From the sequence record SRR20825019_1762: DNA of 64,000 nucleotides; one strand, 5' to 3'. Of the stretch, positions 1 to 64,000 are shown piece after piece. The position numbers and the translations under genes were made by a program. Under the pieces are notes generated by a model, which saw only the letters and a list, made by a program, of their open reading frames with translations, was not told where the DNA came from and searched no databases. Numbering within the stretch: the first letter of the stretch is position 1; the number at the start of each line of letters is the position of its first letter.

Positions 1-227
1 AAATTTTCCGTTTTTGGTGGTATCAACCATACGGGGCATCCAGCTTGACAAGAGTATCAAAAATACAGATAAATGCCGATTCTCTAAGATAAAGCTTGTG
101 ATGGTTCGATAAATTTGTTTTAAGTGGTTACCATATCCATCCCATCCACAATTTGGCCATCCCTTTAAAAAGGCAATTCCAATATGGGTGTATCTTCACT
201 TACTAACTCAAAAAAAAAAATAAAATT

Positions 228-347
228 ATGCTTGAAAAAATAGCAGTAAAGGATATACATACCGGCCTAGGCCGGATTCACTCCATTCGCTCTTTGGTTA
301 CTGACCAAGTTATCCATAAAATGAAGATCGATAATTTAGCACAGTGA
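228..347 (+). CDS. Possible 39-aa small ORF (MLEKIAVKDIHTGLGRIHSIRSLVTDQVIHKMKIDNLAQ), unknown function
   Basis: ATG at 228 follows an A-rich Bacteroidota-type leader (ACTAACTC-A11-TAAAATT); TGA at 345-347. No recognised motif. Confidence 0.25.
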   Translation: MLEKIAVKDIHTGLGRIHSIRSLVTDQVIHKMKIDNLAQ

Positions 348-505
348 CAAACTTTTTGGAATCAACTTTAATGGTTTTTAACTAAAAATCTAATCTAAAG
401 GATTTGGGAGACTTTCAGCTCTAAACTTAATTAAGATTGCTTAGACATGAATATTTTATTTGAGTATTGGTTAAAAGTTCGCTTGTCCACAAAGATAGAC
501 CCTTT

Positions 506-2968
506 TTATTTCTTTAAGCTAAAGGTATAAATCTTCCCTTTTTCTGTTTCTATATCGTATAATGATGTTTCGGGTAATATTAATTCTTCAATAGAAGAAT
601 TCTCAGATATTATTGGGTCTGCCACTTTACTACAAGTGAAGAACTTATTCCGATTTTCCCCTTGTGCTATTTTTAACTTTCCCGTTCCGATATACTCAAT
701 TTCATTGGGGACCCTGAGCCGTAAATTGCCTCCTAAATTTGATTTTATTGAAGCGGCCACGAGTTTCTTGTTTTCCCATTCCATAGCTACCACTTCAAAT
801 CCTCCTCTGGTCCTTAATCCACCTACGTATCCGGCATCAAGTGCGTCGGGAACTGCTGGTAGCAGATGGACACTACCGTCCGAACTTTGCAATAGCATTT
901 CAGCAATTCCAGCGGTACATCCAAAGTTCCCATCGATTTGGAATGGAGGATGCGCATCGAACAAGTTGTTATAGGTTCCTCCCCCTCCTTGATTGATTCC
1001 TACAGGGGTCAATTGGTCTATGATTAATTTATAGGCGTGATTGCCATCCTGCATTTTGGCCCACCAATTTACCTTCCAGCCCATACTCCATCCCGTAGAA
1101 ATATCCCCTCTCTGCAGCAAGGTGTTCCTTGCAGCGGCAAAAAGTTTCGGTGTGCGATATGGAGAAACCTGATTGGACGGAAAAAGACCGTACAAATGGG
1201 AAATATGGCGATGATTGTCCTCTGGTGAGTCCACGTCGTCCAACCATTCCTGCAATTGGTTGTGCTTGCCAATCTGCATTGGGGGCAATTTGCTTCTCAA
1301 CACTTTTAGCGAGTCTACGAAAGCGCTTTCCTTTCCCAAAACTTCCGTAGCTTGAATATAGGTGTTGAATACATCGAAAACCAATTGGTTGTCCATGGTA
1401 GATCCGGCGGTTATGGACGAACCTTGATGTGCTTCTGGGGCATTTTCGGGAGAATTTCCAGGAGCTATGACCAAATATGGGTACTTGGGGTGCTGCACCA
1501 GAAAATCTGCATAAAACTCAGCGGCTCCTTTAAAGATGGGGAGAGATGTTTTTAAGAAAGTGGTATCCCCAGTGTATAAATAGTGCTCCCAAAGATGCTG
1601 ACTCGCCCAGGCTCCCCCACCGTTCCAGATACCCCAAAAGGCACCATCAATGGGTCCGGTAATCCTCCAAATATCAGTGTTGTGGTGTGCCATCCAGCCC
1701 CGTGTACCGTACATGGTCTTGGCTGTTTCCTGACCAGTTTCAGAGAGTTCTTTAACCATTTTTAGAAAGGGCTCGTGAAGTTCGGAGAGATTGGTCCGCT
1801 CTGCAGGCCAATAGTTCATTTCCGCATTGATGTTGATGGTGTATTTACTGTCCCATGCGGGATTCATACTTTGGTTCCATATACCTTGAAGGTTTGCAGG
1901 TTGCCCACCCGGTTGGGATGAGGATATGAGCAAATATCTCCCATATTGAAAGTATAATGCAACAAATGATGGGTCCTCCGTATTCCTGAAATTGGCCAGA
2001 CGTTCATCCGTGGGCTGCTTTGAAGCTTCCGTTTCCCCGAAGTCCAAAACGACTCTGTTGAACAATTCTTGGTATCTTTTTATGTGGTCGGATATTAGGA
2101 CTTTATAATCTTTATCAATACCCGCATCCAAAAATCCTCTTGCACGTAGCACTTCATCACCGCTCAAATCTTGGTAGGAGTTGAAATTGCTGGCAATCGA
2201 AACCATCAAAATGGCTTCGTCCGCATGTTCCACCGTAATTGAGGTATCTGCTTGGGTTATCCTTCCATTTTGGGCCTTTAGTCCCATTAGGGCATTGAAT
2301 TCCACTTTGCCCTCAATACCTTCGTGATCGCTGGTTCTGCCCCAAAGAGAGATTTGGTTACCTGGCTTGGTCTCTATTCTTGAATTGGCGTGGGGAGTGG
2401 TGAAATTGGCGGTAAAGTCAATTTTACCTGGCTTGCTGGCAGTAACGCGAATGACCAAAAGTCTATCGGTCAACGATACAAAAGATTCTCTCGTAAAGGT
2501 AACACCATTGATTTTATAAGAGATTTTACTAATCGCATTGCTGATATCCAACTCTCTGTAATAGTCTTGATAGTCTGTATGGTTGGGAAAGGATAGTTCC
2601 AGATTTCCTACAGGTTGAAACATTTGGCCATGCGATTTTTTGGTAATGATCTTATCGTTCGCCAATTTTTCTGCTGCTTTATATTTCCCATTAAAAATGA
2701 GTTCCCGGACTTTGGGAAGGGCCTCAAGTGCATTTGGATTGTCATTTCTATTGGGGCTTCCGCTCCAAACCGTATGTTCGTTGAGCTGGAATATTTCTGT
2801 GTCCACATTACCATATACCATTGCCCCCAAACGACCATTGCCCAAAGGCAGCGCATTTTCCCACGTATCTCCTGAGGGCTCGTCATACCAAAGTTTTAAG
2901 TCATCTGAATGCTGTCCAAAAAATGAAATTGGAAAACAGAAGACAATCAAATAAAATGACCATTTCAT
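506..2968 (-). CDS. GH95 alpha-L-fucosidase / alpha-L-galactosidase, secreted
   Basis: 820 aa; ALPLGNGRLGAMV, QYGRYLLISSS, NLQGIWN, WDSKYTININAEMNYW, HRHISHL, HPPFQIDGNFG; signal peptide followed by Gln. Confidence 0.95.
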   Translation of the reverse strand: MKWSFYLIVFCFPISFFGQHSDDLKLWYDEPSGDTWENALPLGNGRLGAMVYGNVDTEIFQLNEHTVWSGSPNRNDNPNALEALPKVRELIFNGKYKAAEKLANDKIITKKSHGQMFQPVGNLELSFPNHTDYQDYYRELDISNAISKISYKINGVTFTRESFVSLTDRLLVIRVTASKPGKIDFTANFTTPHANSRIETKPGNQISLWGRTSDHEGIEGKVEFNALMGLKAQNGRITQADTSITVEHADEAILMVSIASNFNSYQDLSGDEVLRARGFLDAGIDKDYKVLISDHIKRYQELFNRVVLDFGETEASKQPTDERLANFRNTEDPSFVALYFQYGRYLLISSSQPGGQPANLQGIWNQSMNPAWDSKYTININAEMNYWPAERTNLSELHEPFLKMVKELSETGQETAKTMYGTRGWMAHHNTDIWRITGPIDGAFWGIWNGGGAWASQHLWEHYLYTGDTTFLKTSLPIFKGAAEFYADFLVQHPKYPYLVIAPGNSPENAPEAHQGSSITAGSTMDNQLVFDVFNTYIQATEVLGKESAFVDSLKVLRSKLPPMQIGKHNQLQEWLDDVDSPEDNHRHISHLYGLFPSNQVSPYRTPKLFAAARNTLLQRGDISTGWSMGWKVNWWAKMQDGNHAYKLIIDQLTPVGINQGGGGTYNNLFDAHPPFQIDGNFGCTAGIAEMLLQSSDGSVHLLPAVPDALDAGYVGGLRTRGGFEVVAMEWENKKLVAASIKSNLGGNLRLRVPNEIEYIGTGKLKIAQGENRNKFFTCSKVADPIISENSSIEELILPETSLYDIETEKGKIYTFSLKK

Positions 2969-3334
2969 ATACTAACAATTAATTTTAAAACTGGCTACGG
3001 GTTCATGATTAAGGTATTCAATATACACATGTTATTCCTTGTGTAAAATAATAGTTGTGTTTAGTATACCAATACTTTTAGTTTTGGTATGAGGTAGTTC
3101 CTCTCGAACTAACTCTATTGTACTGATTCACGCTGGTTTTCAAGAATTTCTCCCAGATTCATTTCCAATGTGTTAAATAAACACTTATATTGGTGCCAGA
3201 AAACACGATATACAATTTACTCCAACGCTCAGATTGTCTTAATGACTTCATTATGCACAATGGAGATAATTGAACCGTATAGAACTATTTCATGACGACC
3301 AATAAATGATCAATTAGAATCTAAAAAGAATTAA

Positions 3335-4465
<1,131 letters not shown>

Positions 4466-4485
4466 ATCAGGCTAAAGAAAATACC

Positions 4486-5676
4486 ATGAAAATTGCAAGT
4501 TCGTTTAATGTCACCTTAGCATTTCTATTTGTATCAGCTCTCTGTTTTGGTCAACAGGCTAATGTAAACCTGGACTATAATCCGCAGGAGGATACCGAAG
4601 GACTTATACCCTTTAGTGCACCGATAAATTCTCCTGAAGTGCATAATAACCAAACTGTTACGTTTCAAGTGAAAGCACCTGAGGCCCAAAAAGTGGAATT
4701 GAATCCCGGAGCCATCAATACCGCTCTGGGCAAGGGTAGGGAACCTATCCCTTTTACAAAAGGAGAGGATGGGGTTTGGACATTGACCATTGGACCACTT
4801 CCTCCTGATATGTATGCTTACCATCTTCGGGTGGACGGCGTGCAAATGGCGGACCCCAACAATACGTATGCGGCATTTACGGCCATGCCTCCCTATAGTG
4901 AATTGATCGTGCATGGCGATGGGCCAGCGTACTATGATGCAAAAAACGTACCCCACGGAAATGTTACCCGTCACATTTATCATTCTGATGTAACTCAGGG
5001 CGAACGTGAACTGTATGTATACACACCGCCCGGCTACGATTCAAGTAAAAAGTATCCGGTACTCTATTTATTGGGGGGAAGTGGTGAACTGCCTTCGAAT
5101 TGGGTGTACGATGGCAGGGTGAATTTCATCATGGACAATCTTTTGGCGGAAAACAAAGCCAAGCCTATGATCATTGCTATTCCCAACAACCAAGTGATTC
5201 ATCGGAATCACCCACAGCATTCCGAGCTCACTTTCGACATTTTTGAAAAAGAACTCAGAAACCATGTTATACCCGTGGTTGATGAAAGTTACAGCACCAT
5301 CCAAAACCCTGAGGGAAGGGCAATATCAGGATTGTCTATGGGAGGTCGACATAGTATGTTTATAGGTTTCCGTTCGCTCGATTTATTTGCAAATTTTGGT
5401 ATTCTCAGTGCCGGGGATACGGATGCTGAGACCTCGTTGTCCCACTTTTTGAACGATTCCGAAGTAAACAACAAGGTAGACTATCTTTTTGTGGGGCAGG
5501 GCACCAAGGAAGCCGAAGGTTTTTTCAACGCAAGGGTCCAGGGTCTTGTCGGTGCATTAAATAAGCATGATATAGAACACGAATACTATGTAGGTGGTAA
5601 CGGTGGGCATGACTGGTCCACTTGGCGTCATCTGTTGTATTATCGATTCTTGCCCAATCTTTGGCAGAACAATTAA
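4486..5676 (+). CDS. CBM48-CE1 esterase
   Basis: Signal peptide; VTFQVKAPEA...DGVWT...DPNN CBM48-like domain; YPVLYLL, GLSMGG, GGHDW. Confidence 0.9.
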   Translation: MKIASSFNVTLAFLFVSALCFGQQANVNLDYNPQEDTEGLIPFSAPINSPEVHNNQTVTFQVKAPEAQKVELNPGAINTALGKGREPIPFTKGEDGVWTLTIGPLPPDMYAYHLRVDGVQMADPNNTYAAFTAMPPYSELIVHGDGPAYYDAKNVPHGNVTRHIYHSDVTQGERELYVYTPPGYDSSKKYPVLYLLGGSGELPSNWVYDGRVNFIMDNLLAENKAKPMIIAIPNNQVIHRNHPQHSELTFDIFEKELRNHVIPVVDESYSTIQNPEGRAISGLSMGGRHSMFIGFRSLDLFANFGILSAGDTDAETSLSHFLNDSEVNNKVDYLFVGQGTKEAEGFFNARVQGLVGALNKHDIEHEYYVGGNGGHDWSTWRHLLYYRFLPNLWQNN

Positions 5677-5687
5677 ATCGTATTTAA

Positions 5688-7250
5688 ATGAAAAATAGAA
5701 GCTTACTCCTAGTTGCAATCACACTGATTTTTTTCAGTTCCTGTGCAGAACAAAAGCAGGAACCGGGTCTGGTAAAGACTACCAACGGAATGGTACAAGG
5801 TTCGGTTGAAGGTGATCTGACCGTTTTCAAAGGAATTCCCTTTGCCGCACCTCCGGTGGGAAACCTTCGGTGGAAGGCCCCACAGCCCATAGAACCTTGG
5901 GACGGTGTAAAAAAGACCACCGAATTTGGACCTGCCCCCATGCAGGGCGGCAATCCGCCTTCAGGAAAAAGCGAGGACTGTCTTTATCTAAATATCTGGA
6001 GTCCTGCAAAATCCATGGACGAAAAAATCCCGGTTTTGGTCTGGATTTATGGGGGTGGATTTAGCTTCGGTTCCACCTCAGAGCCAGTTTATGATGGCAC
6101 AAACCTCGCCAAAAAAGGAGTCATTTTGGTCAGCATACCCTATCGTGTGGGTCAATTGGGCTTTTTGGCCCATCCAGAACTCAGTGCAGAAAATCCCAAT
6201 AATGTTTCAGGAAACTACGGATTGATGGACATGATTGCCGGTTTGCAATGGATTCAGGAAAATATTGCTGCTTTTGGGGGTGACCCGGACAAAGTGGCCA
6301 TCTTTGGTGAATCAGCGGGTGGCATTGCGGTAAGCATGCTCTGTGCCTCTCCCTTGGCCAAAGGGCTGTTTCAGGGTGCTATTTCCCAAAGTGGTGGCTC
6401 TTTTGGACCGTCAAGGCCAACTACATTTCCCGGTGAAAATATGAAAACCCTTGAAGTTGCCGAACAAGACGGGGTCAGCTATGCCGAAAACGCGGGTGCC
6501 TCAACGTTGGAAGAATTGCGGGACATCCCGGCGGAAAAATTGCCTATGGGCATGGGTATGGGCGGCGGATGGCCCATTGTTGATGGTTACGTGATTCCTG
6601 ATGACCAGTTTACGCTGTATGAATCAGGAAAGTATAATGACGTTCCCGTGTTGATTGGCTATAATTCTGATGAAGGTGCCAGTTTCTCTCTGGAAAAAGA
6701 CCCCGAAAAACATACAGAAAGTGTACATCTCCGTTATGGTCCGTATGCCGATTCGCTGTTGGCGGCTTATCCCTTGGAAGATAATGAAGTGACCAAAACG
6801 GCCCGTGACTTGGCCCGTGATGCCGCTTTTGGATGGCAGACATGGAGCTGGGCAAGGCTTCAGGCCAAAACCGGGGATTCCAAGGTGTTCTATTATTATT
6901 TTGACCAGCACCCAGACTACCCCGAAGATTCACCCAAGTATGGATATGGTTCTCCGCACGGCCAAGAAGTGGCATACGTCTTCCTTAATCTTAACAATCC
7001 TGATTTAAGTGAAACGGATACGCAAATTTCAGAAGCTATGGGCGCCTATTGGACCAATTTTGCCAAATACGGGGACCCCAATGGTGAGGGAATGCCCAAT
7101 TGGCCTGCCTTCAACAATGAGACCAAACAAGTCATGTATTTTCAACAAGAACCAAAGGTTGGTGGAGTGCCAAGCGAGGCTGCTTTGGAAGTGCTTGACC
7201 ACTATTTTGAATGGCGGCGAACCCCTGAAGGAAAGGAGTGGGCCCAGTAA
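5688..7250 (+). CDS. Type-B carboxylesterase (COesterase/PnbA-like), lipoprotein
   Basis: FKGIPFAAPPVGNLRW, SEDCLYLNIW, WIYGGGF, FGESAG nucleophile; lipobox FSSC. Confidence 0.93.
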   Translation: MKNRSLLLVAITLIFFSSCAEQKQEPGLVKTTNGMVQGSVEGDLTVFKGIPFAAPPVGNLRWKAPQPIEPWDGVKKTTEFGPAPMQGGNPPSGKSEDCLYLNIWSPAKSMDEKIPVLVWIYGGGFSFGSTSEPVYDGTNLAKKGVILVSIPYRVGQLGFLAHPELSAENPNNVSGNYGLMDMIAGLQWIQENIAAFGGDPDKVAIFGESAGGIAVSMLCASPLAKGLFQGAISQSGGSFGPSRPTTFPGENMKTLEVAEQDGVSYAENAGASTLEELRDIPAEKLPMGMGMGGGWPIVDGYVIPDDQFTLYESGKYNDVPVLIGYNSDEGASFSLEKDPEKHTESVHLRYGPYADSLLAAYPLEDNEVTKTARDLARDAAFGWQTWSWARLQAKTGDSKVFYYYFDQHPDYPEDSPKYGYGSPHGQEVAYVFLNLNNPDLSETDTQISEAMGAYWTNFAKYGDPNGEGMPNWPAFNNETKQVMYFQQEPKVGGVPSEAALEVLDHYFEWRRTPEGKEWAQ

Positions 7251-7253
7251 AAA

Positions 7254-9650
7254 ATGTATATGATTAAGAATAGGTTACCCTCGATTTCAACTCTTTTTTT
7301 GAGCCTTTTATTTTTTTGTAATGGGCATGCACAAGAAAAACTATATCCCAACACATTTGACTTAAATCAAATAACTCTACTCGAAGGACCATTTAAAACA
7401 GCTAGGGATTTAAATATTGAGGTGCTTTTGCAATATGATATGGACCGATTGTTGGCCCCTTATCGTAAAGAGGCTGGATTGGAACCGAAGGCTCCTGCCT
7501 ATCCCAATTGGGAGGGGTTGGATGGTCACGTTGGGGGGCATTATCTGTCTGCAATGGCCATGAACTATGCGGCTACGGGAAATGAAGAATGCAAACGACG
7601 CATGGACTATATGGTTGAAGAACTCAAGCTCTGTCAACAAGCCAATGCCAAAAACAATCCGGAGTGGGGTGTGGGTTATGCGGGCGGTTTTCCCAATAGC
7701 GATAAGTTGTGGTCCACGTTTAAAAAAGGCGACTTTAGTATTTATTTTTCATCATGGGCACCGTGGTACAATTTGCACAAAACCTATGCTGGACTAAGGG
7801 ATGCATGGCTTTATGGTGACAATGAGGAGGCAAAGGCCATTTTCTTGAATTTCTGTGATTGGGGTATCGGCCTCACTTCTAAACTTACAGATGAACAAAT
7901 TCAAGAAATGTTGGATATGGAGCACGGTGGTATCAATGAAAGCTATGTGGATGCCTATCAAATTAGTGGTGACAAGAAGTATTTGGAGGCCGCCAAACGA
8001 TTTTCCCACAACGACTTGTTGGACCCGCTTTCAAAGGGAATCGACAATTTGGACAATATGCATGCCAATACCCAGATTCCCAAATTTGTGGGGTTTGAGC
8101 GCATTGCGGAACTGGAAGATGCACAAAACTATGGTGATGCAAGTACATTTTTTTGGGAAACCGTGGTCAATAATCGCACCTTGGCCTTTGGTGGAAACAG
8201 CAGAAAGGAGCACTTTGCCAGTGTGGCCTCCAGTATTGATTATGTGAACAATATTGATGGTCCTGAGACCTGCAATACATACAATATGTTGAAGTTGACC
8301 GAGGACCTTTTCAGAATGCATCCCGAGGCCAAATATGTGGATTATTATGAAAAAGCCCTGTACAACCACATCCTCTCTACACAACATCCGGTGCATGGGG
8401 GGTATATATACTTTACTTCTGCCAGGCCCCGTCATTATCGGGTGTATTCCGCACCCAATGAAGCCATGTGGTGCTGTGTGGGAACGGGCATGGAAAATCA
8501 TGGCAAATACAATCAGTTTATTTATACAAAAGCCAAAGATTCCTTATTCCTTAACCTTTTTGTGCCTTCAGAACTGGATTGGGAAGAAAAGGGAATACAA
8601 GTGAAACAGGAAACGGATTTTCCTTACGCTGAAACCTCCAAAGTGACCATCACCGAAGGAAATTCAGAATTTGAACTATTGTTGCGCTATCCGAATTGGG
8701 TGGCAAAGGGAGCATTTTCAATAACGATCAATGGCAAAACCTTTGCCCATTCAGAAACCCCATCGTCCTATGTTTCTATCAACAGAAAATGGAAAAAGGG
8801 TGATGTTGTGGAGGTTTCATTTCCAATGACCAACCATATTGAACATCTGCCCAATGTGCCCCAATACATTGCATTTTTCCACGGACCCATTTTGCTCGGG
8901 GCAAAAACAGGAACGGAGGATTTGGAAGGACTCATTGCGGATGACAGTCGATTTGGACAATATGCCAGCGGAGAACAGCTTCCAGTGGACAAGGCTCCCA
9001 TACTTATTGATGATAATTTGGAAACCATTGCGGACAAACTAAATCCAATCCAAGGAAAGCCTCTTCACTATACTTTGAATGTGAAAATGGTCAATCCCAA
9101 AAACCTGGAATTAGAACCTTTTTATCAAATTCATGATGCCCGATATATGATGTATTGGCTGGCCCTATCGGAATCAGGATACAAGGGCTATTTGGATTCA
9201 TTGTCCAATATAGAGAAGAAAAAACTCGATTTGGAACGGAGGACGGTTGATTATGTGGCCACAGGAGAGCAACAGCCAGAATCTGACCATTACATGGAAG
9301 AAACCCACTCCAATTCGGGCAACTCTAATGATGATTTTTGGCGAGAGGCCAGCGATGAAGGATATTTTAGCTATAAAATGGCCACGGGTTCAGAATCCAA
9401 TCTAAACCTATTGGTGCGCTACTGGGGATTCGAATGGGGCCAACGAAAGTTTGACATCTATGTCGATAATGAAAAGTTGGCCACAGTGGACAATACCAAA
9501 AAATACAATATCAGTCAATTCAAACAAGAGACGTATCCCATTCCTGAATCACTTTTAAAAGAAAAAGAATTTGTCCGTGTAAAATTTGTGGCTCACCCCA
9601 ACAGTTCGTCCAGCGCGGTGTATGACGTACGCTTGGTAAGGCCAAATTAA
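7254..9650 (+). CDS. GH146/GH127-type beta-L-arabinofuranosidase
   Basis: 798 aa; GHVGGHYLSA, HANTQIPK, ETCNTYNMLKL, WCCVGTG Cys/Zn motif; signal peptide GHA|Q. Confidence 0.88.
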   Translation: MYMIKNRLPSISTLFLSLLFFCNGHAQEKLYPNTFDLNQITLLEGPFKTARDLNIEVLLQYDMDRLLAPYRKEAGLEPKAPAYPNWEGLDGHVGGHYLSAMAMNYAATGNEECKRRMDYMVEELKLCQQANAKNNPEWGVGYAGGFPNSDKLWSTFKKGDFSIYFSSWAPWYNLHKTYAGLRDAWLYGDNEEAKAIFLNFCDWGIGLTSKLTDEQIQEMLDMEHGGINESYVDAYQISGDKKYLEAAKRFSHNDLLDPLSKGIDNLDNMHANTQIPKFVGFERIAELEDAQNYGDASTFFWETVVNNRTLAFGGNSRKEHFASVASSIDYVNNIDGPETCNTYNMLKLTEDLFRMHPEAKYVDYYEKALYNHILSTQHPVHGGYIYFTSARPRHYRVYSAPNEAMWCCVGTGMENHGKYNQFIYTKAKDSLFLNLFVPSELDWEEKGIQVKQETDFPYAETSKVTITEGNSEFELLLRYPNWVAKGAFSITINGKTFAHSETPSSYVSINRKWKKGDVVEVSFPMTNHIEHLPNVPQYIAFFHGPILLGAKTGTEDLEGLIADDSRFGQYASGEQLPVDKAPILIDDNLETIADKLNPIQGKPLHYTLNVKMVNPKNLELEPFYQIHDARYMMYWLALSESGYKGYLDSLSNIEKKKLDLERRTVDYVATGEQQPESDHYMEETHSNSGNSNDDFWREASDEGYFSYKMATGSESNLNLLVRYWGFEWGQRKFDIYVDNEKLATVDNTKKYNISQFKQETYPIPESLLKEKEFVRVKFVAHPNSSSSAVYDVRLVRPN

Positions 9651-9661
9651 GTAGAAACAAT

Positions 9662-11650
9662 ATGAAATTAAATGAACATCTTCGAAACCACAGAACCGTT
9701 TTTATACTGTTGTTCATTCTCATTTGCTTATGGGGTACCGCTCTGGAGGCTCAAGTGCCCAGTGGTGGTAAAAAAATAAGCGATGAATTGTTGGGCCTCT
9801 TTTTTGAGGATATCAACTATGCGGCTGATGGCGGACTGTATGCCGAAATGGTTCAAAATAGGTCCTTTGAATACGACCCTACCGAACAACAGGGATGGAA
9901 TCCATTTTCATTTTGGGAATATATGGAACCGGGGTATTCCTACGGGAGAATCGGCGTGGAGACCTCAGACCCCGTCCATGAAAACAACCCACATTATATG
10001 GTGGTCGATGCGGAATTTATTGGTAATTACGAAGAACACGAAGGACAATCAGGAGTGGGAATCAAAAATTTGGGCTTCGATGGAATGGTGGTCAAGGCTG
10101 GTGACATCTATAATTTCTCTGTGTTTCTGAAACAATTGAGCAATGCCCCCGTAACCTTGGATATTAGTTTGCAGGGCACTGACGGCACCGTTTTGGCCGA
10201 AAACAAAATTCAGAGTACTTCCAAGGATTGGAAAAAATACACCACAAATTTGGTGCCTTCCCAAAGCAGGGACACCACCCACCTGGTCATCTTGGCCACC
10301 ACCAAAGGCAAATTTGCCATGGATGTGGTTTCACTTTTCCCTGAAAAGACCTTTAAAAATCGTCCCAACGGATTACGGTTGGATATGGCCCAACTTTTAG
10401 CGGATATGGAACCCAAGTTTATCCGGTTTCCTGGAGGGTGTCTAGTACACGGTGATGGTTTGCACAATATGTATCGATGGAAAAATACCATTGGACCCAT
10501 TGAACAGCGAGTGGAACAGCGCAATATCTGGGGGTACCATCAAACAGCCGGTTTGGGATATTTTGAATATTTCCAGTTCTGTGAGGACATCGGTGCAAAG
10601 CCTGTACCCGTGGTTCCTGCAGGTGTGAGTTGCCAGAATTCCGGAGGCACATGGAGAATTGGGGGAAAGGGACAACAGGCACTTCCCATGGATGAGATGA
10701 ATGAGTATATTCAGGAAGTATTGGATTTGATTGAATGGGCAAATGGGCCGGCCACCTCTGAATGGGGCAGCAAGCGGGCAGCCGCAGGTCACCCCGAACC
10801 CTTCAACCTGGAATATGTCGGCATTGGGAATGAAGACAAAATGACTCCAGAATTTGAGGAACGATTTACCATGCTCTACCAAGCCGTAAAGCAAAAACAT
10901 CCAGAAATTACGGTCATTGGTACCGTAGGTCCATTTTTGGATGGGGAAGATTTTGAAAAGGGATGGGAAATAAGCAACAAATTGAAGCTTCCCATGGTGG
11001 ATGAACACTATTATATTGAACCTGACTGGTATTTGGGCAACCAAGAGCGGTATGACACATATGATAGAAAGAAAGCCCAGGTGTATTTGGGTGAATATGC
11101 ATCCTGGGGCAACAAACTCTATAATGCCATAGCAGAAGCGGTCCATCTAACGGCCATTGAAAGAAACGGTGATGTGGTCAAAATGGCTTCCTATGCACCC
11201 TTGTTGGCCAAAAAAGGACATACCCAATGGTCAACCGATATGGTGTTTTTTGATAATACCACCTTGTGCCCGACCCCCAATTTTTATGTCCAAAAGCTCT
11301 TTATGAAAAATAGTGGCGATCATTACTATGAAAATGTCGTCAACTTTTCAAAGAAGGATACCACATTGGCGGCTTCCACAGTGATGGATAGCAATACAGG
11401 AGATGTTATCCTAAAAATGGTCAATGCGGGAAAGGCGCCAAAAAATATGGAGGTAAACCTTTCCAAATTTAAGAATAGGGTTTCCAAAGCAACATTGACC
11501 GTGCTTACAGGAGATCCTGAAGCTGAAAACACTTTCGACAACCCAGACAATGTCGTTCCGGTCACAGAGGAGTACAGTGTGGACAAAAAATTCATGTATT
11601 CCGCACCTGCAATGTCATTGAGCGTCATCAGAATTAAGACAAAAACATAA
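9662..11650 (+). CDS. GH51 alpha-L-arabinofuranosidase
   Basis: FFEDINYAADGGLYAE, RFPGGC, GIGNE acid/base, LGEYA nucleophile, MASYAPLL. Confidence 0.93.
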   Translation: MKLNEHLRNHRTVFILLFILICLWGTALEAQVPSGGKKISDELLGLFFEDINYAADGGLYAEMVQNRSFEYDPTEQQGWNPFSFWEYMEPGYSYGRIGVETSDPVHENNPHYMVVDAEFIGNYEEHEGQSGVGIKNLGFDGMVVKAGDIYNFSVFLKQLSNAPVTLDISLQGTDGTVLAENKIQSTSKDWKKYTTNLVPSQSRDTTHLVILATTKGKFAMDVVSLFPEKTFKNRPNGLRLDMAQLLADMEPKFIRFPGGCLVHGDGLHNMYRWKNTIGPIEQRVEQRNIWGYHQTAGLGYFEYFQFCEDIGAKPVPVVPAGVSCQNSGGTWRIGGKGQQALPMDEMNEYIQEVLDLIEWANGPATSEWGSKRAAAGHPEPFNLEYVGIGNEDKMTPEFEERFTMLYQAVKQKHPEITVIGTVGPFLDGEDFEKGWEISNKLKLPMVDEHYYIEPDWYLGNQERYDTYDRKKAQVYLGEYASWGNKLYNAIAEAVHLTAIERNGDVVKMASYAPLLAKKGHTQWSTDMVFFDNTTLCPTPNFYVQKLFMKNSGDHYYENVVNFSKKDTTLAASTVMDSNTGDVILKMVNAGKAPKNMEVNLSKFKNRVSKATLTVLTGDPEAENTFDNPDNVVPVTEEYSVDKKFMYSAPAMSLSVIRIKTKT

Positions 11651-11696
11651 GTTCAAGAAGCAAAACTTACAACAACAGCAGCAATACTAAATCAGC

Positions 11697-13463
11697 ATGA
11701 AAAAAATCAAAAAAAACCTTAAAAGAATCACGGCCATTTTGTTATTGGTCGCAGTAGCGGGATTGTACTCCTTTTCGGTGAAGGATGCAGGTCCAAAACC
11801 CAAGAAAGCACCCACGCCCCCCGTGTTCACCAAAGTAGTGTACGAGGGTAATGATCAGCTATACAATAATAATCCCTTGGAAGCAGATGAGTTTTACAAT
11901 CCAATTCTTCAAGGTTGTTACCCAGACCCAGCCATAACCCGAAAGGGAGACGATTATTACTTGGTATGTTCGTCATTTGCCATGTTTCCTGGTGTGCCCA
12001 TTTTTCATTCCAAGGATTTGGTCAACTGGACACAGATTGGCCATGTTTTGGACCGGGTTTCCCAGTTGGATGTCCACGATACGGGGATAAGCCAAGGGGT
12101 ATATGCCCCTGGTATCACCTATAACCCCAATAATGATACATTTTATATGATTACCACTGCTTTTGCGGGTGGTTCGGGGAACATCGTAGTGAAGACCAAG
12201 GATCCGATGCAAGGGTGGAGTGATCCTTACCACCTAAAATTTAATGGGATTGACCCATCGCTGTTTTTTGATGATGATGGCAAAGCCTATGTGGTGCACA
12301 ATGATGCTCCGGACAGAGGCAAGGAACTCTATAATGGCCATAGGGTCATCAAAATATGGGAATACGATGTGGAAAAGGACCAGATTATTGAAGGAACCGA
12401 TAAGATCATTGTGGATGGTGGTGTGGACATTTCTGAAAAGCCCATTTGGATTGAAGCACCACATTTGTACAAAAAAGATGGCAAATATTACCTGATGTGC
12501 GCCGAAGGCGGCACCGGTGGATGGCATAGCGAAGTGATTTTTATGAGTGACAGTCCCAAAGGCCCTTTTGTGCCCGCTCCGAGCAATCCCATCCTTACCC
12601 AGCGCTATTTTCCAAAGGAAAGGGAGAACAAAGTGGATTGGGCGGGCCATGCCGACTTAGTTTTGGGTCCGGATGACAAATATTATGGTGTTTTTCTGGC
12701 GGTTCGGCCCAATGAGGAAAACCGCGTGAACACAGGGAGGGAAACCTTTATTTTACCTGTGGATTGGTCGGGCACTTATCCTGTTTTCGAAAATGGATTG
12801 ATCCCAATGGAACCAAAACTAAAAATGCCCGAAGGCGTAGAGAACAAAATGGGGCAAGAAGGATTCTTTCCCAACGGAAACTTCACCTATACCGAGGATT
12901 TCTCATCAGAAAAATTAGATTACCGTTGGATAGGGCTCAGGGGGCCACGGGAAGCCTTTATGGAACAAACCAAGAATGGTTTGGAAATTACGCCCTTTGA
13001 AACCAATATCAAGGAAGTAAAGCCTACATCCACATTGTTCTACAGGCAACAGCACAGAACATTTTCATTCACAACAATCCTAAACTACAAGCCAAAATCT
13101 GAAAAAGATTTGGCGGGAGTGGTCGCCTTACAGAATGAAGGATCCAATTATGTCTTTGGATTGACCAAAAAGGACAATGACTATTATCTCGTACTGGAAA
13201 AAAACAAATGGCCCAGAAGACAGGGTGAAATCATCTCAGAGGTTTTGGCAAGCACTAAAATTGATTTGTCAGGGCCCATTGAATTAAAAATAGCTGCTGA
13301 AGGTGACAAGTATACGTTCAGTTTTTCCACTGATGGAAGCTCTTTTGAGAACTTGAGCGGCACAGTTTCTGGTGACATCCTCTCCACCGATGTGGCAGGA
13401 GGTTTTACCGGTGCTCTTTTGGGACTTTATGCCACCAAGGCAAATGACATAGTACCGGAATAA
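11697..13463 (+). CDS. GH43 beta-xylosidase/arabinofuranosidase with C-terminal beta-sandwich
   Basis: NPILQGCYPDP, GIDPS, WIEAPH, CAEGGT, GHADL, GRETF; C-terminal VAGGFTG. Confidence 0.93.
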   Translation: MKKIKKNLKRITAILLLVAVAGLYSFSVKDAGPKPKKAPTPPVFTKVVYEGNDQLYNNNPLEADEFYNPILQGCYPDPAITRKGDDYYLVCSSFAMFPGVPIFHSKDLVNWTQIGHVLDRVSQLDVHDTGISQGVYAPGITYNPNNDTFYMITTAFAGGSGNIVVKTKDPMQGWSDPYHLKFNGIDPSLFFDDDGKAYVVHNDAPDRGKELYNGHRVIKIWEYDVEKDQIIEGTDKIIVDGGVDISEKPIWIEAPHLYKKDGKYYLMCAEGGTGGWHSEVIFMSDSPKGPFVPAPSNPILTQRYFPKERENKVDWAGHADLVLGPDDKYYGVFLAVRPNEENRVNTGRETFILPVDWSGTYPVFENGLIPMEPKLKMPEGVENKMGQEGFFPNGNFTYTEDFSSEKLDYRWIGLRGPREAFMEQTKNGLEITPFETNIKEVKPTSTLFYRQQHRTFSFTTILNYKPKSEKDLAGVVALQNEGSNYVFGLTKKDNDYYLVLEKNKWPRRQGEIISEVLASTKIDLSGPIELKIAAEGDKYTFSFSTDGSSFENLSGTVSGDILSTDVAGGFTGALLGLYATKANDIVPE

Positions 13464-13487
13464 CATAATCCATCAGAAAAAATGTAA

Positions 13488-16202
<2,715 letters not shown>

Positions 16203-16266
16203 TAAGTCCAAACAAGAATTCATTAAAACGGCTATTATTGAAAAAACCACTAAAAATTAAAATGTT

Positions 16267-18198
16267 ATGAATGGTATTTCTTATCGTCTTAAAGTTGCTT
16301 CCACGTTATTTCTATTTATTTTAATTGGTGGTTGCAATTCCTCTTCCAAACCCAAATGGGAAAAGCGAAACAGCGAATTAATTGAAGAATACGGGCTCAC
16401 TGTCAGGGAACTGCCTAATCTTCCTTCAAGTTCCGTGGCTCCCAATTTGGAAGTGGGAACATCCATAAATTTCCAAGATTTGGACAGTTTGCAATTGTAT
16501 CCCGGGGTAACGGCCAAAATTTTTTGGGGAAATGGAAATTTAATCAGTGTATTCGACCTAGAACCCAATTCGACCATACCAAAAGAAAACTTGCCTGCCA
16601 ATAGATTTTTGATCGTAACAGAGGGTTCCATCGATTACATTGGAGAAGGCACAAAGTATAAAATGATGGCAAGGGAACGGGAAGAACCGGATGGTACTCA
16701 TAGCGGTACACCGAGAATTGATTTTATTTATCAAGACAAAGGAAGCCAAAGCGAAATTGTCGCTGGAGATACTGGGGCCAAAGTGATGGAGGTTTATAGC
16801 CCTATAAAGGTTGATTATCTAGAAAAAATGGGGATTGATGAACTTCCTTTGGAAACCAAGGAACAGACATCCAAGAATGAACCGACCATTGTACCCAATA
16901 AGGTTTATGACCTTTTCGATATTCAGTTTACGCAGCTTGCTGAGGGAATCTATACAAGATTGGTTTCCGCAGGAGACATGCAGCTAAGTTTTGTTTCTGC
17001 CGATCCCAATACCCAATCAAAAGCGCATATTCATCCGGAAGAACAAATCACTATTCTGTTGAGAGGAACCCTAAAGCAAACCGTTCTGGACCAAGAGATG
17101 GAATTAGAACCTCACGATATAGTCCTTGTTCCAGGAAACGTGGTGCATTCCGGTACAGCAGGTGAATTGGGCTTTGATGCACTTGATGTTTTTTGGCCCG
17201 TTCGGGAAGATTATCTGAACAAGCAACAAGCGGCACTTGAGCGATATCACGAAATTATCCCAAAGGACGCCAAGCCCGAATTGGTGATCGATGGTTCAAA
17301 AACAGAACCTACACTTACCTTTAGCGAAGGTCCCAAGTGGATGGATGGGAAACTCTATTTTTCCAACATGTACTTTGACCAAAACTGGAACGCCGACCCA
17401 AAAAAGAGTTCCATTGTGGCACTGGACCCTGATGGAACGTACCAAAATATTACGGAAGGGAAAATGCAGGCGAACGGATTGTATCCCTATAAGAATGGCA
17501 ATTTATTGGTCTGTGATATGATTGGTCACCGGGTGGTGGAAATGACCACGTCCGGGAAAGTGGTCCAAGTCATTGCCGAAACCTATAATGGCAAGCCCAT
17601 AGACGGCCCCAACGATATTATCACCGATACCAAGGGCGGTATCTATTTTACGGATCCCCAATTTACCATGGACGCTGAAAAATATCAGCCCGGAAGAGCT
17701 GTTTACTATGTTTCCCCTGAAAAAGAAGTGACCCGCTTGGTGGAACCCAATGAATTTGCAATGCCCAATGGGATTTTATTAAATCCTGACGGAAAAACGC
17801 TCTACATCAACAATTGTTATGATGACGAATCTTGGTATCCCGTAGACAGTTCAAAGGAAAATTTTGTTTGGGCCTATGATGTGAACGATGATGGTACTAT
17901 TTCAAACGGTCGGAAATTTGCCGAACTGCGTTTGACCGGAAATGTGCTAGACCGTAAAGGCAAGTCTTCTAGTGCGGACGGAATGGCCATTGATACCATG
18001 GGAAATATTTATGTGGCCACCTATTTTGGAGTCCAGATTTTTGATTCTAAAGGCTCCTTTGTCGGCATGATTAATCTACCATCATTTCCAGTGAGTTTAG
18101 GCTTTGGGGATGAGGATATGAAAACTCTCTATATTGTGAGTTATGACAAAGTGTACAAGATTCGAACCAACAGAAAAGGGTATGTCAATTATCTCTAA
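16267..18198 (+). CDS. Lipoprotein: two cupin domains fused to an SMP-30/gluconolactonase domain
   Basis: Lipobox IGGC; cupin HIHPEEQ...VVHSG; SGL motifs FSEGP, ANGL, GPNDI, PNGI, ADGMAID. Confidence 0.85.
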   Translation: MNGISYRLKVASTLFLFILIGGCNSSSKPKWEKRNSELIEEYGLTVRELPNLPSSSVAPNLEVGTSINFQDLDSLQLYPGVTAKIFWGNGNLISVFDLEPNSTIPKENLPANRFLIVTEGSIDYIGEGTKYKMMAREREEPDGTHSGTPRIDFIYQDKGSQSEIVAGDTGAKVMEVYSPIKVDYLEKMGIDELPLETKEQTSKNEPTIVPNKVYDLFDIQFTQLAEGIYTRLVSAGDMQLSFVSADPNTQSKAHIHPEEQITILLRGTLKQTVLDQEMELEPHDIVLVPGNVVHSGTAGELGFDALDVFWPVREDYLNKQQAALERYHEIIPKDAKPELVIDGSKTEPTLTFSEGPKWMDGKLYFSNMYFDQNWNADPKKSSIVALDPDGTYQNITEGKMQANGLYPYKNGNLLVCDMIGHRVVEMTTSGKVVQVIAETYNGKPIDGPNDIITDTKGGIYFTDPQFTMDAEKYQPGRAVYYVSPEKEVTRLVEPNEFAMPNGILLNPDGKTLYINNCYDDESWYPVDSSKENFVWAYDVNDDGTISNGRKFAELRLTGNVLDRKGKSSSADGMAIDTMGNIYVATYFGVQIFDSKGSFVGMINLPSFPVSLGFGDEDMKTLYIVSYDKVYKIRTNRKGYVNYL

Positions 18199-18219
18199 AA
18201 AAAGTGTCAATGATAATAT

Positions 18220-19458
18220 CTAATTCTGCACATCGTCGCCCATAACATCATATCCGCGCCATTTGAATTCCTTGGCAAGTCCTGAAGCGGCAGGCCAAGC
18301 GATTTGGTGTTGATCACTTGCCACCCATTTTCTCCTGTTTTCCTCCGTATCAAAAGATATTTGGATCTGATAGTTATACGTAGTAGGCTCTGCCTGTATT
18401 TCCTTGGCCAAATCATCTGGAAAAAGTCGAAGTAATTTCGAGCTGAGATACCCGTCTTGAACGACCATGGCAGGAACGTAGATGGAATAGTACATTTTTT
18501 CAAAGGCTTTGGCATTTTCCCTATCTACCACAAAATCCATTTGTAAGACCATGGCCTTGGGTGTTTCCAAAGGTCTGGCAATTGACAATCCGTTGTTCTT
18601 TGAAGCTGCAATGCTAATTATTAGAATTTCAAGATTTTCATTGCTGCTATTTGACCAAGCTATTTCTTCTCCCAAACCAGCATGGAATGAATCATCCTTT
18701 TGAATTTTGGCCGTTGCAGAACCAACCGATACCAATCCACTCCCATTCATTATATAGTATACTTCCTCAACCCCTTCCAATTGGCGTTTTTCCGTTGTCC
18801 CCCCTGAGGGAACCACTACATGGTCCACATGGTGCCAATCTGTTCGGAATATTTCTGGATTAAAAATCCGTCTATATAAAACGCCTTTTCCCTTATAAAC
18901 CTCATTGTCTTGTTTCAATTGACCTGTGTCCAATCGGGAGGACACAAATACAGGGACATCATCCTTCTTGGCCCCAACACGGTCATCACCTAGGTCAAAG
19001 GCACCTCCCTGAGCCTTTACCTCACTTACAGCAAAATTCAGCCATTTGAGGGGTTGTCCAGATGAATTATAAATTCCATGGGAATCCCCAAGTTTACAAG
19101 GAACCAAAGCTGGCCCCTTTATTTTTGATGTTCTACCATTGATGGTGAATTCAGCTTCTCCATCCAAAATGACATACATTTCTTCAATGGAATGATGAAA
19201 GTGGTGACCAATACCGGATTTAGGTTGAATAACCCCAGAATGTAGGTACAGGAAGTTGCTGACCAGATCATTTCGGCCAATCAATTGGGTAAAACCCATT
19301 TTACCGGCACCGGCATGTACACTGGATAATTCCCTATACGTCGAAGGATCATTGTAAACCACTCTTTCATTAAGGTTTTGGGCCATGCAGATACTGGCCA
19401 TCAAACAGAACAAAAAGCTGAATATTGGTTTCATAATATTGTATTTGTATCGTTTCAT
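18220..19458 (-). CDS. Exported bicupin with C-terminal ABM-like alpha/beta-barrel domain
   Basis: Signal peptide CMA|Q (start may be Met9); cupin HHFHHSIEEMYVILDG...SHG; degenerate second cupin; about 100-aa C-terminal domain ending W-VASDQH. Confidence 0.75.
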   Translation of the reverse strand: MKRYKYNIMKPIFSFLFCLMASICMAQNLNERVVYNDPSTYRELSSVHAGAGKMGFTQLIGRNDLVSNFLYLHSGVIQPKSGIGHHFHHSIEEMYVILDGEAEFTINGRTSKIKGPALVPCKLGDSHGIYNSSGQPLKWLNFAVSEVKAQGGAFDLGDDRVGAKKDDVPVFVSSRLDTGQLKQDNEVYKGKGVLYRRIFNPEIFRTDWHHVDHVVVPSGGTTEKRQLEGVEEVYYIMNGSGLVSVGSATAKIQKDDSFHAGLGEEIAWSNSSNENLEILIISIAASKNNGLSIARPLETPKAMVLQMDFVVDRENAKAFEKMYYSIYVPAMVVQDGYLSSKLLRLFPDDLAKEIQAEPTTYNYQIQISFDTEENRRKWVASDQHQIAWPAASGLAKEFKWRGYDVMGDDVQN

Positions 19459-19495
19459 TTTAAGTGTATAGAATTAGCCATCATTATCCTATAAG

Positions 19496-21769
19496 TTACT
19501 TTTTGTCCGGTATTCCATAAACCACATAGCCTTTTGCAATTGCTCCCGGTTTTTTCGAGTGGTCATAACTATCTTTTCTAAAATTAGAGGTGGCATTGAT
19601 CACCAAATATTGCTTGTCATCCAAAGTAAACATAATGGGTTGCGCATTGGTCTCATGGCTTAGCGTAGTTTCCCAGAGCACACTTCCATCCTCAGCATCA
19701 AAAGCATAAACCTTACCCCCTTTTGCCGTAGCAAACACAATCCCCGTAGAGGTAATGACCATACCCTTTCTCTGGGTACCATTGGGGGCTCCTTTGGTTT
19801 CATCCCCTTGCACATAAAGCGAGTCCACACCAATGGGTCGTCGCCACTTAATGGTTCCTTCATTCAGGTCATAGGCCACAATTGAGGACCAAGGTGGATC
19901 AATCAAACCGGGCCAATCCAGACCGTAATCGGTAGTGTATCGGTCTTCTGGACGTTCCACGCCTTCAGGGTAATCCTGCATTGGGGCTCCTCGCTGTGCA
20001 TCTGGAGGTATAGTTACCCCACCAGAAGCCACCACAGGGCCATCTACTGGTTCTGCCTGTTGATTGCCCCGTCTAAAACTTCTGCGATCGGTATCACCCC
20101 CAATATATTGGAACAAGGCTTTCAAGGAAGCTTCATCCACATGCACCAGACCTGGCATTACCCCTTTTCCATTGATCACTGTATTCCTAAATTCCTCATA
20201 GAACATATGATGCCCAAGATTCTTCAAGGAAGGCCCTGCCCCACCCTCCATATTTGGGCCATGACAGGCAATACACGAGGAGCTGTAAAGGGATTTGACC
20301 TTGTCCACATCATTGTCCGTAAGCTCGTTTTTTGGTGGTTCCACCTTGTTCAATCTGTAAGTGGATGCATATTCCTGGGTCATTATGTACATCATTCCAT
20401 TACGAGGATCGGCGGCTGTGTTTCCATAATTAGCACCGCCCAAAGCTCCGGGCATCATTATGGTTTCGTATTTGTCGGAAGGCGGCACATATAATCCTGT
20501 TTTGGCAGAATCCAATCTTTTGAGCCAATCTTGCCGGAGACTATCCGAAAAGTAGGGATTCAAGTTTTCTTTGGTCACCTCATGTCTCGTAAAACTCGGA
20601 AGCGAAGTGATGGGTTGTGTCGGCCAAGATTCCTCCCCTTGCATTTCGCTTTTGGGAAATGGTTTTTCCTCAATGGGAAATAGTGATTTCCCAGTTACCC
20701 TATCAAATACAAAAACGAAACCATGTTTGGTGGCAATGGCCACTGCATCTATCTTCTTACCGTCTTTCTCAACCGTGAGCAGTTGTGGGGCCGGCGACAG
20801 GTCATAGTCCCAGAGATCATGGTGAACCGTTTGGTAATGCCAGAGCCTCTCCCCCGTTTTTGCATCAAGGGCCACCAACGAATTAGCAAAAAGGTTACTG
20901 CCCAACCGATCAGCGCCATAATAATCATAGGTTGGCGAACCGATGGGCAAATAGGCAATTCCACGATCCGTATCTACCGATATTTCGCTCCATACGTTAG
21001 CGCCTCCAACATACTTATAAGCATCCTTGGGCCAAGTTTCATAACCATATTCACCGGGATGGGGTATCGTATGAAAGGTCCATTCCAATTTACCAGTAAC
21101 CACATTATAAGCTCTTACGTGACCTGGTGGGGAAAAATAGGCCTCCCCGGGCGCAGAGCCAAGTATCAAAAGATCATCGTAGATAACACCCGGCATCATG
21201 GGCTGTATCCTCGTTATGGATGTTGGATTCCGATCTAAACCTTCCCTAAGGTCCACATAGCCATTGTTCCCGAAATCCATAACAGATTTCCCAGTAACCG
21301 CATCAATCGCCTGAATGGAATTGTTAAGCGTGAACAGTAATCTCTTGTTCTTTTTGTCTTCACTTTCCCAATAATTGATACCTCTTCTGGTAATTCCCGG
21401 CAAATCTGTATGTATCCAAAGTTCTTTACCCGTTTTGGCATTTATGGCAATGAGGGAACTATTTTTCCCGAGAACGTACATGGTGCTGTCCACAATGATC
21501 GGGCTGAAAAAATAAAAACGGTCATCTCCTGATGGGTAGCTCCACAACAGTTGCATTTGTGCAACGTTGGACTTGGTGATACTGGGCGACTCGAAGAACT
21601 TGGATTGGTCTGGACTACCTCCGTAGTGCGACCACATTGTGTGCTCGGCAACTTCATTTGTATGGGTCTGACATCCCGATATAGTGACCAAAATTATCAG
21701 TATAACCAAGGTAACCCAAGATGTTGGCGTGAATTTAATATTTGACATTGTTATAGATGAAAAGCCCAT
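19496..21769 (-). CDS. PQQ-dependent sugar dehydrogenase (mGDH-like) with internal c-type haem domain, lipoprotein
   Basis: W-SHYGG, RGINYW, GGANVW, HHDLWDYD, GGANYG and Trp-docking repeats; CIACH haem motif with downstream MP; lipobox ISGC; no N-terminal 5-TM anchor. Confidence 0.88.
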   Translation of the reverse strand: MGFSSITMSNIKFTPTSWVTLVILIILVTISGCQTHTNEVAEHTMWSHYGGSPDQSKFFESPSITKSNVAQMQLLWSYPSGDDRFYFFSPIIVDSTMYVLGKNSSLIAINAKTGKELWIHTDLPGITRRGINYWESEDKKNKRLLFTLNNSIQAIDAVTGKSVMDFGNNGYVDLREGLDRNPTSITRIQPMMPGVIYDDLLILGSAPGEAYFSPPGHVRAYNVVTGKLEWTFHTIPHPGEYGYETWPKDAYKYVGGANVWSEISVDTDRGIAYLPIGSPTYDYYGADRLGSNLFANSLVALDAKTGERLWHYQTVHHDLWDYDLSPAPQLLTVEKDGKKIDAVAIATKHGFVFVFDRVTGKSLFPIEEKPFPKSEMQGEESWPTQPITSLPSFTRHEVTKENLNPYFSDSLRQDWLKRLDSAKTGLYVPPSDKYETIMMPGALGGANYGNTAADPRNGMMYIMTQEYASTYRLNKVEPPKNELTDNDVDKVKSLYSSSCIACHGPNMEGGAGPSLKNLGHHMFYEEFRNTVINGKGVMPGLVHVDEASLKALFQYIGGDTDRRSFRRGNQQAEPVDGPVVASGGVTIPPDAQRGAPMQDYPEGVERPEDRYTTDYGLDWPGLIDPPWSSIVAYDLNEGTIKWRRPIGVDSLYVQGDETKGAPNGTQRKGMVITSTGIVFATAKGGKVYAFDAEDGSVLWETTLSHETNAQPIMFTLDDKQYLVINATSNFRKDSYDHSKKPGAIAKGYVVYGIPDKK

Positions 21770-21836
21770 TATGCCATGCCGAAGCGTATTCTATACTTTT
21801 GGCCGGACAATGGTAGCTGTCAATATTTTTATGGGT

Positions 21837-22772
21837 TTACCAAGTTCTTTTCTTCAAAATTTCTTGAATCTGCTCTCTGGAAACAGGAAGCTCATCGATA
21901 TGTTCGTTGAGCCACTTGCTAAAATCCTTTTCAATTTCATCAGACCAACGCGTATCAATCTGTCCGGCAGTGTAGGTTCCTTCTTTGATACGTTGATGTC
22001 CGAACATATCACGTAAACGGACAACTTCGGAAACGGTAGCCACTTTTTCTGCCAAATGTGCAGGTATAAAGGTGACCACGCCCATTTTGCCCAAAACAAC
22101 ATCGCCGGGCATTACCGTTACAGTCCTGATCCTGGTTGGTTGATTTATTCCGACCAGCATCGTGTTCAAATCCCCTGGCGGATTATGGTGCGAGGCATCG
22201 TAACTCGTGTAGTAAGAGGTAAAACCGCCAATTTCCATGAGCCCTTCAACATCTCTGAGAGCACCGTCATAAACAATTCCATTACCTGATTTTGCGAAAA
22301 TAGCGTTGCCCACATTATCACCAATGGTGGGGCCATCCTTATCGGCACCAAATTGGTCGGCAACATACACATCCCCCTTTACCAAAATATCCACGGGCCA
22401 CGTGTTCTGCCCACGTTTGCCCTGGGCTTTTCCTCGATCATCTATAGCCTTCCACACATCGGGCCGACCTGGCATAAAGGTTGCCGTAACAGCACGTCCC
22501 ACGAGCACACTATCCGGGTTGATCATTTTCCAGCCTTCGGCAATTTGATAGCGATAGCCTTCATTCTTCATAACCGCCCAAGCTTCTTCGACGCTGACGG
22601 ATTTTATCCTTTCCAAAAGGGCGTCCGAAACTTTTGGCCTTCCATCATCAAAGCGTTCCCCTTTCCATTCCGGAGTTAAAAAAATAAGTTCTTCCTTACT
22701 GATCTGTTGACCCATCATCTGGGTTGCCAGACCAACAAGAACCATTAGGATCATATACTTTTTTCGTAACAT
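21837..22772 (-). CDS. RraA/HMG-aldolase family protein with signal peptide
   Basis: GRAVTA, IGDNVG, DGALRDV, PGDVV; hydrophobic N-terminus ending MMG|QQ. Confidence 0.85.
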   Translation of the reverse strand: MLRKKYMILMVLVGLATQMMGQQISKEELIFLTPEWKGERFDDGRPKVSDALLERIKSVSVEEAWAVMKNEGYRYQIAEGWKMINPDSVLVGRAVTATFMPGRPDVWKAIDDRGKAQGKRGQNTWPVDILVKGDVYVADQFGADKDGPTIGDNVGNAIFAKSGNGIVYDGALRDVEGLMEIGGFTSYYTSYDASHHNPPGDLNTMLVGINQPTRIRTVTVMPGDVVLGKMGVVTFIPAHLAEKVATVSEVVRLRDMFGHQRIKEGTYTAGQIDTRWSDEIEKDFSKWLNEHIDELPVSREQIQEILKKRTW

Positions 22773-22799
22773 AATAGTATCTTTTTAATGAGTTATTGA

Positions 22800-24083
22800 T
22801 TATTCAAAAAATGGTATTCCCTCGGGTGCATATTTCTTCATCGCCTCTTCATTGATATCCACTCCAATACCCGGTTTGTCCGAAACTTTCACAAAGCTGT
22901 CCTTAACCCAATCCCCTTCGTCATAGGTGACGATTTCTTTAAACATTGGATCTGTATGGAAATAGGATTGCCACTCCATTAAATGGAAGTTGGGAACCGA
23001 AGCACAAACATGGGCACAAGCCATAGCCCCCAAGAAGGAAGCCACCATATGTGGCGAAAAGGGAACGTAATATAAATTAGCCAGGTTCGCAATGCGTTGT
23101 CCTTCCCCTAAACCACCACATTTTTGAAGGTCTGGCATAATAATGTCCACTCCATTATCCAACAATTGCTTGAATCCGTGGCCCAAATACACATTTTCAC
23201 CTGCCGAAATTGGTGTGCTGGTTTCTTCTGCCAAGGTTTTGAAGGCATCAAAATTTTCCGCGGGAATCGGTTCTTCCAACCATGTAAGGTTAAGATCCTC
23301 CACTTTCTTGGCAATGGTCTGGGCAGTTACATGATCGTAACGCCCGTGCATATCCACACAAAGGTCTATTTTTGGCCCAACCGCTTCCCTTACTGCGGCC
23401 AGTTGATCATACATTCTTATGATTTCCCCAGGACTGGCCGTCCAATTATATCGGTCATATTTATCAGGATCACTAGCGTAATCCAAATCAAATTTCAACG
23501 CATTGAAGCCCCAATTTTTGATGGCGTCCTTTGCTGCTGTGGCAAAATCATCCGGTGACGGGAAACGAACACGATAAAGGGCAGTATCACAATATACCCT
23601 TACTTTATCACGAAATTTTCCGCCAAGCAATTGATAAACAGGCAAGTCCAAAGCTTTACCTGCCAAATCCCATAAAGCGGTCTCTATGGCAGAAAGAACG
23701 GCTACGTATGTACCCGACTGCCCGCCACCGAAATGACCTGCACGACGGATATCTTCAAATATTTTATGAACATTGAACGGACTTTGGTCCCTTAGAAAAA
23801 ACCCCATCCTTTTGACCAAGTGGTAAGTTCCTGGAACGGCATCCACCCCTTCACCACAACCATAAATTCCTTGATTGGTGTGTATTTTTACGAACAGGCC
23901 ACTACCACGGCGAATAAAGCCACATTTAACATCCGTGATTTTCAAATCTGATGGTGCGGATAATTTTGGATTTTTATCTATTGCTTTTTGATATTCTGAA
24001 CCATATGTTGCTGATGACACCATTCCCAATCCTGCACTGGCCATGATTGATTTGGATATAAAAGATCTTCTTGAATTTTTCAT
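22800..24083 (-). CDS. Mandelate racemase/enolase-superfamily sugar-acid dehydratase, Tat-exported
   Basis: SRRSFI Tat motif; ALWDLAGKALDLPVYQLLGG, KFD, metal ligands D(MHG), E(EP), (G)E; PH catalytic His. Confidence 0.9.
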   Translation of the reverse strand: MKNSRRSFISKSIMASAGLGMVSSATYGSEYQKAIDKNPKLSAPSDLKITDVKCGFIRRGSGLFVKIHTNQGIYGCGEGVDAVPGTYHLVKRMGFFLRDQSPFNVHKIFEDIRRAGHFGGGQSGTYVAVLSAIETALWDLAGKALDLPVYQLLGGKFRDKVRVYCDTALYRVRFPSPDDFATAAKDAIKNWGFNALKFDLDYASDPDKYDRYNWTASPGEIIRMYDQLAAVREAVGPKIDLCVDMHGRYDHVTAQTIAKKVEDLNLTWLEEPIPAENFDAFKTLAEETSTPISAGENVYLGHGFKQLLDNGVDIIMPDLQKCGGLGEGQRIANLANLYYVPFSPHMVASFLGAMACAHVCASVPNFHLMEWQSYFHTDPMFKEIVTYDEGDWVKDSFVKVSDKPGIGVDINEEAMKKYAPEGIPFFE

Positions 24084-24124
24084 ATTTGGTTGCTTTTTGA
24101 CTTAAGAGATAATTATTATAATTT

Positions 24125-25231
24125 TTAATCGGTTATTACTGATTGTGGCGTTTCATCGGTAGGTTTTCCGTGCCAGTATGAGGCTAAAATAGACCCCGTT
24201 ACATTCATTAAAGGGCCAAATACGGCCGGTGCCAGCCCCATGGTCGCAATTTTCCCCAGACTGTTGGCAATTCCCGAGGCCAATCCGCCATTTTGCATTC
24301 CCACTTCAATGGCAATGGTTCTAGCATCCTTTTCGGACATCCTAAGAAGCCTAGCGTACCAATACCCCAGTAAATACCCGAAAATATTGTGGACCAATAC
24401 CAACAACATCAAAATGCCGCCAATCTCCAAAAGGCTGTCCCTTCCTGCTGCGGTAATGATGGTAATTATTAGACCTATGGCCAACATGGATATTAAAGGC
24501 ATTGCCCTACCCAACCATTTAATACGATTTCCAAATATTTTATTAAAGAGCAAGCCCGCCCCGATAGGTATAATGATCATCTTTACGATACTCCACATCA
24601 TGGCGAACACATCAATCTCAATGAACTCTCCGGCGAACAACTTCATCATTAAAGGCGTAAGAAATGGTGCCAAAAGTGTTGCAATGGAAGTAATGGTTAT
24701 CGAAAGTGCGACATTCGCCTTGGCCAAAAAAGCCATTACGTTAGAGGCTACACCACTGGGAGAACAGCCTATGAGCACTATTCCTGCTGCAATTTCTGGT
24801 GGAAAATTGCTGATCTGTGCCAAAAAATAGCCCATCAGGGGCATTACGATCAATTGTGCCGAAACTCCGATCATCACTCCTTTTGGTGATTGAAATACGG
24901 CTGCAAAATCTTTGACGCTCATCGTTGTTCCCATACCGAACATGATAATCTGTATCAAGGGAATAATGAGCACAGTGAATTTAAAATCACCAATGTGGGT
25001 AAAGTAAACTGGGTAATATAGTGCCGCCGCCACACCTGCAAAAATCATTGTGGTGAATATCAGACCCTTCATTTTTTCGTATCCGTTAAACCCGAAGGCC
25101 AACAATGCAAAAAATCCAAGAATAAAAAGTCCGGCTTGATCGATATGGCCTGTTATGGCCATCCCAATTATAATCAGGAACAGCAAAGCTGCCAATCCTA
25201 GTGCTATAGAATATATGGTTATATTTTTCAA
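24125..25231 (-). CDS. BASS/SBF family Na+ symporter (PanS/YocS-like)
   Basis: IMFGMG, GCSPSGVASNV, IEVGMQNGGLA; many TM helices plus an N-terminal hydrophobic extension. Confidence 0.92.
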   Translation of the reverse strand: MKNITIYSIALGLAALLFLIIIGMAITGHIDQAGLFILGFFALLAFGFNGYEKMKGLIFTTMIFAGVAAALYYPVYFTHIGDFKFTVLIIPLIQIIMFGMGTTMSVKDFAAVFQSPKGVMIGVSAQLIVMPLMGYFLAQISNFPPEIAAGIVLIGCSPSGVASNVMAFLAKANVALSITITSIATLLAPFLTPLMMKLFAGEFIEIDVFAMMWSIVKMIIIPIGAGLLFNKIFGNRIKWLGRAMPLISMLAIGLIITIITAAGRDSLLEIGGILMLLVLVHNIFGYLLGYWYARLLRMSEKDARTIAIEVGMQNGGLASGIANSLGKIATMGLAPAVFGPLMNVTGSILASYWHGKPTDETPQSVITD

Positions 25232-25242
25232 AATAGAAGGAT

Positions 25243-25704
25243 TTAAAGTTTATACGCCTGTCTTGCCAGCAATCTCCATTGCTTGCCTTCTTTTTGAAAA
25301 ACCAGCAGGCAACCTATGTTGACTGTTGCCGGCGCACCATTATTGGTTCCTTCACCTTTAAAAATATGACGCACTATACCTGTTTTACCAGAAATTGTTA
25401 TGGTTTGATCTATCGGGGTTATCGATGAAAATAGAAATCCGCCGTTCATGACGCCATCCACATATTCCGTTTTATTCTCTATCTTACCGCTAGAGTGACC
25501 GTAGGTTAGACTTTTCATGGTCAATTCTTCCAGTTTATCTTTGTCTCTATCGACCATGGCTTCGTAAAGTTGACTTACCGCATCATCGATTTTATTGACT
25601 TCAGCAGTATTCTTTTGAGCCACTAAAGTGGTGGAGAAACAAAGAAGTATTCCTAAAAAACAGTGTTTTGTTATGGTTGAATATTCAATAAGGTGTTTTT
25701 TCAT
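25243..25704 (-). CDS. NTF2-like (DUF4440) exported protein
   Basis: LTYGHSSGKIENK, C-terminal WRLLARQAYKL; signal peptide LVA|Q. Confidence 0.8.
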   Translation of the reverse strand: MKKHLIEYSTITKHCFLGILLCFSTTLVAQKNTAEVNKIDDAVSQLYEAMVDRDKDKLEELTMKSLTYGHSSGKIENKTEYVDGVMNGGFLFSSITPIDQTITISGKTGIVRHIFKGEGTNNGAPATVNIGCLLVFQKEGKQWRLLARQAYKL

Positions 25705-25730
25705 TCTATTGGTTTTATGCTGGCAGATAT

Positions 25731-26669
25731 CTATTGTTTTTTAGATGCCATATAATCATTGAGTTCTTTTCTGGACATGGGTAATTTGCTATCTGGATAT
25801 TCCTTTAGCCAGTTTTCGAAATCTGCATTGATCTCTTCCGTCCATCTCGTGTCTATCTGTCCCGCGGTGTATCTTTTTTCCCGTAATCTTTGGAACCCAA
25901 ACAGATCGCGCAGGCCTACTATTTCAGAAGACAGTACCAATTCCGAAGCCAAATGGGAAGGAATAAAAACGGTGCCATGTTGGTTCGCCAAAACCACATC
26001 GCCCGGTAATACGGTTGCCCTTCCAATTCGGATGGGCATGTTAATGCTGGTCAACATTTCCTCCTGCAGATAAGAAGGGTCCGCACCTTTGTGCCAGCCA
26101 TTGAATCCCTCAATATCCAAGAGGCCTGCGACATCCCTTACGCCACCGTCAAAAATCACCCCGTTTTTGGAATTGGTATAAATGGCATTTCCTAAATTGG
26201 AACCGATCAGCGTACCATCTATAATTCTTCCGTATCCATCTGCCACGTAGACGTCTCCAGGTACCAATTGTTGAATGGGCCATGAATTGCTTCCTCCAAT
26301 GGTATCCCGTTTCTCTTGTGCTCCTTTAAGTTTCACCAATTGTTGATAGTCTGGTCTAAGTGGCATATATTGTGCAGTGACCACCCTACCGGTCATGGCA
26401 TTTTCTGGATGGATTATTTCCCATTCGCCTTCATATTGATTGTGATATCCCTTTCTTCTTAAAAAGCCCCAGGCCTCTTCAATTTGAATATTTTTCATTC
26501 TTTGCAACAAGGCATCGGAAACTTTTGGCCTTCCGTCCTTAAAACGCTCTCCGGTCCAGTTGGAGGTCAGTTCCATAATGTATTCAGGTGAAGCTGTAAC
26601 TCCTTGCGATTTGGCGTAAAAAAAACCAAGAAAGCAACTTAGCACCAATACTATCCTTAAATTTCTCAT
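25731..26669 (-). CDS. Second RraA/HMG-aldolase family protein with signal peptide
   Basis: GRVVTA, IGSNLG, DGGVRDV, PGDVV; signal peptide AKS|Q; paralogue of 21837..22772. Confidence 0.85.
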   Translation of the reverse strand: MRNLRIVLVLSCFLGFFYAKSQGVTASPEYIMELTSNWTGERFKDGRPKVSDALLQRMKNIQIEEAWGFLRRKGYHNQYEGEWEIIHPENAMTGRVVTAQYMPLRPDYQQLVKLKGAQEKRDTIGGSNSWPIQQLVPGDVYVADGYGRIIDGTLIGSNLGNAIYTNSKNGVIFDGGVRDVAGLLDIEGFNGWHKGADPSYLQEEMLTSINMPIRIGRATVLPGDVVLANQHGTVFIPSHLASELVLSSEIVGLRDLFGFQRLREKRYTAGQIDTRWTEEINADFENWLKEYPDSKLPMSRKELNDYMASKKQ

Positions 26670-26742
26670 GTTCTATATTTTTTAATTTTCCCTTAAAAAG
26701 GGGTCTGTTCTTCACGAATTCCCCACTGAATCAAGTTAGACA

Positions 26743-26771
26743 GGAAACCCCCGTTAACACGGGAGTTCTCC
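26743..26771 (-). terminator. GC-rich hairpin (terminator or stabilising stem) after the dehydratase gene
   Basis: Minus strand GGAGAACTCCCGT-GTTA-ACGGGGGTTTCC; weak U tail. Confidence 0.55.
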
Positions 26772-26883
26772 CATCAAACTCAAACTAAATCAAACTACAT
26801 CAAAACGTGCCCCTATACACAAGGGCGATGATACTCTATTGGCACATCCTTATTCATTCGGTAGAATGTTGCCAGGTTATTTA

Positions 26884-28383
26884 TTAACTATAAGTTCTAT
26901 CGTGGGAACGAAGCTCGTTCCATTCCTCTGTAGATTTAAAGAATGTTTTATCCGAAGGATGCAAATGTTCCTTCACCACTTCTTCATCCAAGTCTATCCC
27001 CAAACCTGGTGCGGTAAGTGGAACCGTGGCAAAACCTTTGTCGATCATCTTAAAACCACCAACCGTTTTTACCAGACTTTCCCACCACGGCACATCCACC
27101 GAATGATGTTCCAGGGCCAAAAAGTTTTGCGTCGCAGCCGCACAATGCACATTGGCCATAAAAGAAACAGGTGTACCTGCTTGGTGCATGGCCATGGCAA
27201 TGCCAAATTCCTCGGCATAATCTCCAATTCTCTTGGTCTCCAACAGACCTCCAGAAGAGGCTAAATCCGGATGCACGATATCTACCGCCCTATCATGAAT
27301 AAGGGGCATAAAGTCCTTTAAAAGGTAAATATCCTCCCCTGTGGTCGTGGGTGTCTCAATGGCATCGGTAATGGTCCTCCATTGTTCATTGTACTGCCAT
27401 GGAACCATATCCTCGAACCAAGCCAACCTATATTTATCCAGGGCCTTTGCCAAACGTATTCCATTGTTGAGGTCAAAGTGTCCATAGTGATCGGTGGAAA
27501 TTGGAATTTCATAACCTACCATGTCCCGAACATCTTCCACTACCTGCTGCAATACTTCAAGTCCTTTTTCCGTAATCTGTATTTGGGTAAAAGGATGCAT
27601 GGTATTTCCGTAGGACATCATATTACGGCGATCGCCCCATTGGGCCAAAACACCTCTTTCATTTTCCCAGAACTTTCCGTTTACCACCGTACCGGGCTTT
27701 CCCCGTAGCTCTCCAATGGAAACATCCATTTTAAGCCAAGTGTATCCCTGTTCATTTACCCTGAAATCTATTAATCGCTTTTGCTCTTCAGGTGAGGATG
27801 CTTCGGGAGTGTCGGCATAGAGCCTTACTTTGTCCCTGTATCTACCCCCCAGTAACTGCCAAGCGGGTACACCGTATGCTTTACCGCAAATATCCCAGAG
27901 CGCCATTTCAACCGCACAGACCCCTCCAGCTTGCCTGGCAGGTCCCCCAAATTGCTTGATGCTCTTGAATATTTTTTCGACATTGCAAGGATTTTCTCCC
28001 AGAATCCTACTCTTAAGGAATAGGGCATAGCGTACATCTGCGGCATCCCTAACCTCACCAAGGCCATAAATTCCTTGATTGGTCTCTATCTTGATTATGG
28101 CCGTGCCGCCCATCACATTTGTGAGGGCATACCGCATATCGGTGATCTTGAGTTCTGAAGGCGCGGACATACGGCTGACCTTTGAAGTGGTCTGTGCTAT
28201 GGTATCCTCGATGCCCAGTCCCATCATTCCCGTCATTGCAATGCCTCCCAATGCGGTTTTTTTCAGAAAGTTTCTTCTGTCATCCGTGGTTTTTGGGTTC
28301 TCAATTTCTGCCTGCTTCGCCAACTTATGGTCCTTTTCTTCTTGCTTATTCTTGGCTATAATTTGTTTTAATACTGATTTCAT
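26884..28383 (-). CDS. Second enolase-superfamily dehydratase, Tat-exported
   Basis: DRRNFLKK Tat motif after a long charged N-region; ALWDICGK, KMD, D(HYG), E(D), (G)E ligands, MH. Confidence 0.9.
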   Translation of the reverse strand: MKSVLKQIIAKNKQEEKDHKLAKQAEIENPKTTDDRRNFLKKTALGGIAMTGMMGLGIEDTIAQTTSKVSRMSAPSELKITDMRYALTNVMGGTAIIKIETNQGIYGLGEVRDAADVRYALFLKSRILGENPCNVEKIFKSIKQFGGPARQAGGVCAVEMALWDICGKAYGVPAWQLLGGRYRDKVRLYADTPEASSPEEQKRLIDFRVNEQGYTWLKMDVSIGELRGKPGTVVNGKFWENERGVLAQWGDRRNMMSYGNTMHPFTQIQITEKGLEVLQQVVEDVRDMVGYEIPISTDHYGHFDLNNGIRLAKALDKYRLAWFEDMVPWQYNEQWRTITDAIETPTTTGEDIYLLKDFMPLIHDRAVDIVHPDLASSGGLLETKRIGDYAEEFGIAMAMHQAGTPVSFMANVHCAAATQNFLALEHHSVDVPWWESLVKTVGGFKMIDKGFATVPLTAPGLGIDLDEEVVKEHLHPSDKTFFKSTEEWNELRSHDRTYS

Positions 28384-28417
28384 TTTTTTATTTCTTTTTG
28401 ATAATATCGGTTACTCA

Positions 28418-29953
28418 TTAATCTACATCCCACCAAACCTTGGTATCCAAGTTATCGGGCCCCATTCTGGAAACCGCCTCTTGAAGGTTTGCCTGATTTA
28501 CGGCTATCTCGGCAGGAGGGTAAGTCAACCTATTTATGAAATCACTGGTGATATCCTGTGCAGGATATGGGTTGGGCATCAAATCTGGATAGCCAGACCT
28601 TCTAAAATTGGCGAATAGTTCCGGTCCGTTCAAAAAGGAAGCCACCCAGTATTGTGTATTGATTTCCTCAACAGCATTGGCCAGATTCAATGGGTTGGCA
28701 GCTATATAAGTATCAATATCAGTTCCAGCAATGGCCACACTTTCTCCATAGGCCGCTGCCTGTTCCATATGTCCGCGTATTCCATTTTCGTAATACTCGG
28801 AGGGATCACCTGTCACCCATCCATTGACCGCAGCTTCTGCCAACAACAATTGCGTCTGCGCATAGGTACAGAGAAACATGGGCGACGACTGGGCGCCGTA
28901 TGTAAACCGATCTACTTGTGAAAAGTCATAGAAACTGGCAAGTCCTTCATTGGTCGCAACAGTTCCAATGGTACTGTTATCATACCCCATGGGCATACCT
29001 ATTTGATCATCAGGATTCTTTGAGGCAATTGCCTCTACTTGGTCCGGTCCCGATGCAGCGCCCACATACCTGATCGCCAACGAGGCCAATCTTGGATCAT
29101 CGTTATTATACAAGTAATCCACGAATACATCTGTCAAATAGAAGTTATTGGCTTCGGTTCCATTGAATGTGAAACTGTATGGGTTGGTGAAATTGTTATC
29201 GTGCCTAACCACAAAGTTGTCGTCATTGGACTCCATTACACCTCCATTGAAGCCACTTTGAACGGTCTGTTCCGCCAAGGTGGAATCTACATTCGAAAGT
29301 CGCATACCAATCCTCACCAAAAGAGAGTTGGCCAATTTTCTCCACTGGTCCAAATCTCCTGAATACATCGCTTCCCCTCCTTCGGCAGGGGCCGACTCGC
29401 TCAACGCGTCCCTTGCCTCGGTCAATTCAGTGATCAAATCCGGATAAATCTGTTCCTGGGGATCATAACTTGGCAGTACCACCTGCTCGGACAAGCCCTT
29501 ACCTGCTTCAAAATAGGGGATTTCCCCGTATTCATCAGTCAATACCATGAAAGCATAGGCTTCCAAGATACGGGCCATCTGTAATAAATTGGAACGGTCC
29601 GATTCTTCAGTGTTAAGCTGAAGAATAACGTCACTGGTATGTTTTATGACATTTTGATAATATGCATCCCACTGGTTACCGGTATTGTTACGGTTATCCT
29701 GATTATAGTTGGCCCCGGCCACAAATCCAGAGTTGGGCGTTACTATCTGCTGTACAATCGCTTCATCGTAGTAGATATTGGTTCCACTTGGGAAGGAAAG
29801 TCCAACGATCGCATTGTTCAATAGGAACACTGGGTCTATGCTTTCACTTGTTGGGTCTACAGTGTTGGTATTGAGTTCATCAAAATTCTCTTCGCATCCC
29901 AATAGACCTATGAGGATTACAAAGATTATGATTCTATTCCCTATATTTTTCAT
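28418..29953 (-). CDS. susD: SusD/RagB family outer-membrane lipoprotein
   Basis: Lipobox LLGC; LTDEYGEIPY, DDPRL, RRSGYP, C-terminal VWWD; directly after susC. Confidence 0.93.
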   Translation of the reverse strand: MKNIGNRIIIFVILIGLLGCEENFDELNTNTVDPTSESIDPVFLLNNAIVGLSFPSGTNIYYDEAIVQQIVTPNSGFVAGANYNQDNRNNTGNQWDAYYQNVIKHTSDVILQLNTEESDRSNLLQMARILEAYAFMVLTDEYGEIPYFEAGKGLSEQVVLPSYDPQEQIYPDLITELTEARDALSESAPAEGGEAMYSGDLDQWRKLANSLLVRIGMRLSNVDSTLAEQTVQSGFNGGVMESNDDNFVVRHDNNFTNPYSFTFNGTEANNFYLTDVFVDYLYNNDDPRLASLAIRYVGAASGPDQVEAIASKNPDDQIGMPMGYDNSTIGTVATNEGLASFYDFSQVDRFTYGAQSSPMFLCTYAQTQLLLAEAAVNGWVTGDPSEYYENGIRGHMEQAAAYGESVAIAGTDIDTYIAANPLNLANAVEEINTQYWVASFLNGPELFANFRRSGYPDLMPNPYPAQDITSDFINRLTYPPAEIAVNQANLQEAVSRMGPDNLDTKVWWDVD

Positions 29954-29963
29954 GATGTCTTAT

Positions 29964-32900
29964 TTAGAATTTGACGTTTAGGTTAAACCCGATACTTCTT
30001 GTGGTGGGTACACCTGTGGATTCCAGTCCAGAAACGTTGTCCGAACTATAAGCAAAGGAGTCTGGATCAATATTGGGGACCCATTTTTTAAGTATTGCCA
30101 CATTGTTTGCAACCAGGCTTAGGGTTACCCCTTGTACAAAGGAATCCTCTGGAATGAGTTTTTGGAAATCATACCCTAAGGTAATCTGCCTCAATTTCCA
30201 GAATCCAGAATTGTACACAATGGGTTCTATCAATTGCTGTGATCGCACAACTTCCCAGTAAGTTTGGGATTCCGTTGCAACATTGTTGGGTTGCCCCGCT
30301 TGGTTTACCCCATCTCCGATAACCCCGGTATCCCTACCAGGAAGGGTCATTTTATGGAGACCATGTCTAACGGCATTGAAGTTGGTACCGGAAATCATCT
30401 TACCTCCCAATTTGAAATCAATCAAAAAGGAGAAGTTGAAATCCTTGTAGCGTACGGTATTTGTAATACCTCCAACCCATCTGGGCAGTGCACTACCAAA
30501 GAATTTGATATCGTCCGACCTTAAAGGTCTTCCATCATTTGCAAATATTTGTCTTCCTTGGTCATCGAACTTATAACCAAAACCGGCCAATTGACCGATT
30601 TCCTTACCTACCACTTGGTAGAGATAACCGTTAAATACGTGGTTACCTACCAAAATACTCTCTCCCTCCTCATCGCTAAGCAGGCTGATTACTTTGGTTT
30701 TATTGTAGGACGCATTGAAATTAAAATCCCATCTTAGGTCATCATTACGAATGGGTGTCAAATTCAATAACATTTCAATACCGTCACTTCTACTTTCACC
30801 ACTGTTGATCAACTGACTTATAAATCCTGAAGAATTGGAAATCTGAGCGGGTATGATCTGATCTATTGTGGTCTTGCGGTATACGGCCAAATCCAATCCG
30901 ACCCGGTTATCGAACATTCTTAGATCGACACCTAGTTCTGTTTCCTTCACCCTCATTGGGCGAAGGTTGGGATTGGGCAATATGGATGTATTGGCGCCAG
31001 CAACTGGCTTGGGTGATCCATCCGGTCCTGGGAAGAAGTTGGCGTTGATATCATAAAATAGTGCGTCAGAATAAGGATTTACGTCCGTATCGCTGCCCAC
31101 TTCGGCATAGGCGGCCCTGAATTTACCCAAGGTAAGCCACTCCGCGTCATCACCGACCCAGTTTGAAAAGAGGACACTACCGGAAACAGAAGGATAAAGG
31201 ATACTTCTATTTGCTTCAGAAAGTGTTGAGAACCAATCGTTACGGGCAGTACCACTTAAAAAATAAGTGTCTTGATAAGATAAATCAACTGCTCCATACA
31301 AGGAGTTGATGCCTCTCTCGGACATGGAGTAGGTTGGATCTTTCACCCTACCGTTTTGTACAGTGTACAGATCACGGATCACAAAATCGGTCACATCCAC
31401 TCTATTGAGCTCCTGTCTTCTTCTCATTTGGTTTCCACCAACATTGTAACTAATTCCAAAATCTTCATTTACATCAACATTTCCTGAAAAAAGGAAGTCC
31501 ATGTTGGTTTCCCTATACCTTCTTGCTGTTTGGGTAAAGGTTCCATTAAAGAAGGGTTCTGGTGCCGCAGGTCTGGAAGCTTGTCCGGTCGGATACCCAT
31601 TAAATTGTTGGGAACGTGACCAATAGTCCTGCCCTACCCGTATCTGTCCCGTAAGCCATGAAAGAATTTTATAGCGTGCGGCAACGTTACCGAATATTCT
31701 ATCTCTCCGTATTTCGTTGAACTGTTCGGAAAGCGTAAAATATGGATTGGTACGGTTTCTGAACCTGCTGTATACAAATTCGTTCCCGTTCTCATCAAGT
31801 TTTTTCTCTTCCAATAAATCGAAAGGCATGGAATTGGCCATGTTGTAAAGGGCCACAGGAATCGTATTGTCCTGTTGGCCAACGTTGGGCGGGTTTATGT
31901 TTTTCTCGTAGGAATAATTGACATGGGCCTCAACGCTAAGCTTGTCGGACAGGTCATAGTTTGCCCCAAAGTTTACCGTCTTCCTGTTAAACTCGTTATT
32001 AGGAGTGATGCCTTTACTGCCTAGATTGGAAAGTGAAAGGTTGAACCCTCCTTTTTCTGATCCACTCGAAATGGATACGGAATTGGTGATGTCGAGACCA
32101 CTTCTATAAAACTTCTTAATTCTGTCGTAAACCGGAACATAAGGAACTTCCACTCCATCAAAAAGAACCTGCGTCATTCCCGGTTGAAAGCGTTCCCCGA
32201 AGGACCATTGTCCGGAGGTTGGATTGGCCGATGTAGGCCTCACTCCGTTCTCCCCTTGTCCATATTCATACTGATAGTCTGTAAAATCCAAAGGGGTATG
32301 GTCGGTTATGTTAAGGTTGTAGGTAACCCCTATTCCCTGTTGACGCCCACGCGACTTCGTGGTGATCATAATAACACCATCCTTTGCCCTGGACCCATAA
32401 AGTGCTGCACCGGTGGCTCCCTTTAAAATGGTCATACTTTCTATGTCATCTGGATTGATACTGGAAAAACCATCACCACCATCGGAATAGATTCCGTCAC
32501 TATTGGTGCCCACTTCTGTACTGGTACTCCCCGGGCTTGTACCAAAGGAAGTATTGTCTATCGGCACACCATTTACCACTATTAGAGGATTATTGGTCCC
32601 CGAAATTGAGGATTGACCTCTAATTCTAACTTTTGATGACCCACCTGGTCCTGAACTCAATGAGGATATATTGACCCCTGCTACCTTGCCCTGAAGGGTG
32701 TTCATAAAATTTGAAGACCTGTTCACATTGACCTCGTCGGCATCTACCTGGGCAATGGAATATCCCAATTTCTTGGTTTCTTGCTTAATCCCCAAAGCAG
32801 TTACCACAACTTCGTTCAAGTTCTGTGTATCTTCCTGTAATACTATATCAAGGGTCGTGGATCCTCCAACCGGGACTTCTTTTCTTGTAAACCCGATGGA

Positions 32901-33470
32901 ACTGACTATCAAAACGGCATTGGCATTCTGAACAGTTATCTCATAAACTCCATCAAAGTTGGCGGCAACACCATTAGTGGTGCCCTTTTCTATCACAGAT
33001 GCCCCTGGTATGGGTACGCCATTGGAGTCTGTAATTACACCCGAAAGTGTGGTTTGAAAATCGTCATCGGGAGATGAGGAAGGACTTGAGTCCGTCGGAG
33101 CTACATCGATTGCGTTTCTGGTCTTTAAAATAATTTGTTGTTTGTTAAAAAGATAAGAAACGTTGGTTCCCTGGAAAAGTTGGTCGAGTATTTCAGCGAT
33201 CAATTTTTGGTCTACATTGATAGAGACCTTTCTGTGAGCATTTACTTTTTTGTTGTCATAAAAGAACTTGAACTCTGAAACAGATTCAATCTGTTCGAAC
33301 ACTTGCATAATTTCTACATTTTTCATGTCCAAACTGAGTTTGGTATTTTGGGAGTAGGAATTTGCATGTGTCGAAAAAAAGGAAACTATCAAGAAAAGTG
33401 CAGTTAGTTTCACCGTCAGCGACAAGTTGTTTGTTAAACAAGGCAGAGTGCTCTTGATGTAATTTTTCAT
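29964..33470 (-). CDS. susC: SusC/RagA TonB-dependent transducer with N-terminal STN signalling domain
   Basis: N-terminal extension LSLDMKN...FKFFY, LNEVVVTALG, PLIVVNGVP, LKGATGAALYGSRA, C-terminal NVKF. Confidence 0.95.
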   Translation of the reverse strand: MKNYIKSTLPCLTNNLSLTVKLTALFLIVSFFSTHANSYSQNTKLSLDMKNVEIMQVFEQIESVSEFKFFYDNKKVNAHRKVSINVDQKLIAEILDQLFQGTNVSYLFNKQQIILKTRNAIDVAPTDSSPSSSPDDDFQTTLSGVITDSNGVPIPGASVIEKGTTNGVAANFDGVYEITVQNANAVLIVSSIGFTRKEVPVGGSTTLDIVLQEDTQNLNEVVVTALGIKQETKKLGYSIAQVDADEVNVNRSSNFMNTLQGKVAGVNISSLSSGPGGSSKVRIRGQSSISGTNNPLIVVNGVPIDNTSFGTSPGSTSTEVGTNSDGIYSDGGDGFSSINPDDIESMTILKGATGAALYGSRAKDGVIMITTKSRGRQQGIGVTYNLNITDHTPLDFTDYQYEYGQGENGVRPTSANPTSGQWSFGERFQPGMTQVLFDGVEVPYVPVYDRIKKFYRSGLDITNSVSISSGSEKGGFNLSLSNLGSKGITPNNEFNRKTVNFGANYDLSDKLSVEAHVNYSYEKNINPPNVGQQDNTIPVALYNMANSMPFDLLEEKKLDENGNEFVYSRFRNRTNPYFTLSEQFNEIRRDRIFGNVAARYKILSWLTGQIRVGQDYWSRSQQFNGYPTGQASRPAAPEPFFNGTFTQTARRYRETNMDFLFSGNVDVNEDFGISYNVGGNQMRRRQELNRVDVTDFVIRDLYTVQNGRVKDPTYSMSERGINSLYGAVDLSYQDTYFLSGTARNDWFSTLSEANRSILYPSVSGSVLFSNWVGDDAEWLTLGKFRAAYAEVGSDTDVNPYSDALFYDINANFFPGPDGSPKPVAGANTSILPNPNLRPMRVKETELGVDLRMFDNRVGLDLAVYRKTTIDQIIPAQISNSSGFISQLINSGESRSDGIEMLLNLTPIRNDDLRWDFNFNASYNKTKVISLLSDEEGESILVGNHVFNGYLYQVVGKEIGQLAGFGYKFDDQGRQIFANDGRPLRSDDIKFFGSALPRWVGGITNTVRYKDFNFSFLIDFKLGGKMISGTNFNAVRHGLHKMTLPGRDTGVIGDGVNQAGQPNNVATESQTYWEVVRSQQLIEPIVYNSGFWKLRQITLGYDFQKLIPEDSFVQGVTLSLVANNVAILKKWVPNIDPDSFAYSSDNVSGLESTGVPTTRSIGFNLNVKF

Positions 33471-33477
33471 ACCTTTG
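33470..33477 (+). promoter_or_regulatory. Bacteroidota sigma-A -7 element (TACCTTTG), antisense, overlapping the susC start codon
   Basis: Exact TAnnTTTG match on the + strand; no clear -33 TTG at 19-21 nt. Confidence 0.5.
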
Positions 33478-33482
33478 TAATG

Positions 33483-33555
33483 TTTTTAGTTAACTTATTT
33501 TTTGAGTTAATAATCTCAAATCGGGAAGGTGTTGCAGCATCTCCCGATTTTTTTT
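33483..33555 (+). ncRNA. Putative cis-antisense sRNA (about 70 nt) to the susC leader
   Basis: Lies between the -7 element and hairpin AAATCGGGA...TCCCGATTT (33518-33550), whose T8 tail (33548-33555) is on the + strand. Confidence 0.5.
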
Positions 33556-33595
33556 GTGCATTTATTTCATAGGCGTATATCTGATTTTTGGTTAT

Positions 33596-34759
33596 TTATT
33601 CTAGAATGATTATTTGATCATCTTCAATTAGGTAATCAAAGTATGTTTCGGACACGAACGTGTTCAGTACTTCTTCAATGGTTTCCACGTCAAAAGTGGC
33701 AGTGAACACCCTGTCTTCCAAGTCCATGTTCTTGTTCTGGATGGACACCCCGTAGTGCCTTTCCAATTTTTTTATCATATCCTTAAATTTCATGCCCCTA
33801 AGAACTAATTTCCCTTTCATCCAACTGGTATACAGTTCGGTATCGACCTTTTGCACGCTCATTTTTCTATGAGCAGATTCCCAAGAAGCCATATCTCCAG
33901 GTGTAAGCAATGTGGAATCGTCCTCACTATAGCTCATACCCGATTCATAAAGTCTAACGGATCCTTCAACCAGCACCGTCTTTTGGTTGGTATCCTCGGG
34001 GTAGGCAGTAACATTGAACTGGGTTCCTAATACACGTATATCCAATGATTGCGAAGTGACTATAAATGGACTGTTCTCATTTTTCTTCACATCGAAGAAT
34101 GCTTCTCCGATCAATGTTACTTTTCTCTGCTGTCCCGGAACAAACTTTATAGGATATGTTAAGGTGGAACCTGCATTAAGATTAACAGTGGTTCCATCAG
34201 ACAAAACAATTTTGAATGTCTTTCCATTTGGGATATGTAGCGTATTGTATACCAAATCGTCGTCAACTGCGTCAATATCACTTTGTGAATAGTCCACCAT
34301 ATTTTCGGCTTTAGTGCCGAGCACATTGCCATCCTTTGTTACAATCGCGGTAGAACCCGACTGGGACAGAATCCGGGTTTCCCCATTCCCCAGTTCCAAC
34401 GTAATAGCTGTTGGATCATGCTCCACCTCTACCAATTTCTCCATATAAAATGACTTAAAGAAAAGAGATAACGCCACAACACCAACAAAAACTGCTGCAT
34501 AACGCATAAACCTTGAATAAGAAGTTGTTAAACGCTTGTTCGATTTATTTGTATGAAGTCCATGTTGAATTGTTCCCCAAGCTTCTTGTGAATCAAGATG
34601 ATGTATATTTTGCAGTTCTTTCAATTTATCCTGCAATTTTGTGAGCCTTTGAAAGGTCAAAAAATTTTCATCATCTTCAGACAACCATTTCTCAAATAGA
34701 ATTTCTTCTTCTTCGCTTATGGGCCCTTTTAATTTTTTAAGGATAATTTCTACGATCAA
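33596..34759 (-). CDS. fecR: FecR-family anti-sigma factor
   Basis: TTG start; N-terminal WL motif, one TM helix, LSDGTTVNLNAGS, GEAFFDV, VLGTQFNV, LVEGSV. Confidence 0.93.
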   Translation of the reverse strand: MIVEIILKKLKGPISEEEEILFEKWLSEDDENFLTFQRLTKLQDKLKELQNIHHLDSQEAWGTIQHGLHTNKSNKRLTTSYSRFMRYAAVFVGVVALSLFFKSFYMEKLVEVEHDPTAITLELGNGETRILSQSGSTAIVTKDGNVLGTKAENMVDYSQSDIDAVDDDLVYNTLHIPNGKTFKIVLSDGTTVNLNAGSTLTYPIKFVPGQQRKVTLIGEAFFDVKKNENSPFIVTSQSLDIRVLGTQFNVTAYPEDTNQKTVLVEGSVRLYESGMSYSEDDSTLLTPGDMASWESAHRKMSVQKVDTELYTSWMKGKLVLRGMKFKDMIKKLERHYGVSIQNKNMDLEDRVFTATFDVETIEEVLNTFVSETYFDYLIEDDQIIILE

Positions 34760-34803
34760 TTTGGTCTTTGTTTATAGCGATGATAACATATCATCTACTT
34801 ATA

Positions 34804-34830
34804 AGACCTAAAAAATTGAAAAACGGGTAG
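34804..34830 (-). promoter_or_regulatory. Possible ECF-sigma promoter upstream of fecR (CTACCC-17 nt-GTCT)
   Basis: Position between sigma and anti-sigma genes and 17-nt spacing; assignment is inferred. Confidence 0.3.
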
Positions 34831-34883
34831 TGAAAATCTTATATTTTTATATAATTTTTTATAAATATGCCATTTTAAGATAT

Positions 34884-35372
34884 CTAAAAATGGATATTTC
34901 TCAAATTTAAGCGAAGTATCTTAAAAGACTTTTTCAAGTGGTACTTTACTGTATTGACTGTAATGCCCATGATTTCTGCTGCACCTTCATACTTGATTCC
35001 TTCCATCACACAGAGCTCAAATACCTTTCTATTCTGTACTGGCAAGGATTCCAGTTCTTTAAAAATTGTTTCAGAAACTTCTGACTGAATCCACTCATTC
35101 TCATACGAAGGTACATAAGTAGTGGAATGGGACATATCGAAAGTTCGTTGAGAATTTTTAATTTTTTTTAAACTTTCATTTCGTACAGCAGTATTGATGT
35201 AGGGCTTAAAATTCTCAATAGTTGTATACTCATTTTTCTGTAATAGCTTGGTGAAAACTGTTTGTACCACATCTTTTGCATCATCCAAATCTTGCACATA
35301 ACTATAAGATAACAAACACCATTCTTGGTAATGCTCAAGAAACATTTCTTCCAAATTTTTAGTGTTTATCAT
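34884..35372 (-). CDS. ECF sigma-70 factor
   Basis: DAKDVVQTVF region 2; LP...VF...EG-KYE-AAE-MGITVNTVKYHL region 4; adjacent to fecR. Confidence 0.92.
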   Translation of the reverse strand: MINTKNLEEMFLEHYQEWCLLSYSYVQDLDDAKDVVQTVFTKLLQKNEYTTIENFKPYINTAVRNESLKKIKNSQRTFDMSHSTTYVPSYENEWIQSEVSETIFKELESLPVQNRKVFELCVMEGIKYEGAAEIMGITVNTVKYHLKKSFKILRLNLRNIHF

Positions 35373-35473
35373 TTCTGTAATTATTATGAACTTGGTTAAT
35401 TAAGCTTAATGGTTATAGTAGAAAAAAGAAATTTGAATACATTATAATTAATTGTATATTTTACACTTTAAAC

Positions 35474-35501
35474 AATAGCAATTTATCAAATTGTTGCTAT
35501 T
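35474..35501. promoter_or_regulatory. Inverted repeat AATAGCAA-N12-TTGCTATT, possible operator in the divergent sigma/xylX promoter region
   Basis: Perfect 8-bp arms seen directly. Confidence 0.35.
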
Positions 35502-35633
35502 TGTGCAAAAAAAATATGATAATTACAAATAAAAAACATCGTATTGCCATTTTCGTACTCGAGTAATATTGTAGTTGCTCAAACTGAAGAGGCAAAACTT
35601 ATAAGTGGATGTAATTAAAATCAAAATTTTACC

Positions 35634-36827
35634 ATGAAAGACCTATTGATCAACCGTTACATTGCAAATAAAGGTGTTTGGATAGGAAGATGCCACGTAC
35701 CATCTGAAAACGCCTATAATAATGTTGAAGGCCCCCATGTAATTTGGGCACATAAAGAATGGGTATATGATCTATCCTATTACTTCAAATCTACGGGAGA
35801 ACTCATCAATTCGGGCAACTACAAAGAAATATTGGATGTAAAGAATCCGAATATTACAAAAGTGGGGGCTTTTGAAGAAATTTTGGAAAATTCATTTTAT
35901 CATCAAAAGGACTATAACAAGCCCTTTTTCCTGGCCCCTAACGATACTCAAGCCGTTAAGGCATGCGGGGTCACTTTTATTAAGAGCTTATTGGAAAGGG
36001 TAATTGAGGAGAGGGCAAAAGGAGAACCTCAATTGGCCATACAACTAAGGGACGAAATCACCTCCATCATTGGTGAAAGTCTCAACAACATAGTTCCTGG
36101 CTCGCCACAGGCAGTTAGTTTAAAAGATGAACTAAAAAAAAGGGGGATTTGGTCCCAGTACCTGGAAGTTGGTATTGGCCCCAATGCGGAAGTGTTTACC
36201 AAAAGCCAACCTTTTTCATCAGTGGGTTTTGGTGCGGAGATTGGTGTGCTCAGTGATTCAAAGTGGAACAATCCAGAACCTGAAATAGTATTGGTGGTCA
36301 CCAATTCAGGCAACATAGTGGGGGCAACTTTGGGCAATGATGTGAATTTACGGGATTATGAGGGCAGAAGTGCCTTGTTATTGGGAGAAGCAAAAGATCA
36401 AAATGGTTCTTGTGCCGTTGGTCCACTGTTCAGAATGTTCGATGACTCTTATTCGTTGGACGACGTAAAAACTGCCAAGGTATCCTTAACGATTACCGGG
36501 ACCGATGGTTTTGAGTTAAAGGATGCAAGTGACATGGGAGAAATAAGCAGGTCACCTGAAGAATTGGTAACACAAGTGATCAATGATAACCATCAATATC
36601 CCGACGGGTTCATTCTTTTTTGTGGAACCATGTTCGCTCCAACGTTGGATAGAAATGAAAAAGATATGGGGTTCACCCATAAACCACAGGACAGGGTGAT
36701 CATTGAATCCCCTAAACTGGGTATGTTGGTGAATTGGGTCAACTCGGCAGATAAAATTCCTAATTGGAATTTCGGAATCAATGCTTTTGTTGACTACTCC
36801 ATAAAGAGGTTACAAAAAAAGAAATAA
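35634..36827 (+). CDS. FAH-family protein, XylX-like 2-keto-3-deoxy-pentonate dehydratase
   Basis: LAP-D-QAVKACGVTF--S-LERVIEE, SQYLEVGIGP-AEVFTK, WNNPEPE, GNDVNLRD-EGRSALLL, HQYPDG, GFTH; no signal peptide. Confidence 0.82.
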   Translation: MKDLLINRYIANKGVWIGRCHVPSENAYNNVEGPHVIWAHKEWVYDLSYYFKSTGELINSGNYKEILDVKNPNITKVGAFEEILENSFYHQKDYNKPFFLAPNDTQAVKACGVTFIKSLLERVIEERAKGEPQLAIQLRDEITSIIGESLNNIVPGSPQAVSLKDELKKRGIWSQYLEVGIGPNAEVFTKSQPFSSVGFGAEIGVLSDSKWNNPEPEIVLVVTNSGNIVGATLGNDVNLRDYEGRSALLLGEAKDQNGSCAVGPLFRMFDDSYSLDDVKTAKVSLTITGTDGFELKDASDMGEISRSPEELVTQVINDNHQYPDGFILFCGTMFAPTLDRNEKDMGFTHKPQDRVIIESPKLGMLVNWVNSADKIPNWNFGINAFVDYSIKRLQKKK

Positions 36828-36876
36828 TGAAAGGTATGTAAAAACACCCTTTACTAATTACTAAAAAAACTAAAAA

Positions 36877-38460
36877 ATGATTTCAGGTAAAAACTATATC
36901 GGTTCAAAAGTATCGGGGAATGGCGAGAGAACCTTCCACACCTTTAATCCAAAAAGCAACCAAATTACGGCTTGGACCTTCTATGAAGCCTCCTCGACAG
37001 AAATTGACGAAGCAGTTGATTTGGCGGAACAGGCATTTCAGGAGTACAAACAATTTTCCGGTGTCAAAAAAGCAGGTTTTCTGAGGGCCATTGCGGAAGA
37101 GATTGAGAATTTGGGCGATGAGTTGATCGAGACCTATACGCAGGAATCCGGGCTTCCCGAAGGTCGCGCCTTGGGAGAACGAGGCCGTACCATGGGACAG
37201 CTCAATGCATTTGCCACATTGCTCGAAGAAGGTTCCTGGACCGATGCGACCATAGATACCGCAATTCCCGAACGCACTCCTATACCCAAAGAAGACATAC
37301 GAAAGATGTTGGTCCCGATCGGTCCCATAGTAGTTTTTGGTTCCAGTAATTTTCCTTTTGCCTTTTCTACTGCCGGGGGCGATACAGCAAGTGCCCTGGC
37401 AGCGGGGTGTCCTGTCATCGTAAAGAGCCATCCCATGCATGCGGGAACCGGCGAACTTGTCGCGTCGGCCATTATAAAGGCCGCAAAAAAAACAGGAATG
37501 CCCGATGGCGTTTTTTCAAACTTGAACAGCAGTGGAATCGAGGTGGGAGAAAGATTGGTTACCCACCCAAAAGTAAAGGGCGTAGGTTTTACGGGAAGTA
37601 TCCGAGGAGGAACGGCACTTTATAATTTGGGTATGCAACGGGAAGAACCCATACCTGTTTTCGCAGAAATGGGGAGTGTGAACCCTGTTATTGTGCTTCC
37701 CTCTGCCTTGGAAGAAAAAAAGGATCATTGGGCCTCCCAATATGCCGGCTCCATTACGTTGGGGTCTGGCCAATTCTGCACCAATCCCGGCTTGTTGATC
37801 GGGCTTAAAGGAAAGGCTTTGGACAATTTTGTTTCCACATTGGGTGAACAACTGTCGCTTTTGGATCCATCGAGCATGTTGCATCCGAACATCCATGAAA
37901 ACTATGAAAAGGGACGAAAGGAAATCTCTAGTCATGAAAAAGTATCTGTTGTGGCGGAGTTTGGGAAGGAATTGCCGCCAAATTATGGCAGGCAGCAATT
38001 ACTTACGGTGAGCGGAAAGGATTTTTTGGAGAACCCCGTAATGCACCAAGAGGTTTTTGGACCGTTGTCCCTGGTTGTACAATGTGCCGATGAGGAGGAG
38101 CTCACCAATATCCTTCATAGTTTGGAAGGTCAACTTACCGGAACAATATTGGGCGATGAACCGGAGATAAAAAAATATGAAAAGGTAATAGATGCCTTAA
38201 AAAGTAAGGTGGGGCGAATCATTTTCAACAGTGTTCCCACCGGCGTCGAGGTCTGTCCGTCCATGTTTCATGGCGGCCCCTTCCCGGCGACCACGGACAG
38301 TAGGTTCACTTCGGTGGGGTCCTCGGCCATAATTCGATGGGTACGTCCCGTCTGTTTCCAAAATTGGCCACAATCCATGCTACCAGCCGAATTACAAAAC
38401 GACAATCCGTTGGGTATCATGAGAAAAGTGAACGGTATGTTCACCTCAAATCCTATCTGA
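36877..38460 (+). CDS. NADP-dependent aldehyde dehydrogenase, alpha-ketoglutaric semialdehyde dehydrogenase type
   Basis: GERGRT, FGSSNFPFAFSTAGGDTASALAAGCP, EMGSVNP, GQFCTNPG, HGGPFPATT. Confidence 0.88.
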   Translation: MISGKNYIGSKVSGNGERTFHTFNPKSNQITAWTFYEASSTEIDEAVDLAEQAFQEYKQFSGVKKAGFLRAIAEEIENLGDELIETYTQESGLPEGRALGERGRTMGQLNAFATLLEEGSWTDATIDTAIPERTPIPKEDIRKMLVPIGPIVVFGSSNFPFAFSTAGGDTASALAAGCPVIVKSHPMHAGTGELVASAIIKAAKKTGMPDGVFSNLNSSGIEVGERLVTHPKVKGVGFTGSIRGGTALYNLGMQREEPIPVFAEMGSVNPVIVLPSALEEKKDHWASQYAGSITLGSGQFCTNPGLLIGLKGKALDNFVSTLGEQLSLLDPSSMLHPNIHENYEKGRKEISSHEKVSVVAEFGKELPPNYGRQQLLTVSGKDFLENPVMHQEVFGPLSLVVQCADEEELTNILHSLEGQLTGTILGDEPEIKKYEKVIDALKSKVGRIIFNSVPTGVEVCPSMFHGGPFPATTDSRFTSVGSSAIIRWVRPVCFQNWPQSMLPAELQNDNPLGIMRKVNGMFTSNPI

Positions 38461-38807
38461 CCAGAAAAAAAGAAGGCATAGCATATCTCAGGAGATTTTG
38501 GGCTCATCGAGATGAAATGAAAGGATAAACAGCTTGCTGGTTCCCTATATCAACCTTGGGAAGCAATCTGTACCTTGGGAAATAGGTCTTGTCTGGACCG
38601 GTACATTGATGATGGGTCTTTATTATATGGATAGAGGTCAGAAAAATCAATGGATTATCTAATGCCCATTCATAAGACCAAATTCCTGTCGTCATGACAC
38701 AATCATCTTTTATTATTTGATGTACCATGTTAGTTTTGTAGTATACCCACGGTAAAAGAAGCTAAAATTTACAAATGGAAGAAACAGGGAATCAAAACCT
38801 CATCTTA

Positions 38808-38856
38808 AGAAAAATAAACCCCGGCAAGCCAAAAGGCATAACGGGGTTTTCTTTTT
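38808..38856. terminator. Bidirectional intrinsic terminator between convergent units
   Basis: AAACCCCG...CGGGGTTT stem with inner GCC-AAAA-GGC, A-tract before and T-tract after. Confidence 0.7.
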
Positions 38857-38890
38857 GAAAAATTATACGGGACCGTGACTTTCTTTCCCT

Positions 38891-40039
38891 TTAATTTTCA
38901 TTAGCGACCAATGCATTAATTCTTTGTATAGAGCCATCAGGGTTATAAGTAAGCTCTGTCATTTTTACGCTTCTTAAGTGTGTTTTCCCACCGGACATGG
39001 AACTGTCGTGAAAAAATAACCACCACTTTCCTTGGTATTCCACAATAGAATGATGGTTGGTCCAACCCAATACAGGATCTAAGATCACCCCTTGATAAGT
39101 AAACGGCCCATATGGATTATCCGCGATAGCGTAAACAATATTATGGGTATCACCGGTGGAGTAAGAAAGATAATATTTGCCATTATATCGGTGGACCCAG
39201 GCAGCTTCAAAAAACCTTCGGTCGTTGTCGCCCGCAAGAATTGGTTCGCCATTCCGATCCAATATCACAACATCTTTGGGTTCCTCTGAAAAGCTTACCA
39301 TATCGTCGCCCATTTTGGCAATCTTGGGCATAAGGGCCGGTTCGTCATCCGCAGGGTATTTGTCGGCTCCCAAATATTCCCCTTGCTCCCATTGCTGGAG
39401 CTGTCCGCCCCAAATACCTCCAAAATACATATAATAGGCACCATCCGTATCCTCGAAAACCGCCGGATCCATACTAAAGCTTCCTTCAATGGGCTCCGCC
39501 ATGGCCTCAAATGGACCTCCGGGAGTATTGCTTTTGGCAACACCAATATGAAAAACATCGTCTTTATCCTTTACTGGGAAATACAAAAAATATTGATCAC
39601 CCTTTTTAGCGGCATCCGGAGCCCACATTTGCCTACCTGCCCAAGGGACATCGTCAATATGTAGCGCAAGTCCATGGTCTGTAACCTCTCCTCCCACACT
39701 ATCCATCGAAAACACATGATAATCTTCCATGTTAAAATGACTTCCCAAATCATCCTCCGGAATTCCTGATTCAAAATCATGGGACGGGTAAACATATAGC
39801 TTGCCTTCAAAAACATGTGCAGAAGGGTCCGCAGTATAAAGTTCAGATGTTAAAGTATATACCATATCAGGGGCAATTCCAATGGTGTCTTCAACAACAT
39901 CAACATTCCCTTGAACATTTTTGGATTCTTTTTTTTCACGTTTGCACCCAAAAGTGAAAAAAAATAGAGAAATCAGTAAAAAACAAGAAGAAAGAATGCT
40001 TGTTAAGCGGATTTTACGGCTAAAAAATGTGTTTTTCAT
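38891..40039 (-). CDS. GH43 subfamily 1 beta-xylosidase/arabinosidase, lipoprotein
   Basis: YTADPSAHVF, MWAPD, SMDPAVF, RRFFEA, GWTNHHS; lipobox TFGC. Confidence 0.92.
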   Translation of the reverse strand: MKNTFFSRKIRLTSILSSCFLLISLFFFTFGCKREKKESKNVQGNVDVVEDTIGIAPDMVYTLTSELYTADPSAHVFEGKLYVYPSHDFESGIPEDDLGSHFNMEDYHVFSMDSVGGEVTDHGLALHIDDVPWAGRQMWAPDAAKKGDQYFLYFPVKDKDDVFHIGVAKSNTPGGPFEAMAEPIEGSFSMDPAVFEDTDGAYYMYFGGIWGGQLQQWEQGEYLGADKYPADDEPALMPKIAKMGDDMVSFSEEPKDVVILDRNGEPILAGDNDRRFFEAAWVHRYNGKYYLSYSTGDTHNIVYAIADNPYGPFTYQGVILDPVLGWTNHHSIVEYQGKWWLFFHDSSMSGGKTHLRSVKMTELTYNPDGSIQRINALVANEN

Positions 40040-40201
40040 AATACGATAAATGGTTTTAATTGTTAAAAATACACATATTTTTTAATAAACAATCGTTTGC
40101 CTATATCTTTAAAAAAATATATTGTATTGTATATCAGTATTTTACATTGTTTTAATTGAGTATTCAGAATAATTTCAATATCAAATTTAAAAAATTTTAA
40201 C

Positions 40202-40213
40202 GCAACCGATTGC
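40202..40213. promoter_or_regulatory. LacI-type operator GCAACCGATTGC overlapping the -33 TTG of the putative susC promoter
   Basis: 11/12 match to the palindromes at 49657 and 61856; TATATTTA -7 variant 19 nt downstream (40232-40239). Confidence 0.7.
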
Positions 40214-40314
40214 GCAAATAGATATATTGTGTATATTTAACACATTCAAAATTACAGGTATGTTTTTTTGCCGTATCTGGATTAATTAACTAAACAAAAT
40301 CAAAACTTAGTAAC

Positions 40315-43300
40315 ATGACTGAAAAATCATTATTTGTTTTTACAAACAGTAAATGGTCCTCGCCTTTGCATTTGTATCTAACAAGCTTTTTGTTATTTAT
40401 TTTTTGTACTACTGCACTAGCACAGGACATTATCTCGGTATCTGGAACAGTGACCGATGAATCGGGTGCACCTATTCCCGGGGTAAGTGTACTTGTACAA
40501 AACACAACAAATGGAACATCGACAGACTTTGACGGGAACTATGTGCTCGAGGCGGCTTCCAGTGCCACCCTTGAGTTTCGCTATCTTGGATTTGTTACGC
40601 AAACGATTGAGGTTAATGGAAGGTCAACAATTAACGTTCAATTAGCTGAAGACACACAGCAACTATCAGAGGTTGTAGTAATTGGGTATGGTACCCAAAG
40701 TAAAGAGTCCGTAACTGGTTCGGTAGTGTCCATTAAGGCCGAGGAATTGAACGAAGTTCAATCCGCCAACTTTACGCAAGCCCTTGTAGGACGGGCCGCA
40801 GGTGTAAATATTTCCTCCACCAGTACACGTCCGGGAGCTGCACCACAGATTCAAATTCGTGGCGTACGCTCACTTACAGCATCAAATGATCCATTAATTG
40901 TTTTAAATGGAATCCCTTTTTCTGGGGGGCTCAGCGACATCAACCAAAACGACATTGAGAGTTTGGATATCCTAAAGGACGCCTCGGCCACAGCAATTTA
41001 TGGATCTAGGGGAGCCAATGGGGTAATCCTCATCACAACAAAGTCAGGTAAAAAAGGACAAAAGGCACAATTCTCTTACAATACTTATTATGGTACCAAG
41101 GAAGTGTTTGCCAAGTTACCAGTAATGAATACGGCCCAACTATTGGAATTACGTGAGATTGCCGCTGCCAATGGCACCGGAACGCCTACAGGAAATGATG
41201 AAAGTGTTGATAATGATACGGATTGGCAAGATTTATTGTTTGGTTCATCCATGCAAACCTCCCACGATATCACTGTACAAGGAGGTACTGAAAATGGCAC
41301 CTACAATGTAGGTTTGGGCTATTTTAAAGAGACTTCTCCTGTTCCCGGTGATTCTTTTCAAAGATATTCCCTACGTTTTTCACTGGACCAACAAGTGGGT
41401 AAATTATTTCGTTACGGGGTAAACTCGGTAATGAACTATAGTGTTACCAAAAGCATAGTCGGTCCAGCCGGGGTGTATACCGCATCTCCTCTTTTAAGTC
41501 CTTATGATGAAAATGGAAACTTTTTGGAATCTGTTAGACTTACGGATGGACAAGACCAAGTATTCATCCCTACTCGAAATGAGATCAACCGAATTGGTAA
41601 ACGAAGAGCAAACGAGCAATTGGACTTCGGTACCTATAACAACGTTTACGCAGAACTTAAAATGCCCTTTATTGCTGAAGGCCTTAAGTACCGCCTTAAC
41701 GTTGGTCTTAACCTAAGATCGAGCAGAGATGGCGATTTTACTGGTCAGGGTGTCTTTAGTTTTAATCCTGATCAACCTAATTCGGCCAGTTACGGAACTA
41801 GTCTTACGCGGGACTATGTAGTTGAGAACCAATTGATTTTCGACAGGACCTTTGCCGATAAGCACAAAGTGAATTTCGTCGGGCTTTTTTCGGCTCAAGG
41901 AAATGATTTTGATAGTTCTTTTATACGGGTTCAAAATATACCGGATGAAAACGATTTATGGTACAATACGGATTCAGCTCTATTGGAAGACGTATTGGAT
42001 TATGATACCAGTTATACAGAATGGGGGCTGTTATCTTTAATGGGAAGGGTCTTGTATGAATATGACAACCGTTACCTGCTTACCGCTACCATACGATCAG
42101 ACGGTTCCTCACGATTGGCGCCAGGTAACAAGTGGTATACCTATCCTGCGGTATCCGTAGGGTGGAACATTGCCAATGAAGCTTTTATGGATAATGTAGA
42201 TGCCATTAACCAATTAAAATTAAGGGCGGGTTATGGAGAAACCTCCAACCAGGCCATTGATCCTTTTTCTGTTCAAGGACGACTAAATGGTGGTGGTACC
42301 AACCCTGCGTATAATTTTGGCGATGTTTTTGCAAATGGTTATGTGGTGACCCAATTGCCCAACTCAAACTTAAAATGGGAGTTTTCGAAAACCTATAATT
42401 ACGGTATTGATTTTGGCCTTTTCAATAATCGCCTTTCTGGTACGGTAGAGTATTATGAAACCGAGACTAACAATATTCTGCTTAACCTCGGTCTACCAAG
42501 CACCTCTGGTGTAAGCAACGTAACCAGTAATGTGGGTAAAACAAAGAGCAATGGGGTGGAGATAGCACTGAATGCTACTCCAATCCAAACTTCGGATTTT
42601 ACTTGGGATGTAGGTGTTAACCTCTATACCAACAGGACCGAGATTGTCGAATTGGCATCAGGTCAACAAGAAGATGTAGGCAACCTTTGGTTTGTAGGCC
42701 AACCTCTTAGCGTTATCTATGATTATGAACGACTGGGATTGTGGAATGCCGATGATGAAGGTGCCGAATTTCTTGAACAATTTGTACCTGGGGGTAATCT
42801 AGGAATGATACGGGTGCGATATACTGGGGAATATAATCCGGATGGTTCACCTGTTCGTCAAATCAATGCGGAAGATAGGGTAGTTATAGACCCAACTCCT
42901 AATTTCCGAGGTGGTTTCAATACTCGCTTTGCCTATAAGAATTTTGATCTTAGCATGGTGGGAGCATTTCAAAGTGGAGGTATTTTAGTAAGTACCCTAC
43001 ACAATACTAATGGTAACACCATGAGGCTAAATGGTCGGGGAAACAACCTTAATGTAGACTACTGGACCCCAACCAACACCGATGCCAAATATCCGGCACC
43101 AGGGGGCATAGGCGGGGACCGGCCAGAATATGGTAGCACCTTGGGGTATTTTGATGGTTCTTACCTAAAGGTACGAGCCATGACCTTGGGCTATAGATTT
43201 GACCCAGATGTGATCAAGGCTATGGGAGCCAAAAATTTATACATATACGGTACAGTACAAAACCCATTTGTACTATTCTCCGATTTTCACGATGAATCGG

Positions 43301-43461
43301 GATTAGATCCAGAAATCACAAATTCGGGTGTGGACAACAACGGAGTAAGGCAAAATGCAGACATAAATACCAATGGGACTGTTTCCGGTAGTATCCCGAC
43401 CATTGGTACCAACGTACCATCTACGCGAAATTATTTATTTGGATTAAATATAACTTTCTAA
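40315..43461 (+). CDS. susC: SusC TonB-dependent transporter (xylan PUL), no STN domain
   Basis: LSEVVVIGYG, PLIVLNGIP, LKDASATAIYGSRGANGVI, C-terminal NITF. Confidence 0.95.
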   Translation: MTEKSLFVFTNSKWSSPLHLYLTSFLLFIFCTTALAQDIISVSGTVTDESGAPIPGVSVLVQNTTNGTSTDFDGNYVLEAASSATLEFRYLGFVTQTIEVNGRSTINVQLAEDTQQLSEVVVIGYGTQSKESVTGSVVSIKAEELNEVQSANFTQALVGRAAGVNISSTSTRPGAAPQIQIRGVRSLTASNDPLIVLNGIPFSGGLSDINQNDIESLDILKDASATAIYGSRGANGVILITTKSGKKGQKAQFSYNTYYGTKEVFAKLPVMNTAQLLELREIAAANGTGTPTGNDESVDNDTDWQDLLFGSSMQTSHDITVQGGTENGTYNVGLGYFKETSPVPGDSFQRYSLRFSLDQQVGKLFRYGVNSVMNYSVTKSIVGPAGVYTASPLLSPYDENGNFLESVRLTDGQDQVFIPTRNEINRIGKRRANEQLDFGTYNNVYAELKMPFIAEGLKYRLNVGLNLRSSRDGDFTGQGVFSFNPDQPNSASYGTSLTRDYVVENQLIFDRTFADKHKVNFVGLFSAQGNDFDSSFIRVQNIPDENDLWYNTDSALLEDVLDYDTSYTEWGLLSLMGRVLYEYDNRYLLTATIRSDGSSRLAPGNKWYTYPAVSVGWNIANEAFMDNVDAINQLKLRAGYGETSNQAIDPFSVQGRLNGGGTNPAYNFGDVFANGYVVTQLPNSNLKWEFSKTYNYGIDFGLFNNRLSGTVEYYETETNNILLNLGLPSTSGVSNVTSNVGKTKSNGVEIALNATPIQTSDFTWDVGVNLYTNRTEIVELASGQQEDVGNLWFVGQPLSVIYDYERLGLWNADDEGAEFLEQFVPGGNLGMIRVRYTGEYNPDGSPVRQINAEDRVVIDPTPNFRGGFNTRFAYKNFDLSMVGAFQSGGILVSTLHNTNGNTMRLNGRGNNLNVDYWTPTNTDAKYPAPGGIGGDRPEYGSTLGYFDGSYLKVRAMTLGYRFDPDVIKAMGAKNLYIYGTVQNPFVLFSDFHDESGLDPEITNSGVDNNGVRQNADINTNGTVSGSIPTIGTNVPSTRNYLFGLNITF

Positions 43462-43465
43462 AAAA

Positions 43466-45409
43466 ATGACTGTGAAAATTAATTTTAAAGCTAAAGTGAT
43501 TACGGTTCTTTCTGTTGTCTTTTTACTGAGCGCATGTACAAAAGAAATTATAGAAGAGAACCCAAGAGGACAATTTACACCTGATTTTTTCCAGTCCGAG
43601 ACTGGTGTTCAGGGCGGTGTGGTGTTCTTATATGAAACCATGAGGGATATTTATGGGAACCCCGGATTCTTTAATTCCACGGAATCGGGTACGGATGAAT
43701 ATACCTTTGCAGAGTCTGCAACCGGTGATTTTAAAAACGTGGACTTGTCCGGAGAAGGACAGATCATATCAGATGAAGGTGCAACTGCTGGAGTATGGTT
43801 TGCGAGTTTCCCTGCCATTAATACAGCCAATGGTATTTTGGAAAATGCAGAGGCCGTAGGATTGGACCCTGCCCTTGTTGCCGAAGTAAGGTTTTTTAGA
43901 GCATTTTATTACTTTTTATTGGTACAGACCTATGGTGGTGTGCCATTGGATCTAGGATCTGGAGAATTGGCATTCAATAGATCTGCTGTCAGGACCTCAA
44001 CACGTAATACAGTTCCGGAAGTTTACACAAAGGCAATTTTTCCTGATTTGGTTACAGCGGTTAACGATTTGCCTGAAAATCCAAGATTGACAGGTACGGT
44101 TACCAAAAATGTGGCCAGGCTCATTTTGGCCAAGGCGTATTTGACCTATGGTTGGTGGTTGGAAAATCCAGAAGGGATTCCAACATATCCTGAAGCTCAA
44201 AGAAACGATCCCGATGGAAATGATCCTTCATTTTATTTTCAAGGGGCATACGATTTGGCCATGGATGGTATACAAAATCCTGGTCCCTACGGTTTGCTGG
44301 AGTATTTTTATGATGTTCACGAAGGCTCTAACGATCGACATATGGAGATGATGTTGTATGCCGACCGTACTCCGGAAAACGAACAATTCAATGGTGCACC
44401 GGTAACAGGCTGGGGGACTACTTCCAACAGTTCCAACACCGCAGTTTGGATGGCAACATCCAATTATACCACCATCAGTGTTGATGGTGTTCCTGCCGTT
44501 CAACGGCAATCGGTTCAGAGCCTTGGTAGACCATGGACACGAATGGCACCTACAGTTAGCAGTTTAACCGAGACTTTTACCGATAAGGATATAGATTCCC
44601 GTTACGACGGTACTTTTACGACCAGTTATCGAGGCAATTGGGACCAAGGAGGCGACGCCACGCCGTCATTGACCGGTGCCAATGGTCTAGAAATTTTTCC
44701 AGGTGATGCCGTTATCTCATTTTTGGACGAGTATGATCCGGCTGTGGTATATGAAGAGAGTGGAGAGCCCATAAACGGTGCCAATATTGGTGGTGGGGTA
44801 TTGCCAGGAAGAGCAGATTACGTAATCAATGTAAACGAATTCAATAGAAGGTTCTATCCCGGTTTATGGAAGACAGGAACCTACCGTGACGATAACGCTG
44901 GAGGTCTGGGTCAGCCCAATGTGCCAAATACGCGCCCTTATCCCATAGCTAAGTTTTCAGAGTTCTATTTTATTGCTGCTGAAGCCCGAGTTAAAGGTGC
45001 ATCTGGAGCAATGAGTGCCAGGGACTTGATCAATGTGATCCGTGCCCGTGCAGGCAAATGGCGTTTTGATAATGGTGAACAAGAAGAGCGCATTGAAGAC
45101 AATAGTGCAGCCATGATAGCAGCTACTCCAATGACCATTGATATTGATTATATCTTGGATGAGCGTTCACGTGAGTATTTTGGTGAAAGTGTGAGATGGT
45201 ATGATCTAGTACGTACCCAGAAATGGATTGAAGTTGCTGGTTCATTCGAAATAGTAGATGACATCACTGCCACAGTTCATAGTCCCACTGCTACAATTTC
45301 ACGTGAAATCCAGCCTTATCATTACTTAAGGCCTATACCACAAACACAGATAGATAATTTGGATATGACCGATGCTGAAAAAGCCACCTATCAAAACCCT
45401 GGATATTAA
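43466..45409 (+). CDS. susD: SusD glycan-binding lipoprotein
   Basis: Lipobox LSAC; RFFRAFYY-LVQTYGGVP, ILDERSRE-FGE, RWYDL-R, PIPQ, QNPGY. Confidence 0.95.
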   Translation: MTVKINFKAKVITVLSVVFLLSACTKEIIEENPRGQFTPDFFQSETGVQGGVVFLYETMRDIYGNPGFFNSTESGTDEYTFAESATGDFKNVDLSGEGQIISDEGATAGVWFASFPAINTANGILENAEAVGLDPALVAEVRFFRAFYYFLLVQTYGGVPLDLGSGELAFNRSAVRTSTRNTVPEVYTKAIFPDLVTAVNDLPENPRLTGTVTKNVARLILAKAYLTYGWWLENPEGIPTYPEAQRNDPDGNDPSFYFQGAYDLAMDGIQNPGPYGLLEYFYDVHEGSNDRHMEMMLYADRTPENEQFNGAPVTGWGTTSNSSNTAVWMATSNYTTISVDGVPAVQRQSVQSLGRPWTRMAPTVSSLTETFTDKDIDSRYDGTFTTSYRGNWDQGGDATPSLTGANGLEIFPGDAVISFLDEYDPAVVYEESGEPINGANIGGGVLPGRADYVINVNEFNRRFYPGLWKTGTYRDDNAGGLGQPNVPNTRPYPIAKFSEFYFIAAEARVKGASGAMSARDLINVIRARAGKWRFDNGEQEERIEDNSAAMIAATPMTIDIDYILDERSREYFGESVRWYDLVRTQKWIEVAGSFEIVDDITATVHSPTATISREIQPYHYLRPIPQTQIDNLDMTDAEKATYQNPGY

Positions 45410-45467
45410 GAATTAAACTATAATCTTCATAAATAGTTTGAGTTAGTTAGTTTTAAGTTGCATTCAT

Positions 45468-45500
45468 AAAGAGGCTGTCCCCATTGGACGGCCTCTTTTA
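45468..45500 (+). terminator. Intrinsic terminator after susD
   Basis: AAAGAGGCTGTCC-CCATT-GGACGGCCTCTTTT. Confidence 0.8.
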
Positions 45501-45576
45501 AATGGTAATGGTAACAAAAAACAGGGTTGGATCATAAGTTCAACCTCTTCCAATTGAAATGAATACCTTTATTTAA

Positions 45577-47376
45577 ATGAAAGTACTTGGGATATCCGCA
45601 TATTATCACGACTCTGCCGCAGCTCTGATTGTGGATGGCGAAGTAATGTATGCTGCCCAAGAAGAACGGTTTTCAAGAATAAAAAATCACGCCTCTTTTC
45701 CAGAGCAGGCTATAATATATTGCCTTTCCGAATCAGGCTATGCATTGGATGACCTTGACTATATTGCCTTTTACGACAAGCCCTTCCTTAAGTTTGAACG
45801 ACTTTTGGAAACGTATTATGCCTTTGCGCCTAAAGGCTTTCGCTCATTTGCCAAGGCTATGCCAATTTGGTTGAAGGAAAAACTCTTTACAAAACAGATC
45901 ATTCGGAAAAGCCTTAAAAAAATCGGTGGAGCACATGCTCTAAAAATTCCCATTGTATTTCCAGAGCATCATCTGTCCCATGCGGCCAGTGCCTTTTATA
46001 CCTCTCCTTTCGCCAAAAGTGCATTTTTGACGGTTGATGGGGTTGGCGAATGGACCACTACCTCCTATGGATTGGCTTCAGGCGACAAAGGAATCGAAGT
46101 ACTTGGGGAACTCCATTTTCCTGATTCACTTGGATTGCTTTATTCTTCTTTCACCTATTTTTTAGGGTTCAAGGTGAATTCAGGTGAATACAAAATGATG
46201 GGACTCGCCCCTTACAGTAATCTTCAATCCAAAAAAGTACAGGGTTTCATCGACATCATCAAAGAAAAATTAGTGGACATTAAAGGAGATGGTTCCATCA
46301 AACTGAACAAAGCGTATTTTGAATATCCCGTTGGGCTTCGGATGGTGAATCCCAAAAAGTGGGAAGCGCTTTTCGGATTCAAGAAACGGGATACCAATGA
46401 ACCCATGACACAAATACATGCGGATTTGGCCTTTGCGGCCCAAAAGGTCTTGGAAGAGATCATCGTAAAGCTGGCCCATCATATTAAAAAGGAAACCCAA
46501 GCGGAATATTTGTGCTTGGCAGGGGGTGTTGCCCTAAATTGTGTGGCGAACTCCGTTTTGTTCAATGAGGCTATTTTCAAGGACATCTATGTACAGCCCG
46601 CAGCGGGTGATGCCGGAGGCGCCATCGGGGCTGCCTTGGCCGCGGCGTATTTAAAGCAGGATTTGAACTTTACCGGACTCAAGAAACCGTTCAATCCTTA
46701 TCTTGGCCCGTGTGCATCCCATCAAGAAATTGAAAGAGTGTTGCGAAGGCACAAATGCCCATATCGTTATTTTGAATCCACGGAGGAACTTATGGGCACA
46801 GTTGCTGGTCATTTGGCTGAAAAAAAAGTAGTGGGATGGTTCAGGGGACGAACGGAATTTGGTCCAAGGGCATTGGGGAATCGCAGTATACTTGCCGACC
46901 CCTCGGACCCCGAAATGCAATCCAAGCTCAACCTGAAAATCAAGTTTCGTGAAAGCTTTCGGCCTTTTGCGCCTGCAGTTTGCGAAGAGGATCATGACAT
47001 TTATTTTGAGCCCGGCAAACAATCAGCATATATGTTGTTCACAAATCCGGTAAAAGCCTCACTCAGGAAATCGTTGCCCAAAAATTTCAACGAACTTACT
47101 CTAGAAGAAAAACGCAAAATACCTAAATCCGATTTGCCAGCCATAACCCATGTGGACTATTCGGCCAGGGTACAAGTGGCAAAAAAGGAGGTCAATCCCA
47201 CGTTTTGGGGTTTATTGCAGACCTTTAAAAAATTAACGGGTACCGGAGTGCTCATCAACACCAGTTTTAATGTTAAAGATGAGCCCATTGTAAACACCCC
47301 GGAAGATGCCTACCATTGTTTTATGAACTCGGGCATGGATGTTCTGGTTTTGGAAAATTATGTAATTGTAAAGTAA
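45577..47376 (+). CDS. O-carbamoyltransferase, NodU/CmcH/TobZ/SxtI family
   Basis: SAYYHDSAA, QEERF-R-K, HHLSHAASAF, DGVGE, AGGVALNCVAN, AAGDAG, EFGPRALGNRS, RESFRPFAP, NTSFN. Confidence 0.95.
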   Translation: MKVLGISAYYHDSAAALIVDGEVMYAAQEERFSRIKNHASFPEQAIIYCLSESGYALDDLDYIAFYDKPFLKFERLLETYYAFAPKGFRSFAKAMPIWLKEKLFTKQIIRKSLKKIGGAHALKIPIVFPEHHLSHAASAFYTSPFAKSAFLTVDGVGEWTTTSYGLASGDKGIEVLGELHFPDSLGLLYSSFTYFLGFKVNSGEYKMMGLAPYSNLQSKKVQGFIDIIKEKLVDIKGDGSIKLNKAYFEYPVGLRMVNPKKWEALFGFKKRDTNEPMTQIHADLAFAAQKVLEEIIVKLAHHIKKETQAEYLCLAGGVALNCVANSVLFNEAIFKDIYVQPAAGDAGGAIGAALAAAYLKQDLNFTGLKKPFNPYLGPCASHQEIERVLRRHKCPYRYFESTEELMGTVAGHLAEKKVVGWFRGRTEFGPRALGNRSILADPSDPEMQSKLNLKIKFRESFRPFAPAVCEEDHDIYFEPGKQSAYMLFTNPVKASLRKSLPKNFNELTLEEKRKIPKSDLPAITHVDYSARVQVAKKEVNPTFWGLLQTFKKLTGTGVLINTSFNVKDEPIVNTPEDAYHCFMNSGMDVLVLENYVIVK

Positions 47377-47526
47377 ATGGAGTTTTTAAAAGAATTCTTT
47401 CTGTTTCTAAAAGAGCGAAAAAAGTGGTGGTTGGTACCCTTGATCATCATATTTGTGCTTTTTGGCATACTGATTTTTTTGACCAGTAGCTCTGCACTGG
47501 CACCTTTTATTTATACCTTATTTTGA
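47377..47526 (+). CDS. 49-aa single-TM DUF5989/SxtK-like peptide (not in the ORF track)
   Basis: Translated by hand: MEFLKEFFLFLKERKKWWLVPLIIIFVLFGILIFLTSSSALAPFIYTLF. Its ATG directly follows the upstream TAA and its TGA overlaps the next ATG. Confidence 0.88.
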   Translation: MEFLKEFFLFLKERKKWWLVPLIIIFVLFGILIFLTSSSALAPFIYTLF

Positions 47527-47885
47527 TGGAAAGGGAAAAAGCTTTTGAAACGATCATTGTTCTGGCACTGGCCTCGCTCATTTTTTCAGTGTGGTTGCAC
47601 GTGGAGTGGCTGGTCTATGTGGCCATGGCCTTTTTGGCCATCGGTGTTGTTTCCAAACGGGCTTCGACCCTTATTGCAAAAGTATGGCTAGGGTTTTCCC
47701 ATTATCTGGGTGTGGTAATGAATTTTGTGTTAATGTTCATCATATTTCATTGCATACTGATTCCTCTGGCAGGGTTGCAACGTTTGTTTGGCAATAATCA
47801 GGTTCGTAAGAAAACTACCGAAACTTCCTATTTTCATCCACGTAAGCACCTTTACACGGGGAAGGATATTGACAATCCCTGGTAG
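47526..47885 (+). CDS. SxtJ-like small membrane protein
   Basis: ATG at 47526 (TGATG overlap); hydrophobic segments; W--FS--LG...IFH-IL-P...SYF...NPW pattern; synteny with the carbamoyltransferase and DUF5989. Confidence 0.78.
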   Translation: MEREKAFETIIVLALASLIFSVWLHVEWLVYVAMAFLAIGVVSKRASTLIAKVWLGFSHYLGVVMNFVLMFIIFHCILIPLAGLQRLFGNNQVRKKTTETSYFHPRKHLYTGKDIDNPW

Positions 47886-47900
47886 CCAAAAAATTTGAAT

Positions 47901-49628
47901 TTACCTTTTTGTAGAACGGTTCTTTTTAAGATAGTTGCTCTTCTTAAAATAATAATCGGCATAAGCATCATCCTGTAACTTACGGCACATCTCCCCTGCC
48001 ATCTTATAAACTTTGTACTGTTCAGGAAACTCAAAAATCAAGGTCTGGGCCACTTTTAGCGCACTTTTATAATCCCCATCCTCATTGTATTTGTGATAAG
48101 CCTGAGTCATTACATACTGCCATTGGTCCTGATGCCTATATAGATTGACGGCAGTTTTTTCCTCGAAGGTCGGGTTTTGTGTCACATAACTAAACTCAGC
48201 AGGCGTTGTTCCGGACATACTCAGGTCATAGGGCCATGATTTTTTAAGGATTTCCACCGCCAATTTCCCTTTTATGGAATCAATTTTGGTCACTGGAATA
48301 TCATCAAAGGCCTCTTCATATGTAATATAGTTTTGCCAACCTTTCAGTAGTCTCAGTTCTTTGATTTTTTCGTAGAACGCATCCGCCATCACAAAATACC
48401 CTTCCACGTTGGGGTGTACGTGCTCCGCCACCAATTTATCCCCCACTATCCCATATGGAACTTTGGATTCGAATATGCCCTTCATATCAACCAAAGGTAG
48501 GTCGTACTCATGGGCCTGCTCGATAATTGCATCGTTGATCCTTTCGGGGGCCCTAAACCTTAATAGATCCAATTCTTTGGCCAAGTGCAAGTATTTTTTG
48601 GCGGAATCTGGTTCCTTTTCCAGATAATATTGGCCCAAGATATAGGCCGCATCTGCATTTTGAAGCGCCAAACCATGCCCTTCAGTTTTATTTTCCTGAA
48701 TCGCCGCTCTGTAATCCTCAACATTCAGGCTATCGCTGATAAAAGGCTTGATATCCTTTTCATTCGACACTAGGGTTGAAAGTATAACAGGGATATTATG
48801 ACGTTGATATTTATCCAATATTCTTTTCAAATTACTTTTGAACTGCGTTATTCCCGCATTAAAAGCATCTGAATCCAAAGGAATTTCCTGCTCTTTGGCC
48901 ATGACCTCCATCAAGGTGGTCTCATCGGTAGACATGGTATTTTGGTCATCCGACTTCATCAGGCCCATGATTCCGTTTTCAAGCAGTTGAAAAAACCGAA
49001 AGTTCTTCAGTCTAAGGTAATTTCTGACCAATGCGGGATGACTCCCAACGGAAGCGGAAGAACCTACCCCCAGGGCCCCATAATATTCGTTGTGTCCCGC
49101 ATAAATAATGACCAAGTCCGGTTTTTGATCAATAATTTTATCGGTTATGTCCCATAACGTATAGGAATTTACCGCCGTGATTGCGGTATTGACCACTTCT
49201 ATGTTTTTTTCCGGGAACGTCCGGGAAAGCCTATGTTTCAATAGTCTTGGGAAAGACGCCCCCTTATAGAAAGGATAGCCCACGACGGTTGAGGCCCCTT
49301 GGACAAACACCCTAAAGGTGCTATCCGTTTTTTGTCTGAGGAAGAGGTCCGATTGACTATCCGCATTAAAATCTGTCCCTCTAAAATATTTCTTGGACAA
49401 ATCGGAGTTGACAACCAAATACTCAACGCCATTTTCACCCTTGACGCTATTGAATAATTGGTAATTTTCCCCATAGCCAATCCCCCATAAAATTGGCTCC
49501 AAGATTAAGATCATGATCAATGGAAGAGTCGCCGCAATAATTCTAAAAAGTATTTTCTTCTTCACACCAGAGAATTTTGTCTGTTCATGAGTACTAGTTA
49601 AATAGTGCTTAACTGGGTTTATCCACAA
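47901..49628 (-). CDS. Membrane-anchored SGNH/GDSL-fold protein with TPR-like segments
   Basis: N-terminal KKK plus TM helix (start may be GTG at 49565); block I GAST, block III YAGHNE, block V EHVHP. Confidence 0.8.
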   Translation of the reverse strand: MWINPVKHYLTSTHEQTKFSGVKKKILFRIIAATLPLIMILILEPILWGIGYGENYQLFNSVKGENGVEYLVVNSDLSKKYFRGTDFNADSQSDLFLRQKTDSTFRVFVQGASTVVGYPFYKGASFPRLLKHRLSRTFPEKNIEVVNTAITAVNSYTLWDITDKIIDQKPDLVIIYAGHNEYYGALGVGSSASVGSHPALVRNYLRLKNFRFFQLLENGIMGLMKSDDQNTMSTDETTLMEVMAKEQEIPLDSDAFNAGITQFKSNLKRILDKYQRHNIPVILSTLVSNEKDIKPFISDSLNVEDYRAAIQENKTEGHGLALQNADAAYILGQYYLEKEPDSAKKYLHLAKELDLLRFRAPERINDAIIEQAHEYDLPLVDMKGIFESKVPYGIVGDKLVAEHVHPNVEGYFVMADAFYEKIKELRLLKGWQNYITYEEAFDDIPVTKIDSIKGKLAVEILKKSWPYDLSMSGTTPAEFSYVTQNPTFEEKTAVNLYRHQDQWQYVMTQAYHKYNEDGDYKSALKVAQTLIFEFPEQYKVYKMAGEMCRKLQDDAYADYYFKKSNYLKKNRSTKR

Positions 49629-49656
49629 CTTTAAATTATAAACCGGATAATTTTAC

Positions 49657-49668
49657 GCAATCGATTGC
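49657..49668. promoter_or_regulatory. LacI-type operator GCAATCGATTGC overlapping the -33 of the GH10 promoter
   Basis: Perfect palindrome; its TTG (49665-49667) is 20 nt before a perfect TATTTTTG (49688-49695). Confidence 0.78.
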
Positions 49669-49750
49669 ATTTTGCTAATTTATTAATTATTTTTGGTCAA
49701 AAACAGCACAACCTATAAATAACATCGCTTATTTTAACAAATACTTAATT

Positions 49751-50866
49751 GTGAACAAATTTATCTTTTTGATTCTACCCATCCTGATATTTTCAGGAAC
49801 TCAATCCAAAGCTCAACAAAAACTAACACTCAAAGAAGCTTTTAAAGACAAATTTTTGATGGGCGTAGCAGTGAATCGATATCAAATAAACCAAAGCAAC
49901 CAGGAGGAAACAGACCTTATCGCTTCCCAATTTAATGCGCTGACAGCAGAAAACGACATGAAATGGATGTACATACATCCGGAGGAGAACACATTTAATT
50001 TTGAGCAGTCCGATAAATTGGTGGAACTCGCTCAAAAAAATGACATGTTCGTGGTTGGCCATACCCTTGTATGGCATAGCCAATTGGCACCTTGGGTATT
50101 CAAGTCCAACAATGGGGATACCATTAGCAATGAGGAGTTGAACGGCCGAATAAAAAAGCATATCTCTACCATTGTTGGGAACTACAAGGGCAGGATAGAC
50201 GCTTGGGATGTCGTCAATGAAGCTTTGGAAGAAGATGGATCATATAGAAAATCCCCGTTTTACAAAATAGGTGGAGAAGCCTTTATAGAAAAAGCGTTCC
50301 AATATGCAAATGCTGCCGACCCTGGAGCCGAACTCTACTACAACGACTATAACCTTATCACCCCGGAAAAGAGGAACGGGGCCATACGTATTATCAACAA
50401 CCTTAAAAGCAAAGGAATCAAAATAGACGGCGTTGGAGTTCAAGCCCATTGGAGTTTGAACGAACCCTCCATTGAAGATATCGAGACCGCCATTAAAATG
50501 TATTCGGAAACTGGTGTAAAAGTCATGTTCACGGAACTGGATATTTCGGTTTTGCCCAGTCCTTGGAACGCGCCGACCGCTGATGTTTCCGTAAGTTTTG
50601 AGAACAACCCTACCATGAACCCCTACCCCAACGGCTTGCCGGATTCTGTACAAACCCAATTGGCAAAACGGTATGAAGAAATTTTTAAGCTTTTCAACAA
50701 GCATTCGGATAAAATTGGAAGGGTTACCTTTTGGGGGTTGCACGATGGCCTGTCCTGGAAAAACAATTTTCCCATTCGCGGCAGAACGGATTATACCTTG
50801 CTTTTCGATAGGGGAATGAAACCCAAAAAGGCATTCAATGCAGTAATCAATACAGTTAAAGATTAA
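49751..50866 (+). CDS. GH10 endo-1,4-beta-xylanase, signal peptide
   Basis: ENDMKW, GHTLVWHSQ, WDVVNE acid/base, YYNDYN, TELD nucleophile, RVTFWG. Confidence 0.96.
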   Translation: MNKFIFLILPILIFSGTQSKAQQKLTLKEAFKDKFLMGVAVNRYQINQSNQEETDLIASQFNALTAENDMKWMYIHPEENTFNFEQSDKLVELAQKNDMFVVGHTLVWHSQLAPWVFKSNNGDTISNEELNGRIKKHISTIVGNYKGRIDAWDVVNEALEEDGSYRKSPFYKIGGEAFIEKAFQYANAADPGAELYYNDYNLITPEKRNGAIRIINNLKSKGIKIDGVGVQAHWSLNEPSIEDIETAIKMYSETGVKVMFTELDISVLPSPWNAPTADVSVSFENNPTMNPYPNGLPDSVQTQLAKRYEEIFKLFNKHSDKIGRVTFWGLHDGLSWKNNFPIRGRTDYTLLFDRGMKPKKAFNAVINTVKD

Positions 50867-50888
50867 CTTCCATCATTCCAACAGATTA

Positions 50889-53867
50889 ATGAAAACAACA
50901 AATAGGTCAACATATCAAACTTGCCTTGGTCTTACAGGATTGTTCCTGCTGCTATTCCTGACATCCTGTAAAAAGGAAAAAAGAGAAACTACTACTGAAA
51001 CCAATATCATGGAACGGGTTCTAACACTATCAACGGAAGCCGCCTTTCCACAAAATTCAATCCTTACCACCCAAAAGGATGAAAGTGGGTTCACCTTGGT
51101 GGAAAATGGAATTGCCAGCAATATCCTTGTCAGTGAATCGGACCACGAAGGTGTTCAACGGATTGCCGGAATGTTCCAAAAAGATTTAAAACATGTTTCT
51201 GGTCAAGCACCGGAATTGATCATTGGGGATACACCCGGATCAAAGAACTTGATCATTATAGGAACCGTTGGCCAGAGCACTATAATCGACCGTTTGGCCA
51301 AAGACGGCAAAATCGATATAGAGGTACTGGAAGGAAAATGGGAGCAATTTTTAATCACTCCCGTAAAAAACCCGATGGAAGGAGTTGACAGCGCATTAGT
51401 AATCGCTGGGAGTGACAAACGGGGGACTATTTTTGGAATGTTCGACCTTTCCGAGCAAATGGGTGTTTCTCCATGGTATTGGTGGGCCGATGTTCCCGTG
51501 AAGGTTCGAAAAAACATTTACGTCAAACCTGAAAGGTACACCCTCGGTGAGCCCAAAGTAAAATATAGAGGCATCTTCATCAATGACGAAGCCCCGGCAT
51601 TATCGGGTTGGGTAACAGAAAAATATGGGGATTTCAACAAACAATTCTATGAAAAGGTATTTGAATTGATTCTCAGAATGAAAGGGAACTACCTTTGGCC
51701 TGCCATGTGGGGGCGCTCCCTTTGGGACGACGACCCCACCACGGCCCCGTTGGCAGATGAAATGGGTGTGGTTTTGGCCACATCGCACCACGAACCATTG
51801 ATGCGTTCGCACGTGGAATGGGACCGCCACGGCGAAGGTCCGTGGGATTATGACAAAAACCCTGAAAAACTAAGGGAGTTTTGGAGAGAAGGGATGGAGC
51901 GTACCAAAGGACAAGAAAAAGTGGTGACCCTTGCCATGCGAGGAGACGGGGATGAAGCCATGAGCGAAGGAACCAACATTGACCTTCTTGAAAAAATAGT
52001 AAAAGACCAAAGAGAAATCATCAAGGAAGTCACGGGCAAACCCATTAAAGAAACCCCACAAGTGTGGGCCCTTTACAAAGAAGTCCAGGAATATTACGAC
52101 AAAGGCATGCGTGTACCCAAGGATGTCACCCTATTACTTTGTGATGATAACTGGGGACAGGTCCGCGTTTTGCCTGCTTTGGACAGCGAACCCCGCTCAG
52201 GCGGCTATGGGATGTACTATCATTTTGACTTTGTAGGCGGCCCCCGAAGTTATAAATGGTTGAACACCACTCAAATTGAACGGGTCTGGGAGCAAATGAA
52301 CCTCACCTATTCCTACGGAGTGGATGAGATTTGGCTCGTAAATGTGGGAGATATAAAGCCCATGGAGTTCCCGATCAGTTTCTTTTTGGATTATGCTTGG
52401 AACCCTGAAAATTTTCCAGCAGAAAAGCTGCCGGAATATTACACCACTTGGGCCCAAAAGCAATTTGGAACCGAACATGCCCAAGAAATTGGCGAAATCA
52501 TAGCACTTTACACCAAATACAATTCACGCAGAAAACCAGAACTGCTAGAACCCGCCACCTATAGTCTTCAACATTTCAACGAAGCTGAGAATATGGTAGA
52601 AGATTATAATTCCTTGGTGACCCGTGCAAAAAAGGTGAAAGGTCAGTTACCTTCCAAGGCCCATGATGCTTTTTATCAATTGGTGCAATATCCTGTTGAG
52701 GCCTGTGTAAATTTGAACGAAATGTATGTGGCAGCAGGAAAGAACCGATTGTACGGTTTTCAGAACAGGGCATCCACCAACTACTATGCAGATAAAACAG
52801 AGGAGTTGTTCTTCAAGGATACCGTGTTCACAAATCACTATCATGATCTGGCCAATGGCAAATGGAACCATATGATGTCCCAAACCCATATGGGACATAC
52901 GACTTGGAGTGACCCAGCCTACAATAAAATGCCCGCAGTATCCTATATTCAATCAGGAAAAGATGCTCATTTGGGATATGTGATTGAAAATGGTATCAGC
53001 AGAAATCAATGGATGCCCAGTGGATTAAACAGTCAAAGCTTTTCTACTTTTGATCCCATCAACGATCAAAACTACTATATCGATGTCTTTAATATGGGCA
53101 AGGAAAAACTGTCGTACACCATCACTTCAGAAAATGATTGGATAAAGTTATCCTCCGAGGGCGGAACCATCCAATATGACGAAAAGGTCTTTGTCAGCAT
53201 TGATTGGGACAAAGCTCCCCAAGGACAGGATGTTGGGGAAGTTGTTATTACTGCATCAAATGCAGAACAAGGCACTAAAATCAACGTCCCCATTCGCAAT
53301 GATCTCCCAGAAAACATCAAAGGTTTTATAGAAAATCAAGGCATTGTAAGCATGGACGCTGTGAATTATCAAAAGTCCAATGAAACAGAAGATATTTCTT
53401 GGCAAACCATACCCAATTTAGGACGAACAGGGTCTGCCATAACCACTATGCCCGTTACCGCGGCCAAACAAAATCCTAACGATAACGGTCCGTATTTGGA
53501 ATATGATATTTACTTGATTGATCCAGGCACTTATAACCTAACGACCTACTTTTCACCTACCCTTAACTTTCAAAAAGATGAAGGTTTGCTTTATGCTGTT
53601 TCCATAGATGATGAAGCGCCAAAATTGATGAACTTGCACCAAGATGCCATTGCTGCGGATTGGACCTATCCCACTTGGTGGAACGAAGCGGTCAAGGACA
53701 ACATCATGAAACAAACGGTGCTAGCCAAAGATCTTTCGGCAGGTGTCCATAGCATCAAGTATTGGGCCGTTGACCCTGGGCTTGTATTACAAAAAATGGT
53801 ACTGCAAAAAGAAGGTGTTGATGCGAAAAGTTATTTGGGTCCGCCTGAAAGCTTGATCAAGAAATAA
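50889..53867 (+). CDS. GH115 xylan alpha-1,2-glucuronidase, lipoprotein
   Basis: GSDKRG, GVSPWYWWAD, YRGIFINDE, NYLWPAMW, SHHEP, RGDGD, YYHFD, NVGDIKP; lipobox LTSC. Confidence 0.95.
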   Translation: MKTTNRSTYQTCLGLTGLFLLLFLTSCKKEKRETTTETNIMERVLTLSTEAAFPQNSILTTQKDESGFTLVENGIASNILVSESDHEGVQRIAGMFQKDLKHVSGQAPELIIGDTPGSKNLIIIGTVGQSTIIDRLAKDGKIDIEVLEGKWEQFLITPVKNPMEGVDSALVIAGSDKRGTIFGMFDLSEQMGVSPWYWWADVPVKVRKNIYVKPERYTLGEPKVKYRGIFINDEAPALSGWVTEKYGDFNKQFYEKVFELILRMKGNYLWPAMWGRSLWDDDPTTAPLADEMGVVLATSHHEPLMRSHVEWDRHGEGPWDYDKNPEKLREFWREGMERTKGQEKVVTLAMRGDGDEAMSEGTNIDLLEKIVKDQREIIKEVTGKPIKETPQVWALYKEVQEYYDKGMRVPKDVTLLLCDDNWGQVRVLPALDSEPRSGGYGMYYHFDFVGGPRSYKWLNTTQIERVWEQMNLTYSYGVDEIWLVNVGDIKPMEFPISFFLDYAWNPENFPAEKLPEYYTTWAQKQFGTEHAQEIGEIIALYTKYNSRRKPELLEPATYSLQHFNEAENMVEDYNSLVTRAKKVKGQLPSKAHDAFYQLVQYPVEACVNLNEMYVAAGKNRLYGFQNRASTNYYADKTEELFFKDTVFTNHYHDLANGKWNHMMSQTHMGHTTWSDPAYNKMPAVSYIQSGKDAHLGYVIENGISRNQWMPSGLNSQSFSTFDPINDQNYYIDVFNMGKEKLSYTITSENDWIKLSSEGGTIQYDEKVFVSIDWDKAPQGQDVGEVVITASNAEQGTKINVPIRNDLPENIKGFIENQGIVSMDAVNYQKSNETEDISWQTIPNLGRTGSAITTMPVTAAKQNPNDNGPYLEYDIYLIDPGTYNLTTYFSPTLNFQKDEGLLYAVSIDDEAPKLMNLHQDAIAADWTYPTWWNEAVKDNIMKQTVLAKDLSAGVHSIKYWAVDPGLVLQKMVLQKEGVDAKSYLGPPESLIKK

Positions 53868-53902
53868 TCTAATTTTCAACATAATTTGATAAAACACGTA
53901 TT

Positions 53903-55861
53903 GTGAAAAACGATAAAACCTTTGCAACATTCATATTATTGATGTTCTGTGTCACTGCAGGAATATCCCAGATAACGCTTCCTGAAATAATCAGGGACAG
54001 TATGGTCATCCAGCGCAACGCCAAAATCACCATTTGGGGCTGGGCTTCGCCGGGAGAGCGGATAACGGCAACATTCAACGGAAAGCAAAGAAAAACGTCT
54101 GCCGATTCCGAAGGCGACTGGAGCTTGGAATTCCCCAAAATGAAGGCGGGGGGCCCTTACACCCTAGAAATTTCCGGAAAAAACAATATCCGTCTCGAAG
54201 ATATTTTGATCGGGGATGTTTGGCTCTGTTCCGGACAATCGAATATGGTGCATCAAATGGACATTCACGATGTTACCTATGCAAAAGATATTGTCAATGC
54301 CAATTACCCTGAAATCAGGCATTTTAAGGTGCCTCGAAAGACTGATTTGCAAGGCCCGAGCAAAGATTTGGACGGAGGCTCTTGGAAAGTTGCCGTATCC
54401 GAAGAGGTTCGGCCTTTCTCTGCCGTCGCTTATTTTTTTGCACTCAAATTGTATAAAAAATATGGGGTGCCCATCGGACTGATCAATGCAAGTGTCGGCG
54501 GTACTCCCATTGAAGCTTGGATAAACGAGGAAGGCTACCAAAAATCCCCTGGCATTTTAAAAATTATTGAGGAGAACAAGGACACTGCTTTTGTAAACAG
54601 TCATTCCATTAACCGGTTTTCTGGGAATCAACCATCTCAAAAACCAAAAGACAAGGGCCTTATCGGCGAAAAACCTTGGTATGATGTCAACTTTGAACCC
54701 AAAAACTGGCGTAGGATAAACATCCCTGGATATTGGGAGGATCAAGGAGCCAGAGACCTTAACGGTGTGGTTTGGTACAGGAAGGAAATCGTTCTGCCCC
54801 AATCCATGGACAACGAAGAGGCGACCGTGTTTTTGGGCCGTATCGTAGACGCCGATGAATTGTATATCAATGGTGAAAAAGTGGGCAACACCACCTACCA
54901 ATATCCACAAAGAAGATATGATGTTCCCGCAAATATTCTGAAAGCCGGGAAAAACACTTTTGTCATTCGTGTGACCAATAATTACGGTAAGGGTGGTTTT
55001 GTTCCCGATAAACCTTATTACATTTTTACGGATAAGGACACCGTGGATTTAAATGGATACTGGCAATACAAGGTTGGAGAAGTGTATCCGCCCGTTGATT
55101 TTTCCTCTTTTTCTCAGAATGATGGCAAATCCAAAGAAAGAACCATCAATCCCCAAAATGAGCCCACGGCTTTGTACAACGGTATGGTGGCCCCCTATAT
55201 CCAACTTCCCATAAAAGGCGTGTTGTGGTATCAAGGCGAGAGCAACGCTGGCAGACCTGAGGAATACCTGGACTTGATGCACGCCCTGATGAATGGATGG
55301 AGAGGAATTTACAATGATCCCGAGCTGCCTTTTATCTATGCGCAGCTTCCCAATTTTGGTGATGTGACCTACTCCCCCACCGAGAGCAACTGGGCCGAAC
55401 TCAGGGAAGCACAACTAAAGGCGCTGGGCGGCCCCAGCACCGCAATGACCGTCAATATTGATTTAGGGGAATGGAACGATATCCACCCGGACAATAAAAA
55501 AGATGTAGGGGAGCGAATGGCTTTAGCAGCCAAAAAAATAGCGTATGGAGAAGATATCGTCTATTCAGGACCACTTTATCAATCTTCTCAAATAAAAGAT
55601 GATAAAATCATCATTTCCTTTTCACATATCGGGGGAGGATTGACCACTGATGATGGTGAGGCTCTTGATAGCTTTGAGATTGCCGGTGAGGACAAAAACT
55701 TTGTTTGGGCCAAGGCAAAAATTGATGATGACAAAGTAATCGTTTGGAGTAATGAAGTTCCTAATCCAAAATATGTACGATACGCATGGGCCGACAATCC
55801 CGACAATCCGAATTTATACAACAAAGAAGGTCTTCCTGCATCACCCTTCAGAACTGAATAG
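53903..55861 (+). CDS. SASA/sialate O-acetylesterase-like glycan acetylesterase (CE20-type split SGNH)
   Basis: GDVWLCSGQSNM, inserted beta-sandwich, WYQGESN, DIHP-NK, VRYAW, GLPASPFRT. Confidence 0.88.
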   Translation: MKNDKTFATFILLMFCVTAGISQITLPEIIRDSMVIQRNAKITIWGWASPGERITATFNGKQRKTSADSEGDWSLEFPKMKAGGPYTLEISGKNNIRLEDILIGDVWLCSGQSNMVHQMDIHDVTYAKDIVNANYPEIRHFKVPRKTDLQGPSKDLDGGSWKVAVSEEVRPFSAVAYFFALKLYKKYGVPIGLINASVGGTPIEAWINEEGYQKSPGILKIIEENKDTAFVNSHSINRFSGNQPSQKPKDKGLIGEKPWYDVNFEPKNWRRINIPGYWEDQGARDLNGVVWYRKEIVLPQSMDNEEATVFLGRIVDADELYINGEKVGNTTYQYPQRRYDVPANILKAGKNTFVIRVTNNYGKGGFVPDKPYYIFTDKDTVDLNGYWQYKVGEVYPPVDFSSFSQNDGKSKERTINPQNEPTALYNGMVAPYIQLPIKGVLWYQGESNAGRPEEYLDLMHALMNGWRGIYNDPELPFIYAQLPNFGDVTYSPTESNWAELREAQLKALGGPSTAMTVNIDLGEWNDIHPDNKKDVGERMALAAKKIAYGEDIVYSGPLYQSSQIKDDKIIISFSHIGGGLTTDDGEALDSFEIAGEDKNFVWAKAKIDDDKVIVWSNEVPNPKYVRYAWADNPDNPNLYNKEGLPASPFRTE

Positions 55862-55878
55862 GTTACCTCAGCCAAGAC

Positions 55879-55913
55879 AAAAAAAGGGACATCAATAATG
55901 ATTTCCTTTTTTT
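55879..55913. terminator. Bidirectional terminator between convergent genes
   Basis: A7-GGGACATC...GATTTCC-T7. Confidence 0.6.
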
Positions 55914-55936
55914 ATAAAGAATGCTGGAATTTTGCA

Positions 55937-58796
<2,860 letters not shown>

Positions 58797-58813
58797 CTGT
58801 GATTCGTTTATGC

Positions 58814-59554
58814 TTAAAATCCAATACTGTTTCCACCATCAACGGGAAGTACTGTCCCCGTAACAAACTTGGACTCCTTGGAGCACATGAAGAACACGGC
58901 ATCCGCAATATCTTCTGGAAGTCCCATTTTTCCCATGGGTGTCCTTGAAAAAACCTTTTCTTTTCGTGGAGGGTCGGAGTCGAGTGCCTTCGCGGTCATT
59001 TTGGTCTCTATAAAGCCTGGGGCTATACAATTGGTCCTAATATTATATTGTGCCAAGTCTACGGCCATTGCCCGGGTCATACCCTCTATGGCGGTTTTGC
59101 TGGCCGAGTAGGCCACTACCTTGGGCATACCGTACTGTGCGGCCATAGAACTGATGTTTACAATGCTTCCACCACCTGTCTCTTTCATTTTTTTGACCAC
59201 CTCTCTGCTAATTGCAAAAACACTGAAAAGATTGGTGCGGATTATGTTTTCAAATTCGGCATCCGTAACTTCGATAAACTCTTTCTTCATATTGATACCT
59301 GCATTGTTGACCAGTATATCAATTTGTCCTTCCTTATCGAAAATATGTTGGACCATTCCGGGAATTTCCTCCAAATTCGTCAAGTCAAAAATCAATGGTA
59401 CGGCATTGCTCCCTATTTCCGCACAGGCATCTTCCGTACGCTCCTTGGTTCGACCAATAACATAGGTTTTTATCCCATTGTCGCAGAATTTCTTTGCTGT
59501 TGCGTATCCCAAGCCCGAGTTGCCTCCGGTTACTATGGCTATTTTTTTATCCAT
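58814..59554 (-). CDS. SDR oxidoreductase, probable fructuronate reductase (UxuB role)
   Basis: TGGNSGLG, NNAG, YSASK; lies between GH67 and uxuA. Substrate inferred from context. Confidence 0.75.
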   Translation of the reverse strand: MDKKIAIVTGGNSGLGYATAKKFCDNGIKTYVIGRTKERTEDACAEIGSNAVPLIFDLTNLEEIPGMVQHIFDKEGQIDILVNNAGINMKKEFIEVTDAEFENIIRTNLFSVFAISREVVKKMKETGGGSIVNISSMAAQYGMPKVVAYSASKTAIEGMTRAMAVDLAQYNIRTNCIAPGFIETKMTAKALDSDPPRKEKVFSRTPMGKMGLPEDIADAVFFMCSKESKFVTGTVLPVDGGNSIGF

Positions 59555-59575
59555 TAATATATGTGTTGGTGATTT

Positions 59576-61792
59576 TTAATCCCATTGCGGCCGAATACCG
59601 GGGGCATATGGAAATTTCAAAGATTTATAATATTGCAATGTATTTTCCGGGGACTCCATTTCCTTTGGAAAATCCATTTTTGAGAATGTTTGAAAATATA
59701 GCATACAGGCATCTCGCCACCATTTGGCTTCCTTTAGCTGTATACCCAATAACATACTTACCTGATTGAACCTGTATTCATCCACGTAGGGTTTCATCGT
59801 TTCCCAAGTTGTTATCATTTCACGTACTTGGTCCACGCCCTCTTGGTATTTAATTCCTAAACCATCCCAAAGGGTTCTTCCGTTCTTAAGTTGGTAATCC
59901 CAGGGTAGGTGATGAAACCATAAGAGGTACTCCTCGGGACAAGTTTCCAGGTTACCGAACTTTTCTTCAAGCTCTGGCGCATATTGCGACAAGGCATCAC
60001 TTCCTGTTTTGGTCCTGTCAAAACCAATACCTTCTTCATCTGCCTTATGATAGTACACAGGGTTCCATTCAGGACGCGAAAGGTTGTCCACCCAAGGTCC
60101 TGGGCCATAATGGTGACTTGTATCAAAAAGATGGTGCAATCCCAAAGGGTTCATGTAGTTGACCACAGCTTCTCTGGATTCCAACAACATCTGTTTTACG
60201 GGCTTTAAAAAATCTTTGTCATTGCTAAAGGTACATCGTAGCCATTCATCTGCAATTTTTTCTGAACTCATAGAGGGGTTCCATGCCAATCTTCCGAAAC
60301 CGTACCAATCTGCTTGGCCAAAAGGGTGTCCCGTCCAATTAGCGTCCGTTCCAATATTGGATACTCCGGCCATTCCCGTCAACCTTTTATTGCTTAAGGT
60401 TCCATCAACAACCTTGGCCACTGTAGATCCTTCTCCTTTTTGATACGTATCGCTTTCTAAAACTTCTTCAAAAAGTTTAGGCATATAAACAAGGTGCGTG
60501 GCAAAGCCCAAATATTCCTTGGTTATCTGAAACTCCATCATTAATGGAGTGTTGGGCATGGCGCCGAACATGGGGTGAAAGGGCTCTCGAGGTTGAAAAT
60601 CAATCGGCCCGTTTTTTACTTGAATCAACACATTGTCCGGATACTTGCCATCATCGGGCACAAACTCACTGTATGCTTGTTTTGCCCTGTCATCTGCATC
60701 GTGTTCGGAATAAACAAAAGCACGCCAAATTACCGTTCCTTGATAAGGAGCTAAGGCATCTGCCATCATTTTGGCCCCGTCTAAATGAGTTCGCCCATAA
60801 TTTTGGGGACCGGGCTGTCCTTCCGAGTTCGCCTTGACCAAAAAACCTCCAAAATCCGGGATACTTTTATAAATTTCTGCCGCCTTGTCCTTCCACCATT
60901 GGATTACTTGTGGGTCCAAGGGGTCAGCTGTTTTCAACCCTCCAATTTCCATAGGGGCCGAAAAACGGGCGGTGAGATACACTTTTACGCCATATGGACG
61001 AAATACTTGGGCAAGTGCCTTTACCTTTTCCAAATACTGCGGGGTTAAAATAAGGGCGTTGGCATTAACATTGGTCAATGCCGTACCATTGACACCGATT
61101 GATGCATTCGCCCTAGCGTAGTCTATATAGCGTTGATCTATATAATCTGGAAGTGTTTGCCAATTCCAAATGGAGAATCCGGCATAACCTCTTTCCACTG
61201 TTCTATCCAAGTTGTCCCAATGGTTCAACATGCGGATATCTACTTTTGGCGACTCTTCTAAATTCAAAGAAGCCAACGGTTGATGCATTTTCAGCATCCG
61301 CAGAAAATGAAAAGTTCCATAGAGCAATCCAATATCTTCCTTACCGGTAACAAGCACATAGGACCTTCCTCCTTTTTCGACATGCTTTATCATGTAACCT
61401 TCACCTCTGAGGTTATCGATATTGATATCTTCCTTAAAAACTCTGGGCAAACCAGCATATTTGGAAATGATCAATTGATTCTCCGAAGCCTGAAACGGTT
61501 TAAACCGTACTTCTGTTCCCAATAGGCCTCCCAATCCCATTTTCAGTTCCTTTTTTATAGCTCCCATGGTTTCACCGCCTTCCTCTACCAAAACACTTTG
61601 GAGTTGGTTTTGATAGGTTTTCAGCATGGACTCATCGGATATTTTGCTGTAATTCAACCATAGTCCATATCCATTGGACATAGCGAATGACATACTGCAC
61701 AGCAGAACAAAAAAGCTAAAAAAAAATGCTGTTTTTAATTTGAAGGGGTGTTTCATCATTTGGAAATTCTCAAAAAAAAATTGATAAATCAT
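59576..61792 (-). CDS. aguA: GH67 alpha-glucuronidase (start probably ATG at 61759 or 61756)
   Basis: LNHWDNLD, ERGYAG, NVNA, KANSEGQPGP, WRAFVY, KNGPIDFQPREP, LLWFHH. Confidence 0.95.
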   Translation of the reverse strand: MIYQFFFENFQMMKHPFKLKTAFFFSFFVLLCSMSFAMSNGYGLWLNYSKISDESMLKTYQNQLQSVLVEEGGETMGAIKKELKMGLGGLLGTEVRFKPFQASENQLIISKYAGLPRVFKEDINIDNLRGEGYMIKHVEKGGRSYVLVTGKEDIGLLYGTFHFLRMLKMHQPLASLNLEESPKVDIRMLNHWDNLDRTVERGYAGFSIWNWQTLPDYIDQRYIDYARANASIGVNGTALTNVNANALILTPQYLEKVKALAQVFRPYGVKVYLTARFSAPMEIGGLKTADPLDPQVIQWWKDKAAEIYKSIPDFGGFLVKANSEGQPGPQNYGRTHLDGAKMMADALAPYQGTVIWRAFVYSEHDADDRAKQAYSEFVPDDGKYPDNVLIQVKNGPIDFQPREPFHPMFGAMPNTPLMMEFQITKEYLGFATHLVYMPKLFEEVLESDTYQKGEGSTVAKVVDGTLSNKRLTGMAGVSNIGTDANWTGHPFGQADWYGFGRLAWNPSMSSEKIADEWLRCTFSNDKDFLKPVKQMLLESREAVVNYMNPLGLHHLFDTSHHYGPGPWVDNLSRPEWNPVYYHKADEEGIGFDRTKTGSDALSQYAPELEEKFGNLETCPEEYLLWFHHLPWDYQLKNGRTLWDGLGIKYQEGVDQVREMITTWETMKPYVDEYRFNQVSMLLGIQLKEAKWWRDACMLYFQTFSKMDFPKEMESPENTLQYYKSLKFPYAPGIRPQWD

Positions 61793-61855
61793 TTAATCAA
61801 TCAATTGCGCCCAGTAAAATAAGTGAAAAATTCATAGATTAACAAAATGTTTAAC

Positions 61856-61867
61856 GCAATCGATTGC
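61856..61867. promoter_or_regulatory. LacI-type operator GCAATCGATTGC between divergent GH67 and uxaC units
   Basis: Perfect palindrome; GAAATTTG -7 variant 19 nt after its TTG. Confidence 0.78.
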
Positions 61868-61932
61868 AAAAATGAAAATTTTTACGAAATTTGGAATCTA
61901 TTTAAAGAAAAAATAATCCAGTCCGCTAAATT

Positions 61933-62223
61933 ATGAAATCTTATAAGGTCCTTTTATCGCGTTCCCCGGCCTTTCCATCTGTTTCGTTGTGCAAAGAAAA
62001 AATAATCATGACCAATGCTAACGACCGTCAGGGCCATCCAGAAGGAATCAATCCAAATACTTCCGAAAATAGTACCTTCCCTTTAGCCCCCAATCTTTTA
62101 CAGGTTATATGTAACCTGGACAAACAAGTTTTAACACCTGTAAAGTTTGAGGTATATTTTGATGATAGTAAACAACTAATTACGGATTTAACGCAGAACC
62201 CTAAAACTATCGTCCTAAACTAA
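61933..62223 (+). CDS. Hypothetical 96-aa protein upstream of uxaC
   Basis: Fills the gap between the putative promoter and uxaC; start context TAAATTATG; no motif recognised. Confidence 0.4.
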   Translation: MKSYKVLLSRSPAFPSVSLCKEKIIMTNANDRQGHPEGINPNTSENSTFPLAPNLLQVICNLDKQVLTPVKFEVYFDDSKQLITDLTQNPKTIVLN

Positions 62224-62245
62224 ACCCTTACTTAGAAACCAACAC

Positions 62246-63676
62246 ATGAAAAAATTTATACATGATGATTTTTTGCTGGAAACGGACTACGCCAAGGAGC
62301 TGTATCACAATTATGCAAAGAATCAACCTATCATAGATTTTCATTGCCATCTTCCGGCCAACGAAATTGCGGCAAATAGAAGCTTTACCAACATGACCCA
62401 GATTTGGGTAGAGGGCGATCATTACAAATGGAGGGCCATGAGAGCCTTGGGCATTGAGGAAAGATATATCACGGGCAATGCCACGGATGAGGAGAAATTC
62501 CAAAAATGGGCAGAAACAGTACCCTATGCACTTCGGAATCCGCTATATCATTGGACGCACATGGAACTAAGCCGATATTTTGAAATGGATAAAATTTTAA
62601 GCCCTAAAACCGCCGACCAAATCTATGGGGCTTGTAATGAAAAACTGCGTTCCTCGGATTTTTCAACTCAAAATCTCCTTCGTAGGATGAACGTAGAGGT
62701 GGTCTGTACCACAGATGATCCGTTGGACAATCTATCCGACCATGCCAAGTTGGACAATTCAGATTTTTCCACCAAGGTTCTACCTACTTTTAGGCCAGAT
62801 GGACTCATTAATATTGAGAAACGCGGTTTTACGGATTACCTTAAGCGATTATCCGAAATCACGGAAATCGACGTTACAGATTTTGAATCCTTAAAGGAGG
62901 CCATTGGGCAGAGAATAGACTTTTTTCACGCACATGGATGCCGACTGTCGGACCATGGGCTGAGCCATGCCTTTGGCGAAACGTTTACTCCTGATGAAAT
63001 CAATAGAATTATTCAGCTTAGCTTAAAGGGTAAAGCTATCTCCGGCAAAGAAGTGGCTCAATACAAATCGGCGGTGATGCATTCGCTGGGTGTGTTTTAC
63101 GCAAAGAAAAATTGGGTAATGCAATTGCATTTGGGCCCCATAAGGGATAACAACCAAGCCGTTCTTTCCAAAATTGGCATCAATGCCGGGGTAGACAGTA
63201 TTGGAGATTATCAGCAGGCTGAGCAATTGGCCAGTTTCTTGAATCAACTAAACAACAGTGATAGTCTTCCAAAGACAATTTTATACAACTCCAATCCTTC
63301 GGACAATGAGGTTTTTGCCACCATGGCCGGTAATTTTACCGGAGAGGGCATTAAAAGTAAAGTGCAGTTCGGGGCTGCTTGGTGGTTTTTGGACCAAAAA
63401 GATGGAATTGAAGATCAACTGGACATTCTTTCCAACATGGGATTGCTCAGTTGTTCTGTGGGCATGCTTACGGACAGCAGAAGTTTTCTCTCCTTTCCGC
63501 GGCACGAATACTACAGAAGGATATTGTGTAACTTGCTCGGTAACGACCTTAAATCTGGATTGCTACCGAATGACATGGAATGGATAGGACAAATTATTAA
63601 AGACATAACATATAACAACGCCAAAGCATTTTTTCAATTCCCCAGCGTAGTGAAAAAAGAAGGCGTAAAAGCATAA
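62246..63676 (+). CDS. uxaC: Glucuronate isomerase
   Basis: IIDFHCHL, GDHYKWRAMR, NPLYHWTH-EL, CTTDDP, WWFLD, GMLTDSRSFLS-PRHEY. Confidence 0.97.
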   Translation: MKKFIHDDFLLETDYAKELYHNYAKNQPIIDFHCHLPANEIAANRSFTNMTQIWVEGDHYKWRAMRALGIEERYITGNATDEEKFQKWAETVPYALRNPLYHWTHMELSRYFEMDKILSPKTADQIYGACNEKLRSSDFSTQNLLRRMNVEVVCTTDDPLDNLSDHAKLDNSDFSTKVLPTFRPDGLINIEKRGFTDYLKRLSEITEIDVTDFESLKEAIGQRIDFFHAHGCRLSDHGLSHAFGETFTPDEINRIIQLSLKGKAISGKEVAQYKSAVMHSLGVFYAKKNWVMQLHLGPIRDNNQAVLSKIGINAGVDSIGDYQQAEQLASFLNQLNNSDSLPKTILYNSNPSDNEVFATMAGNFTGEGIKSKVQFGAAWWFLDQKDGIEDQLDILSNMGLLSCSVGMLTDSRSFLSFPRHEYYRRILCNLLGNDLKSGLLPNDMEWIGQIIKDITYNNAKAFFQFPSVVKKEGVKA

Positions 63677-63714
63677 GGGACGCATAACCCCTTAACTAAA
63701 CAAACATATTGCAC

Positions 63715-64000
63715 ATGAAAAAACACACCCGGCTTGAGGTTTTTAAGACTATGGGAGACACGGGGTTTGTTCCCTTGTTCTATAATTCCGACCCCAAAAT
63801 GGTACAACAAGTGGTGAAAGCTTGTTATGATGGGGGCGCTAGATTATTTGAGTTTACCCACAGAGGAGAAAACGCCGAACAGGTATTTTCCGAACTGATC
63901 ATCTTCTGCAACAAAGAATGTCCCGATATGATTTTGGGCGTAGGCTCCGTTACCGATGCCGCGACAGCATCCAATTTCATAAATATGGGGGCCTCTTTTG
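63715..64000 (+). CDS. eda: KDPG/KHG aldolase, 5' part only (runs off the window; not in the ORF track)
   Basis: Translated by hand: MKKHTRLEVFKTMGDTGFVPLFY...ACYDGGARLFEFTHRG...ILGVGSV-DA-TA. Confidence 0.85.
   Translation, partial: MKKHTRLEVFKTMGDTGFVPLFYNSDPKMVQQVVKACYDGGARLFEFTHRGENAEQVFSELIIFCNKECPDMILGVGSVTDAATASNFINMGASF

Follow-up and report, generated by a model that had tools for sequence, protein, structure and literature searches.

A SusC/SusD-fed operon in the genome of a marine flavobacterium, controlled by an ECF sigma factor and an anti-sigma factor, is best read from its sequence as a system for breaking down a sugar or sugar acid outside the cytoplasm, with a probability that we place at roughly 0.65. 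The evidence for a sugar-acid route in the periplasm is good. Since export signals are found on the sugar-acid dehydratases and on each of their partner enzymes, a degradation pathway that is usually cytoplasmic probably operates here in the periplasm. Our search of the literature found no paper describing this exported sugar-acid cluster.

The locus lies within a window, the whole stretch of DNA that was analysed, of 64,000 nucleotides. Pfam and NCBIfam searches return the gene content given by an earlier note on this DNA: 12 co-directional genes on the minus strand, running from the ECF sigma gene to the bicupin gene in the order listed here, a plus-strand gene for a cupin-SGL lactonase that converges on this operon, and plus-strand FAH and ALDH genes that diverge from it. 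Each Tat-signal dehydratase is adjoined by one Sec-signal RraA-like protein, giving the pairs MLE2-RraA2 and MLE1-RraA1.

34884..35372, minus strand: sigma-70 factor of ECF type that opens the operon (Pfam Sigma70_r2 and r4_2; NCBIfam TIGR02985, 106.6 bits)
33596..34759, minus strand: FecR-type anti-sigma factor (Pfam FecR and FecR_C; in 41/80 related loci)
29964..33470, minus strand: TonB-dependent transporter of the outer membrane, SusC/RagA family, whose N-terminus carries an STN signalling domain (TIGR04056, 640 bits, above cut-off; STN, CarboxypepD_reg, Plug)
28418..29953, minus strand: SusD-like lipoprotein (Pfam SusD-like_2, 268 bits; lipobox LLG-C, then the acidic run EENFDE)
26884..28383, minus strand: MLE2, predicted Tat-signal acid-sugar dehydratase of the enolase superfamily (MR_MLE_N and MR_MLE_C)
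25731..26669, minus strand: RraA2, Sec-signal protein of RraA/HMG-aldolase fold, partner of MLE2 (Pfam RraA-like, 65 bits)
25243..25704, minus strand: exported NTF2-like protein (Pfam DUF4440, 63.6 bits; Sec-type leader; in 62/80 loci)
24125..25231, minus strand: inner-membrane transporter of the bile acid:sodium symporter family, BASS (Pfam SBF, 133 bits; in 58/80 loci)
22800..24083, minus strand: MLE1, predicted Tat-signal acid-sugar dehydratase of the enolase superfamily, second pair (NF010624, 239 bits)
21837..22772, minus strand: RraA1, Sec-signal RraA-like partner of MLE1 (Pfam RraA-like, 54 bits; NF006093, 93 bits)
19496..21769, minus strand: lipoprotein dehydrogenase of quinohemoprotein type, PQQ beta-propeller plus cytochrome c (PF01011, 520 bits in two stretches)
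18220..19458, minus strand: exported bicupin, possibly of sugar isomerase type (Cupin_2 in two stretches; Sec leader)
16267..18198, plus strand: lipoprotein with cupin and SMP-30/gluconolactonase (SGL) domains (SGL 128 bits, residues 352-625; Cupin_2, residues 243-295; lipobox IGG-C)
35634..36827, plus strand: cytoplasmic FAH-family protein, candidate 2-keto-3-deoxy-pentonate dehydratase of KdaD/XylX-like type (PDB matches; no leader)
36877..38460, plus strand: cytoplasmic ALDH, candidate alpha-ketoglutarate-semialdehyde (KGSA) dehydrogenase (Aldedh, 180 bits)

A domain search finds no glycoside hydrolase domain in any of the 15 cluster proteins, which, with the ECF, FecR, SusC and SusD genes in place, upholds the earlier description of a hydrolase-free PUL. 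Its surroundings are a hydrolase-rich xylan region, with GH95, GH127, GH51, GH43 and esterases upstream, feruloyl-esterase-like genes among them, and GH43, GH10, GH115 and GH67 downstream; UxaC, UxuA and UxuB are also encoded in the window.

The N-termini were read directly, and signals were judged heuristically by the RR motif and a Kyte-Doolittle hydrophobicity window. Gene by gene, the signals are those that the earlier note had assigned: lipoboxes in the cupin-SGL protein (LIGG-C) and the PQQ enzyme (TISG-C), twin-arginine motifs in MLE1 (SRRSFI) and MLE2 (DRRNFLKK), and hydrophobic Sec-type leaders in both RraA proteins, NTF2 and the bicupin. By these measures export signals are present on all 10 non-regulatory, non-transport cluster proteins, and absent from FAH and ALDH. 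The genome encodes TatC, and the chain of the best solved structure for MLE1 (2qq6, E 7.5e-90) begins at MLE1 residue 43, the start of the mature protein. Furthermore, none of the exported enzymes needs free ATP or NAD(P), and the NAD(P)-dependent ALDH is without a signal.

Conservation of these signals was scored in homologues from 80 related loci. The RR motif is kept in 105 of 106 dehydratase homologues, namely 28/28 for MLE1 and 77/78 for MLE2, the sole miss being a gene cut by a contig end. Hydrophobic leaders are found in 62/62 RraA2, 25/25 RraA1 and 59/62 NTF2 homologues, and in 0/10 FAH and 0/9 ALDH homologues. Such near-invariance, together with the conserved 35-aa n-region that the RR motif of MLE2 follows, would not be expected of a vestigial leader. 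The signals are conserved across orders and in one other class of Bacteroidota, in agreement with the earlier prediction that oxidation, lactone opening and dehydration take place outside the cytoplasm.

The models that the two dehydratases match with the highest scores are those for galactonate, gluconate and mannonate dehydratases. MLE2, the most conserved core gene, reaches 185 bits with galactonate dehydratase, its best NCBIfam match, and MLE1 reaches 239 bits with NF010624, the galactonate dehydratase model, both below the cut-off of 311. Residues K197, D199, D244, E270, E296, D318, H345 and E370 are invariant in 108/108 dehydratases. All 28/28 MLE1 proteins have the catalytic set, His246 among it; of the MLE2 proteins, 80/80 keep the metal ligands and the His-Asp dyad, with Tyr at MLE1 position 246. 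The spacing of the catalytic residues, 26/26/22/27/25, presumably matches that of E. coli DgoD.

The RraA proteins, 46% identical to each other, have NF006093 as their best curated family (88 bits for RraA2, 93 for RraA1, against a cut-off of 208); LigK/HMG aldolase (LigK/PcmE) models match weakly, at 33-52 bits. Residues R178-D179 of RraA2 align with R123-D124 of the HMG/CHA aldolase 3noj, and this R-D motif is invariant in 103/103 RraA proteins. True members of NF006093 in Flavobacteriaceae are about 240 aa long, with N-termini resembling the published N-terminus of FlDet; by this length and N-terminus, rather than by direct comparison, FlDet itself probably belongs to the family. FlDet is a flavobacterial RraA-family enzyme shown to turn 2-keto-3-deoxy-glucarate into KGSA, and it adjoins a type II KGSA dehydrogenase (PMC8563752). 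The RraA proteins of this locus are only 22-26% identical to FlDet-like proteins, and their step could be that of an aldolase or of a FlDet-like dehydratase/decarboxylase.

Among the remaining proteins, the PQQ enzyme bears a Cytochrome_CBB3 domain inserted at residues 487-556, with a CIACH haem motif at residue 499; its best solved structure is 1yiq, a quinohemoprotein ADH, with a score of only 145 bits. The genome yields no PqqC, in a search that matched in no control genome either, and no PqqE above cut-off, so the first oxidation would need PQQ from outside, or the enzyme may not use PQQ. The bicupin, which occurs only in close relatives (6 loci), has only weak PDB matches, and in the atlas it lies nearest to clusters of Bacteroidota cupins, some with MannoseP_isomer; for NTF2 the atlas search returned no functional name. 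BASS falls below the cut-offs of both PanS-like (239 bits) and TIGR00841 (225 bits) NCBIfam models. FAH matches KdaD (2q18) and 9kkt. The best NCBIfam match of ALDH is 2,5-dioxovalerate dehydrogenase (126 bits, below cut-off), its match to PDB 3v4c has an E of 2.6e-132, and an orthologue at 62% sits inside a hydroxyproline cluster, where the final reaction is expected to be that of a KGSA dehydrogenase. Because every NCBIfam equivalog score falls short of its cut-off, the substrate cannot be named from these matches.

A synteny survey, one of the checks proposed for this locus, recovers a conserved core of SusC/D, Tat dehydratase, RraA-like protein, NTF2 and BASS in 80 related loci, across orders and in one other class (RraA in 73, NTF2 in 62, BASS in 58, SusD in 51, SusC in 47). 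The order SusC-SusD-MLE2-RraA-BASS, with RR motifs, recurs in a genome with 59% GC that belongs to another class, and SusC is co-inherited with the module, with 49% identity even at that distance. Only some lineages add the dehydrogenase (here the PQQ enzyme), the lactonase, the cupins, FAH and ALDH, and a dehydrogenase or lactonase is missing from many core loci. Other genomes have, in the same place, Tat-signal GFO/IDH/MocA oxidoreductases, a Tat-signal UxuA-like dehydratase, a signal-bearing 7-bladed lactonase or GSDH-cytochrome c, all of them exported, cofactor-autonomous sugar enzymes. A third variant combines exported RraA and BASS with an exported amidohydrolase, a Tat-signal PLP enzyme and RidA, a set that would also yield a 2-keto-3-deoxy acid. 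Cytoplasmic finishers stand directly downstream or divergent: KdgK in 22/80 loci, Eda in 20/80, ALDH in 11/80 and FAH in 10/80, KdgK-Eda being the commonest. The module often adjoins the hexuronate genes uxuA, uxuB, kdgK and eda, and lies mostly outside xylan contexts, beside sulfatases, a rhamnosidase or housekeeping genes.

From gene content, conserved export signals, catalytic residues and synteny, we infer the reactions, the kind of substrate and the place of the RraA step. A small carbohydrate or sugar acid would cross the outer membrane through SusC/SusD, and its binding would be signalled from the STN domain of SusC through FecR to the ECF sigma factor. In this lineage, the periplasmic lipoprotein PQQ/cytochrome c dehydrogenase would oxidise C1 and pass electrons to the respiratory chain, and the lipoprotein lactonase would open the lactone. 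Tat-exported MLE1 and MLE2 would then convert sugar acids into 2-keto-3-deoxy acids, on which the RraA-like partners, as Mg-dependent 2-keto-acid enzymes, may perform either a retro-aldol cleavage to pyruvate and an aldehyde or a FlDet-type dehydration/decarboxylation to KGSA. BASS would import the keto-acid product, to be taken to 2-oxoglutarate in the cytoplasm by FAH (2-keto-3-deoxy-pentonate dehydratase type) and ALDH (KGSA dehydrogenase type), in whose stead other genomes would use KdgK and Eda. Several observations count against this scheme. KdgK-Eda behind BASS in 22/80 loci argues for import of a whole 2-keto-3-deoxy-hexonate, and it is then hard to see where the RraA step would fit. 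Many core loci do without a dehydrogenase or lactonase, the genome search yielded no PqqC and no PqqE above cut-off, the equivalog scores name no substrate, and NTF2 and the bicupin are left without a role. In addition, the lactonase gene is on the opposite strand, 64 bp behind an upstream esterase gene, and is thus probably co-transcribed with the esterase operon.

The more specific proposal of the earlier note, in which xylan-derived D-xylose or L-arabinose undergoes Weimberg/Dahms-like oxidation, delactonisation and dehydration in the periplasm, with the RraA proteins as Dahms-type aldolases of 2-keto-3-deoxy-pentonate and FAH and ALDH catalysing the last two Weimberg steps inside, is partly supported, and as a whole we consider it rather improbable. 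Export and the FAH and ALDH candidates speak for it, as does the presence of FAH in 10/28 loci with MLE1 against 0/52 without, counts drawn from related, not independent, genomes. The dehydratases, however, are not IlvD/EDD enzymes and stand nearer to the galactonate, gluconate and mannonate models, FAH and ALDH occur in only 10-11 of 80 loci, and KdgK-Eda handle hexose-derived KDG. Xylan and arabinan enzymes do flank this locus, and a Flavisolibacter locus has GH10, GH43 and GH51 close by, but the context elsewhere is not consistently xylan. The absence of xylose isomerase and xylulokinase genes from the window says little, since a genome search found xylA next to a XylB-like kinase gene, and araA together with a kinase. 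About as tentative is a periplasmic oxidative route for uronates, in which glucuronate or 4-O-methyl-glucuronate released by GH67/GH115 becomes an aldarate, MLE yields 2-keto-3-deoxy-glucarate, FlDet-like RraA yields KGSA and CO2, and imported KGSA is oxidised by ALDH. The lead of NF006093 over the LigK/HMG models, its FlDet-like flavobacterial members, the pairing of FlDet with a KGSA dehydrogenase, ALDH neighbours in several genera, and the hexuronate genes around the module and in the window all agree with it; the low RraA scores and identities, the indirect placing of FlDet, the glucarate dehydratase model at only 24-29 bits for MLE1 and MLE2, and a FAH left without a role do not.

Far less probable is an order in which the RraA proteins open the route as aldolases, cleaving 2-keto-3-deoxy ulosonic acids (Kdo, KDN, sialic acid) after their import, the freed aldose then being oxidised, delactonised and dehydrated and the product imported for KdgK/Eda or FAH/ALDH. 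It would reconcile an RraA aldolase with those downstream enzymes, and accommodates both the Tat-signal UxuA-like (mannonate dehydratase type) variants and the amidohydrolase/PLP/RidA variant, but it is drawn purely from gene sets. Sialidase and Kdo-hydrolase families do not recur near the module in the related loci, many core loci have no dehydrogenase for a freed aldose, and the known aldolases for ulosonic acids fall into another family, DHDPS/NAL. We give equally little credence to there being no single pathway, but a mosaic of unrelated exported proteins, or leaders without export on enzymes as cytoplasmic as their relatives. Lineage-specific PQQ enzyme, cupins, FAH and ALDH, the lactonase strand, and a gap of 214 bp that separates MLE2 from RraA2 and contains a hairpin resembling a terminator would suit a mosaic, whereas the other gaps are only 10-125 bp, the arrangement SusC-SusD-MLE2-RraA-(NTF2)-BASS persists across orders and in one other class, and the RR motif and n-region are conserved. 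The least probable reading has the cluster degrading aromatic ring-cleavage products, for example from esterase-freed ferulate, with RraA as LigK-type aldolases, MLE as cycloisomerases and the bicupin as a dioxygenase. The weak LigK/PcmE matches, the feruloyl-esterase-like genes and a faint bicupin match to gentisate dioxygenase (E 0.003) hint at it; yet the acid-sugar dehydratase scores of MLE1 and MLE2 far exceed those for muconate cycloisomerase (99 and 59 bits), both keep the DgoD-like residue set, and sugar-acid genes are the neighbours across genomes.

Extracytoplasmic sugar or sugar-acid catabolism remains our preferred reading. According to a review, the pentonate dehydratases of bacterial Weimberg pathways are IlvD/EDD enzymes (PMC9795676), whereas the dehydratases of this locus belong to the enolase superfamily.

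Twelve co-directional genes occupy the minus strand at 18220-35372 and are separated by intergenic gaps of 10-125 bp, except for one of 214 bp. A convergent lactonase gene and two genes that diverge from the sigma factor gene complete a cluster of 15 proteins.

Genes of the operon and its companions, with supporting domain evidence
Operon gene 1, minus strand: ECF sigma factor (Pfam, NCBIfam)
Operon gene 2, minus strand: FecR anti-sigma factor (Pfam, NCBIfam)
Operon gene 3, minus strand: SusC transporter with STN domain (TIGR04056, above cut-off)
Operon gene 4, 28418-29953, minus strand: SusD lipoprotein (SusD-like_2)
Operon gene 5, 26884-28383, minus strand: MLE2, enolase superfamily (Pfam, NCBIfam)
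Operon gene 6, 25731-26669, minus strand: RraA2, RraA-like (Pfam, NCBIfam)
Operon gene 7, minus strand: DUF4440/NTF2 protein (Pfam, NCBIfam)
Operon gene 8, minus strand: BASS transporter (Pfam SBF 133 bits, above its own cut-off)
Operon gene 9, 22800-24083, minus strand: MLE1, second enolase-superfamily protein (Pfam, NCBIfam)
Operon gene 10, 21837-22772, minus strand: RraA1, second RraA-like protein (Pfam, NCBIfam)
Operon gene 11, 19496-21769, minus strand: PQQ beta-propeller dehydrogenase with inserted cytochrome c domain (PF01011 520 bits, CIACH motif)
Operon gene 12, minus strand: bicupin (Pfam, NCBIfam)
16267-18198, plus strand: cupin-SGL lactonase, converging on the operon, 64 bp behind the esterase gene of an upstream plus-strand operon
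35634-36827, plus strand: FAH, divergent from the sigma gene
36877-38460, plus strand: ALDH, divergent from the sigma gene

The earlier note had described ECF, FecR, SusC, and SusD genes followed by no glycoside hydrolase, and this is borne out. The TIGR04056 (640 bits) and SusD-like_2 (268 bits) matches identify an adjacent pair of the Sus-like PUL type, 10 bp apart, and no GH, PL, or CE domain was found by Pfam in any of the 15 cluster proteins, which leaves the operon without the in-locus CAZymes of a Sus-like PUL. Within the window, glycoside hydrolase genes are confined to the flanking operons, which encode GH95, three esterases, GH127, GH51, GH43, and a SASA esterase upstream, and GH43, a second SusC/D pair, a carbamoyltransferase, GH10, GH115, GH43, UxuA, an SDR, GH67, and UxaC downstream. 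These flanks constitute a xylan-type region, and the designation of a hydrolase-free PUL holds for the operon itself, yet hydrolase genes surround it. Directly after the SusC/SusD pair of the xylan region, a carbamoyltransferase (Carbam_trans_N, Carbam_trans_C) and a small SxtJ-like protein are encoded on the plus strand at 45577-47885, unusual company for xylanases.

The 214-bp gap (26670-26883) separates the genes of MLE2 and RraA2 and contains a terminator-like minus-strand hairpin at 26826-26809; the same gap spans 6 to 204 bp in other loci. A sequence scan did not exceed chance for either kind of signal: it gave 37 promoter-like sites where 43.9 were expected, sought with a sigma-70 consensus ill suited to Bacteroidota, and 19 terminator-like sites where 17.9 were expected. 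Short metatranscriptome contigs from one marine study (14 pieces in run X16, 10 in run X19) match, without differences, parts of the RraA1, MLE2, SusD, SusC, FecR, PQQ, and NTF2 genes. They were discounted as expression evidence, since DNA is possible in such libraries and contigs give neither strand nor level. X17 and X18 are 90-95% relatives and resemble genomic contigs. For Zobellia galactanivorans (PMC5613140) and Maribacter sp. MAR_2009_72 (PMC11036162), published proteome and transcriptome tables contain no RraA entries and no induction data for the module, and their mandelate racemase and bile acid matches are unrelated genes.

Export signals were judged by an RR motif and a 10-residue Kyte-Doolittle window, a crude test used in place of SignalP/TatP, and N-termini of the cluster proteins were read directly. 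The lactonase and the PQQ enzyme carry lipoboxes (IGG-C and ISG-C), MLE1 has SRRSFI at residue 4, and MLE2 has DRRNFLKK after a 35-residue n-region. RraA1, RraA2, the NTF2 protein, and the bicupin begin with short, positively charged hydrophobic leaders that end in A-x-Q or G-Q, and the N-termini of FAH and ALDH bear no export signal. With the motif, a weakly hydrophobic stretch, and TatC encoded in the genome (222 bits), MLE1 and MLE2 are predicted Tat substrates. When signals were counted in homologues from 80 related loci, the RR motif was present in 105/106 dehydratases, comprising 28/28 of MLE1 type (six with GTG starts) and 77/78 of MLE2 type, the sole miss (L072) being truncated by a contig end. 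Hydrophobic leaders were found in all 87 RraA homologues (62/62 RraA2, 25/25 RraA1), 59/62 NTF2 proteins, 6/6 bicupins, 14/16 PQQ-type enzymes, 0/10 FAH, and 0/9 ALDH; among the three NTF2 proteins that missed, two carry long ORF extensions upstream, and the third starts with a visibly hydrophobic stretch just below the threshold. Because the signals are conserved in homologues rather than missing from them, the observation of the earlier note stands, and the periplasmic layout proposed by the earlier note is supported by these signals together with TatC and the signal-free ALDH and FAH. The closest solved homologue of MLE1, 2qq6, is without a leader, since its alignment starts with its residue 5 at MLE1 residue 43.

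Long conserved n-regions are typical of Tat substrates having a dedicated chaperone. The n-region of MLE2 measures exactly 35 residues from the first ATG in 62/77 homologues, and its L, I, K, K, E, E, Y, R, E, P, and T positions hardly vary; an n-region of this kind is absent from MLE1. In Bacteroidota, acidic residues after the lipobox cysteine constitute the lipoprotein export signal. The residues at this place are acidic in SusD (C-EENFDE) and not acidic in the PQQ enzyme (C-QTHTNE) and the lactonase (C-NSSSKP), which, if that export signal is right, fits a surface-exposed SusD and retention of the other two in the periplasm. Every enzyme predicted to be exported works without free ATP, NAD(P), or CoA: the haem-bearing dehydrogenase, the lactonase, the dehydratases, the RraA fold, and the cupins. 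The NAD(P)-dependent ALDH has no signal, and neither has the ATP-dependent KdgK of other genomes.

The two enolase-superfamily proteins have the residues expected of acid-sugar dehydratases. In an alignment of 28 MLE1 and 80 MLE2 sequences, K197, D199, D244, E270, E296, D318, H345, and E370 (MLE1 numbering) occur in 108/108, so that the putative three carboxylate ligands, His-Asp dyad, and further Glu of such enzymes are held by every sequence. From the first carboxylate through the Asp-His pair to the final Glu, these residues lie 26, 26, 22, 27, and 25 positions apart, as in E. coli galactonate dehydratase (DgoD), in which D183, E209, and E235 bind the metal, D258-H285 form the dyad, and E310 is the final residue. 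At position 246, that of the DxH acid catalyst, every MLE1 has His and every MLE2 has Tyr, and MLE2 has an insertion of ~33 residues relative to MLE1; these differences make the two proteins distinct families that probably take different substrates. Among NCBIfam models they score best with those for galactonate, gluconate/galactonate, and mannonate dehydratases, always under the cut-off, and the galactonate dehydratase equivalog NF010624 (cut-off 311 bits) is reached by neither MLE1 (239) nor MLE2 (185). Muconate cycloisomerase and glucarate dehydratase models score far lower, and an aromatic-catabolism reading was rejected on model scores. Named relatives among the best 120 of MLE2 bear generic names only.

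Each dehydratase is paired with an RraA-like protein. RraA1 and RraA2, 311-312 aa with their leaders, match PF03737 (54 and 65 bits, cut-off 24.5) and retain the R-D motif of a pyruvate aldolase: R178-D179, invariant in 103/103, aligns with R123-D124 of the HMG/CHA aldolase 3noj (numbers counted from the printed alignment). The known Dahms aldolases presumably belong to another family. The best curated model for both proteins is NF006093 (93 bits for RraA1, 88 for RraA2), whose cut-off of 208 is not reached. Its true members, found in 9/61 sampled Flavobacteriaceae genomes, are ~240 residues long, without leaders, and 22-26% identical to RraA1/RraA2, and their N-termini resemble the published N-terminus of FlDet, an RraA-family enzyme of Flavobacterium sp. 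UMI-01 whose membership of NF006093 we infer from this likeness. As described in PMC8563752, FlDet (LC519890) has 237 residues, and the purified protein retained its initiator Met, which shows that no leader had been cleaved off; it turns 2-keto-3-deoxy-glucarate into alpha-ketoglutarate semialdehyde (KGSA), and a type II KGSA dehydrogenase gene adjoins its gene. Judged by scores and identities, the predicted exported RraA proteins are a branch separate from the FlDet-like NF006093 members. They may catalyse either retro-aldol cleavage or a FlDet-type dehydration/decarboxylation; the substrate in either case would be the 2-keto-3-deoxy acid expected from the adjacent dehydratase. At three loci (L082:2319-3287, L083:483-1475, L087:510-1478), genes for FlDet-like cytoplasmic RraA proteins (NF006093) adjoin xylose-isomerase-like TIM-barrel genes, the products of which carry twin-arginine motifs.

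On TIGR03074 the PQQ enzyme scores 329 bits against a cut-off of 833. Its cytochrome c domain (residues 487-556, CIACH at 499) lies inside the PQQ propeller, between two PF01011 stretches, unlike that of solved quinohemoprotein alcohol dehydrogenases, which is located at the C-terminus. The genome yielded no PqqC and no PqqE over the cut-off, so the dehydrogenase may depend on outside PQQ; the PqqC search found nothing in any control genome either. BASS is a family member at the Pfam level, with 225 bits on TIGR00841 (cut-off 326 not reached). FAH matches KdaD 2q18 (E 1.4e-21) and 9kkt (E 3e-101), a code that retrieved unrelated papers only from the literature, and has 29.9 bits on Pfam FAA_hydrolase and no NCBIfam model match. 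ALDH scores 180 bits on Aldedh, and its best equivalog, 2,5-dioxovalerate dehydrogenase, gives 126 bits against a cut-off of 750; a 62% orthologue sits in a hydroxyproline cluster. Atlas look-ups placed the bicupin and the NTF2 protein in their own unnamed Bacteroidota families only, and a PDB search with the bicupin found weak cupin matches only.

A scan of one genome per species gave 396 MLE2 relatives, of which the best 80 loci were kept. Among these, the top match is 100% in an uncultured Allomuricauda sp., and named Flagellimonas species come next at 96%; the window belongs to a flavobacterium of the Allomuricauda/Flagellimonas type. Identity of MLE2 ranges from 73 to 96% over Flavobacteriaceae, Sphingobacteriales (Parapedobacter, Daejeonella), and Chitinophagaceae. 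Genes were counted by clustering all 1136 ORFs from the 80 loci and from ordered maps.

Occurrence of cluster genes in the best 80 of 396 related loci
RraA: 73/80
NTF2: 62/80
BASS: 58/80
SusD: 51/80
SusC: 47/80
FecR: 41/80
MLE1 with RraA1 (second pair): 28/80
PQQ-type dehydrogenase: 17/80
ALDH: 11/80
FAH of the 397-aa type: 10/80

All 10 FAH loci lie within the 28 MLE1-bearing loci, a statistic that is not independent, as the genomes are related. No glycoside hydrolase family recurs near the module in these best 80 loci. The commonest non-core neighbours are KdgK (22/80) and Eda (20/80), co-directional and directly behind BASS, often followed by uxuA and uxuB. Other genomes have additional exported sugar enzymes at the same spot: Tat-signal GFO/IDH/MocA oxidoreductases in three loci (L030, L069, L027), and in single loci a UxuA-like dehydratase with a Tat signal (L038), a 7-bladed lactonase bearing a signal (L047), or GSDH-cytochrome c (L016). 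Among 150 other Bacteroidota genomes, evenly sampled, two have an MLE2 orthologue (E 1e-100 or better), and the module is therefore patchy in the phylum. One of the two, a 59% GC genome from another Bacteroidota class, has the order SusC-SusD-MLE2-MLE2-RraA-MLE2-BASS (L095, G176:C1:248500-268400), with the RR motif on all three dehydratases and no dehydrogenase. From the counts and this order, the conserved unit is SusC/D, a Tat-dehydratase, an exported RraA, (NTF2), and BASS, and the oxidising front end and cytoplasmic back end vary between genomes. The three tandem Tat-signal MLE2 paralogues of L095 are 53-58% identical to MLE2 and accompanied by one RraA; the SusC/SusD pair is homologous.

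A third variant occurs in two other Flavobacteriaceae genera (L093:3549-12558, L094:7027-13782). It combines an exported RraA (52-54% identical to RraA1/RraA2), BASS, an SGL lactonase, GSDH-cytochrome c, and a CBM9_2 protein with an exported amidohydrolase, a Tat-signal SelA-like PLP enzyme, and two RidA proteins, one with a Tat signal and one a lipoprotein. By analogy, this variant resembles the oxidative chitin (ong) route moved outside the cytoplasm. Here too, the enzymes that precede the exported RraA and BASS would be expected to produce a 2-keto-3-deoxy acid.

Taken together, the best model, to which we assign a probability of roughly 0.65, is a periplasmic route that extends from SusC/D uptake to BASS import and is completed in the cytoplasm, with reactions, substrate, and position of the RraA step as we infer them. 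SusC/D would take up a small sugar or sugar acid, the STN domain signalling to FecR and the sigma factor; in genomes that encode the PQQ enzyme and lactonase, periplasmic oxidation and lactone opening would follow; MLE1 and MLE2 would dehydrate the sugar acids, and their RraA partners would convert the resulting 2-keto-3-deoxy acids. BASS would import the product, which FAH and ALDH would finish to 2-oxoglutarate here and which KdgK and Eda would handle in other genomes. Parts of this model are weakened by the search that yielded no PqqC and no PqqE over the cut-off, and by the KdgK-Eda genes behind BASS, which suggest import of intact 2-keto-3-deoxy-hexonate.

Which sugar feeds the route is a matter of balance. 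The pentose Weimberg/Dahms assignment of the earlier note is supported in part only: it keeps the match of FAH to KdaD and 9kkt, the KGSA-dehydrogenase-like ALDH, the tie of FAH to MLE1, and the xylan/arabinan flanks; it is weakened by xylA and araA in the genome, by dehydratases that are not IlvD/EDD, and by a core that lies mostly outside xylan contexts. The absence of xylose isomerase and xylulokinase from the window carries little weight: the genome encodes a xylose isomerase (676 bits) next to a XylB-like kinase (307 bits, slightly below cut-off), and also AraA next to a kinase. About as likely as the pentose reading is an oxidative route for uronates or aldarates in which the RraA step is FlDet-like. 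A very improbable conjecture treats the system as a depolymerase that needs no hydrolase and shortens oligosaccharides by elimination, starting at an oxidised reducing end. The reducing-end sugar would become an aldonic acid through PQQ or GFO enzymes, or the substrate would arrive C1-oxidised; the Tat-exported enolase-type dehydratase would remove the C3 substituent; and the RraA-like enzyme would enolise the 2-keto acid and eliminate the O4 substituent, chemistry equivalent to the C4 dehydration by XylX, KdaD, or FlDet, with the rest of the glycan chain as leaving group. A 2-keto acid such as KGSA would be released for BASS, and the chain, one residue shorter, would re-enter the cycle. Such peeling would explain the dedicated SusC/SusD, the absent hydrolase, the periplasmic location, and the fixed dehydratase-RraA pairing. 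However, the downstream FAH or KdgK-Eda suggests that free 2-keto-3-deoxy acids are imported, and many core loci are without an oxidase.

Textbooks place oxidative non-phosphorylative sugar-acid pathways in the cytoplasm. In this cluster, both the dehydratase step and the 2-keto-acid step after it are predicted to lie outside the cytoplasm, fed by SusC/SusD without a glycan-cutting enzyme, and the system as predicted is a known pathway type shifted to another compartment, together with an RraA-fold step. Full-text literature searches, which did not extend to most subscription journals, returned no account of enolase-superfamily dehydratases exported by Tat, of exported RraA, or of a non-phosphorylative route in the periplasm, and passages of PMC9007349 and PMC5507952 describe none of these either. 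If true, the model would define a new compartment for sugar-acid catabolism, broaden the notion of a PUL, and bear on the use of oxidised sugars, including products of oxidative polysaccharide cleavage, by marine and soil Bacteroidota. It also opens testable questions regarding Tat use by enolase-superfamily enzymes, the cargo of bacterial BASS transporters, and the function of an exported RraA fold.

Compared with Sus-like PULs controlled by ECF sigma/anti-sigma factors, the cluster shares the adjacent SusC/SusD, the STN-domain SusC, FecR, and the ECF sigma factor; it differs in an operon devoid of CAZymes and in that no glycoside hydrolase family recurs nearby across the best 80 of 396 loci. 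Periplasmic sugar oxidation has precedents in the PQQ glucose dehydrogenase of Pseudomonas and Gluconobacter and in the Tat-exported glucose-fructose oxidoreductase of Zymomonas. These systems likewise couple an extracytoplasmic first oxidation to the respiratory chain or a tightly bound cofactor and import the acid product, but to our knowledge they stop at oxidation, whereas the cluster is predicted also to dehydrate and to perform a further 2-keto-acid step outside the cytoplasm.

The Weimberg/Dahms pathways (Caulobacter xylXABCD; archaeal AraDH/AraD/KdaD/DopDH) follow the same logic of sugar, lactone, sugar acid, and 2-keto-3-deoxy acid, then KGSA/2-oxoglutarate or pyruvate plus aldehyde, and the cluster has a putative FAH-type dehydratase of 2-keto-3-deoxypentonate (KDP) and a putative ALDH-type last step. 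According to a 2022 review of these pathways (PMC9795676), in which the word periplasm has 0 occurrences, the archaeal D-arabinose pathway also employs an enolase-superfamily dehydratase, and bacterial pentonate dehydratases are IlvD/EDD proteins. The cluster departs from both pathways in that its upstream enzymes all have export signals, its first enzyme is a predicted PQQ/cytochrome c lipoprotein in place of an NAD(P) dehydrogenase, its dehydratases are not IlvD/EDD, its RraA-fold partners occur in neither, and SusC/SusD provides the feed. The oxidative DEHU pathway of Flavobacterium sp. UMI-01 (FlDet/FlDeg), described in PMC8563752, similarly sets an RraA-family enzyme acting on a 2-keto-3-deoxy sugar acid beside a KGSA dehydrogenase; the 237-aa FlDet is without a leader, in contrast to the leader-bearing RraA1/RraA2 of ~311 aa, which are 22-26% identical to its presumed NF006093 relatives and below that model's cut-off. 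The ong pathway of Pseudoalteromonas prydzensis, described in PMC9537276, comprises TonB-dependent uptake of an oxidised sugar acid and a deacetylase, PLP deaminase, and RidA (OngB/OngC/OngD) that turn N-acetyl-glucosaminic acid into the 2-keto-3-deoxy hexonate KDG for KdgK. The L093/L094 variant has these enzyme kinds; OngB/OngC/OngD, however, are cytoplasmic, whereas their counterparts in the variant bear leaders of the Sec or Tat type and are encoded together with BASS and an exported RraA, and its PLP enzyme is SelA-like rather than OngC-like.

Follow-up and report, generated by a model that had tools for sequence, protein, structure and literature searches.

A four-gene carbamoyltransferase cassette as a candidate MBOAT-free tyrosine-shuttle relay to the cell envelope

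Gene layout and context

The window analyzed here, a stretch of 64,000 nucleotides from sequence record SRR20825019_1762, carries a four-gene cassette consisting of a carbamoyltransferase (CT), a DUF5989 micro-protein, a small membrane protein of the SxtJ family, and an SGNH protein on the opposite strand (Table 1). Open reading frames, junctions, and Pfam family matches confirm the genes and positions proposed in the first-pass annotation, as well as the TAAATG and TGATG junctions it described for the first three genes: the CT stop codon directly abuts the ATG of the peptide (TAAATG), and the peptide TGA overlaps the SxtJ ATG by 1 base (TTGATG). The SxtJ and SGNH genes are convergent, with stop codons 15 bases apart. 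For the SGNH gene, the GTG at 49565 is the most probable start codon: the Atlas record begins at this point, and residue 22 is where the alignment of homologues sets in.

The cassette lies in a glucuronoxylan locus (GH43, SusC, SusD, GH10, GH115, SASA esterase, GH43, and UxuA). A hairpin between the SusD and CT genes may mark the end of the upstream unit, a weak assignment because the terminator scan does not list it. A 252-nt contig from a marine RNA library spans the end of CT, DUF5989, and the start of SxtJ with 0 differences, a weak indication that the cassette is transcribed. The window had been said to lack an MBOAT gene, and this holds: the 5 MBOAT matches of the genome are on contigs C1 and C38, and none is on C21.

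Table 1. Features of the cassette and its upstream flank. SGNH residue numbers (Ser113, Asn180, His405) are counted from the TTG; fractions refer to 70 SGNH-like neighbors, and A2 is an alignment.
Feature	Position	Strand	Description
Hairpin, then T run	45470-45499	+	Between SusD gene and CT gene; found by eye
CT	45577-47376	+	599 aa; Kae1-like N-domain, YrdC-like C-domain, no membrane segment
CT GPRALGNRS stretch	46861-46887	+	Residues 429-437
CT 20-residue insertion	47068-47127	+	Residues 498-517; typical of DUF5989-linked CTs
DUF5989 micro-protein	47377-47526	+	49 aa; PF19451
C-terminal hexapeptide F44-I-Y46-T-L-F49	47506-47523	+	FXYXXF form
Tyr46 codon	47512-47514	+	Candidate carrier residue
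SxtJ-family small membrane protein	47526-47885	+	119 aa from ATG; 120 aa from TTG at 47523; PF19588
SGNH protein	47901-49565	-	554 aa from GTG at 49565; 575 aa if from TTG at 49628
His405 codon	48414-48416	-	Block V, E-H-V-H-P-N, Glu402 three residues earlier; His in 66/70; invariant in A2
Asn180 codon	49089-49091	-	Block III, G-H-N-E; Asn in 55/70; invariant in A2
Ser113 codon	49290-49292	-	Block I nucleophile, G-A-S-T; Ser in 68/70; invariant in A2
SGNH N-terminal signal-anchor helix	49485-49553	-	Motif LE..L(R/W), then YG
Glu44 codon, SGNH anchor helix	49497-49499	-	Conserved

The DUF5989 peptide and its tyrosine tail

The peptide matches PF19451 (2.1e-24, 85.7 bits, cut-off 27), a family with 6108 cluster representatives at E≤0.001, and has a basic segment (KERKKWW) before its single TM helix (approximately residues 17-35) and an uncharged C-terminal tail after it; by charge bias only, the N-terminus is predicted to be cytoplasmic and the tyrosine tail outside. 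The tyrosine shuttle motif expected from the first reading is present as an exact C-terminal FXYXXF hexapeptide (FIYTLF), the form defined as the acyl-shuttle motif of DltX and PatA (PMC12148441). L19, P21, A42, P43, F44, Y46, and F49 are invariant in an alignment of 21 sequences (A1), and the pattern AP-F-x-Y-x-x-[F/V/I] recurs in 148 of the best 150 of the 6108 representatives, at the very C-terminus in 130. The label "DltX-like" is apt for the hexapeptide, but homology to DltX is not supported, as PF12459, the DltX HMM, gives no match to DUF5989; comparison of the DUF5989 profile with MBOAT C-termini gives a match at the motif level only (E 0.0018, probability 15%). The membrane form of the peptide is rare in viral contigs, where 2 relatives were found.

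DUF5989 might instead be an end product or signal, its tail modified by the CT and SGNH enzymes rather than acting as a carrier. We regard this as improbable: a leader/core architecture is absent, the peptide is near-invariant across phyla, unlike most modified-peptide cores, its tail reproduces a known carrier motif exactly, and its neighbors are glycan-synthesis genes.

The SGNH protein and the MBOAT pairs of the same genome

The description of the fourth protein as a membrane-anchored SGNH protein with Ser, Asn, and His intact proved correct. It matches Lipase_GDSL_2 (2.7e-10); an N-terminal hydrophobic segment is found in 65 of 70 SGNH-like neighbors, with Glu (57/70) or Asp (5/70) at position 44 of the anchor; and the C-terminal region is helical, homologues matching TPR families there. 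An SGNH-type Pfam match (E≤0.01) was obtained for only 39 of 52 SGNH-like neighbors, mostly under Pfam's own cut-offs. Our SGNH profile matches 9 of the 6378 ORFs of the 4.4-Mb genome. Among 129 loci of other genomes, 63 have a profile match no more than 3 kb from DUF5989, a proximity of SGNH to DUF5989 that exceeds chance.

All five MBOAT proteins of the genome terminate in FIYFQF or FIYFRF, and each of the five genes is followed by an N-anchored gene. The SGNH profile matches two of these followers, both with the LE..LR anchor motif of the cassette SGNH protein; the best match (3e-27) has the anchor motif LE..LR.F.YG.D in common with it, and in the post-MBOAT gene at C1:460682-461641 the anchor motif reads SLEVLVRIFYLGED. 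Aligned by hhalign, the cassette protein and this best-scoring follower match over 128 columns (E 9e-4, probability 23%).

Given its location in a glucuronoxylan locus and weak PDB sequence matches to acetyl-xylan esterases (E 0.03-0.13), the SGNH protein could in principle be an esterase of xylan utilization, such as an acetyl-xylan esterase, that adjoins the other three genes by coincidence. This is very improbable: i) the SGNH protein occurs in 104 of 301 Bacteroidota genomes, of which 102 have DUF5989 and 2 do not; ii) members of the same family also flank the trio where xylan genes are absent from the locus; and iii) its anchor is of the inner-membrane type, neither a lipoprotein nor a secretion signal.

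A dedicated carbamoyltransferase branch

The CT matches Carbam_trans_N (2.8e-91) and Carbam_trans_C (7.7e-69) and aligns over its full length with the solved enzymes GdmN (2.9e-85) and TobZ (4e-67). Its assignment as a NodU/TobZ-type cytoplasmic enzyme stands for the TobZ/GdmN type; identity with the NodU equivalog is rejected, the model scoring only 162 bits where 1000 are required. The 63 CTs linked to DUF5989 genes, drawn from numerous phyla, share 48-72% identity with the window's CT, as against 32-41% for 20 unlinked Bacteroidota CTs, and a single branch (support 0.998) separates the two sets, with the window's CT on the linked side. G429, R431, L433, G434, R436, and S437 are invariant across the 63 linked CTs, and the columns of the insertion at residues 498-517 are filled in >70% of these and in <20% of the 20 unlinked CTs. 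Sequence comparison thus indicates that DUF5989-linked CTs form a dedicated branch.

The SxtJ protein

Although the family match is marginal (PF19588, 9.8e-6), because 26.7 bits compares with a cut-off of 24.4, the small membrane protein was correctly placed in the SxtJ family: the 119-aa form is present letter for letter in the Atlas, where 30/30 feature matches are SxtJ clusters. Hydropathy and charge profiles of 76 sequences reveal three hydrophobic segments, followed at the C-terminus by a basic tail whose last residue is aromatic. The membrane-conduit role first suggested for SxtJ found no backing, as only W54 and P80 are conserved at ≥90%, no invariant polar residue emerged from the conservation analysis, and hhalign detected no likeness to MBOAT (probability 0.2%).

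Co-occurrence and distribution

The association of the four families that the first-pass annotation proposed to survey was found, both in clusters and where the genes are unlinked. DUF5989 is present in 115 of 301 Bacteroidota genomes; 114 of the 115 have a CT and 102 a long SGNH protein (counts of genomes that are not phylogenetically independent), and SxtJ occurs without DUF5989 in 1 of the 301. A short SGNH query was also null in 5 of the 13 DUF5989 genomes without the long SGNH protein. Where the genes are scattered, CT and SxtJ are still present (5/5 genomes); several f29-family genomes have the cassette split into CT+SxtJ and DUF5989+SGNH pairs.

Beyond Bacteroidota, the cassette is found in groups that include SAR11, cyanobacteria, and Nitrospira. 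Genes for glycan synthesis often adjoin it there, with epimerase, GT4, GT2, DegT, Wzy, Wzx, and GT-C genes as recurrent neighbors. CT is present in 132 of 150 loci; 77 combine CT, SxtJ, and an SGNH-like gene, 51 have CT and SxtJ but lack an SGNH-like gene within the sequence fetched, and 5 have DUF5989 adjoining an SGNH gene while CT is absent from that sequence. Cyanobacterial loci have the order CT-SxtJ-DUF5989-SGNH, with at least 3 SGNH paralogues behind one peptide, which fits one donor feeding several transferases. In keeping with a relay that operates without MBOAT, none of 66 polytopic membrane neighbors scanned across the loci is an MBOAT protein, and 1 is AT3.

These counts bear on an ordinary acyl shuttle, in which an unseen donor would supply acetyl or some other acyl group for DUF5989 and SGNH to carry, and CT and SxtJ would have a separate role. 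Acyl relays do have this motif and this kind of SGNH partner, but such a shuttle is hard to reconcile with the near-constant presence of CT in DUF5989 genomes and loci, the separate branch of the linked CTs, or the tally of polytopic neighbors (no MBOAT, one AT3), and we consider it improbable.

A proposed carbamoyl relay

Our preferred reading, somewhat more probable than not, is that the four-part cassette is an MBOAT-free carbamoyl version of a tyrosine-shuttle/SGNH relay and attaches carbamoyl groups to a target beyond the cytoplasmic membrane. Specifically, i) the cytoplasmic CT would make carbamoyl-AMP from carbamoyl phosphate and ATP, as in the TobZ family; ii) Tyr46 in the FIYTLF tail of DUF5989 would be loaded with the carbamoyl group; iii) SxtJ, a small membrane protein with a basic cytoplasmic tail, might keep CT at the membrane and help the peptide tail meet the CT active site, the least supported step; and iv) by analogy with DltX-DltD and PatA-PatB, the anchored SGNH protein would take the carbamoyl group from the tyrosine onto Ser113 and from there transfer it to a hydroxyl group on an envelope polymer, which its helical/TPR end may hold. 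The relay first envisaged is thus supported in part: the motif, the SGNH partner, and the co-occurrence argue for it, and SxtJ as conduit is not supported. No membrane path for the carbamoyl group is visible in CT, which has no membrane segment, or in SxtJ, which has no invariant polar residue.

We wish to weigh against this relay a rather unlikely alternative, in which a membrane-tethered CT acts at the cytoplasmic face on a lipid-linked sugar or small molecule, DUF5989 and SxtJ do no more than anchor or activate it, and SGNH is a periplasmic hydrolase of carbamoyl or acyl groups. Stand-alone TobZ, GdmN, and WapO modify their substrates directly in the cytoplasm (PMC8005017), SxtL has been proposed in print as a hydrolase (decarbamoylase; PMC2679770, PMC2885083), SxtJ shows no evident conduit, and about a third of the loci (51/150) have no SGNH-like gene nearby; yet this scheme leaves unexplained the invariant FXYXXF tail on the outer side, the DUF5989+SGNH pairs away from CT, the anchor motif held in common with post-MBOAT genes, and the multiple SGNH paralogues per peptide. 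A literature search found no paper describing the four-gene system. If true, the carbamoyl relay would be a new route for carbamoyl decoration of the cell envelope, encoded by four genes in many bacterial phyla.

Comparison with known systems

TobZ, GdmN, NovN, NodU, and WapO are the same two-domain enzyme as the window's CT and align over the full length, but need no membrane partners, and the window's CT lies on its own branch and carries a 20-residue insertion. In AT3-SGNH proteins (OatA, OafA) a tyrosine intermediate likewise passes a group to an outside SGNH domain (PMC12148441), whereas the cassette has no AT3 domain.

The parallel with sxtI/J/K/L drawn at the outset fits the printed gene sizes and order: a CT, a 134-aa ORF, a 54-aa ORF, and a GDSL-type gene occur together in the saxitoxin cluster (PMC2679770), with SxtK as a candidate DUF5989 member. 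The nearest relatives of these genes were reported in Trichodesmium and Lyngbya (PMC2684587, PMC2885083), and we find CT-SxtJ-DUF5989-SGNH cassettes in both. In contrast to sxtI-L, the annotated flanks of our cassette are xylan-utilization genes rather than sxt biosynthetic genes, and the carbamoyl acceptor of the saxitoxin cluster is a soluble small alkaloid.

In PatA-PatB, AlgI-AlgJ/AlgX, and the five MBOAT pairs of this genome, a TM helix likewise leads into a terminal FIYxxF tail and an N-anchored gene follows, but the tail is fused to MBOAT and the donor is acetyl-CoA (PMC12148441), whereas the cassette tail belongs to a separate 49-aa peptide and MBOAT is not linked. DltX-DltB-DltD, which D-alanylates teichoic acid in Bacillota, resembles the cassette in its one-TM micro-protein with a C-terminal FXYXXF, whose Tyr carries the group in DltX (PMC12148441), and in its N-anchored SGNH-type partner outside the membrane; the cassette differs in having neither MBOAT nor carrier protein, an ATP-dependent carbamoyltransferase as donor enzyme, the extra partner SxtJ, and mostly Gram-negative hosts. 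On the carbamoyl-relay reading, the cassette would retain the tyrosine-shuttle and SGNH half of MBOAT-SGNH systems, with CT and SxtJ replacing the MBOAT/acyl-CoA half.

The cassette and its surroundings

The cassette consists of genes for an O-carbamoyltransferase (CT), a peptide of family DUF5989 and SxtJ, together the trio, and of a gene for an SGNH protein. The first-pass annotation had described a translationally coupled trio facing a convergent SGNH gene, and the open reading frames, their junctions and their Pfam matches agree with it: the trio runs along the + strand without spacers, the ATG of SxtJ shares one base with the TGA of the peptide gene, and 15 bases lie between the end of the SGNH frame and the SxtJ stop codon. 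For the SGNH protein, whose residues we number from the TTG of its frame, the GTG at 49565 is the likely start: its Atlas record opens there, and homologues align from residue 22.

Coordinates of the cassette, the locus that flanks it, and the MBOAT loci of the host genome
Feature	Location	Strand	Remarks
CT	45577-47376	+	599 aa
DUF5989 peptide	47377-47526	+	49 aa; junction with CT, TAAATG
SxtJ	47526 (ATG)-47885	+	119 aa
SGNH protein frame	47901-49628	-	575 aa
Glucuronoxylan-utilisation locus, flanks	window 38891-45409 and 49751-58796		GH43, SusC, SusD, cassette, GH10, GH115, SASA-type esterase, GH43 beta-xylosidase, UxuA
Host MBOAT loci L200-L204 (genome G000)	C1:423238-425622, 432373-434766, 447260-449715, 460682-463098; C38:304030-307130		five MBOAT genes, one per locus

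The cassette interrupts a glucuronoxylan-utilisation locus, the 12 annotated flanking ORFs including SusC, SusD, GH10, GH43, GH115, esterase and sugar-acid genes. The one relative in the family that has the cassette (genome G279, locus L002) also carries it among SusC/SusD, GH10-like and GH43-like genes, in a different order. A hairpin followed by a T run lies 3′ of the SusD gene and is absent from the list of the terminator scan; promoter and terminator scans yielded site numbers not above those in shuffles, and no Rfam family matched in 45300-49900. A short contig from a marine RNA library covers the end of CT, the peptide gene and the start of SxtJ with zero differences, a weak sign of transcription; of the RNA runs, X1 and X4 each contributed two short contigs and X2 and X3 none, at depths not informative on expression level.

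A single-helix peptide with a tyrosine tail

The peptide matches DUF5989 (PF19451) at 85.7 bits (gathering threshold 27), and the match covers all 49 profile positions. It has a basic N-terminal flank (KERKKWW), a single hydrophobic helix and an uncharged tail ending A-P-F-I-Y-T-L-F; L19, P21, A42, P43, F44, Y46 and F49 are invariant in 21 peptides, that of the window and those of 20 other Bacteroidota genomes. When 1.84 billion cluster representatives were searched with the family profile, 6108 members were found at E<=0.001, and the motif AP-F-x-Y-x-x-[F/V/I] is present in 148 of the 150 best representatives, standing at the very C-terminus in 130; extensions past the motif, found in 18 of the same 150, look like junk and were set aside. 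The membrane form of the peptide is rare in viral contigs (2 relatives).

The final six residues match the form FXYXXF. Excerpts of PMC12148441 call such a hexapeptide an "acyl shuttle": it forms the C-terminus of DltX, on the extracellular side, and also that of PatA-type MBOATs, and its Tyr conveys the acyl group to the SGNH partner's catalytic Ser. The peptide shares the architecture of DltX, one transmembrane helix and a C-terminal FXYXXF, and its Tyr is invariant. The DltX HMM (PF12459) found no match to the peptide at E<=10 (and, over the host genome at that threshold, three matches, none on the window's contig C21), so that the likeness is one of architecture and motif; judged by sequence, the peptide resembles DltX in these two respects and not by demonstrated homology. 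When the peptide profile was compared with the C-termini of the five host MBOATs, only the motif aligned (E 0.0018, probability 15%), and a PDB profile search with the peptide gave a chance match to YkoE alone (E 0.74).

Apparent high-GC 'fusions' of SxtJ or DUF5989 (loci L033, L036, L095, L062, L047 and L074) were discarded, their N-terminal parts being low-complexity read-through. In an alphaproteobacterial long-read MAG (L098:9557-10150) SxtJ and DUF5989 occupy a single 197-aa frame with an aberrant SxtJ end; this may be a frameshift error or else a real fusion, and was treated as a possible frameshift. One cluster representative, P0139, also of 197 aa, likewise bears a long N-terminal extension.

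A dedicated branch of carbamoyltransferases

CT matches both Carbam_trans_N (2.8e-91, profile positions 1-346 of 346) and Carbam_trans_C (7.7e-69, 2-170 of 170), and aligns over its full length with the solved carbamoyltransferases GdmN and TobZ. Of the label NodU/TobZ-type that it had been given, the TobZ-like family assignment stands on these domains and this alignment; a NodU equivalog (NCBIfam NF041651) is ruled out, the score of 162.4 bits falling far short of the cut-off, 1000. The residues H131, H132 and H135 of the HHxxH cluster and the GPRALGxRS stretch from G429 to S437, which we take to be catalytic in TobZ-type enzymes, are invariant in 63 sequences.

In an unrooted tree of 63 CTs linked to DUF5989 and 20 unlinked CTs from Bacteroidota, a single branch (support 0.998) parts the two sets. 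Identity to the window's CT is 48-72% for linked CTs, whatever their phylum, and 32-41% for unlinked CTs from the window's own phylum; an insertion of 20 residues (CT residues 498-517) is found in most of the linked set. Tree split, identity ranges and insertion together mark the window's CT as a member of a dedicated branch that travels with the peptide. Two genomes that have no DUF5989 contain CT C-domains in open frames of ~969 aa (G039:C1:620647-621153 and G275:C26:52372-52941), possibly fused CT forms. In one Bacteroidota genome (L020:3882-7748) a gene for the large chain of carbamoyl-phosphate synthase lies directly upstream of CT-SxtJ-DUF5989, and a related ORF occurs in locus L018.

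Co-inheritance in the Bacteroidota

In 301 genomes drawn evenly from the phylum, the same sample being searched for each gene, DUF5989 was found in 115, the CT C-domain in 141, SxtJ in 88 (with a weak HMM) and the long SGNH protein in 104, counts which include related genomes and hence are not independent, so that a Fisher test on the overlaps exaggerates the association. CT is present in 114 of the 115 DUF5989 genomes, the exception being one (G129) in which the peptide match has an internal stop; the long SGNH protein, which the first-pass annotation expected to accompany the trio across genomes, is present in 102. Conversely, the long SGNH protein occurs without DUF5989 in 2 of its 104 genomes, SxtJ in 1 of 88, and CT in 27. 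The presence of the four genes is patchy within families, and their gain and loss are concerted: among the 22 other genomes of the window's family, peptide, SxtJ and SGNH protein were found in one and the same genome. Where the genes lie far apart (five genomes), CT and SxtJ are both there in all five, and in several genomes of family f29 CT and SxtJ occupy one site, DUF5989 and the SGNH gene another. For 5 relatives with the trio but not the long SGNH protein, a single query turned up no short SGNH partner, and a motif search found no DUF5989 beside the CT-SxtJ pair of genome G288.

No conserved neighbour hinting at an acceptor emerged over 20 loci with unlinked SGNH genes; the order PF01923-like gene, SGNH gene, glmM-like gene occurs in 3 of the 20 and is lineage-specific. 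At L007, L101, L221, L223 and L224 the unlinked SGNH gene sits between cobalamin-adenosyltransferase-like (PF01923) and phosphoglucosamine-mutase-like genes, with an AmiA-like amidase gene next in the block at L007; these neighbours faintly suggest a link to the cell wall. At L008, L009, L011, L012 and L014 (families f29, f33 and f38) SGNH gene and peptide adjoin a conserved block that encodes a ~1210-aa protein without Pfam match, a PorV/FadL-like outer-membrane barrel, CBM20/T9SS-tail proteins and alpha-amylases.

Related loci in other phyla

Two scans at one genome per species gave 80 loci and then 78, of which 49 were new, from Pelagibacteraceae, Acidobacteriota, Nitrospira, Planctomycetes, Actinomycetota, Omnitrophota, Cyanobacteria and others. 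Among 150 loci, CT and SxtJ are accompanied by an SGNH-like gene at 77 and stand without one at 51, and 10 loci have none of the three; at 5 of the 150, the stretch contains no CT and DUF5989 adjoins an SGNH-like gene. Within 3 kb of the peptide, 63 of 129 new loci have an SGNH-like gene, where chance would supply ~0.01 per 6 kb (from 9 matches in 4.4 Mb). A Pfam SGNH-type family was matched at E<=0.01, mostly under Pfam's own cut-offs, by 39 of 52 SGNH-like neighbours, and a few match AlgX or DltD. In Microcoleus, Lyngbya and Tychonema the order CT-SxtJ-DUF5989 is followed by SGNH-like genes, at least three per locus; in Trichodesmium six SGNH genes follow the peptide and CT lies ~22 kb off. 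Carriers are abundant: within the family of one Pelagibacteraceae genome, 50 of 101 sampled genomes have DUF5989, one of the 50 being the unpublished G373.

Of 70 polytopic membrane neighbours shortlisted, 66 were scanned, the other four having been annotated beforehand; the 66, all within 6 kb, include no MBOAT and one AT3 protein. Polytopic neighbours include proteins of surface-glycan assembly (PMT_2, GT87, Wzy_C, Wzx and UbiA), and among the soluble neighbours epimerases, GT4, GT2 and DegT aminotransferases are common.

The SGNH protein and the MBOAT genes of the host

A membrane-anchored SGNH protein with Ser, Asn and His in place had been read from the window, and both the sequence and its conservation confirm this. 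The protein matches Lipase_GDSL_2 (41.5 bits against 32.9; 2.7e-10) and has Ser113, Asn180 and His405 of blocks I, III and V, with Ala in place of the block II Gly; of 70 SGNH-like neighbours, drawn from many phyla, 68 retain Ser113, 66 His405 and 55 Asn180, 65 have an N-terminal hydrophobic segment, and the anchor residue is Glu in 57 and Asp in 5. Charge bias and homology suggest that the SGNH domain lies outside the membrane. When the SGNH alignment was run as a profile against the PDB, TPR proteins dominated the matches.

We built our own SGNH profile iteratively from DUF5989 neighbours; among the 6378 ORFs of the host genome it matched 9, the top match being the window's gene and the second (3e-27) a gene adjacent to an MBOAT. 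This second protein begins ...ISLEVLVRIFYLGEDKP, and the equivalent place in the window's protein and in its homologues reads ...LLE(I/V)xLR(I/L)FxYGxD; hhalign (E 9e-4, probability 23%) aligned the SGNH family with the MBOAT-adjacent protein in 128 columns that take in the anchor and block I. All five MBOAT genes of the host lie on contigs other than the window's, four of them within 40 kb on C1, in keeping with the first-pass remark that the window has none. In each of the five MBOATs a last transmembrane helix leads into a terminal FIYFQF or FIYFRF, and in every case the next gene is N-anchored. These five following genes include 2 matched by our profile; against Pfam, one matches ALGX, another weakly DUF1574/SGNH, and three nothing. 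Glycosyltransferase-like genes surround the MBOAT loci, which look like several polysaccharide O-acylation modules. Because the five MBOATs are all tailed, because anchor and profile tie the SGNH protein to the gene beside one of them, and because the SGNH residues are kept, we conclude from these comparisons that the tail-plus-SGNH half of the cassette is the same kind of module as is found in MBOAT-SGNH systems.

The saxitoxin parallel

In the portions of the saxitoxin-cluster literature available to us (PMC2679770, PMC2684587, PMC2885083, PMC12300590 and a 2026 preprint), clusters contain sxtI (1839 bp), sxtJ (405 bp), sxtK (165 bp) and sxtL (1281 bp, a GDSL lipase); sxtJ and sxtK are described as uncharacterised, SxtL is suggested to cleave the carbamoyl group, and the nearest relatives of the four genes are placed in Trichodesmium and Lyngbya. 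The preprint also quotes the GPRALGxRS stretch for SxtI. The published proposal for SxtL fits the chief rival reading, that a membrane-tethered CT acts on a substrate at the inner face and the SGNH protein is a hydrolase, which we consider clearly less likely than a relay; in the relay, set out below, the SGNH protein would instead be the transferase. A query with the Trichodesmium peptide, meant to link SxtK with DUF5989, brought no locus from a known saxitoxin producer among the 80 loci kept.

SxtJ and a candidate carbamoyl relay

SxtJ matches PF19588 marginally (26.7 bits against a gathering threshold of 24.4), and all 30 of its Atlas feature matches are SxtJ clusters. It has no invariant polar residue, and hhalign (probability 0.2%) rules it out as a fragment of an MBOAT. 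Its charge bias suggests that the basic segments, including a long C-terminal tail, are cytoplasmic, and its third and longest hydrophobic stretch is perhaps re-entrant. A second SxtJ-like match in the host genome (G000:C38:150791-150961, in an 85-aa frame) scores 22.5 bits, below the cut-off. At three Bacteroidota loci (L006:8490-9356, L039:10528-11397 and L096:10531-11517) a UbiA-family prenyltransferase gene lies directly 3′ of SxtJ, and at the latter two a gene for an SGNH-like protein of 341-346 aa lies upstream of CT too.

From the parts observed, their conservation and co-inheritance, the tail motif and the kinship of the SGNH protein with an MBOAT-adjacent protein, we lean, by analogy, towards a four-gene carbamoyl relay with a tyrosine shuttle and an SGNH protein. 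In such a relay, i) CT would convert carbamoyl phosphate and ATP to carbamoyl-AMP in the cytoplasm, as its family suggests; ii) Tyr46 of the peptide, whose charge bias would put its N-terminus inside and its tail outside, would carry the carbamoyl group as an aryl carbamate, on the analogy of DltX-DltD and PatA-PatB; iii) Ser113 of the SGNH protein would, on the same analogy, take the group and transfer it onto an envelope polymer, at one of its hydroxyls; and iv) SxtJ would be the sole candidate for helping a cytoplasmic CT to load a tyrosine on the outer side. We know of no carbamoyl transferase activity in the SGNH fold. The relay put forward in the first-pass annotation is thus upheld in part: motif and co-inheritance provide good comparative evidence for its tyrosine-shuttle/SGNH half and for a four-gene unit, and its placing of SxtJ as the membrane conduit finds neither an invariant polar residue nor a likeness to MBOATs.

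More tentatively, and at somewhat less than even confidence, we suggest that in many phyla (SAR11, flavobacteria, Nitrospira and filamentous cyanobacteria among them) an MBOAT-free relay O-carbamoylates an envelope polymer outside the cytoplasmic membrane, with an ATP-dependent CT docked on SxtJ loading the Tyr of the 49-aa peptide and anchored SGNH proteins acting as carbamoyl transferases, and that the same relay is the SxtI/J/K/L step, SxtL being a transferase and not a decarbamoylase. If this is true, a carbamate mark and a new donor enzyme would join the tyrosine-shuttle/SGNH logic of D-alanylation and O-acetylation, activated groups would cross the membrane without an MBOAT or AT3 protein, and a role would be assigned to SxtJ and to DUF5989 with all its cluster representatives; it would also bear on SxtJ, SxtK and SxtL, which have been without explanation since 2008.

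Comparison with known systems

The system is widespread and is undescribed in the literature searched, where we found no mention of DUF5989, PF19451 or PF19588 and nothing relevant tying a carbamoyltransferase to SGNH, DltX or MBOAT proteins; the word "carbamoyl" is absent from PMC12148441. Carbamoylation of the Pseudomonas core heptose is ascribed, in the portion of PMC8005017 available, to WapO, a putative stand-alone CT.

Three known systems invite comparison. Saxitoxin clusters contain a seemingly parallel set of four genes, sxtI/J/K/L, whereas no core sxt biosynthetic gene was found among the 12 annotated ORFs that flank the cassette. DltX, like the DUF5989 peptide, is a micro-protein with one transmembrane helix and an FXYXXF tail, although the DltX HMM does not match the peptide. 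Finally, whereas MBOAT-SGNH acylation systems have a linked MBOAT gene and the cassette has none, an N-anchored SGNH partner with Ser and His is common to both.

Follow-up and report, generated by a model that had tools for sequence, protein, structure and literature searches.

Acyl groups can be carried by the tyrosine of a C-terminal FXYXXF motif, a role that the available excerpts of a published report assign to this residue in both DltX and PatA (PMC12148441). The same excerpts give the ending of the N. gonorrhoeae PatA as FIYANF, while FLYFGF is recorded as the ending of a DltX in the accessible part of another paper (PMC11035591). A second group of genes relevant to this study comes from saxitoxin clusters, for which the accessible parts of two papers list sxtI (encoding a carbamoyltransferase, CT), sxtJ, sxtK and sxtL, the last encoding a GDSL lipase (PMC2679770, PMC2885083). 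In excerpts of saxitoxin-cluster papers from 2009 onward, SxtJ and SxtK are given as 'unknown' beside the CT. The literature searched contained neither a mention of DUF5989 nor a paper linking the DUF5989/SxtK family to a tyrosine-tail shuttle.

The locus described here resides in a window (the whole stretch of DNA that was analysed) of 64,000 nucleotides from sequence record SRR20825019_1762, and encodes a DUF5989/SxtK microprotein of 49 aa (positions 47377..47526, plus strand). The open reading frame (ORF) had been proposed in an earlier note as a DltX-like carrier, and its boundaries, from ATG to TGA, are exactly as claimed there. The match to PF19451 (DUF5989) runs over the full length, i.e. 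residues 1-49 on positions 1-49 of the 49-position profile (E 2.1e-24; 85.7 bits vs a cut-off of 27). A whole-genome profile search found the family as a single copy (83.9 bits), and close relatives of the microprotein bear the NCBI name 'DUF5989 family protein'. All structural features noted earlier are present in the sequence: a basic N-terminus (KERKKWW, in a segment that is both amphipathic and basic), a single hydrophobic helix (approximately residues 18-36), a short serine linker (TSSS) and the free C-terminus PFIYTLF. The conserved tail, read from the sequence as codons 37-49 (SSSALAPFIYTLF; 47485..47523, plus strand), holds the FxYxxF motif and is predicted to be extracytoplasmic; the Tyr46 codon occupies 47512-47514 and the stop codon directly follows Phe49.

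The microprotein gene is translationally coupled between the genes of a CT and of an SxtJ protein. The upstream gene (45577..47376, plus strand), whose TAA stop (47374-47376) abuts the microprotein ATG, encodes a 599-aa CT of the NodU/CmcH/TobZ/SxtI type (Pfam Carbam_trans_N, E 2.8e-91, and Carbam_trans_C, E 7.7e-69). On the other side, the microprotein TGA overlaps, as TGATG, the ATG of a gene (47526..47885, plus strand) for a small membrane protein of the SxtJ family, of about 119 aa when counted from this ATG at 47526 (PF19588, E 9.7e-06, 26.7 bits vs a cut-off of 24.4); the mechanical start of the ORF is an in-frame TTG at 47523. Convergent on the CT-microprotein-SxtJ operon is a gene (47901..49628, minus strand; start codon uncertain) for a membrane-anchored SGNH/GDSL enzyme of 575 aa (Lipase_GDSL_2 of Pfam, E 2.7e-10). 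The cassette resembles the saxitoxin genes for SxtI-SxtJ-SxtK in the Pfam families involved (Carbam_trans, PF19588 and DUF5989/SxtK) in their tight linkage and in the company of a GDSL/SGNH gene (sxtL in the published lists), but the order is I-J-K there and CT-K-J here, and it lies in a Bacteroidota polysaccharide-utilisation-type neighbourhood devoid of toxin genes.

Within the whole genome, 16 of 28,387 ORFs of at least 40 aa end in F.Y..F. The narrower FIY..F ending is found on five MBOATs, on the microprotein and on a junk ORF of 55 aa at the end of a contig, i.e. the only real proteins with this ending are the MBOATs and the microprotein. The five MBOATs, all encoded on contigs other than that of the cassette and each provided with its own tail, terminate in a transmembrane helix, a linker of 5-8 residues and a free FIYFQF or FIYFRF; the microprotein has a transmembrane helix, a linker of 8 residues and FIYTLF. 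Its tail is near-identical to the fused tails of PatA/PatB and AlgI-type MBOATs, but here it is a separate gene product, unattached to any MBOAT. In an hhalign comparison the two types of tail aligned in register over 19 columns (P 0.0022), with a probability of 12.8%, which is below significance beyond the motif itself. The hexapeptide match taken alone can be a product of chance, considering the thousands of families that exist and a background of 10 in 28,381 ORFs ending in F.Y..F.

The likeness to DltX drawn in the earlier note holds for size and for the predicted N-in/C-out topology. The DltX-type layout, a single hydrophobic helix followed by a free C-terminal FxYxxF, is present in the microprotein, whose tail is placed at the outer face by the positive-inside rule only. 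Like the DltX/DltB/DltD system of teichoic acid D-alanylation in Firmicutes, the locus combines a single-pass microprotein (about 40-50 aa in such systems) with a gene for a membrane-anchored SGNH-type protein, and with an adenylate-forming enzyme that would activate the donor group in the cytoplasm. At the profile level, the comparison with DltX was negative: the DltX HMM (PF12459) run over the genome gave no match at this ORF, its best match being elsewhere and below the cut-off (E 0.168). DltX was also absent from the 25 of 37 families listed in a Pfam scan (E<=10) of 55 family members, and a PDB profile search with the microprotein family returned neither DltX nor an MBOAT (best E 0.68). 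None of these three analyses showed homology to DltX. Considering also the weak hhalign result, the microprotein therefore resembles known shuttles in design, without demonstrable homology. It differs from the DltX system in other respects as well. No MBOAT and no carrier protein is involved, the cytoplasmic partner is a Kae1/YrdC-type CT together with SxtJ, the proposed group is carbamoyl instead of D-alanyl, the hosts are Gram-negative bacteria and members of many other phyla, and DUF5989 carries a strongly conserved cytoplasmic collar, RKKxWLxP. The operon lacks an MBOAT, the cassette is linked to neither an MBOAT nor an AT3 domain, and no recurring MBOAT was found in related loci by Pfam analysis of 75 of 152 flanking genes and then of 28 + 28 chosen ones.

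DUF5989 is a large family. A phmmer search against 1.84 billion representatives gave 3338 matches at E<=0.001, so that the family comprises 3338 or more clusters at the 50% identity level. The statistics of the tail cover the best 150 of these 3338 matches, column conservation was calculated from 139 clean representatives, and the member alignment (A1) comprises 54 of the best 150 representatives plus the query. The conservation of the tail on which the earlier note had relied is borne out by these data. The tyrosine at position -4 is invariant (100% of the 139 clean representatives, and 150/150 overall among the best 150 of 3338), the terminal phenylalanine is conserved in 99% of the clean representatives, and 139 of the 150 carry no C-terminal extension, with an exact FxYxxF ending in 135 of the 150. 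The 11 with residues beyond the motif look like read-through or frameshifted calls; if real, they would mean that a free C-terminus is not obligatory, which would count against a shuttle. Among the 139 clean representatives, the tail columns are A at -8 (96%), P at -7 (99%), F at -6 (98%), I at -5 (90%), Y at -4 (100%) and F at -1 (99%), and the free tail FIYTLF is the most conserved part of the family. A second pole, on the predicted cytoplasmic side, consists of KK (96%), W18 (100%) and P21 (100%) in the same set, and the spacing from P21 to Tyr46 is 25 residues in 133 of the 139. The role of a mere anchor is hard to reconcile with these data, since both poles are conserved at a fixed spacing.

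The 80 related loci compared in this study were retrieved using the tail pattern and are therefore uninformative on tail conservation, for which a search with residues 1-40 and an HMM scan of 401 genomes were used instead. Relatives retrieved with residues 1-40 alone end in FIY[TS][LI]F in 57/57 cases. Of the 401 sampled Bacteroidota genomes, 147 contained a match above the HMM cut-off (60.6-93.7 bits, the next being <=22), and all but one of these matches reach profile position 49; in Bacteroidota loci, 30/30 proteins end in FIY[TA]LF, followed by the stop codon. According to record titles, the related loci include those of SAR11, Nitrospira, Acidobacteriota and cyanobacteria. Apparent fusions to DUF5989 in three loci (L009, 158 aa; L034, 253 aa; L074, 159 aa) were rejected as Arg/Pro/Ala-rich junk frames in high-GC DNA with an internal Met start, and those in four genomes (G344, G112, G289 and G300; 633, 434, 200 and 122 aa) as junk frames of the same kind. 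A search for longer family members yielded only two, of 88 and 92 aa, both N-terminally over-called, which argues weakly against fusions. Among ESM Atlas look-alikes of the microprotein there was no usable match outside PF19451.

As a hypothesis for the function of the family, we tentatively propose, with somewhat less than even confidence, that the microprotein is an SxtK-type subunit of a membrane-bound carbamoylation machine, working as a tyrosine-based carbamoyl shuttle. In this relay, the basic N-terminal segment and the RKKxWLxP collar would lie at the cytoplasmic face, beside the CT and SxtJ, the single helix would span the membrane, and the invariant tail (A-P-F-I-Y-T-L-F-COOH) would be exposed at the outer face. 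The CT, presumed to be the donor enzyme, would make carbamoyl-adenylate from carbamoyl phosphate and ATP, and the carbamoyl group would pass to the hydroxyl of Tyr46. The resulting aryl carbamate would then carbamoylate the catalytic Ser113 of the anchored SGNH protein, presumed to be the acceptor-side enzyme, from which the group would reach a hydroxyl on an acceptor outside the cytoplasm. This acceptor is probably a glycan, either secreted or at the surface. The logic would be that of DltB-DltX-DltD and PatA-PatB, with the CT and SxtJ replacing the MBOAT, and the relay would thus be a variant of the acyl-tyrosine shuttle, new in its donor enzyme and in the transferred group. We infer the chemical steps, the acceptor and the transit of the group to the outer-face tyrosine from the sequence data and from this analogy. 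The chemistry is plausible, given that the carbamoylation of serine hydrolases by aryl carbamates is established pharmacology. Carbamoyl-serine enzymes are usually slow in turnover, which counts against the relay. The idea of a tyrosine-based carbamoyl carrier, put forward in the earlier note, is thus favoured by the invariance of the tyrosine and phenylalanine, the free end, the size and the predicted topology, and disfavoured by the comparison with the DltX profile. Invariance of the tyrosine (150/150 among the best 150 of 3338) is compatible with a covalent acyl-tyrosine intermediate.

The genomic partnership of the microprotein with the CT is obligate. Among the 81 loci, many of which are related to each other (about 16 are from Pelagibacteraceae), the same type of CT is present in 72, SxtJ in 72 and the complete triad of CT, SxtJ and microprotein in 71, with the gene order shuffled between clades. 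The CT was found in 20/20 DUF5989-positive genomes tested (the genome of this study included) and in 0/5 negative relatives. It is present elsewhere in the genome in 10/10 cases in which the microprotein gene is unlinked, and 5/5 positive genomes of the same class and 0/5 complete negative genomes of the same family contain it. The CT has no signal sequence and is therefore cytoplasmic. SxtJ was modelled by AF2 with a mean pLDDT of 91.3 (helices 4-25, 29-43 and 45-88). In its alignment, W55 and P81 are the sole positions at 90% conservation or above, and none of the polar residues is invariant. A role of SxtJ as an enzyme of mini-MBOAT type was therefore dropped, as there is no such residue to catalyse a reaction or line a tunnel, and SxtJ is probably a scaffold. 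Two high-GC loci (L019 and L023) contain ORFs of 498 and 581 aa with a C-terminal SxtJ domain, which may be the same artefact as the junk-frame fusions. A recurrent large neighbour ('c8', 634-1830 aa, with one truncated copy of 347 aa), for which no Pfam match was found, was seen in five loci, of which three are alphaproteobacterial according to record titles.

The earlier note had assumed an SGNH partner, for which the loci provide a genomic link. One SGNH subfamily is enriched next to the microprotein: it adjoins DUF5989 in 48 of the 81 loci, and the record titles of these name many phyla. In terms of distance from the microprotein gene, 43 of 55 SGNH matches lie within 2 kb and 3 of 55 beyond 4 kb. 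No SGNH protein of this partner type is encoded within 8 kb in 33 of the 81 loci. Of five genomes without an adjacent SGNH gene, four have strong matches (>100 bits) elsewhere in the genome. The SGNH gene is inserted between the CT and microprotein genes in four loci (L018, L035, L041 and L062), and in three others (L051, L066 and L076) the SGNH gene and the microprotein gene form a pair without a nearby CT.

These patterns bear on the main rival to the relay, in which SxtK and SxtJ are scaffold subunits that tether and orient the soluble CT towards a lipid-linked or membrane-crossing substrate at the cytoplasmic face. The tail would then be a packing or assembly element (e.g. against SxtJ or a transporter), and the SGNH protein would act independently in the same pathway, in tailoring or deacylation. 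We consider this explanation rather unlikely. It accords with the composition of the constant unit, which is the CT, SxtJ and the microprotein, the SGNH gene being the variable component, with the resemblance of SxtJ to a plain helical scaffold, and with the cytoplasmic collar of the microprotein, conserved as strongly as the tail. In the available excerpts of the literature, too, SxtJ and SxtK are described as assisting SxtI (PMC2679770). Topology raises a further objection to the relay: the CT, a cytoplasmic enzyme, depends on ATP and carbamoyl phosphate, whereas the tail is predicted to lie outside, and no transmembrane path for the carbamoyl group is visible in a cassette with no MBOAT or AT3 domain linked to it. 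On the other hand, an anchor has no need of a tyrosine that is invariant and always at position -4 relative to a free C-terminus at the opposite membrane face, the only other proteins of this genome with such a tail are MBOATs, and both the SGNH-microprotein pairs lacking a nearby CT and the clustering of SGNH genes within 2 kb of the microprotein gene are unexpected for a scaffold of the CT.

The product of the window gene 47901..49628 belongs to the SGNH/GDSL superfamily, with the block I serine and the block V histidine both in place (GAS at 111-113 and ExxH at 402-405). Its AF2 model (mean pLDDT 79.6) contains a transmembrane helix at 20-49 and matches the fold of 1yzf with Z 19.1 and rmsd 2.4 over 188 aligned residues; it also has helical inserts and a helical-repeat C-terminus. 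The catalytic residues and the N-terminal anchor are intact across the subfamily, i.e. G111, S113, N147 and H405 are conserved at >=90% in 45 partner SGNH proteins, and an N-terminal hydrophobic segment is present in 44 of 46. The alignment used (A2) comprises 45 of 48 ORFs, one having been left out as cut by a contig end and two as fragments. The second-best match to the partner-SGNH profile in the same genome is a gene that overlaps the end of an MBOAT gene, a further likeness to MBOAT systems. A search with this profile retrieved generic GDSL lipases (E 1e-19), CgnD (1.1e-15), AlgJ/AlgX (1e-8) and PatB (1.6e-7), and DltD was absent from the 60 of 107 matches listed. Special kinship to PatB, DltD or AlgX was rejected, as Foldseek and VIA-align list generic SGNH esterases; judged by these comparisons, the partner SGNH appears no closer to known polymer O-acyltransferases than to ordinary esterases. 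That it is merely an acetylxylan esterase of the polysaccharide-utilisation locus was rejected as the whole story, because its relatives (same BLAST cluster, 26-59% identity in A2) adjoin the cassette in unrelated contexts (L007, L008, L010, L051 and L079).

Contact between the tail and the SGNH enzyme is weakly supported by complex prediction. With ESMFold2 used without alignments, the microprotein and SGNH residues 1-440 gave a predicted score of 0.46, compared with 0.00 for the best of 3 controls, and a pass as low as 0.46 is more likely to be false than true, except where the pairing is probable from the outset. Among solved complexes, 51 of 78 attained the mark for this score, as did 2 of 108 mismatched pairs; passing scores of <=0.60 came from 5 of the 78 solved complexes but from all 4 passing mismatches (of 180). 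The ESMFold2 runs of the pair showed at least 58% contact agreement, with a partner pLDDT of at least 66. This weak pass and the synteny of the two genes would also suit a non-covalent cofactor arm, i.e. a tail that docks in the active site of the SGNH protein or onto another periplasmic partner, gating or activating it or lending a catalytic tyrosine, and never carries a group. Transfer across the membrane would then not be needed. We regard such an arm as improbable: it offers no reason for the obligate partnership with a CT that is cytoplasmic, and, according to the available excerpts, the tyrosine is covalently acylated in both systems in which the motif has been tested (PMC12148441).

The similarity to CgnD suggests yet another explanation, in which the microprotein is itself a substrate whose tail is finally modified or cleaved off, in a RiPP-like pathway or as a lipid-anchored signal, the SGNH protein acting as a peptidase. 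CgnD, as described in the accessible part of a paper on the crocagin pathway, cleaves a peptide with a C-terminal core, and the cluster includes a CT, CgnI (PMC10070186); the partner-SGNH profile matches CgnD in one aligned segment that spans almost the full length, and VIA-align superimposes the two proteins with Z 16.6 and rmsd 4.1 over 229 residues. This is nevertheless highly improbable, since generic esterases match the SGNH protein better than CgnD does, the microprotein is near-identical across phyla while RiPP cores usually vary, it shows neither the variable core nor the dedicated maturation enzymes of a RiPP precursor (no RiPP enzymes recur among the neighbouring genes scanned by Pfam, 75 of 152 flanking plus 28 + 28), and the topological problem posed by the CT is the same as for the shuttle.

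Returning to the carbamoyl shuttle, its significance would extend beyond this locus, since the family is large and widespread in terms of both clusters and sampled Bacteroidota genomes (at least 3338 and 147/401, respectively). If the tyrosine tail carries carbamoyl, a role would be found for two uncharacterised families, the members of a widespread SGNH subfamily would have to be re-read as transferases, and the acyl-tyrosine shuttle, until now described only for MBOATs and related membrane acyltransferases, would gain a new donor and a new group. A wider possibility, which we regard as doubtful, is that DUF5989/SxtK and SxtJ constitute a third route for the decoration of molecules outside the cytoplasmic membrane, independent of MBOAT and AT3 proteins, in which an ATP-dependent CT loads the tyrosine of a free-standing microprotein and an SGNH enzyme delivers the group to a surface glycan or a secreted metabolite. 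If this is true, the GDSL-type enzymes encoded beside such cassettes, including the saxitoxin-cluster enzyme that is annotated as a decarbamoylase, would be terminal carbamoyltransferases and not esterases, and carbamoylation of the cell envelope would take place in abundant marine bacteria (SAR11, Flavobacteriia). The FxYxxF tail would then have general use as a portable arm for group transfer that unrelated donor enzymes have taken up.

The peptide is encoded by an ATG-to-TGA frame of 49 codons on the plus strand (47377-47526) and is the only DUF5989 copy in its genome; it covers the Pfam DUF5989 profile (PF19451) over its full length (E 2.1e-24). From N to C terminus it comprises an amphipathic basic segment (to KERKKWW), a single hydrophobic helix, a TSSS linker and a free ALAPFIYTLF tail. 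Directly upstream lies the gene of a NodU/TobZ-type carbamoyltransferase (CT) of 599 aa (45577-47376), whose TAA stop codon abuts the peptide ATG, and directly downstream that of an SxtJ-family membrane protein (PF19588), whose ATG overlaps the peptide stop (TGATG). Convergent on this operon, a minus-strand gene (47901-49628) encodes a product of 575 aa in which an N-terminal TM helix precedes an SGNH/GDSL domain and the C-terminus is helical. The cassette is placed within an apparent xylan-type polysaccharide utilisation locus (window 38891-45409 and 49751-55861), i.e. among genes for GH43 (38891-40039, minus strand), SusC-like (40315-43461), SusD-like (43466-45409) and GH10 (49751-50866) proteins, the last followed by ORFs of 992 aa and 652 aa. 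The same SusC/SusD-cassette-SGNH arrangement is found in the closest relative, L007.

The DUF5989 family is very large, with at least 3338 representatives of 50%-identity clusters (E<=0.001). Among the best 150 of these, the exact F-x-Y-x-x-F ending occurs in 135, four deviate at -6 (Y or L) or -1 (L), and 11 carry additional residues beyond a full or partial motif. The tyrosine at -4 (Tyr46), which the earlier note proposed as a carbamoyl carrier, is present in all 150 and is invariant in the 139 clean sequences, while the terminal Phe is nearly so (99%); Phe-6 (98%), Pro-7 (99%) and Ala-8 (96%) complete the conserved tail. The expected absence of a C-terminal extension holds for 139 of the 150 and fails for the remaining 11, which resemble read-through or frameshifted calls. 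Across the helix there is another conserved pole (KK 96%, W18 and P21 both 100%), and the distance from P21 to Tyr46 is 25 residues in 133/139 clean sequences.

Since the 80 public loci compared with the window had been retrieved by the tail pattern itself, searches blind to the tail were needed. With residues 1-40 as sole query, 57 further close relatives were recovered, every one ending in FIY[TS][LI]F. A Pfam HMM scan of 401 Bacteroidota genomes gave 147 above the cut-off, with scores of 60.6-93.7 bits and then none above 22; all matches but one, which is cut at a contig end, extend to profile position 49, and the 30 loci returned uniformly encode FIY[TA]LF followed by a stop. Among the 28,387 ORFs with a minimum length of 40 aa in the genome of the window, 16 carry an F.Y..F ending, and FIY..F endings are limited to five MBOAT acyltransferases, the DUF5989 peptide and one junk ORF.

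Such endings are known from acyl-tyrosine systems. The "acyl shuttle" tyrosine of the DltX FXYXXF motif is described as passing D-alanine from the MBOAT DltB to the SGNH-type DltD, while in PatA this tyrosine sits in a fused tail and is auto-acetylated, and an acetyl-Tyr hexapeptide serves as donor for PatB (PMC12148441); the DltX motif has been placed on the extracellular face (PMC11035591). All five MBOATs of the window's genome end in a TM helix, 5-8 residues and FIYF[QR]F-COOH, a layout shared by the peptide (TM helix, short linker, FIYxxF-COOH). In an hhalign comparison with these tails, helix end, linker and FIY fell in register, but over no more than 19 columns (P 0.0022, probability 12.8%). 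The DltX HMM gave no match at the peptide ORF, DltX was absent from the families listed for 55 scanned DUF5989 members, and a PDB search with the DUF5989 profile returned neither DltX nor MBOAT chains. The profile comparison with DltX proposed by the earlier note was thus negative, and every sequence test speaks against membership of the DltX family; the peptide may work like DltX without belonging to its family.

No MBOAT is linked to the peptide cassette. The five MBOAT genes (L002-L006) map to contigs C1 (about 423-463 kb) and C38 (about 304 kb); a single contig holds four of these genes within 40 kb, and all five end in FIYFQF or FIYFRF. At least two are directly followed by an SGNH-like gene, one of which overlaps the MBOAT stop. 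For envelope acylation, this genome is unusually well equipped.

Six-frame HMM searches of the window and the 80 public loci detected CT in 72/81 loci, SxtJ in 72/81 and both together in 71/81, in a gene order that varies by clade (CT-peptide-SxtJ, SxtJ-peptide-CT or CT-SxtJ-peptide). In nine of the 81 loci, CT is missing from the neighbourhood. We searched for an unlinked CT in the genomes of eight of these, along with G112 and G344, where the peptide locus is likewise without CT, and G300, with no CT among the genes scanned at its peptide locus; CT was encoded elsewhere in 10/10 such genomes. It was also present in 5/5 further DUF5989-positive genomes and in 0/5 complete genomes from the same family that lack DUF5989. 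G344, G112 and G300 have a single CT gene located away from the DUF5989 gene, which is divergent from neighbouring LolC/E-like permease genes (MacB_PCD plus FtsX; L120, L121 and L123, respectively); in L033 and L078 the DUF5989 gene is followed by a nucleoside:H+ symporter-like MFS gene. The predicted SxtJ fold (three helices, pLDDT 91.3), with W55 and P81 as the only near-invariant residues, looks like that of a scaffold rather than an enzyme. Two high-GC loci contain frames of 498 aa (L019:6481-7977) and 581 aa (L023:6238-7983) with a C-terminal SxtJ domain, whose first 370-450 residues have no Pfam match; these may be over-extended rather than real fusions.

One SGNH subfamily was detected in 48/81 loci (42/81 by greedy ORF calling). 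Its matches cluster at the peptide, 43/55 lying within 2 kb and 3/55 beyond 4 kb at similar flank coverage. The whole 4.4-Mb genome of the window yields about 9 matches at E<=0.001. The second best of these (E 1.9e-25) is a gene overlapping an MBOAT gene end, and another MBOAT neighbour scores 2.9e-6. The SGNH gene is located between the CT and peptide genes in L018, L035, L041 and L062. In L051, L066 and L076 the SGNH and peptide genes form a same-strand pair, and neither CT nor SxtJ occurs within 8 kb. Where the locus is without SGNH, strong full-length matches (above 100 bits) were found elsewhere in 4/5 genomes, the fifth being a 0.8-Mb partial genome. The recruited clusters give weak to moderate GDSL matches in Pfam. 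G111, S113, N147 and H405 (numbering of the 575-aa protein) are conserved at 90% or more, position 402 is Asp in the subfamily and Glu in the 575-aa protein, and 44/46 members have an N-terminal hydrophobic segment.

The AF2 model of the window SGNH protein (mean pLDDT 79.6, TM helix 20-49) matches many SGNH hydrolases, e.g. 1yzf (Z 19.1, rmsd 2.4, 188 residues), with no special structural closeness to PatB, AlgX or DltD. Against PDB sequences, the profile of 45 partner proteins scored best with generic GDSL lipases (E 1e-19), aligned with the crocagin hydrolase CgnD (PDB 8a2n) in one stretch over nearly its whole length (1.1e-15), and matched AlgJ, AlgX and PatB at 1e-8 to 1e-7. CgnD is described as a slow peptide-cleaving hydrolase whose cluster also encodes a carbamoyltransferase, and its authors considered that carbamoylation prior to cleavage might account for the slowness (PMC10070186). 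Complex prediction, run without alignments, gave weak support for pairing SGNH residues 1-440 with the peptide (score 0.46, against 0.00 for the best of 3 controls). Of solved complexes, 51/78 reached the mark, as did 2/108 mismatched pairs, and scores of 0.60 or under comprise only 5/78 solved complexes but all 4 passing mismatches (of 180). The runs shared at least 58% of contacts, with a partner pLDDT of at least 66.

Published saxitoxin cluster tables list sxtI (CT), sxtJ, sxtK and sxtL together, entering the function of SxtJ and SxtK as unknown and SxtL as a GDSL lipase for which a role as decarbamoylase was guessed (PMC2679770, PMC2885083). In the literature searched, outside which most subscription journals lay, saxitoxin-gene papers name SxtK, SxtJ and carbamoyltransferase together; we found no mention of DUF5989, of "acyl shuttle" with "carbamoyl", or of SxtK with DltX, "acyl shuttle" or FXYXXF. 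A further neighbour, the "c8" cluster protein (634-1830 aa, truncated copy 347 aa, no Pfam match), is encoded convergently on the DUF5989 gene in L021, L023, L034, L074 and L084, three labelled alphaproteobacterial (Magnetospirillum, Geminicoccaceae) and two Acidobacteria.

In keeping with the data, we tentatively propose a carbamoyl relay through the peptide tyrosine, in which the cytoplasmic CT would place a carbamoyl group on Tyr46 of the outer-face tail, from where it would pass to Ser113 of the SGNH protein and finally to an extracytoplasmic acceptor. Chemically the scheme is reasonable, as serine hydrolases are carbamoylated by aryl carbamates. The first transfer is without a visible route: CT depends on ATP and carbamoyl phosphate, whereas the tail is predicted to lie outside, and MBOAT and AT3 domains are both absent. 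Under the relay model, a funnel formed by SxtJ and CT might receive the tail if it folds back. Alternatively, the relay model may be wrong and the peptide a scaffold, which we consider somewhat less likely than the relay. That it acts as a non-covalent arm of the SGNH protein seems quite unlikely, and that the peptide itself is the substrate is more improbable still. The conservation on both membrane faces, at a fixed spacing, argues for the DUF5989 peptide being a part that would couple the two sides of the membrane.
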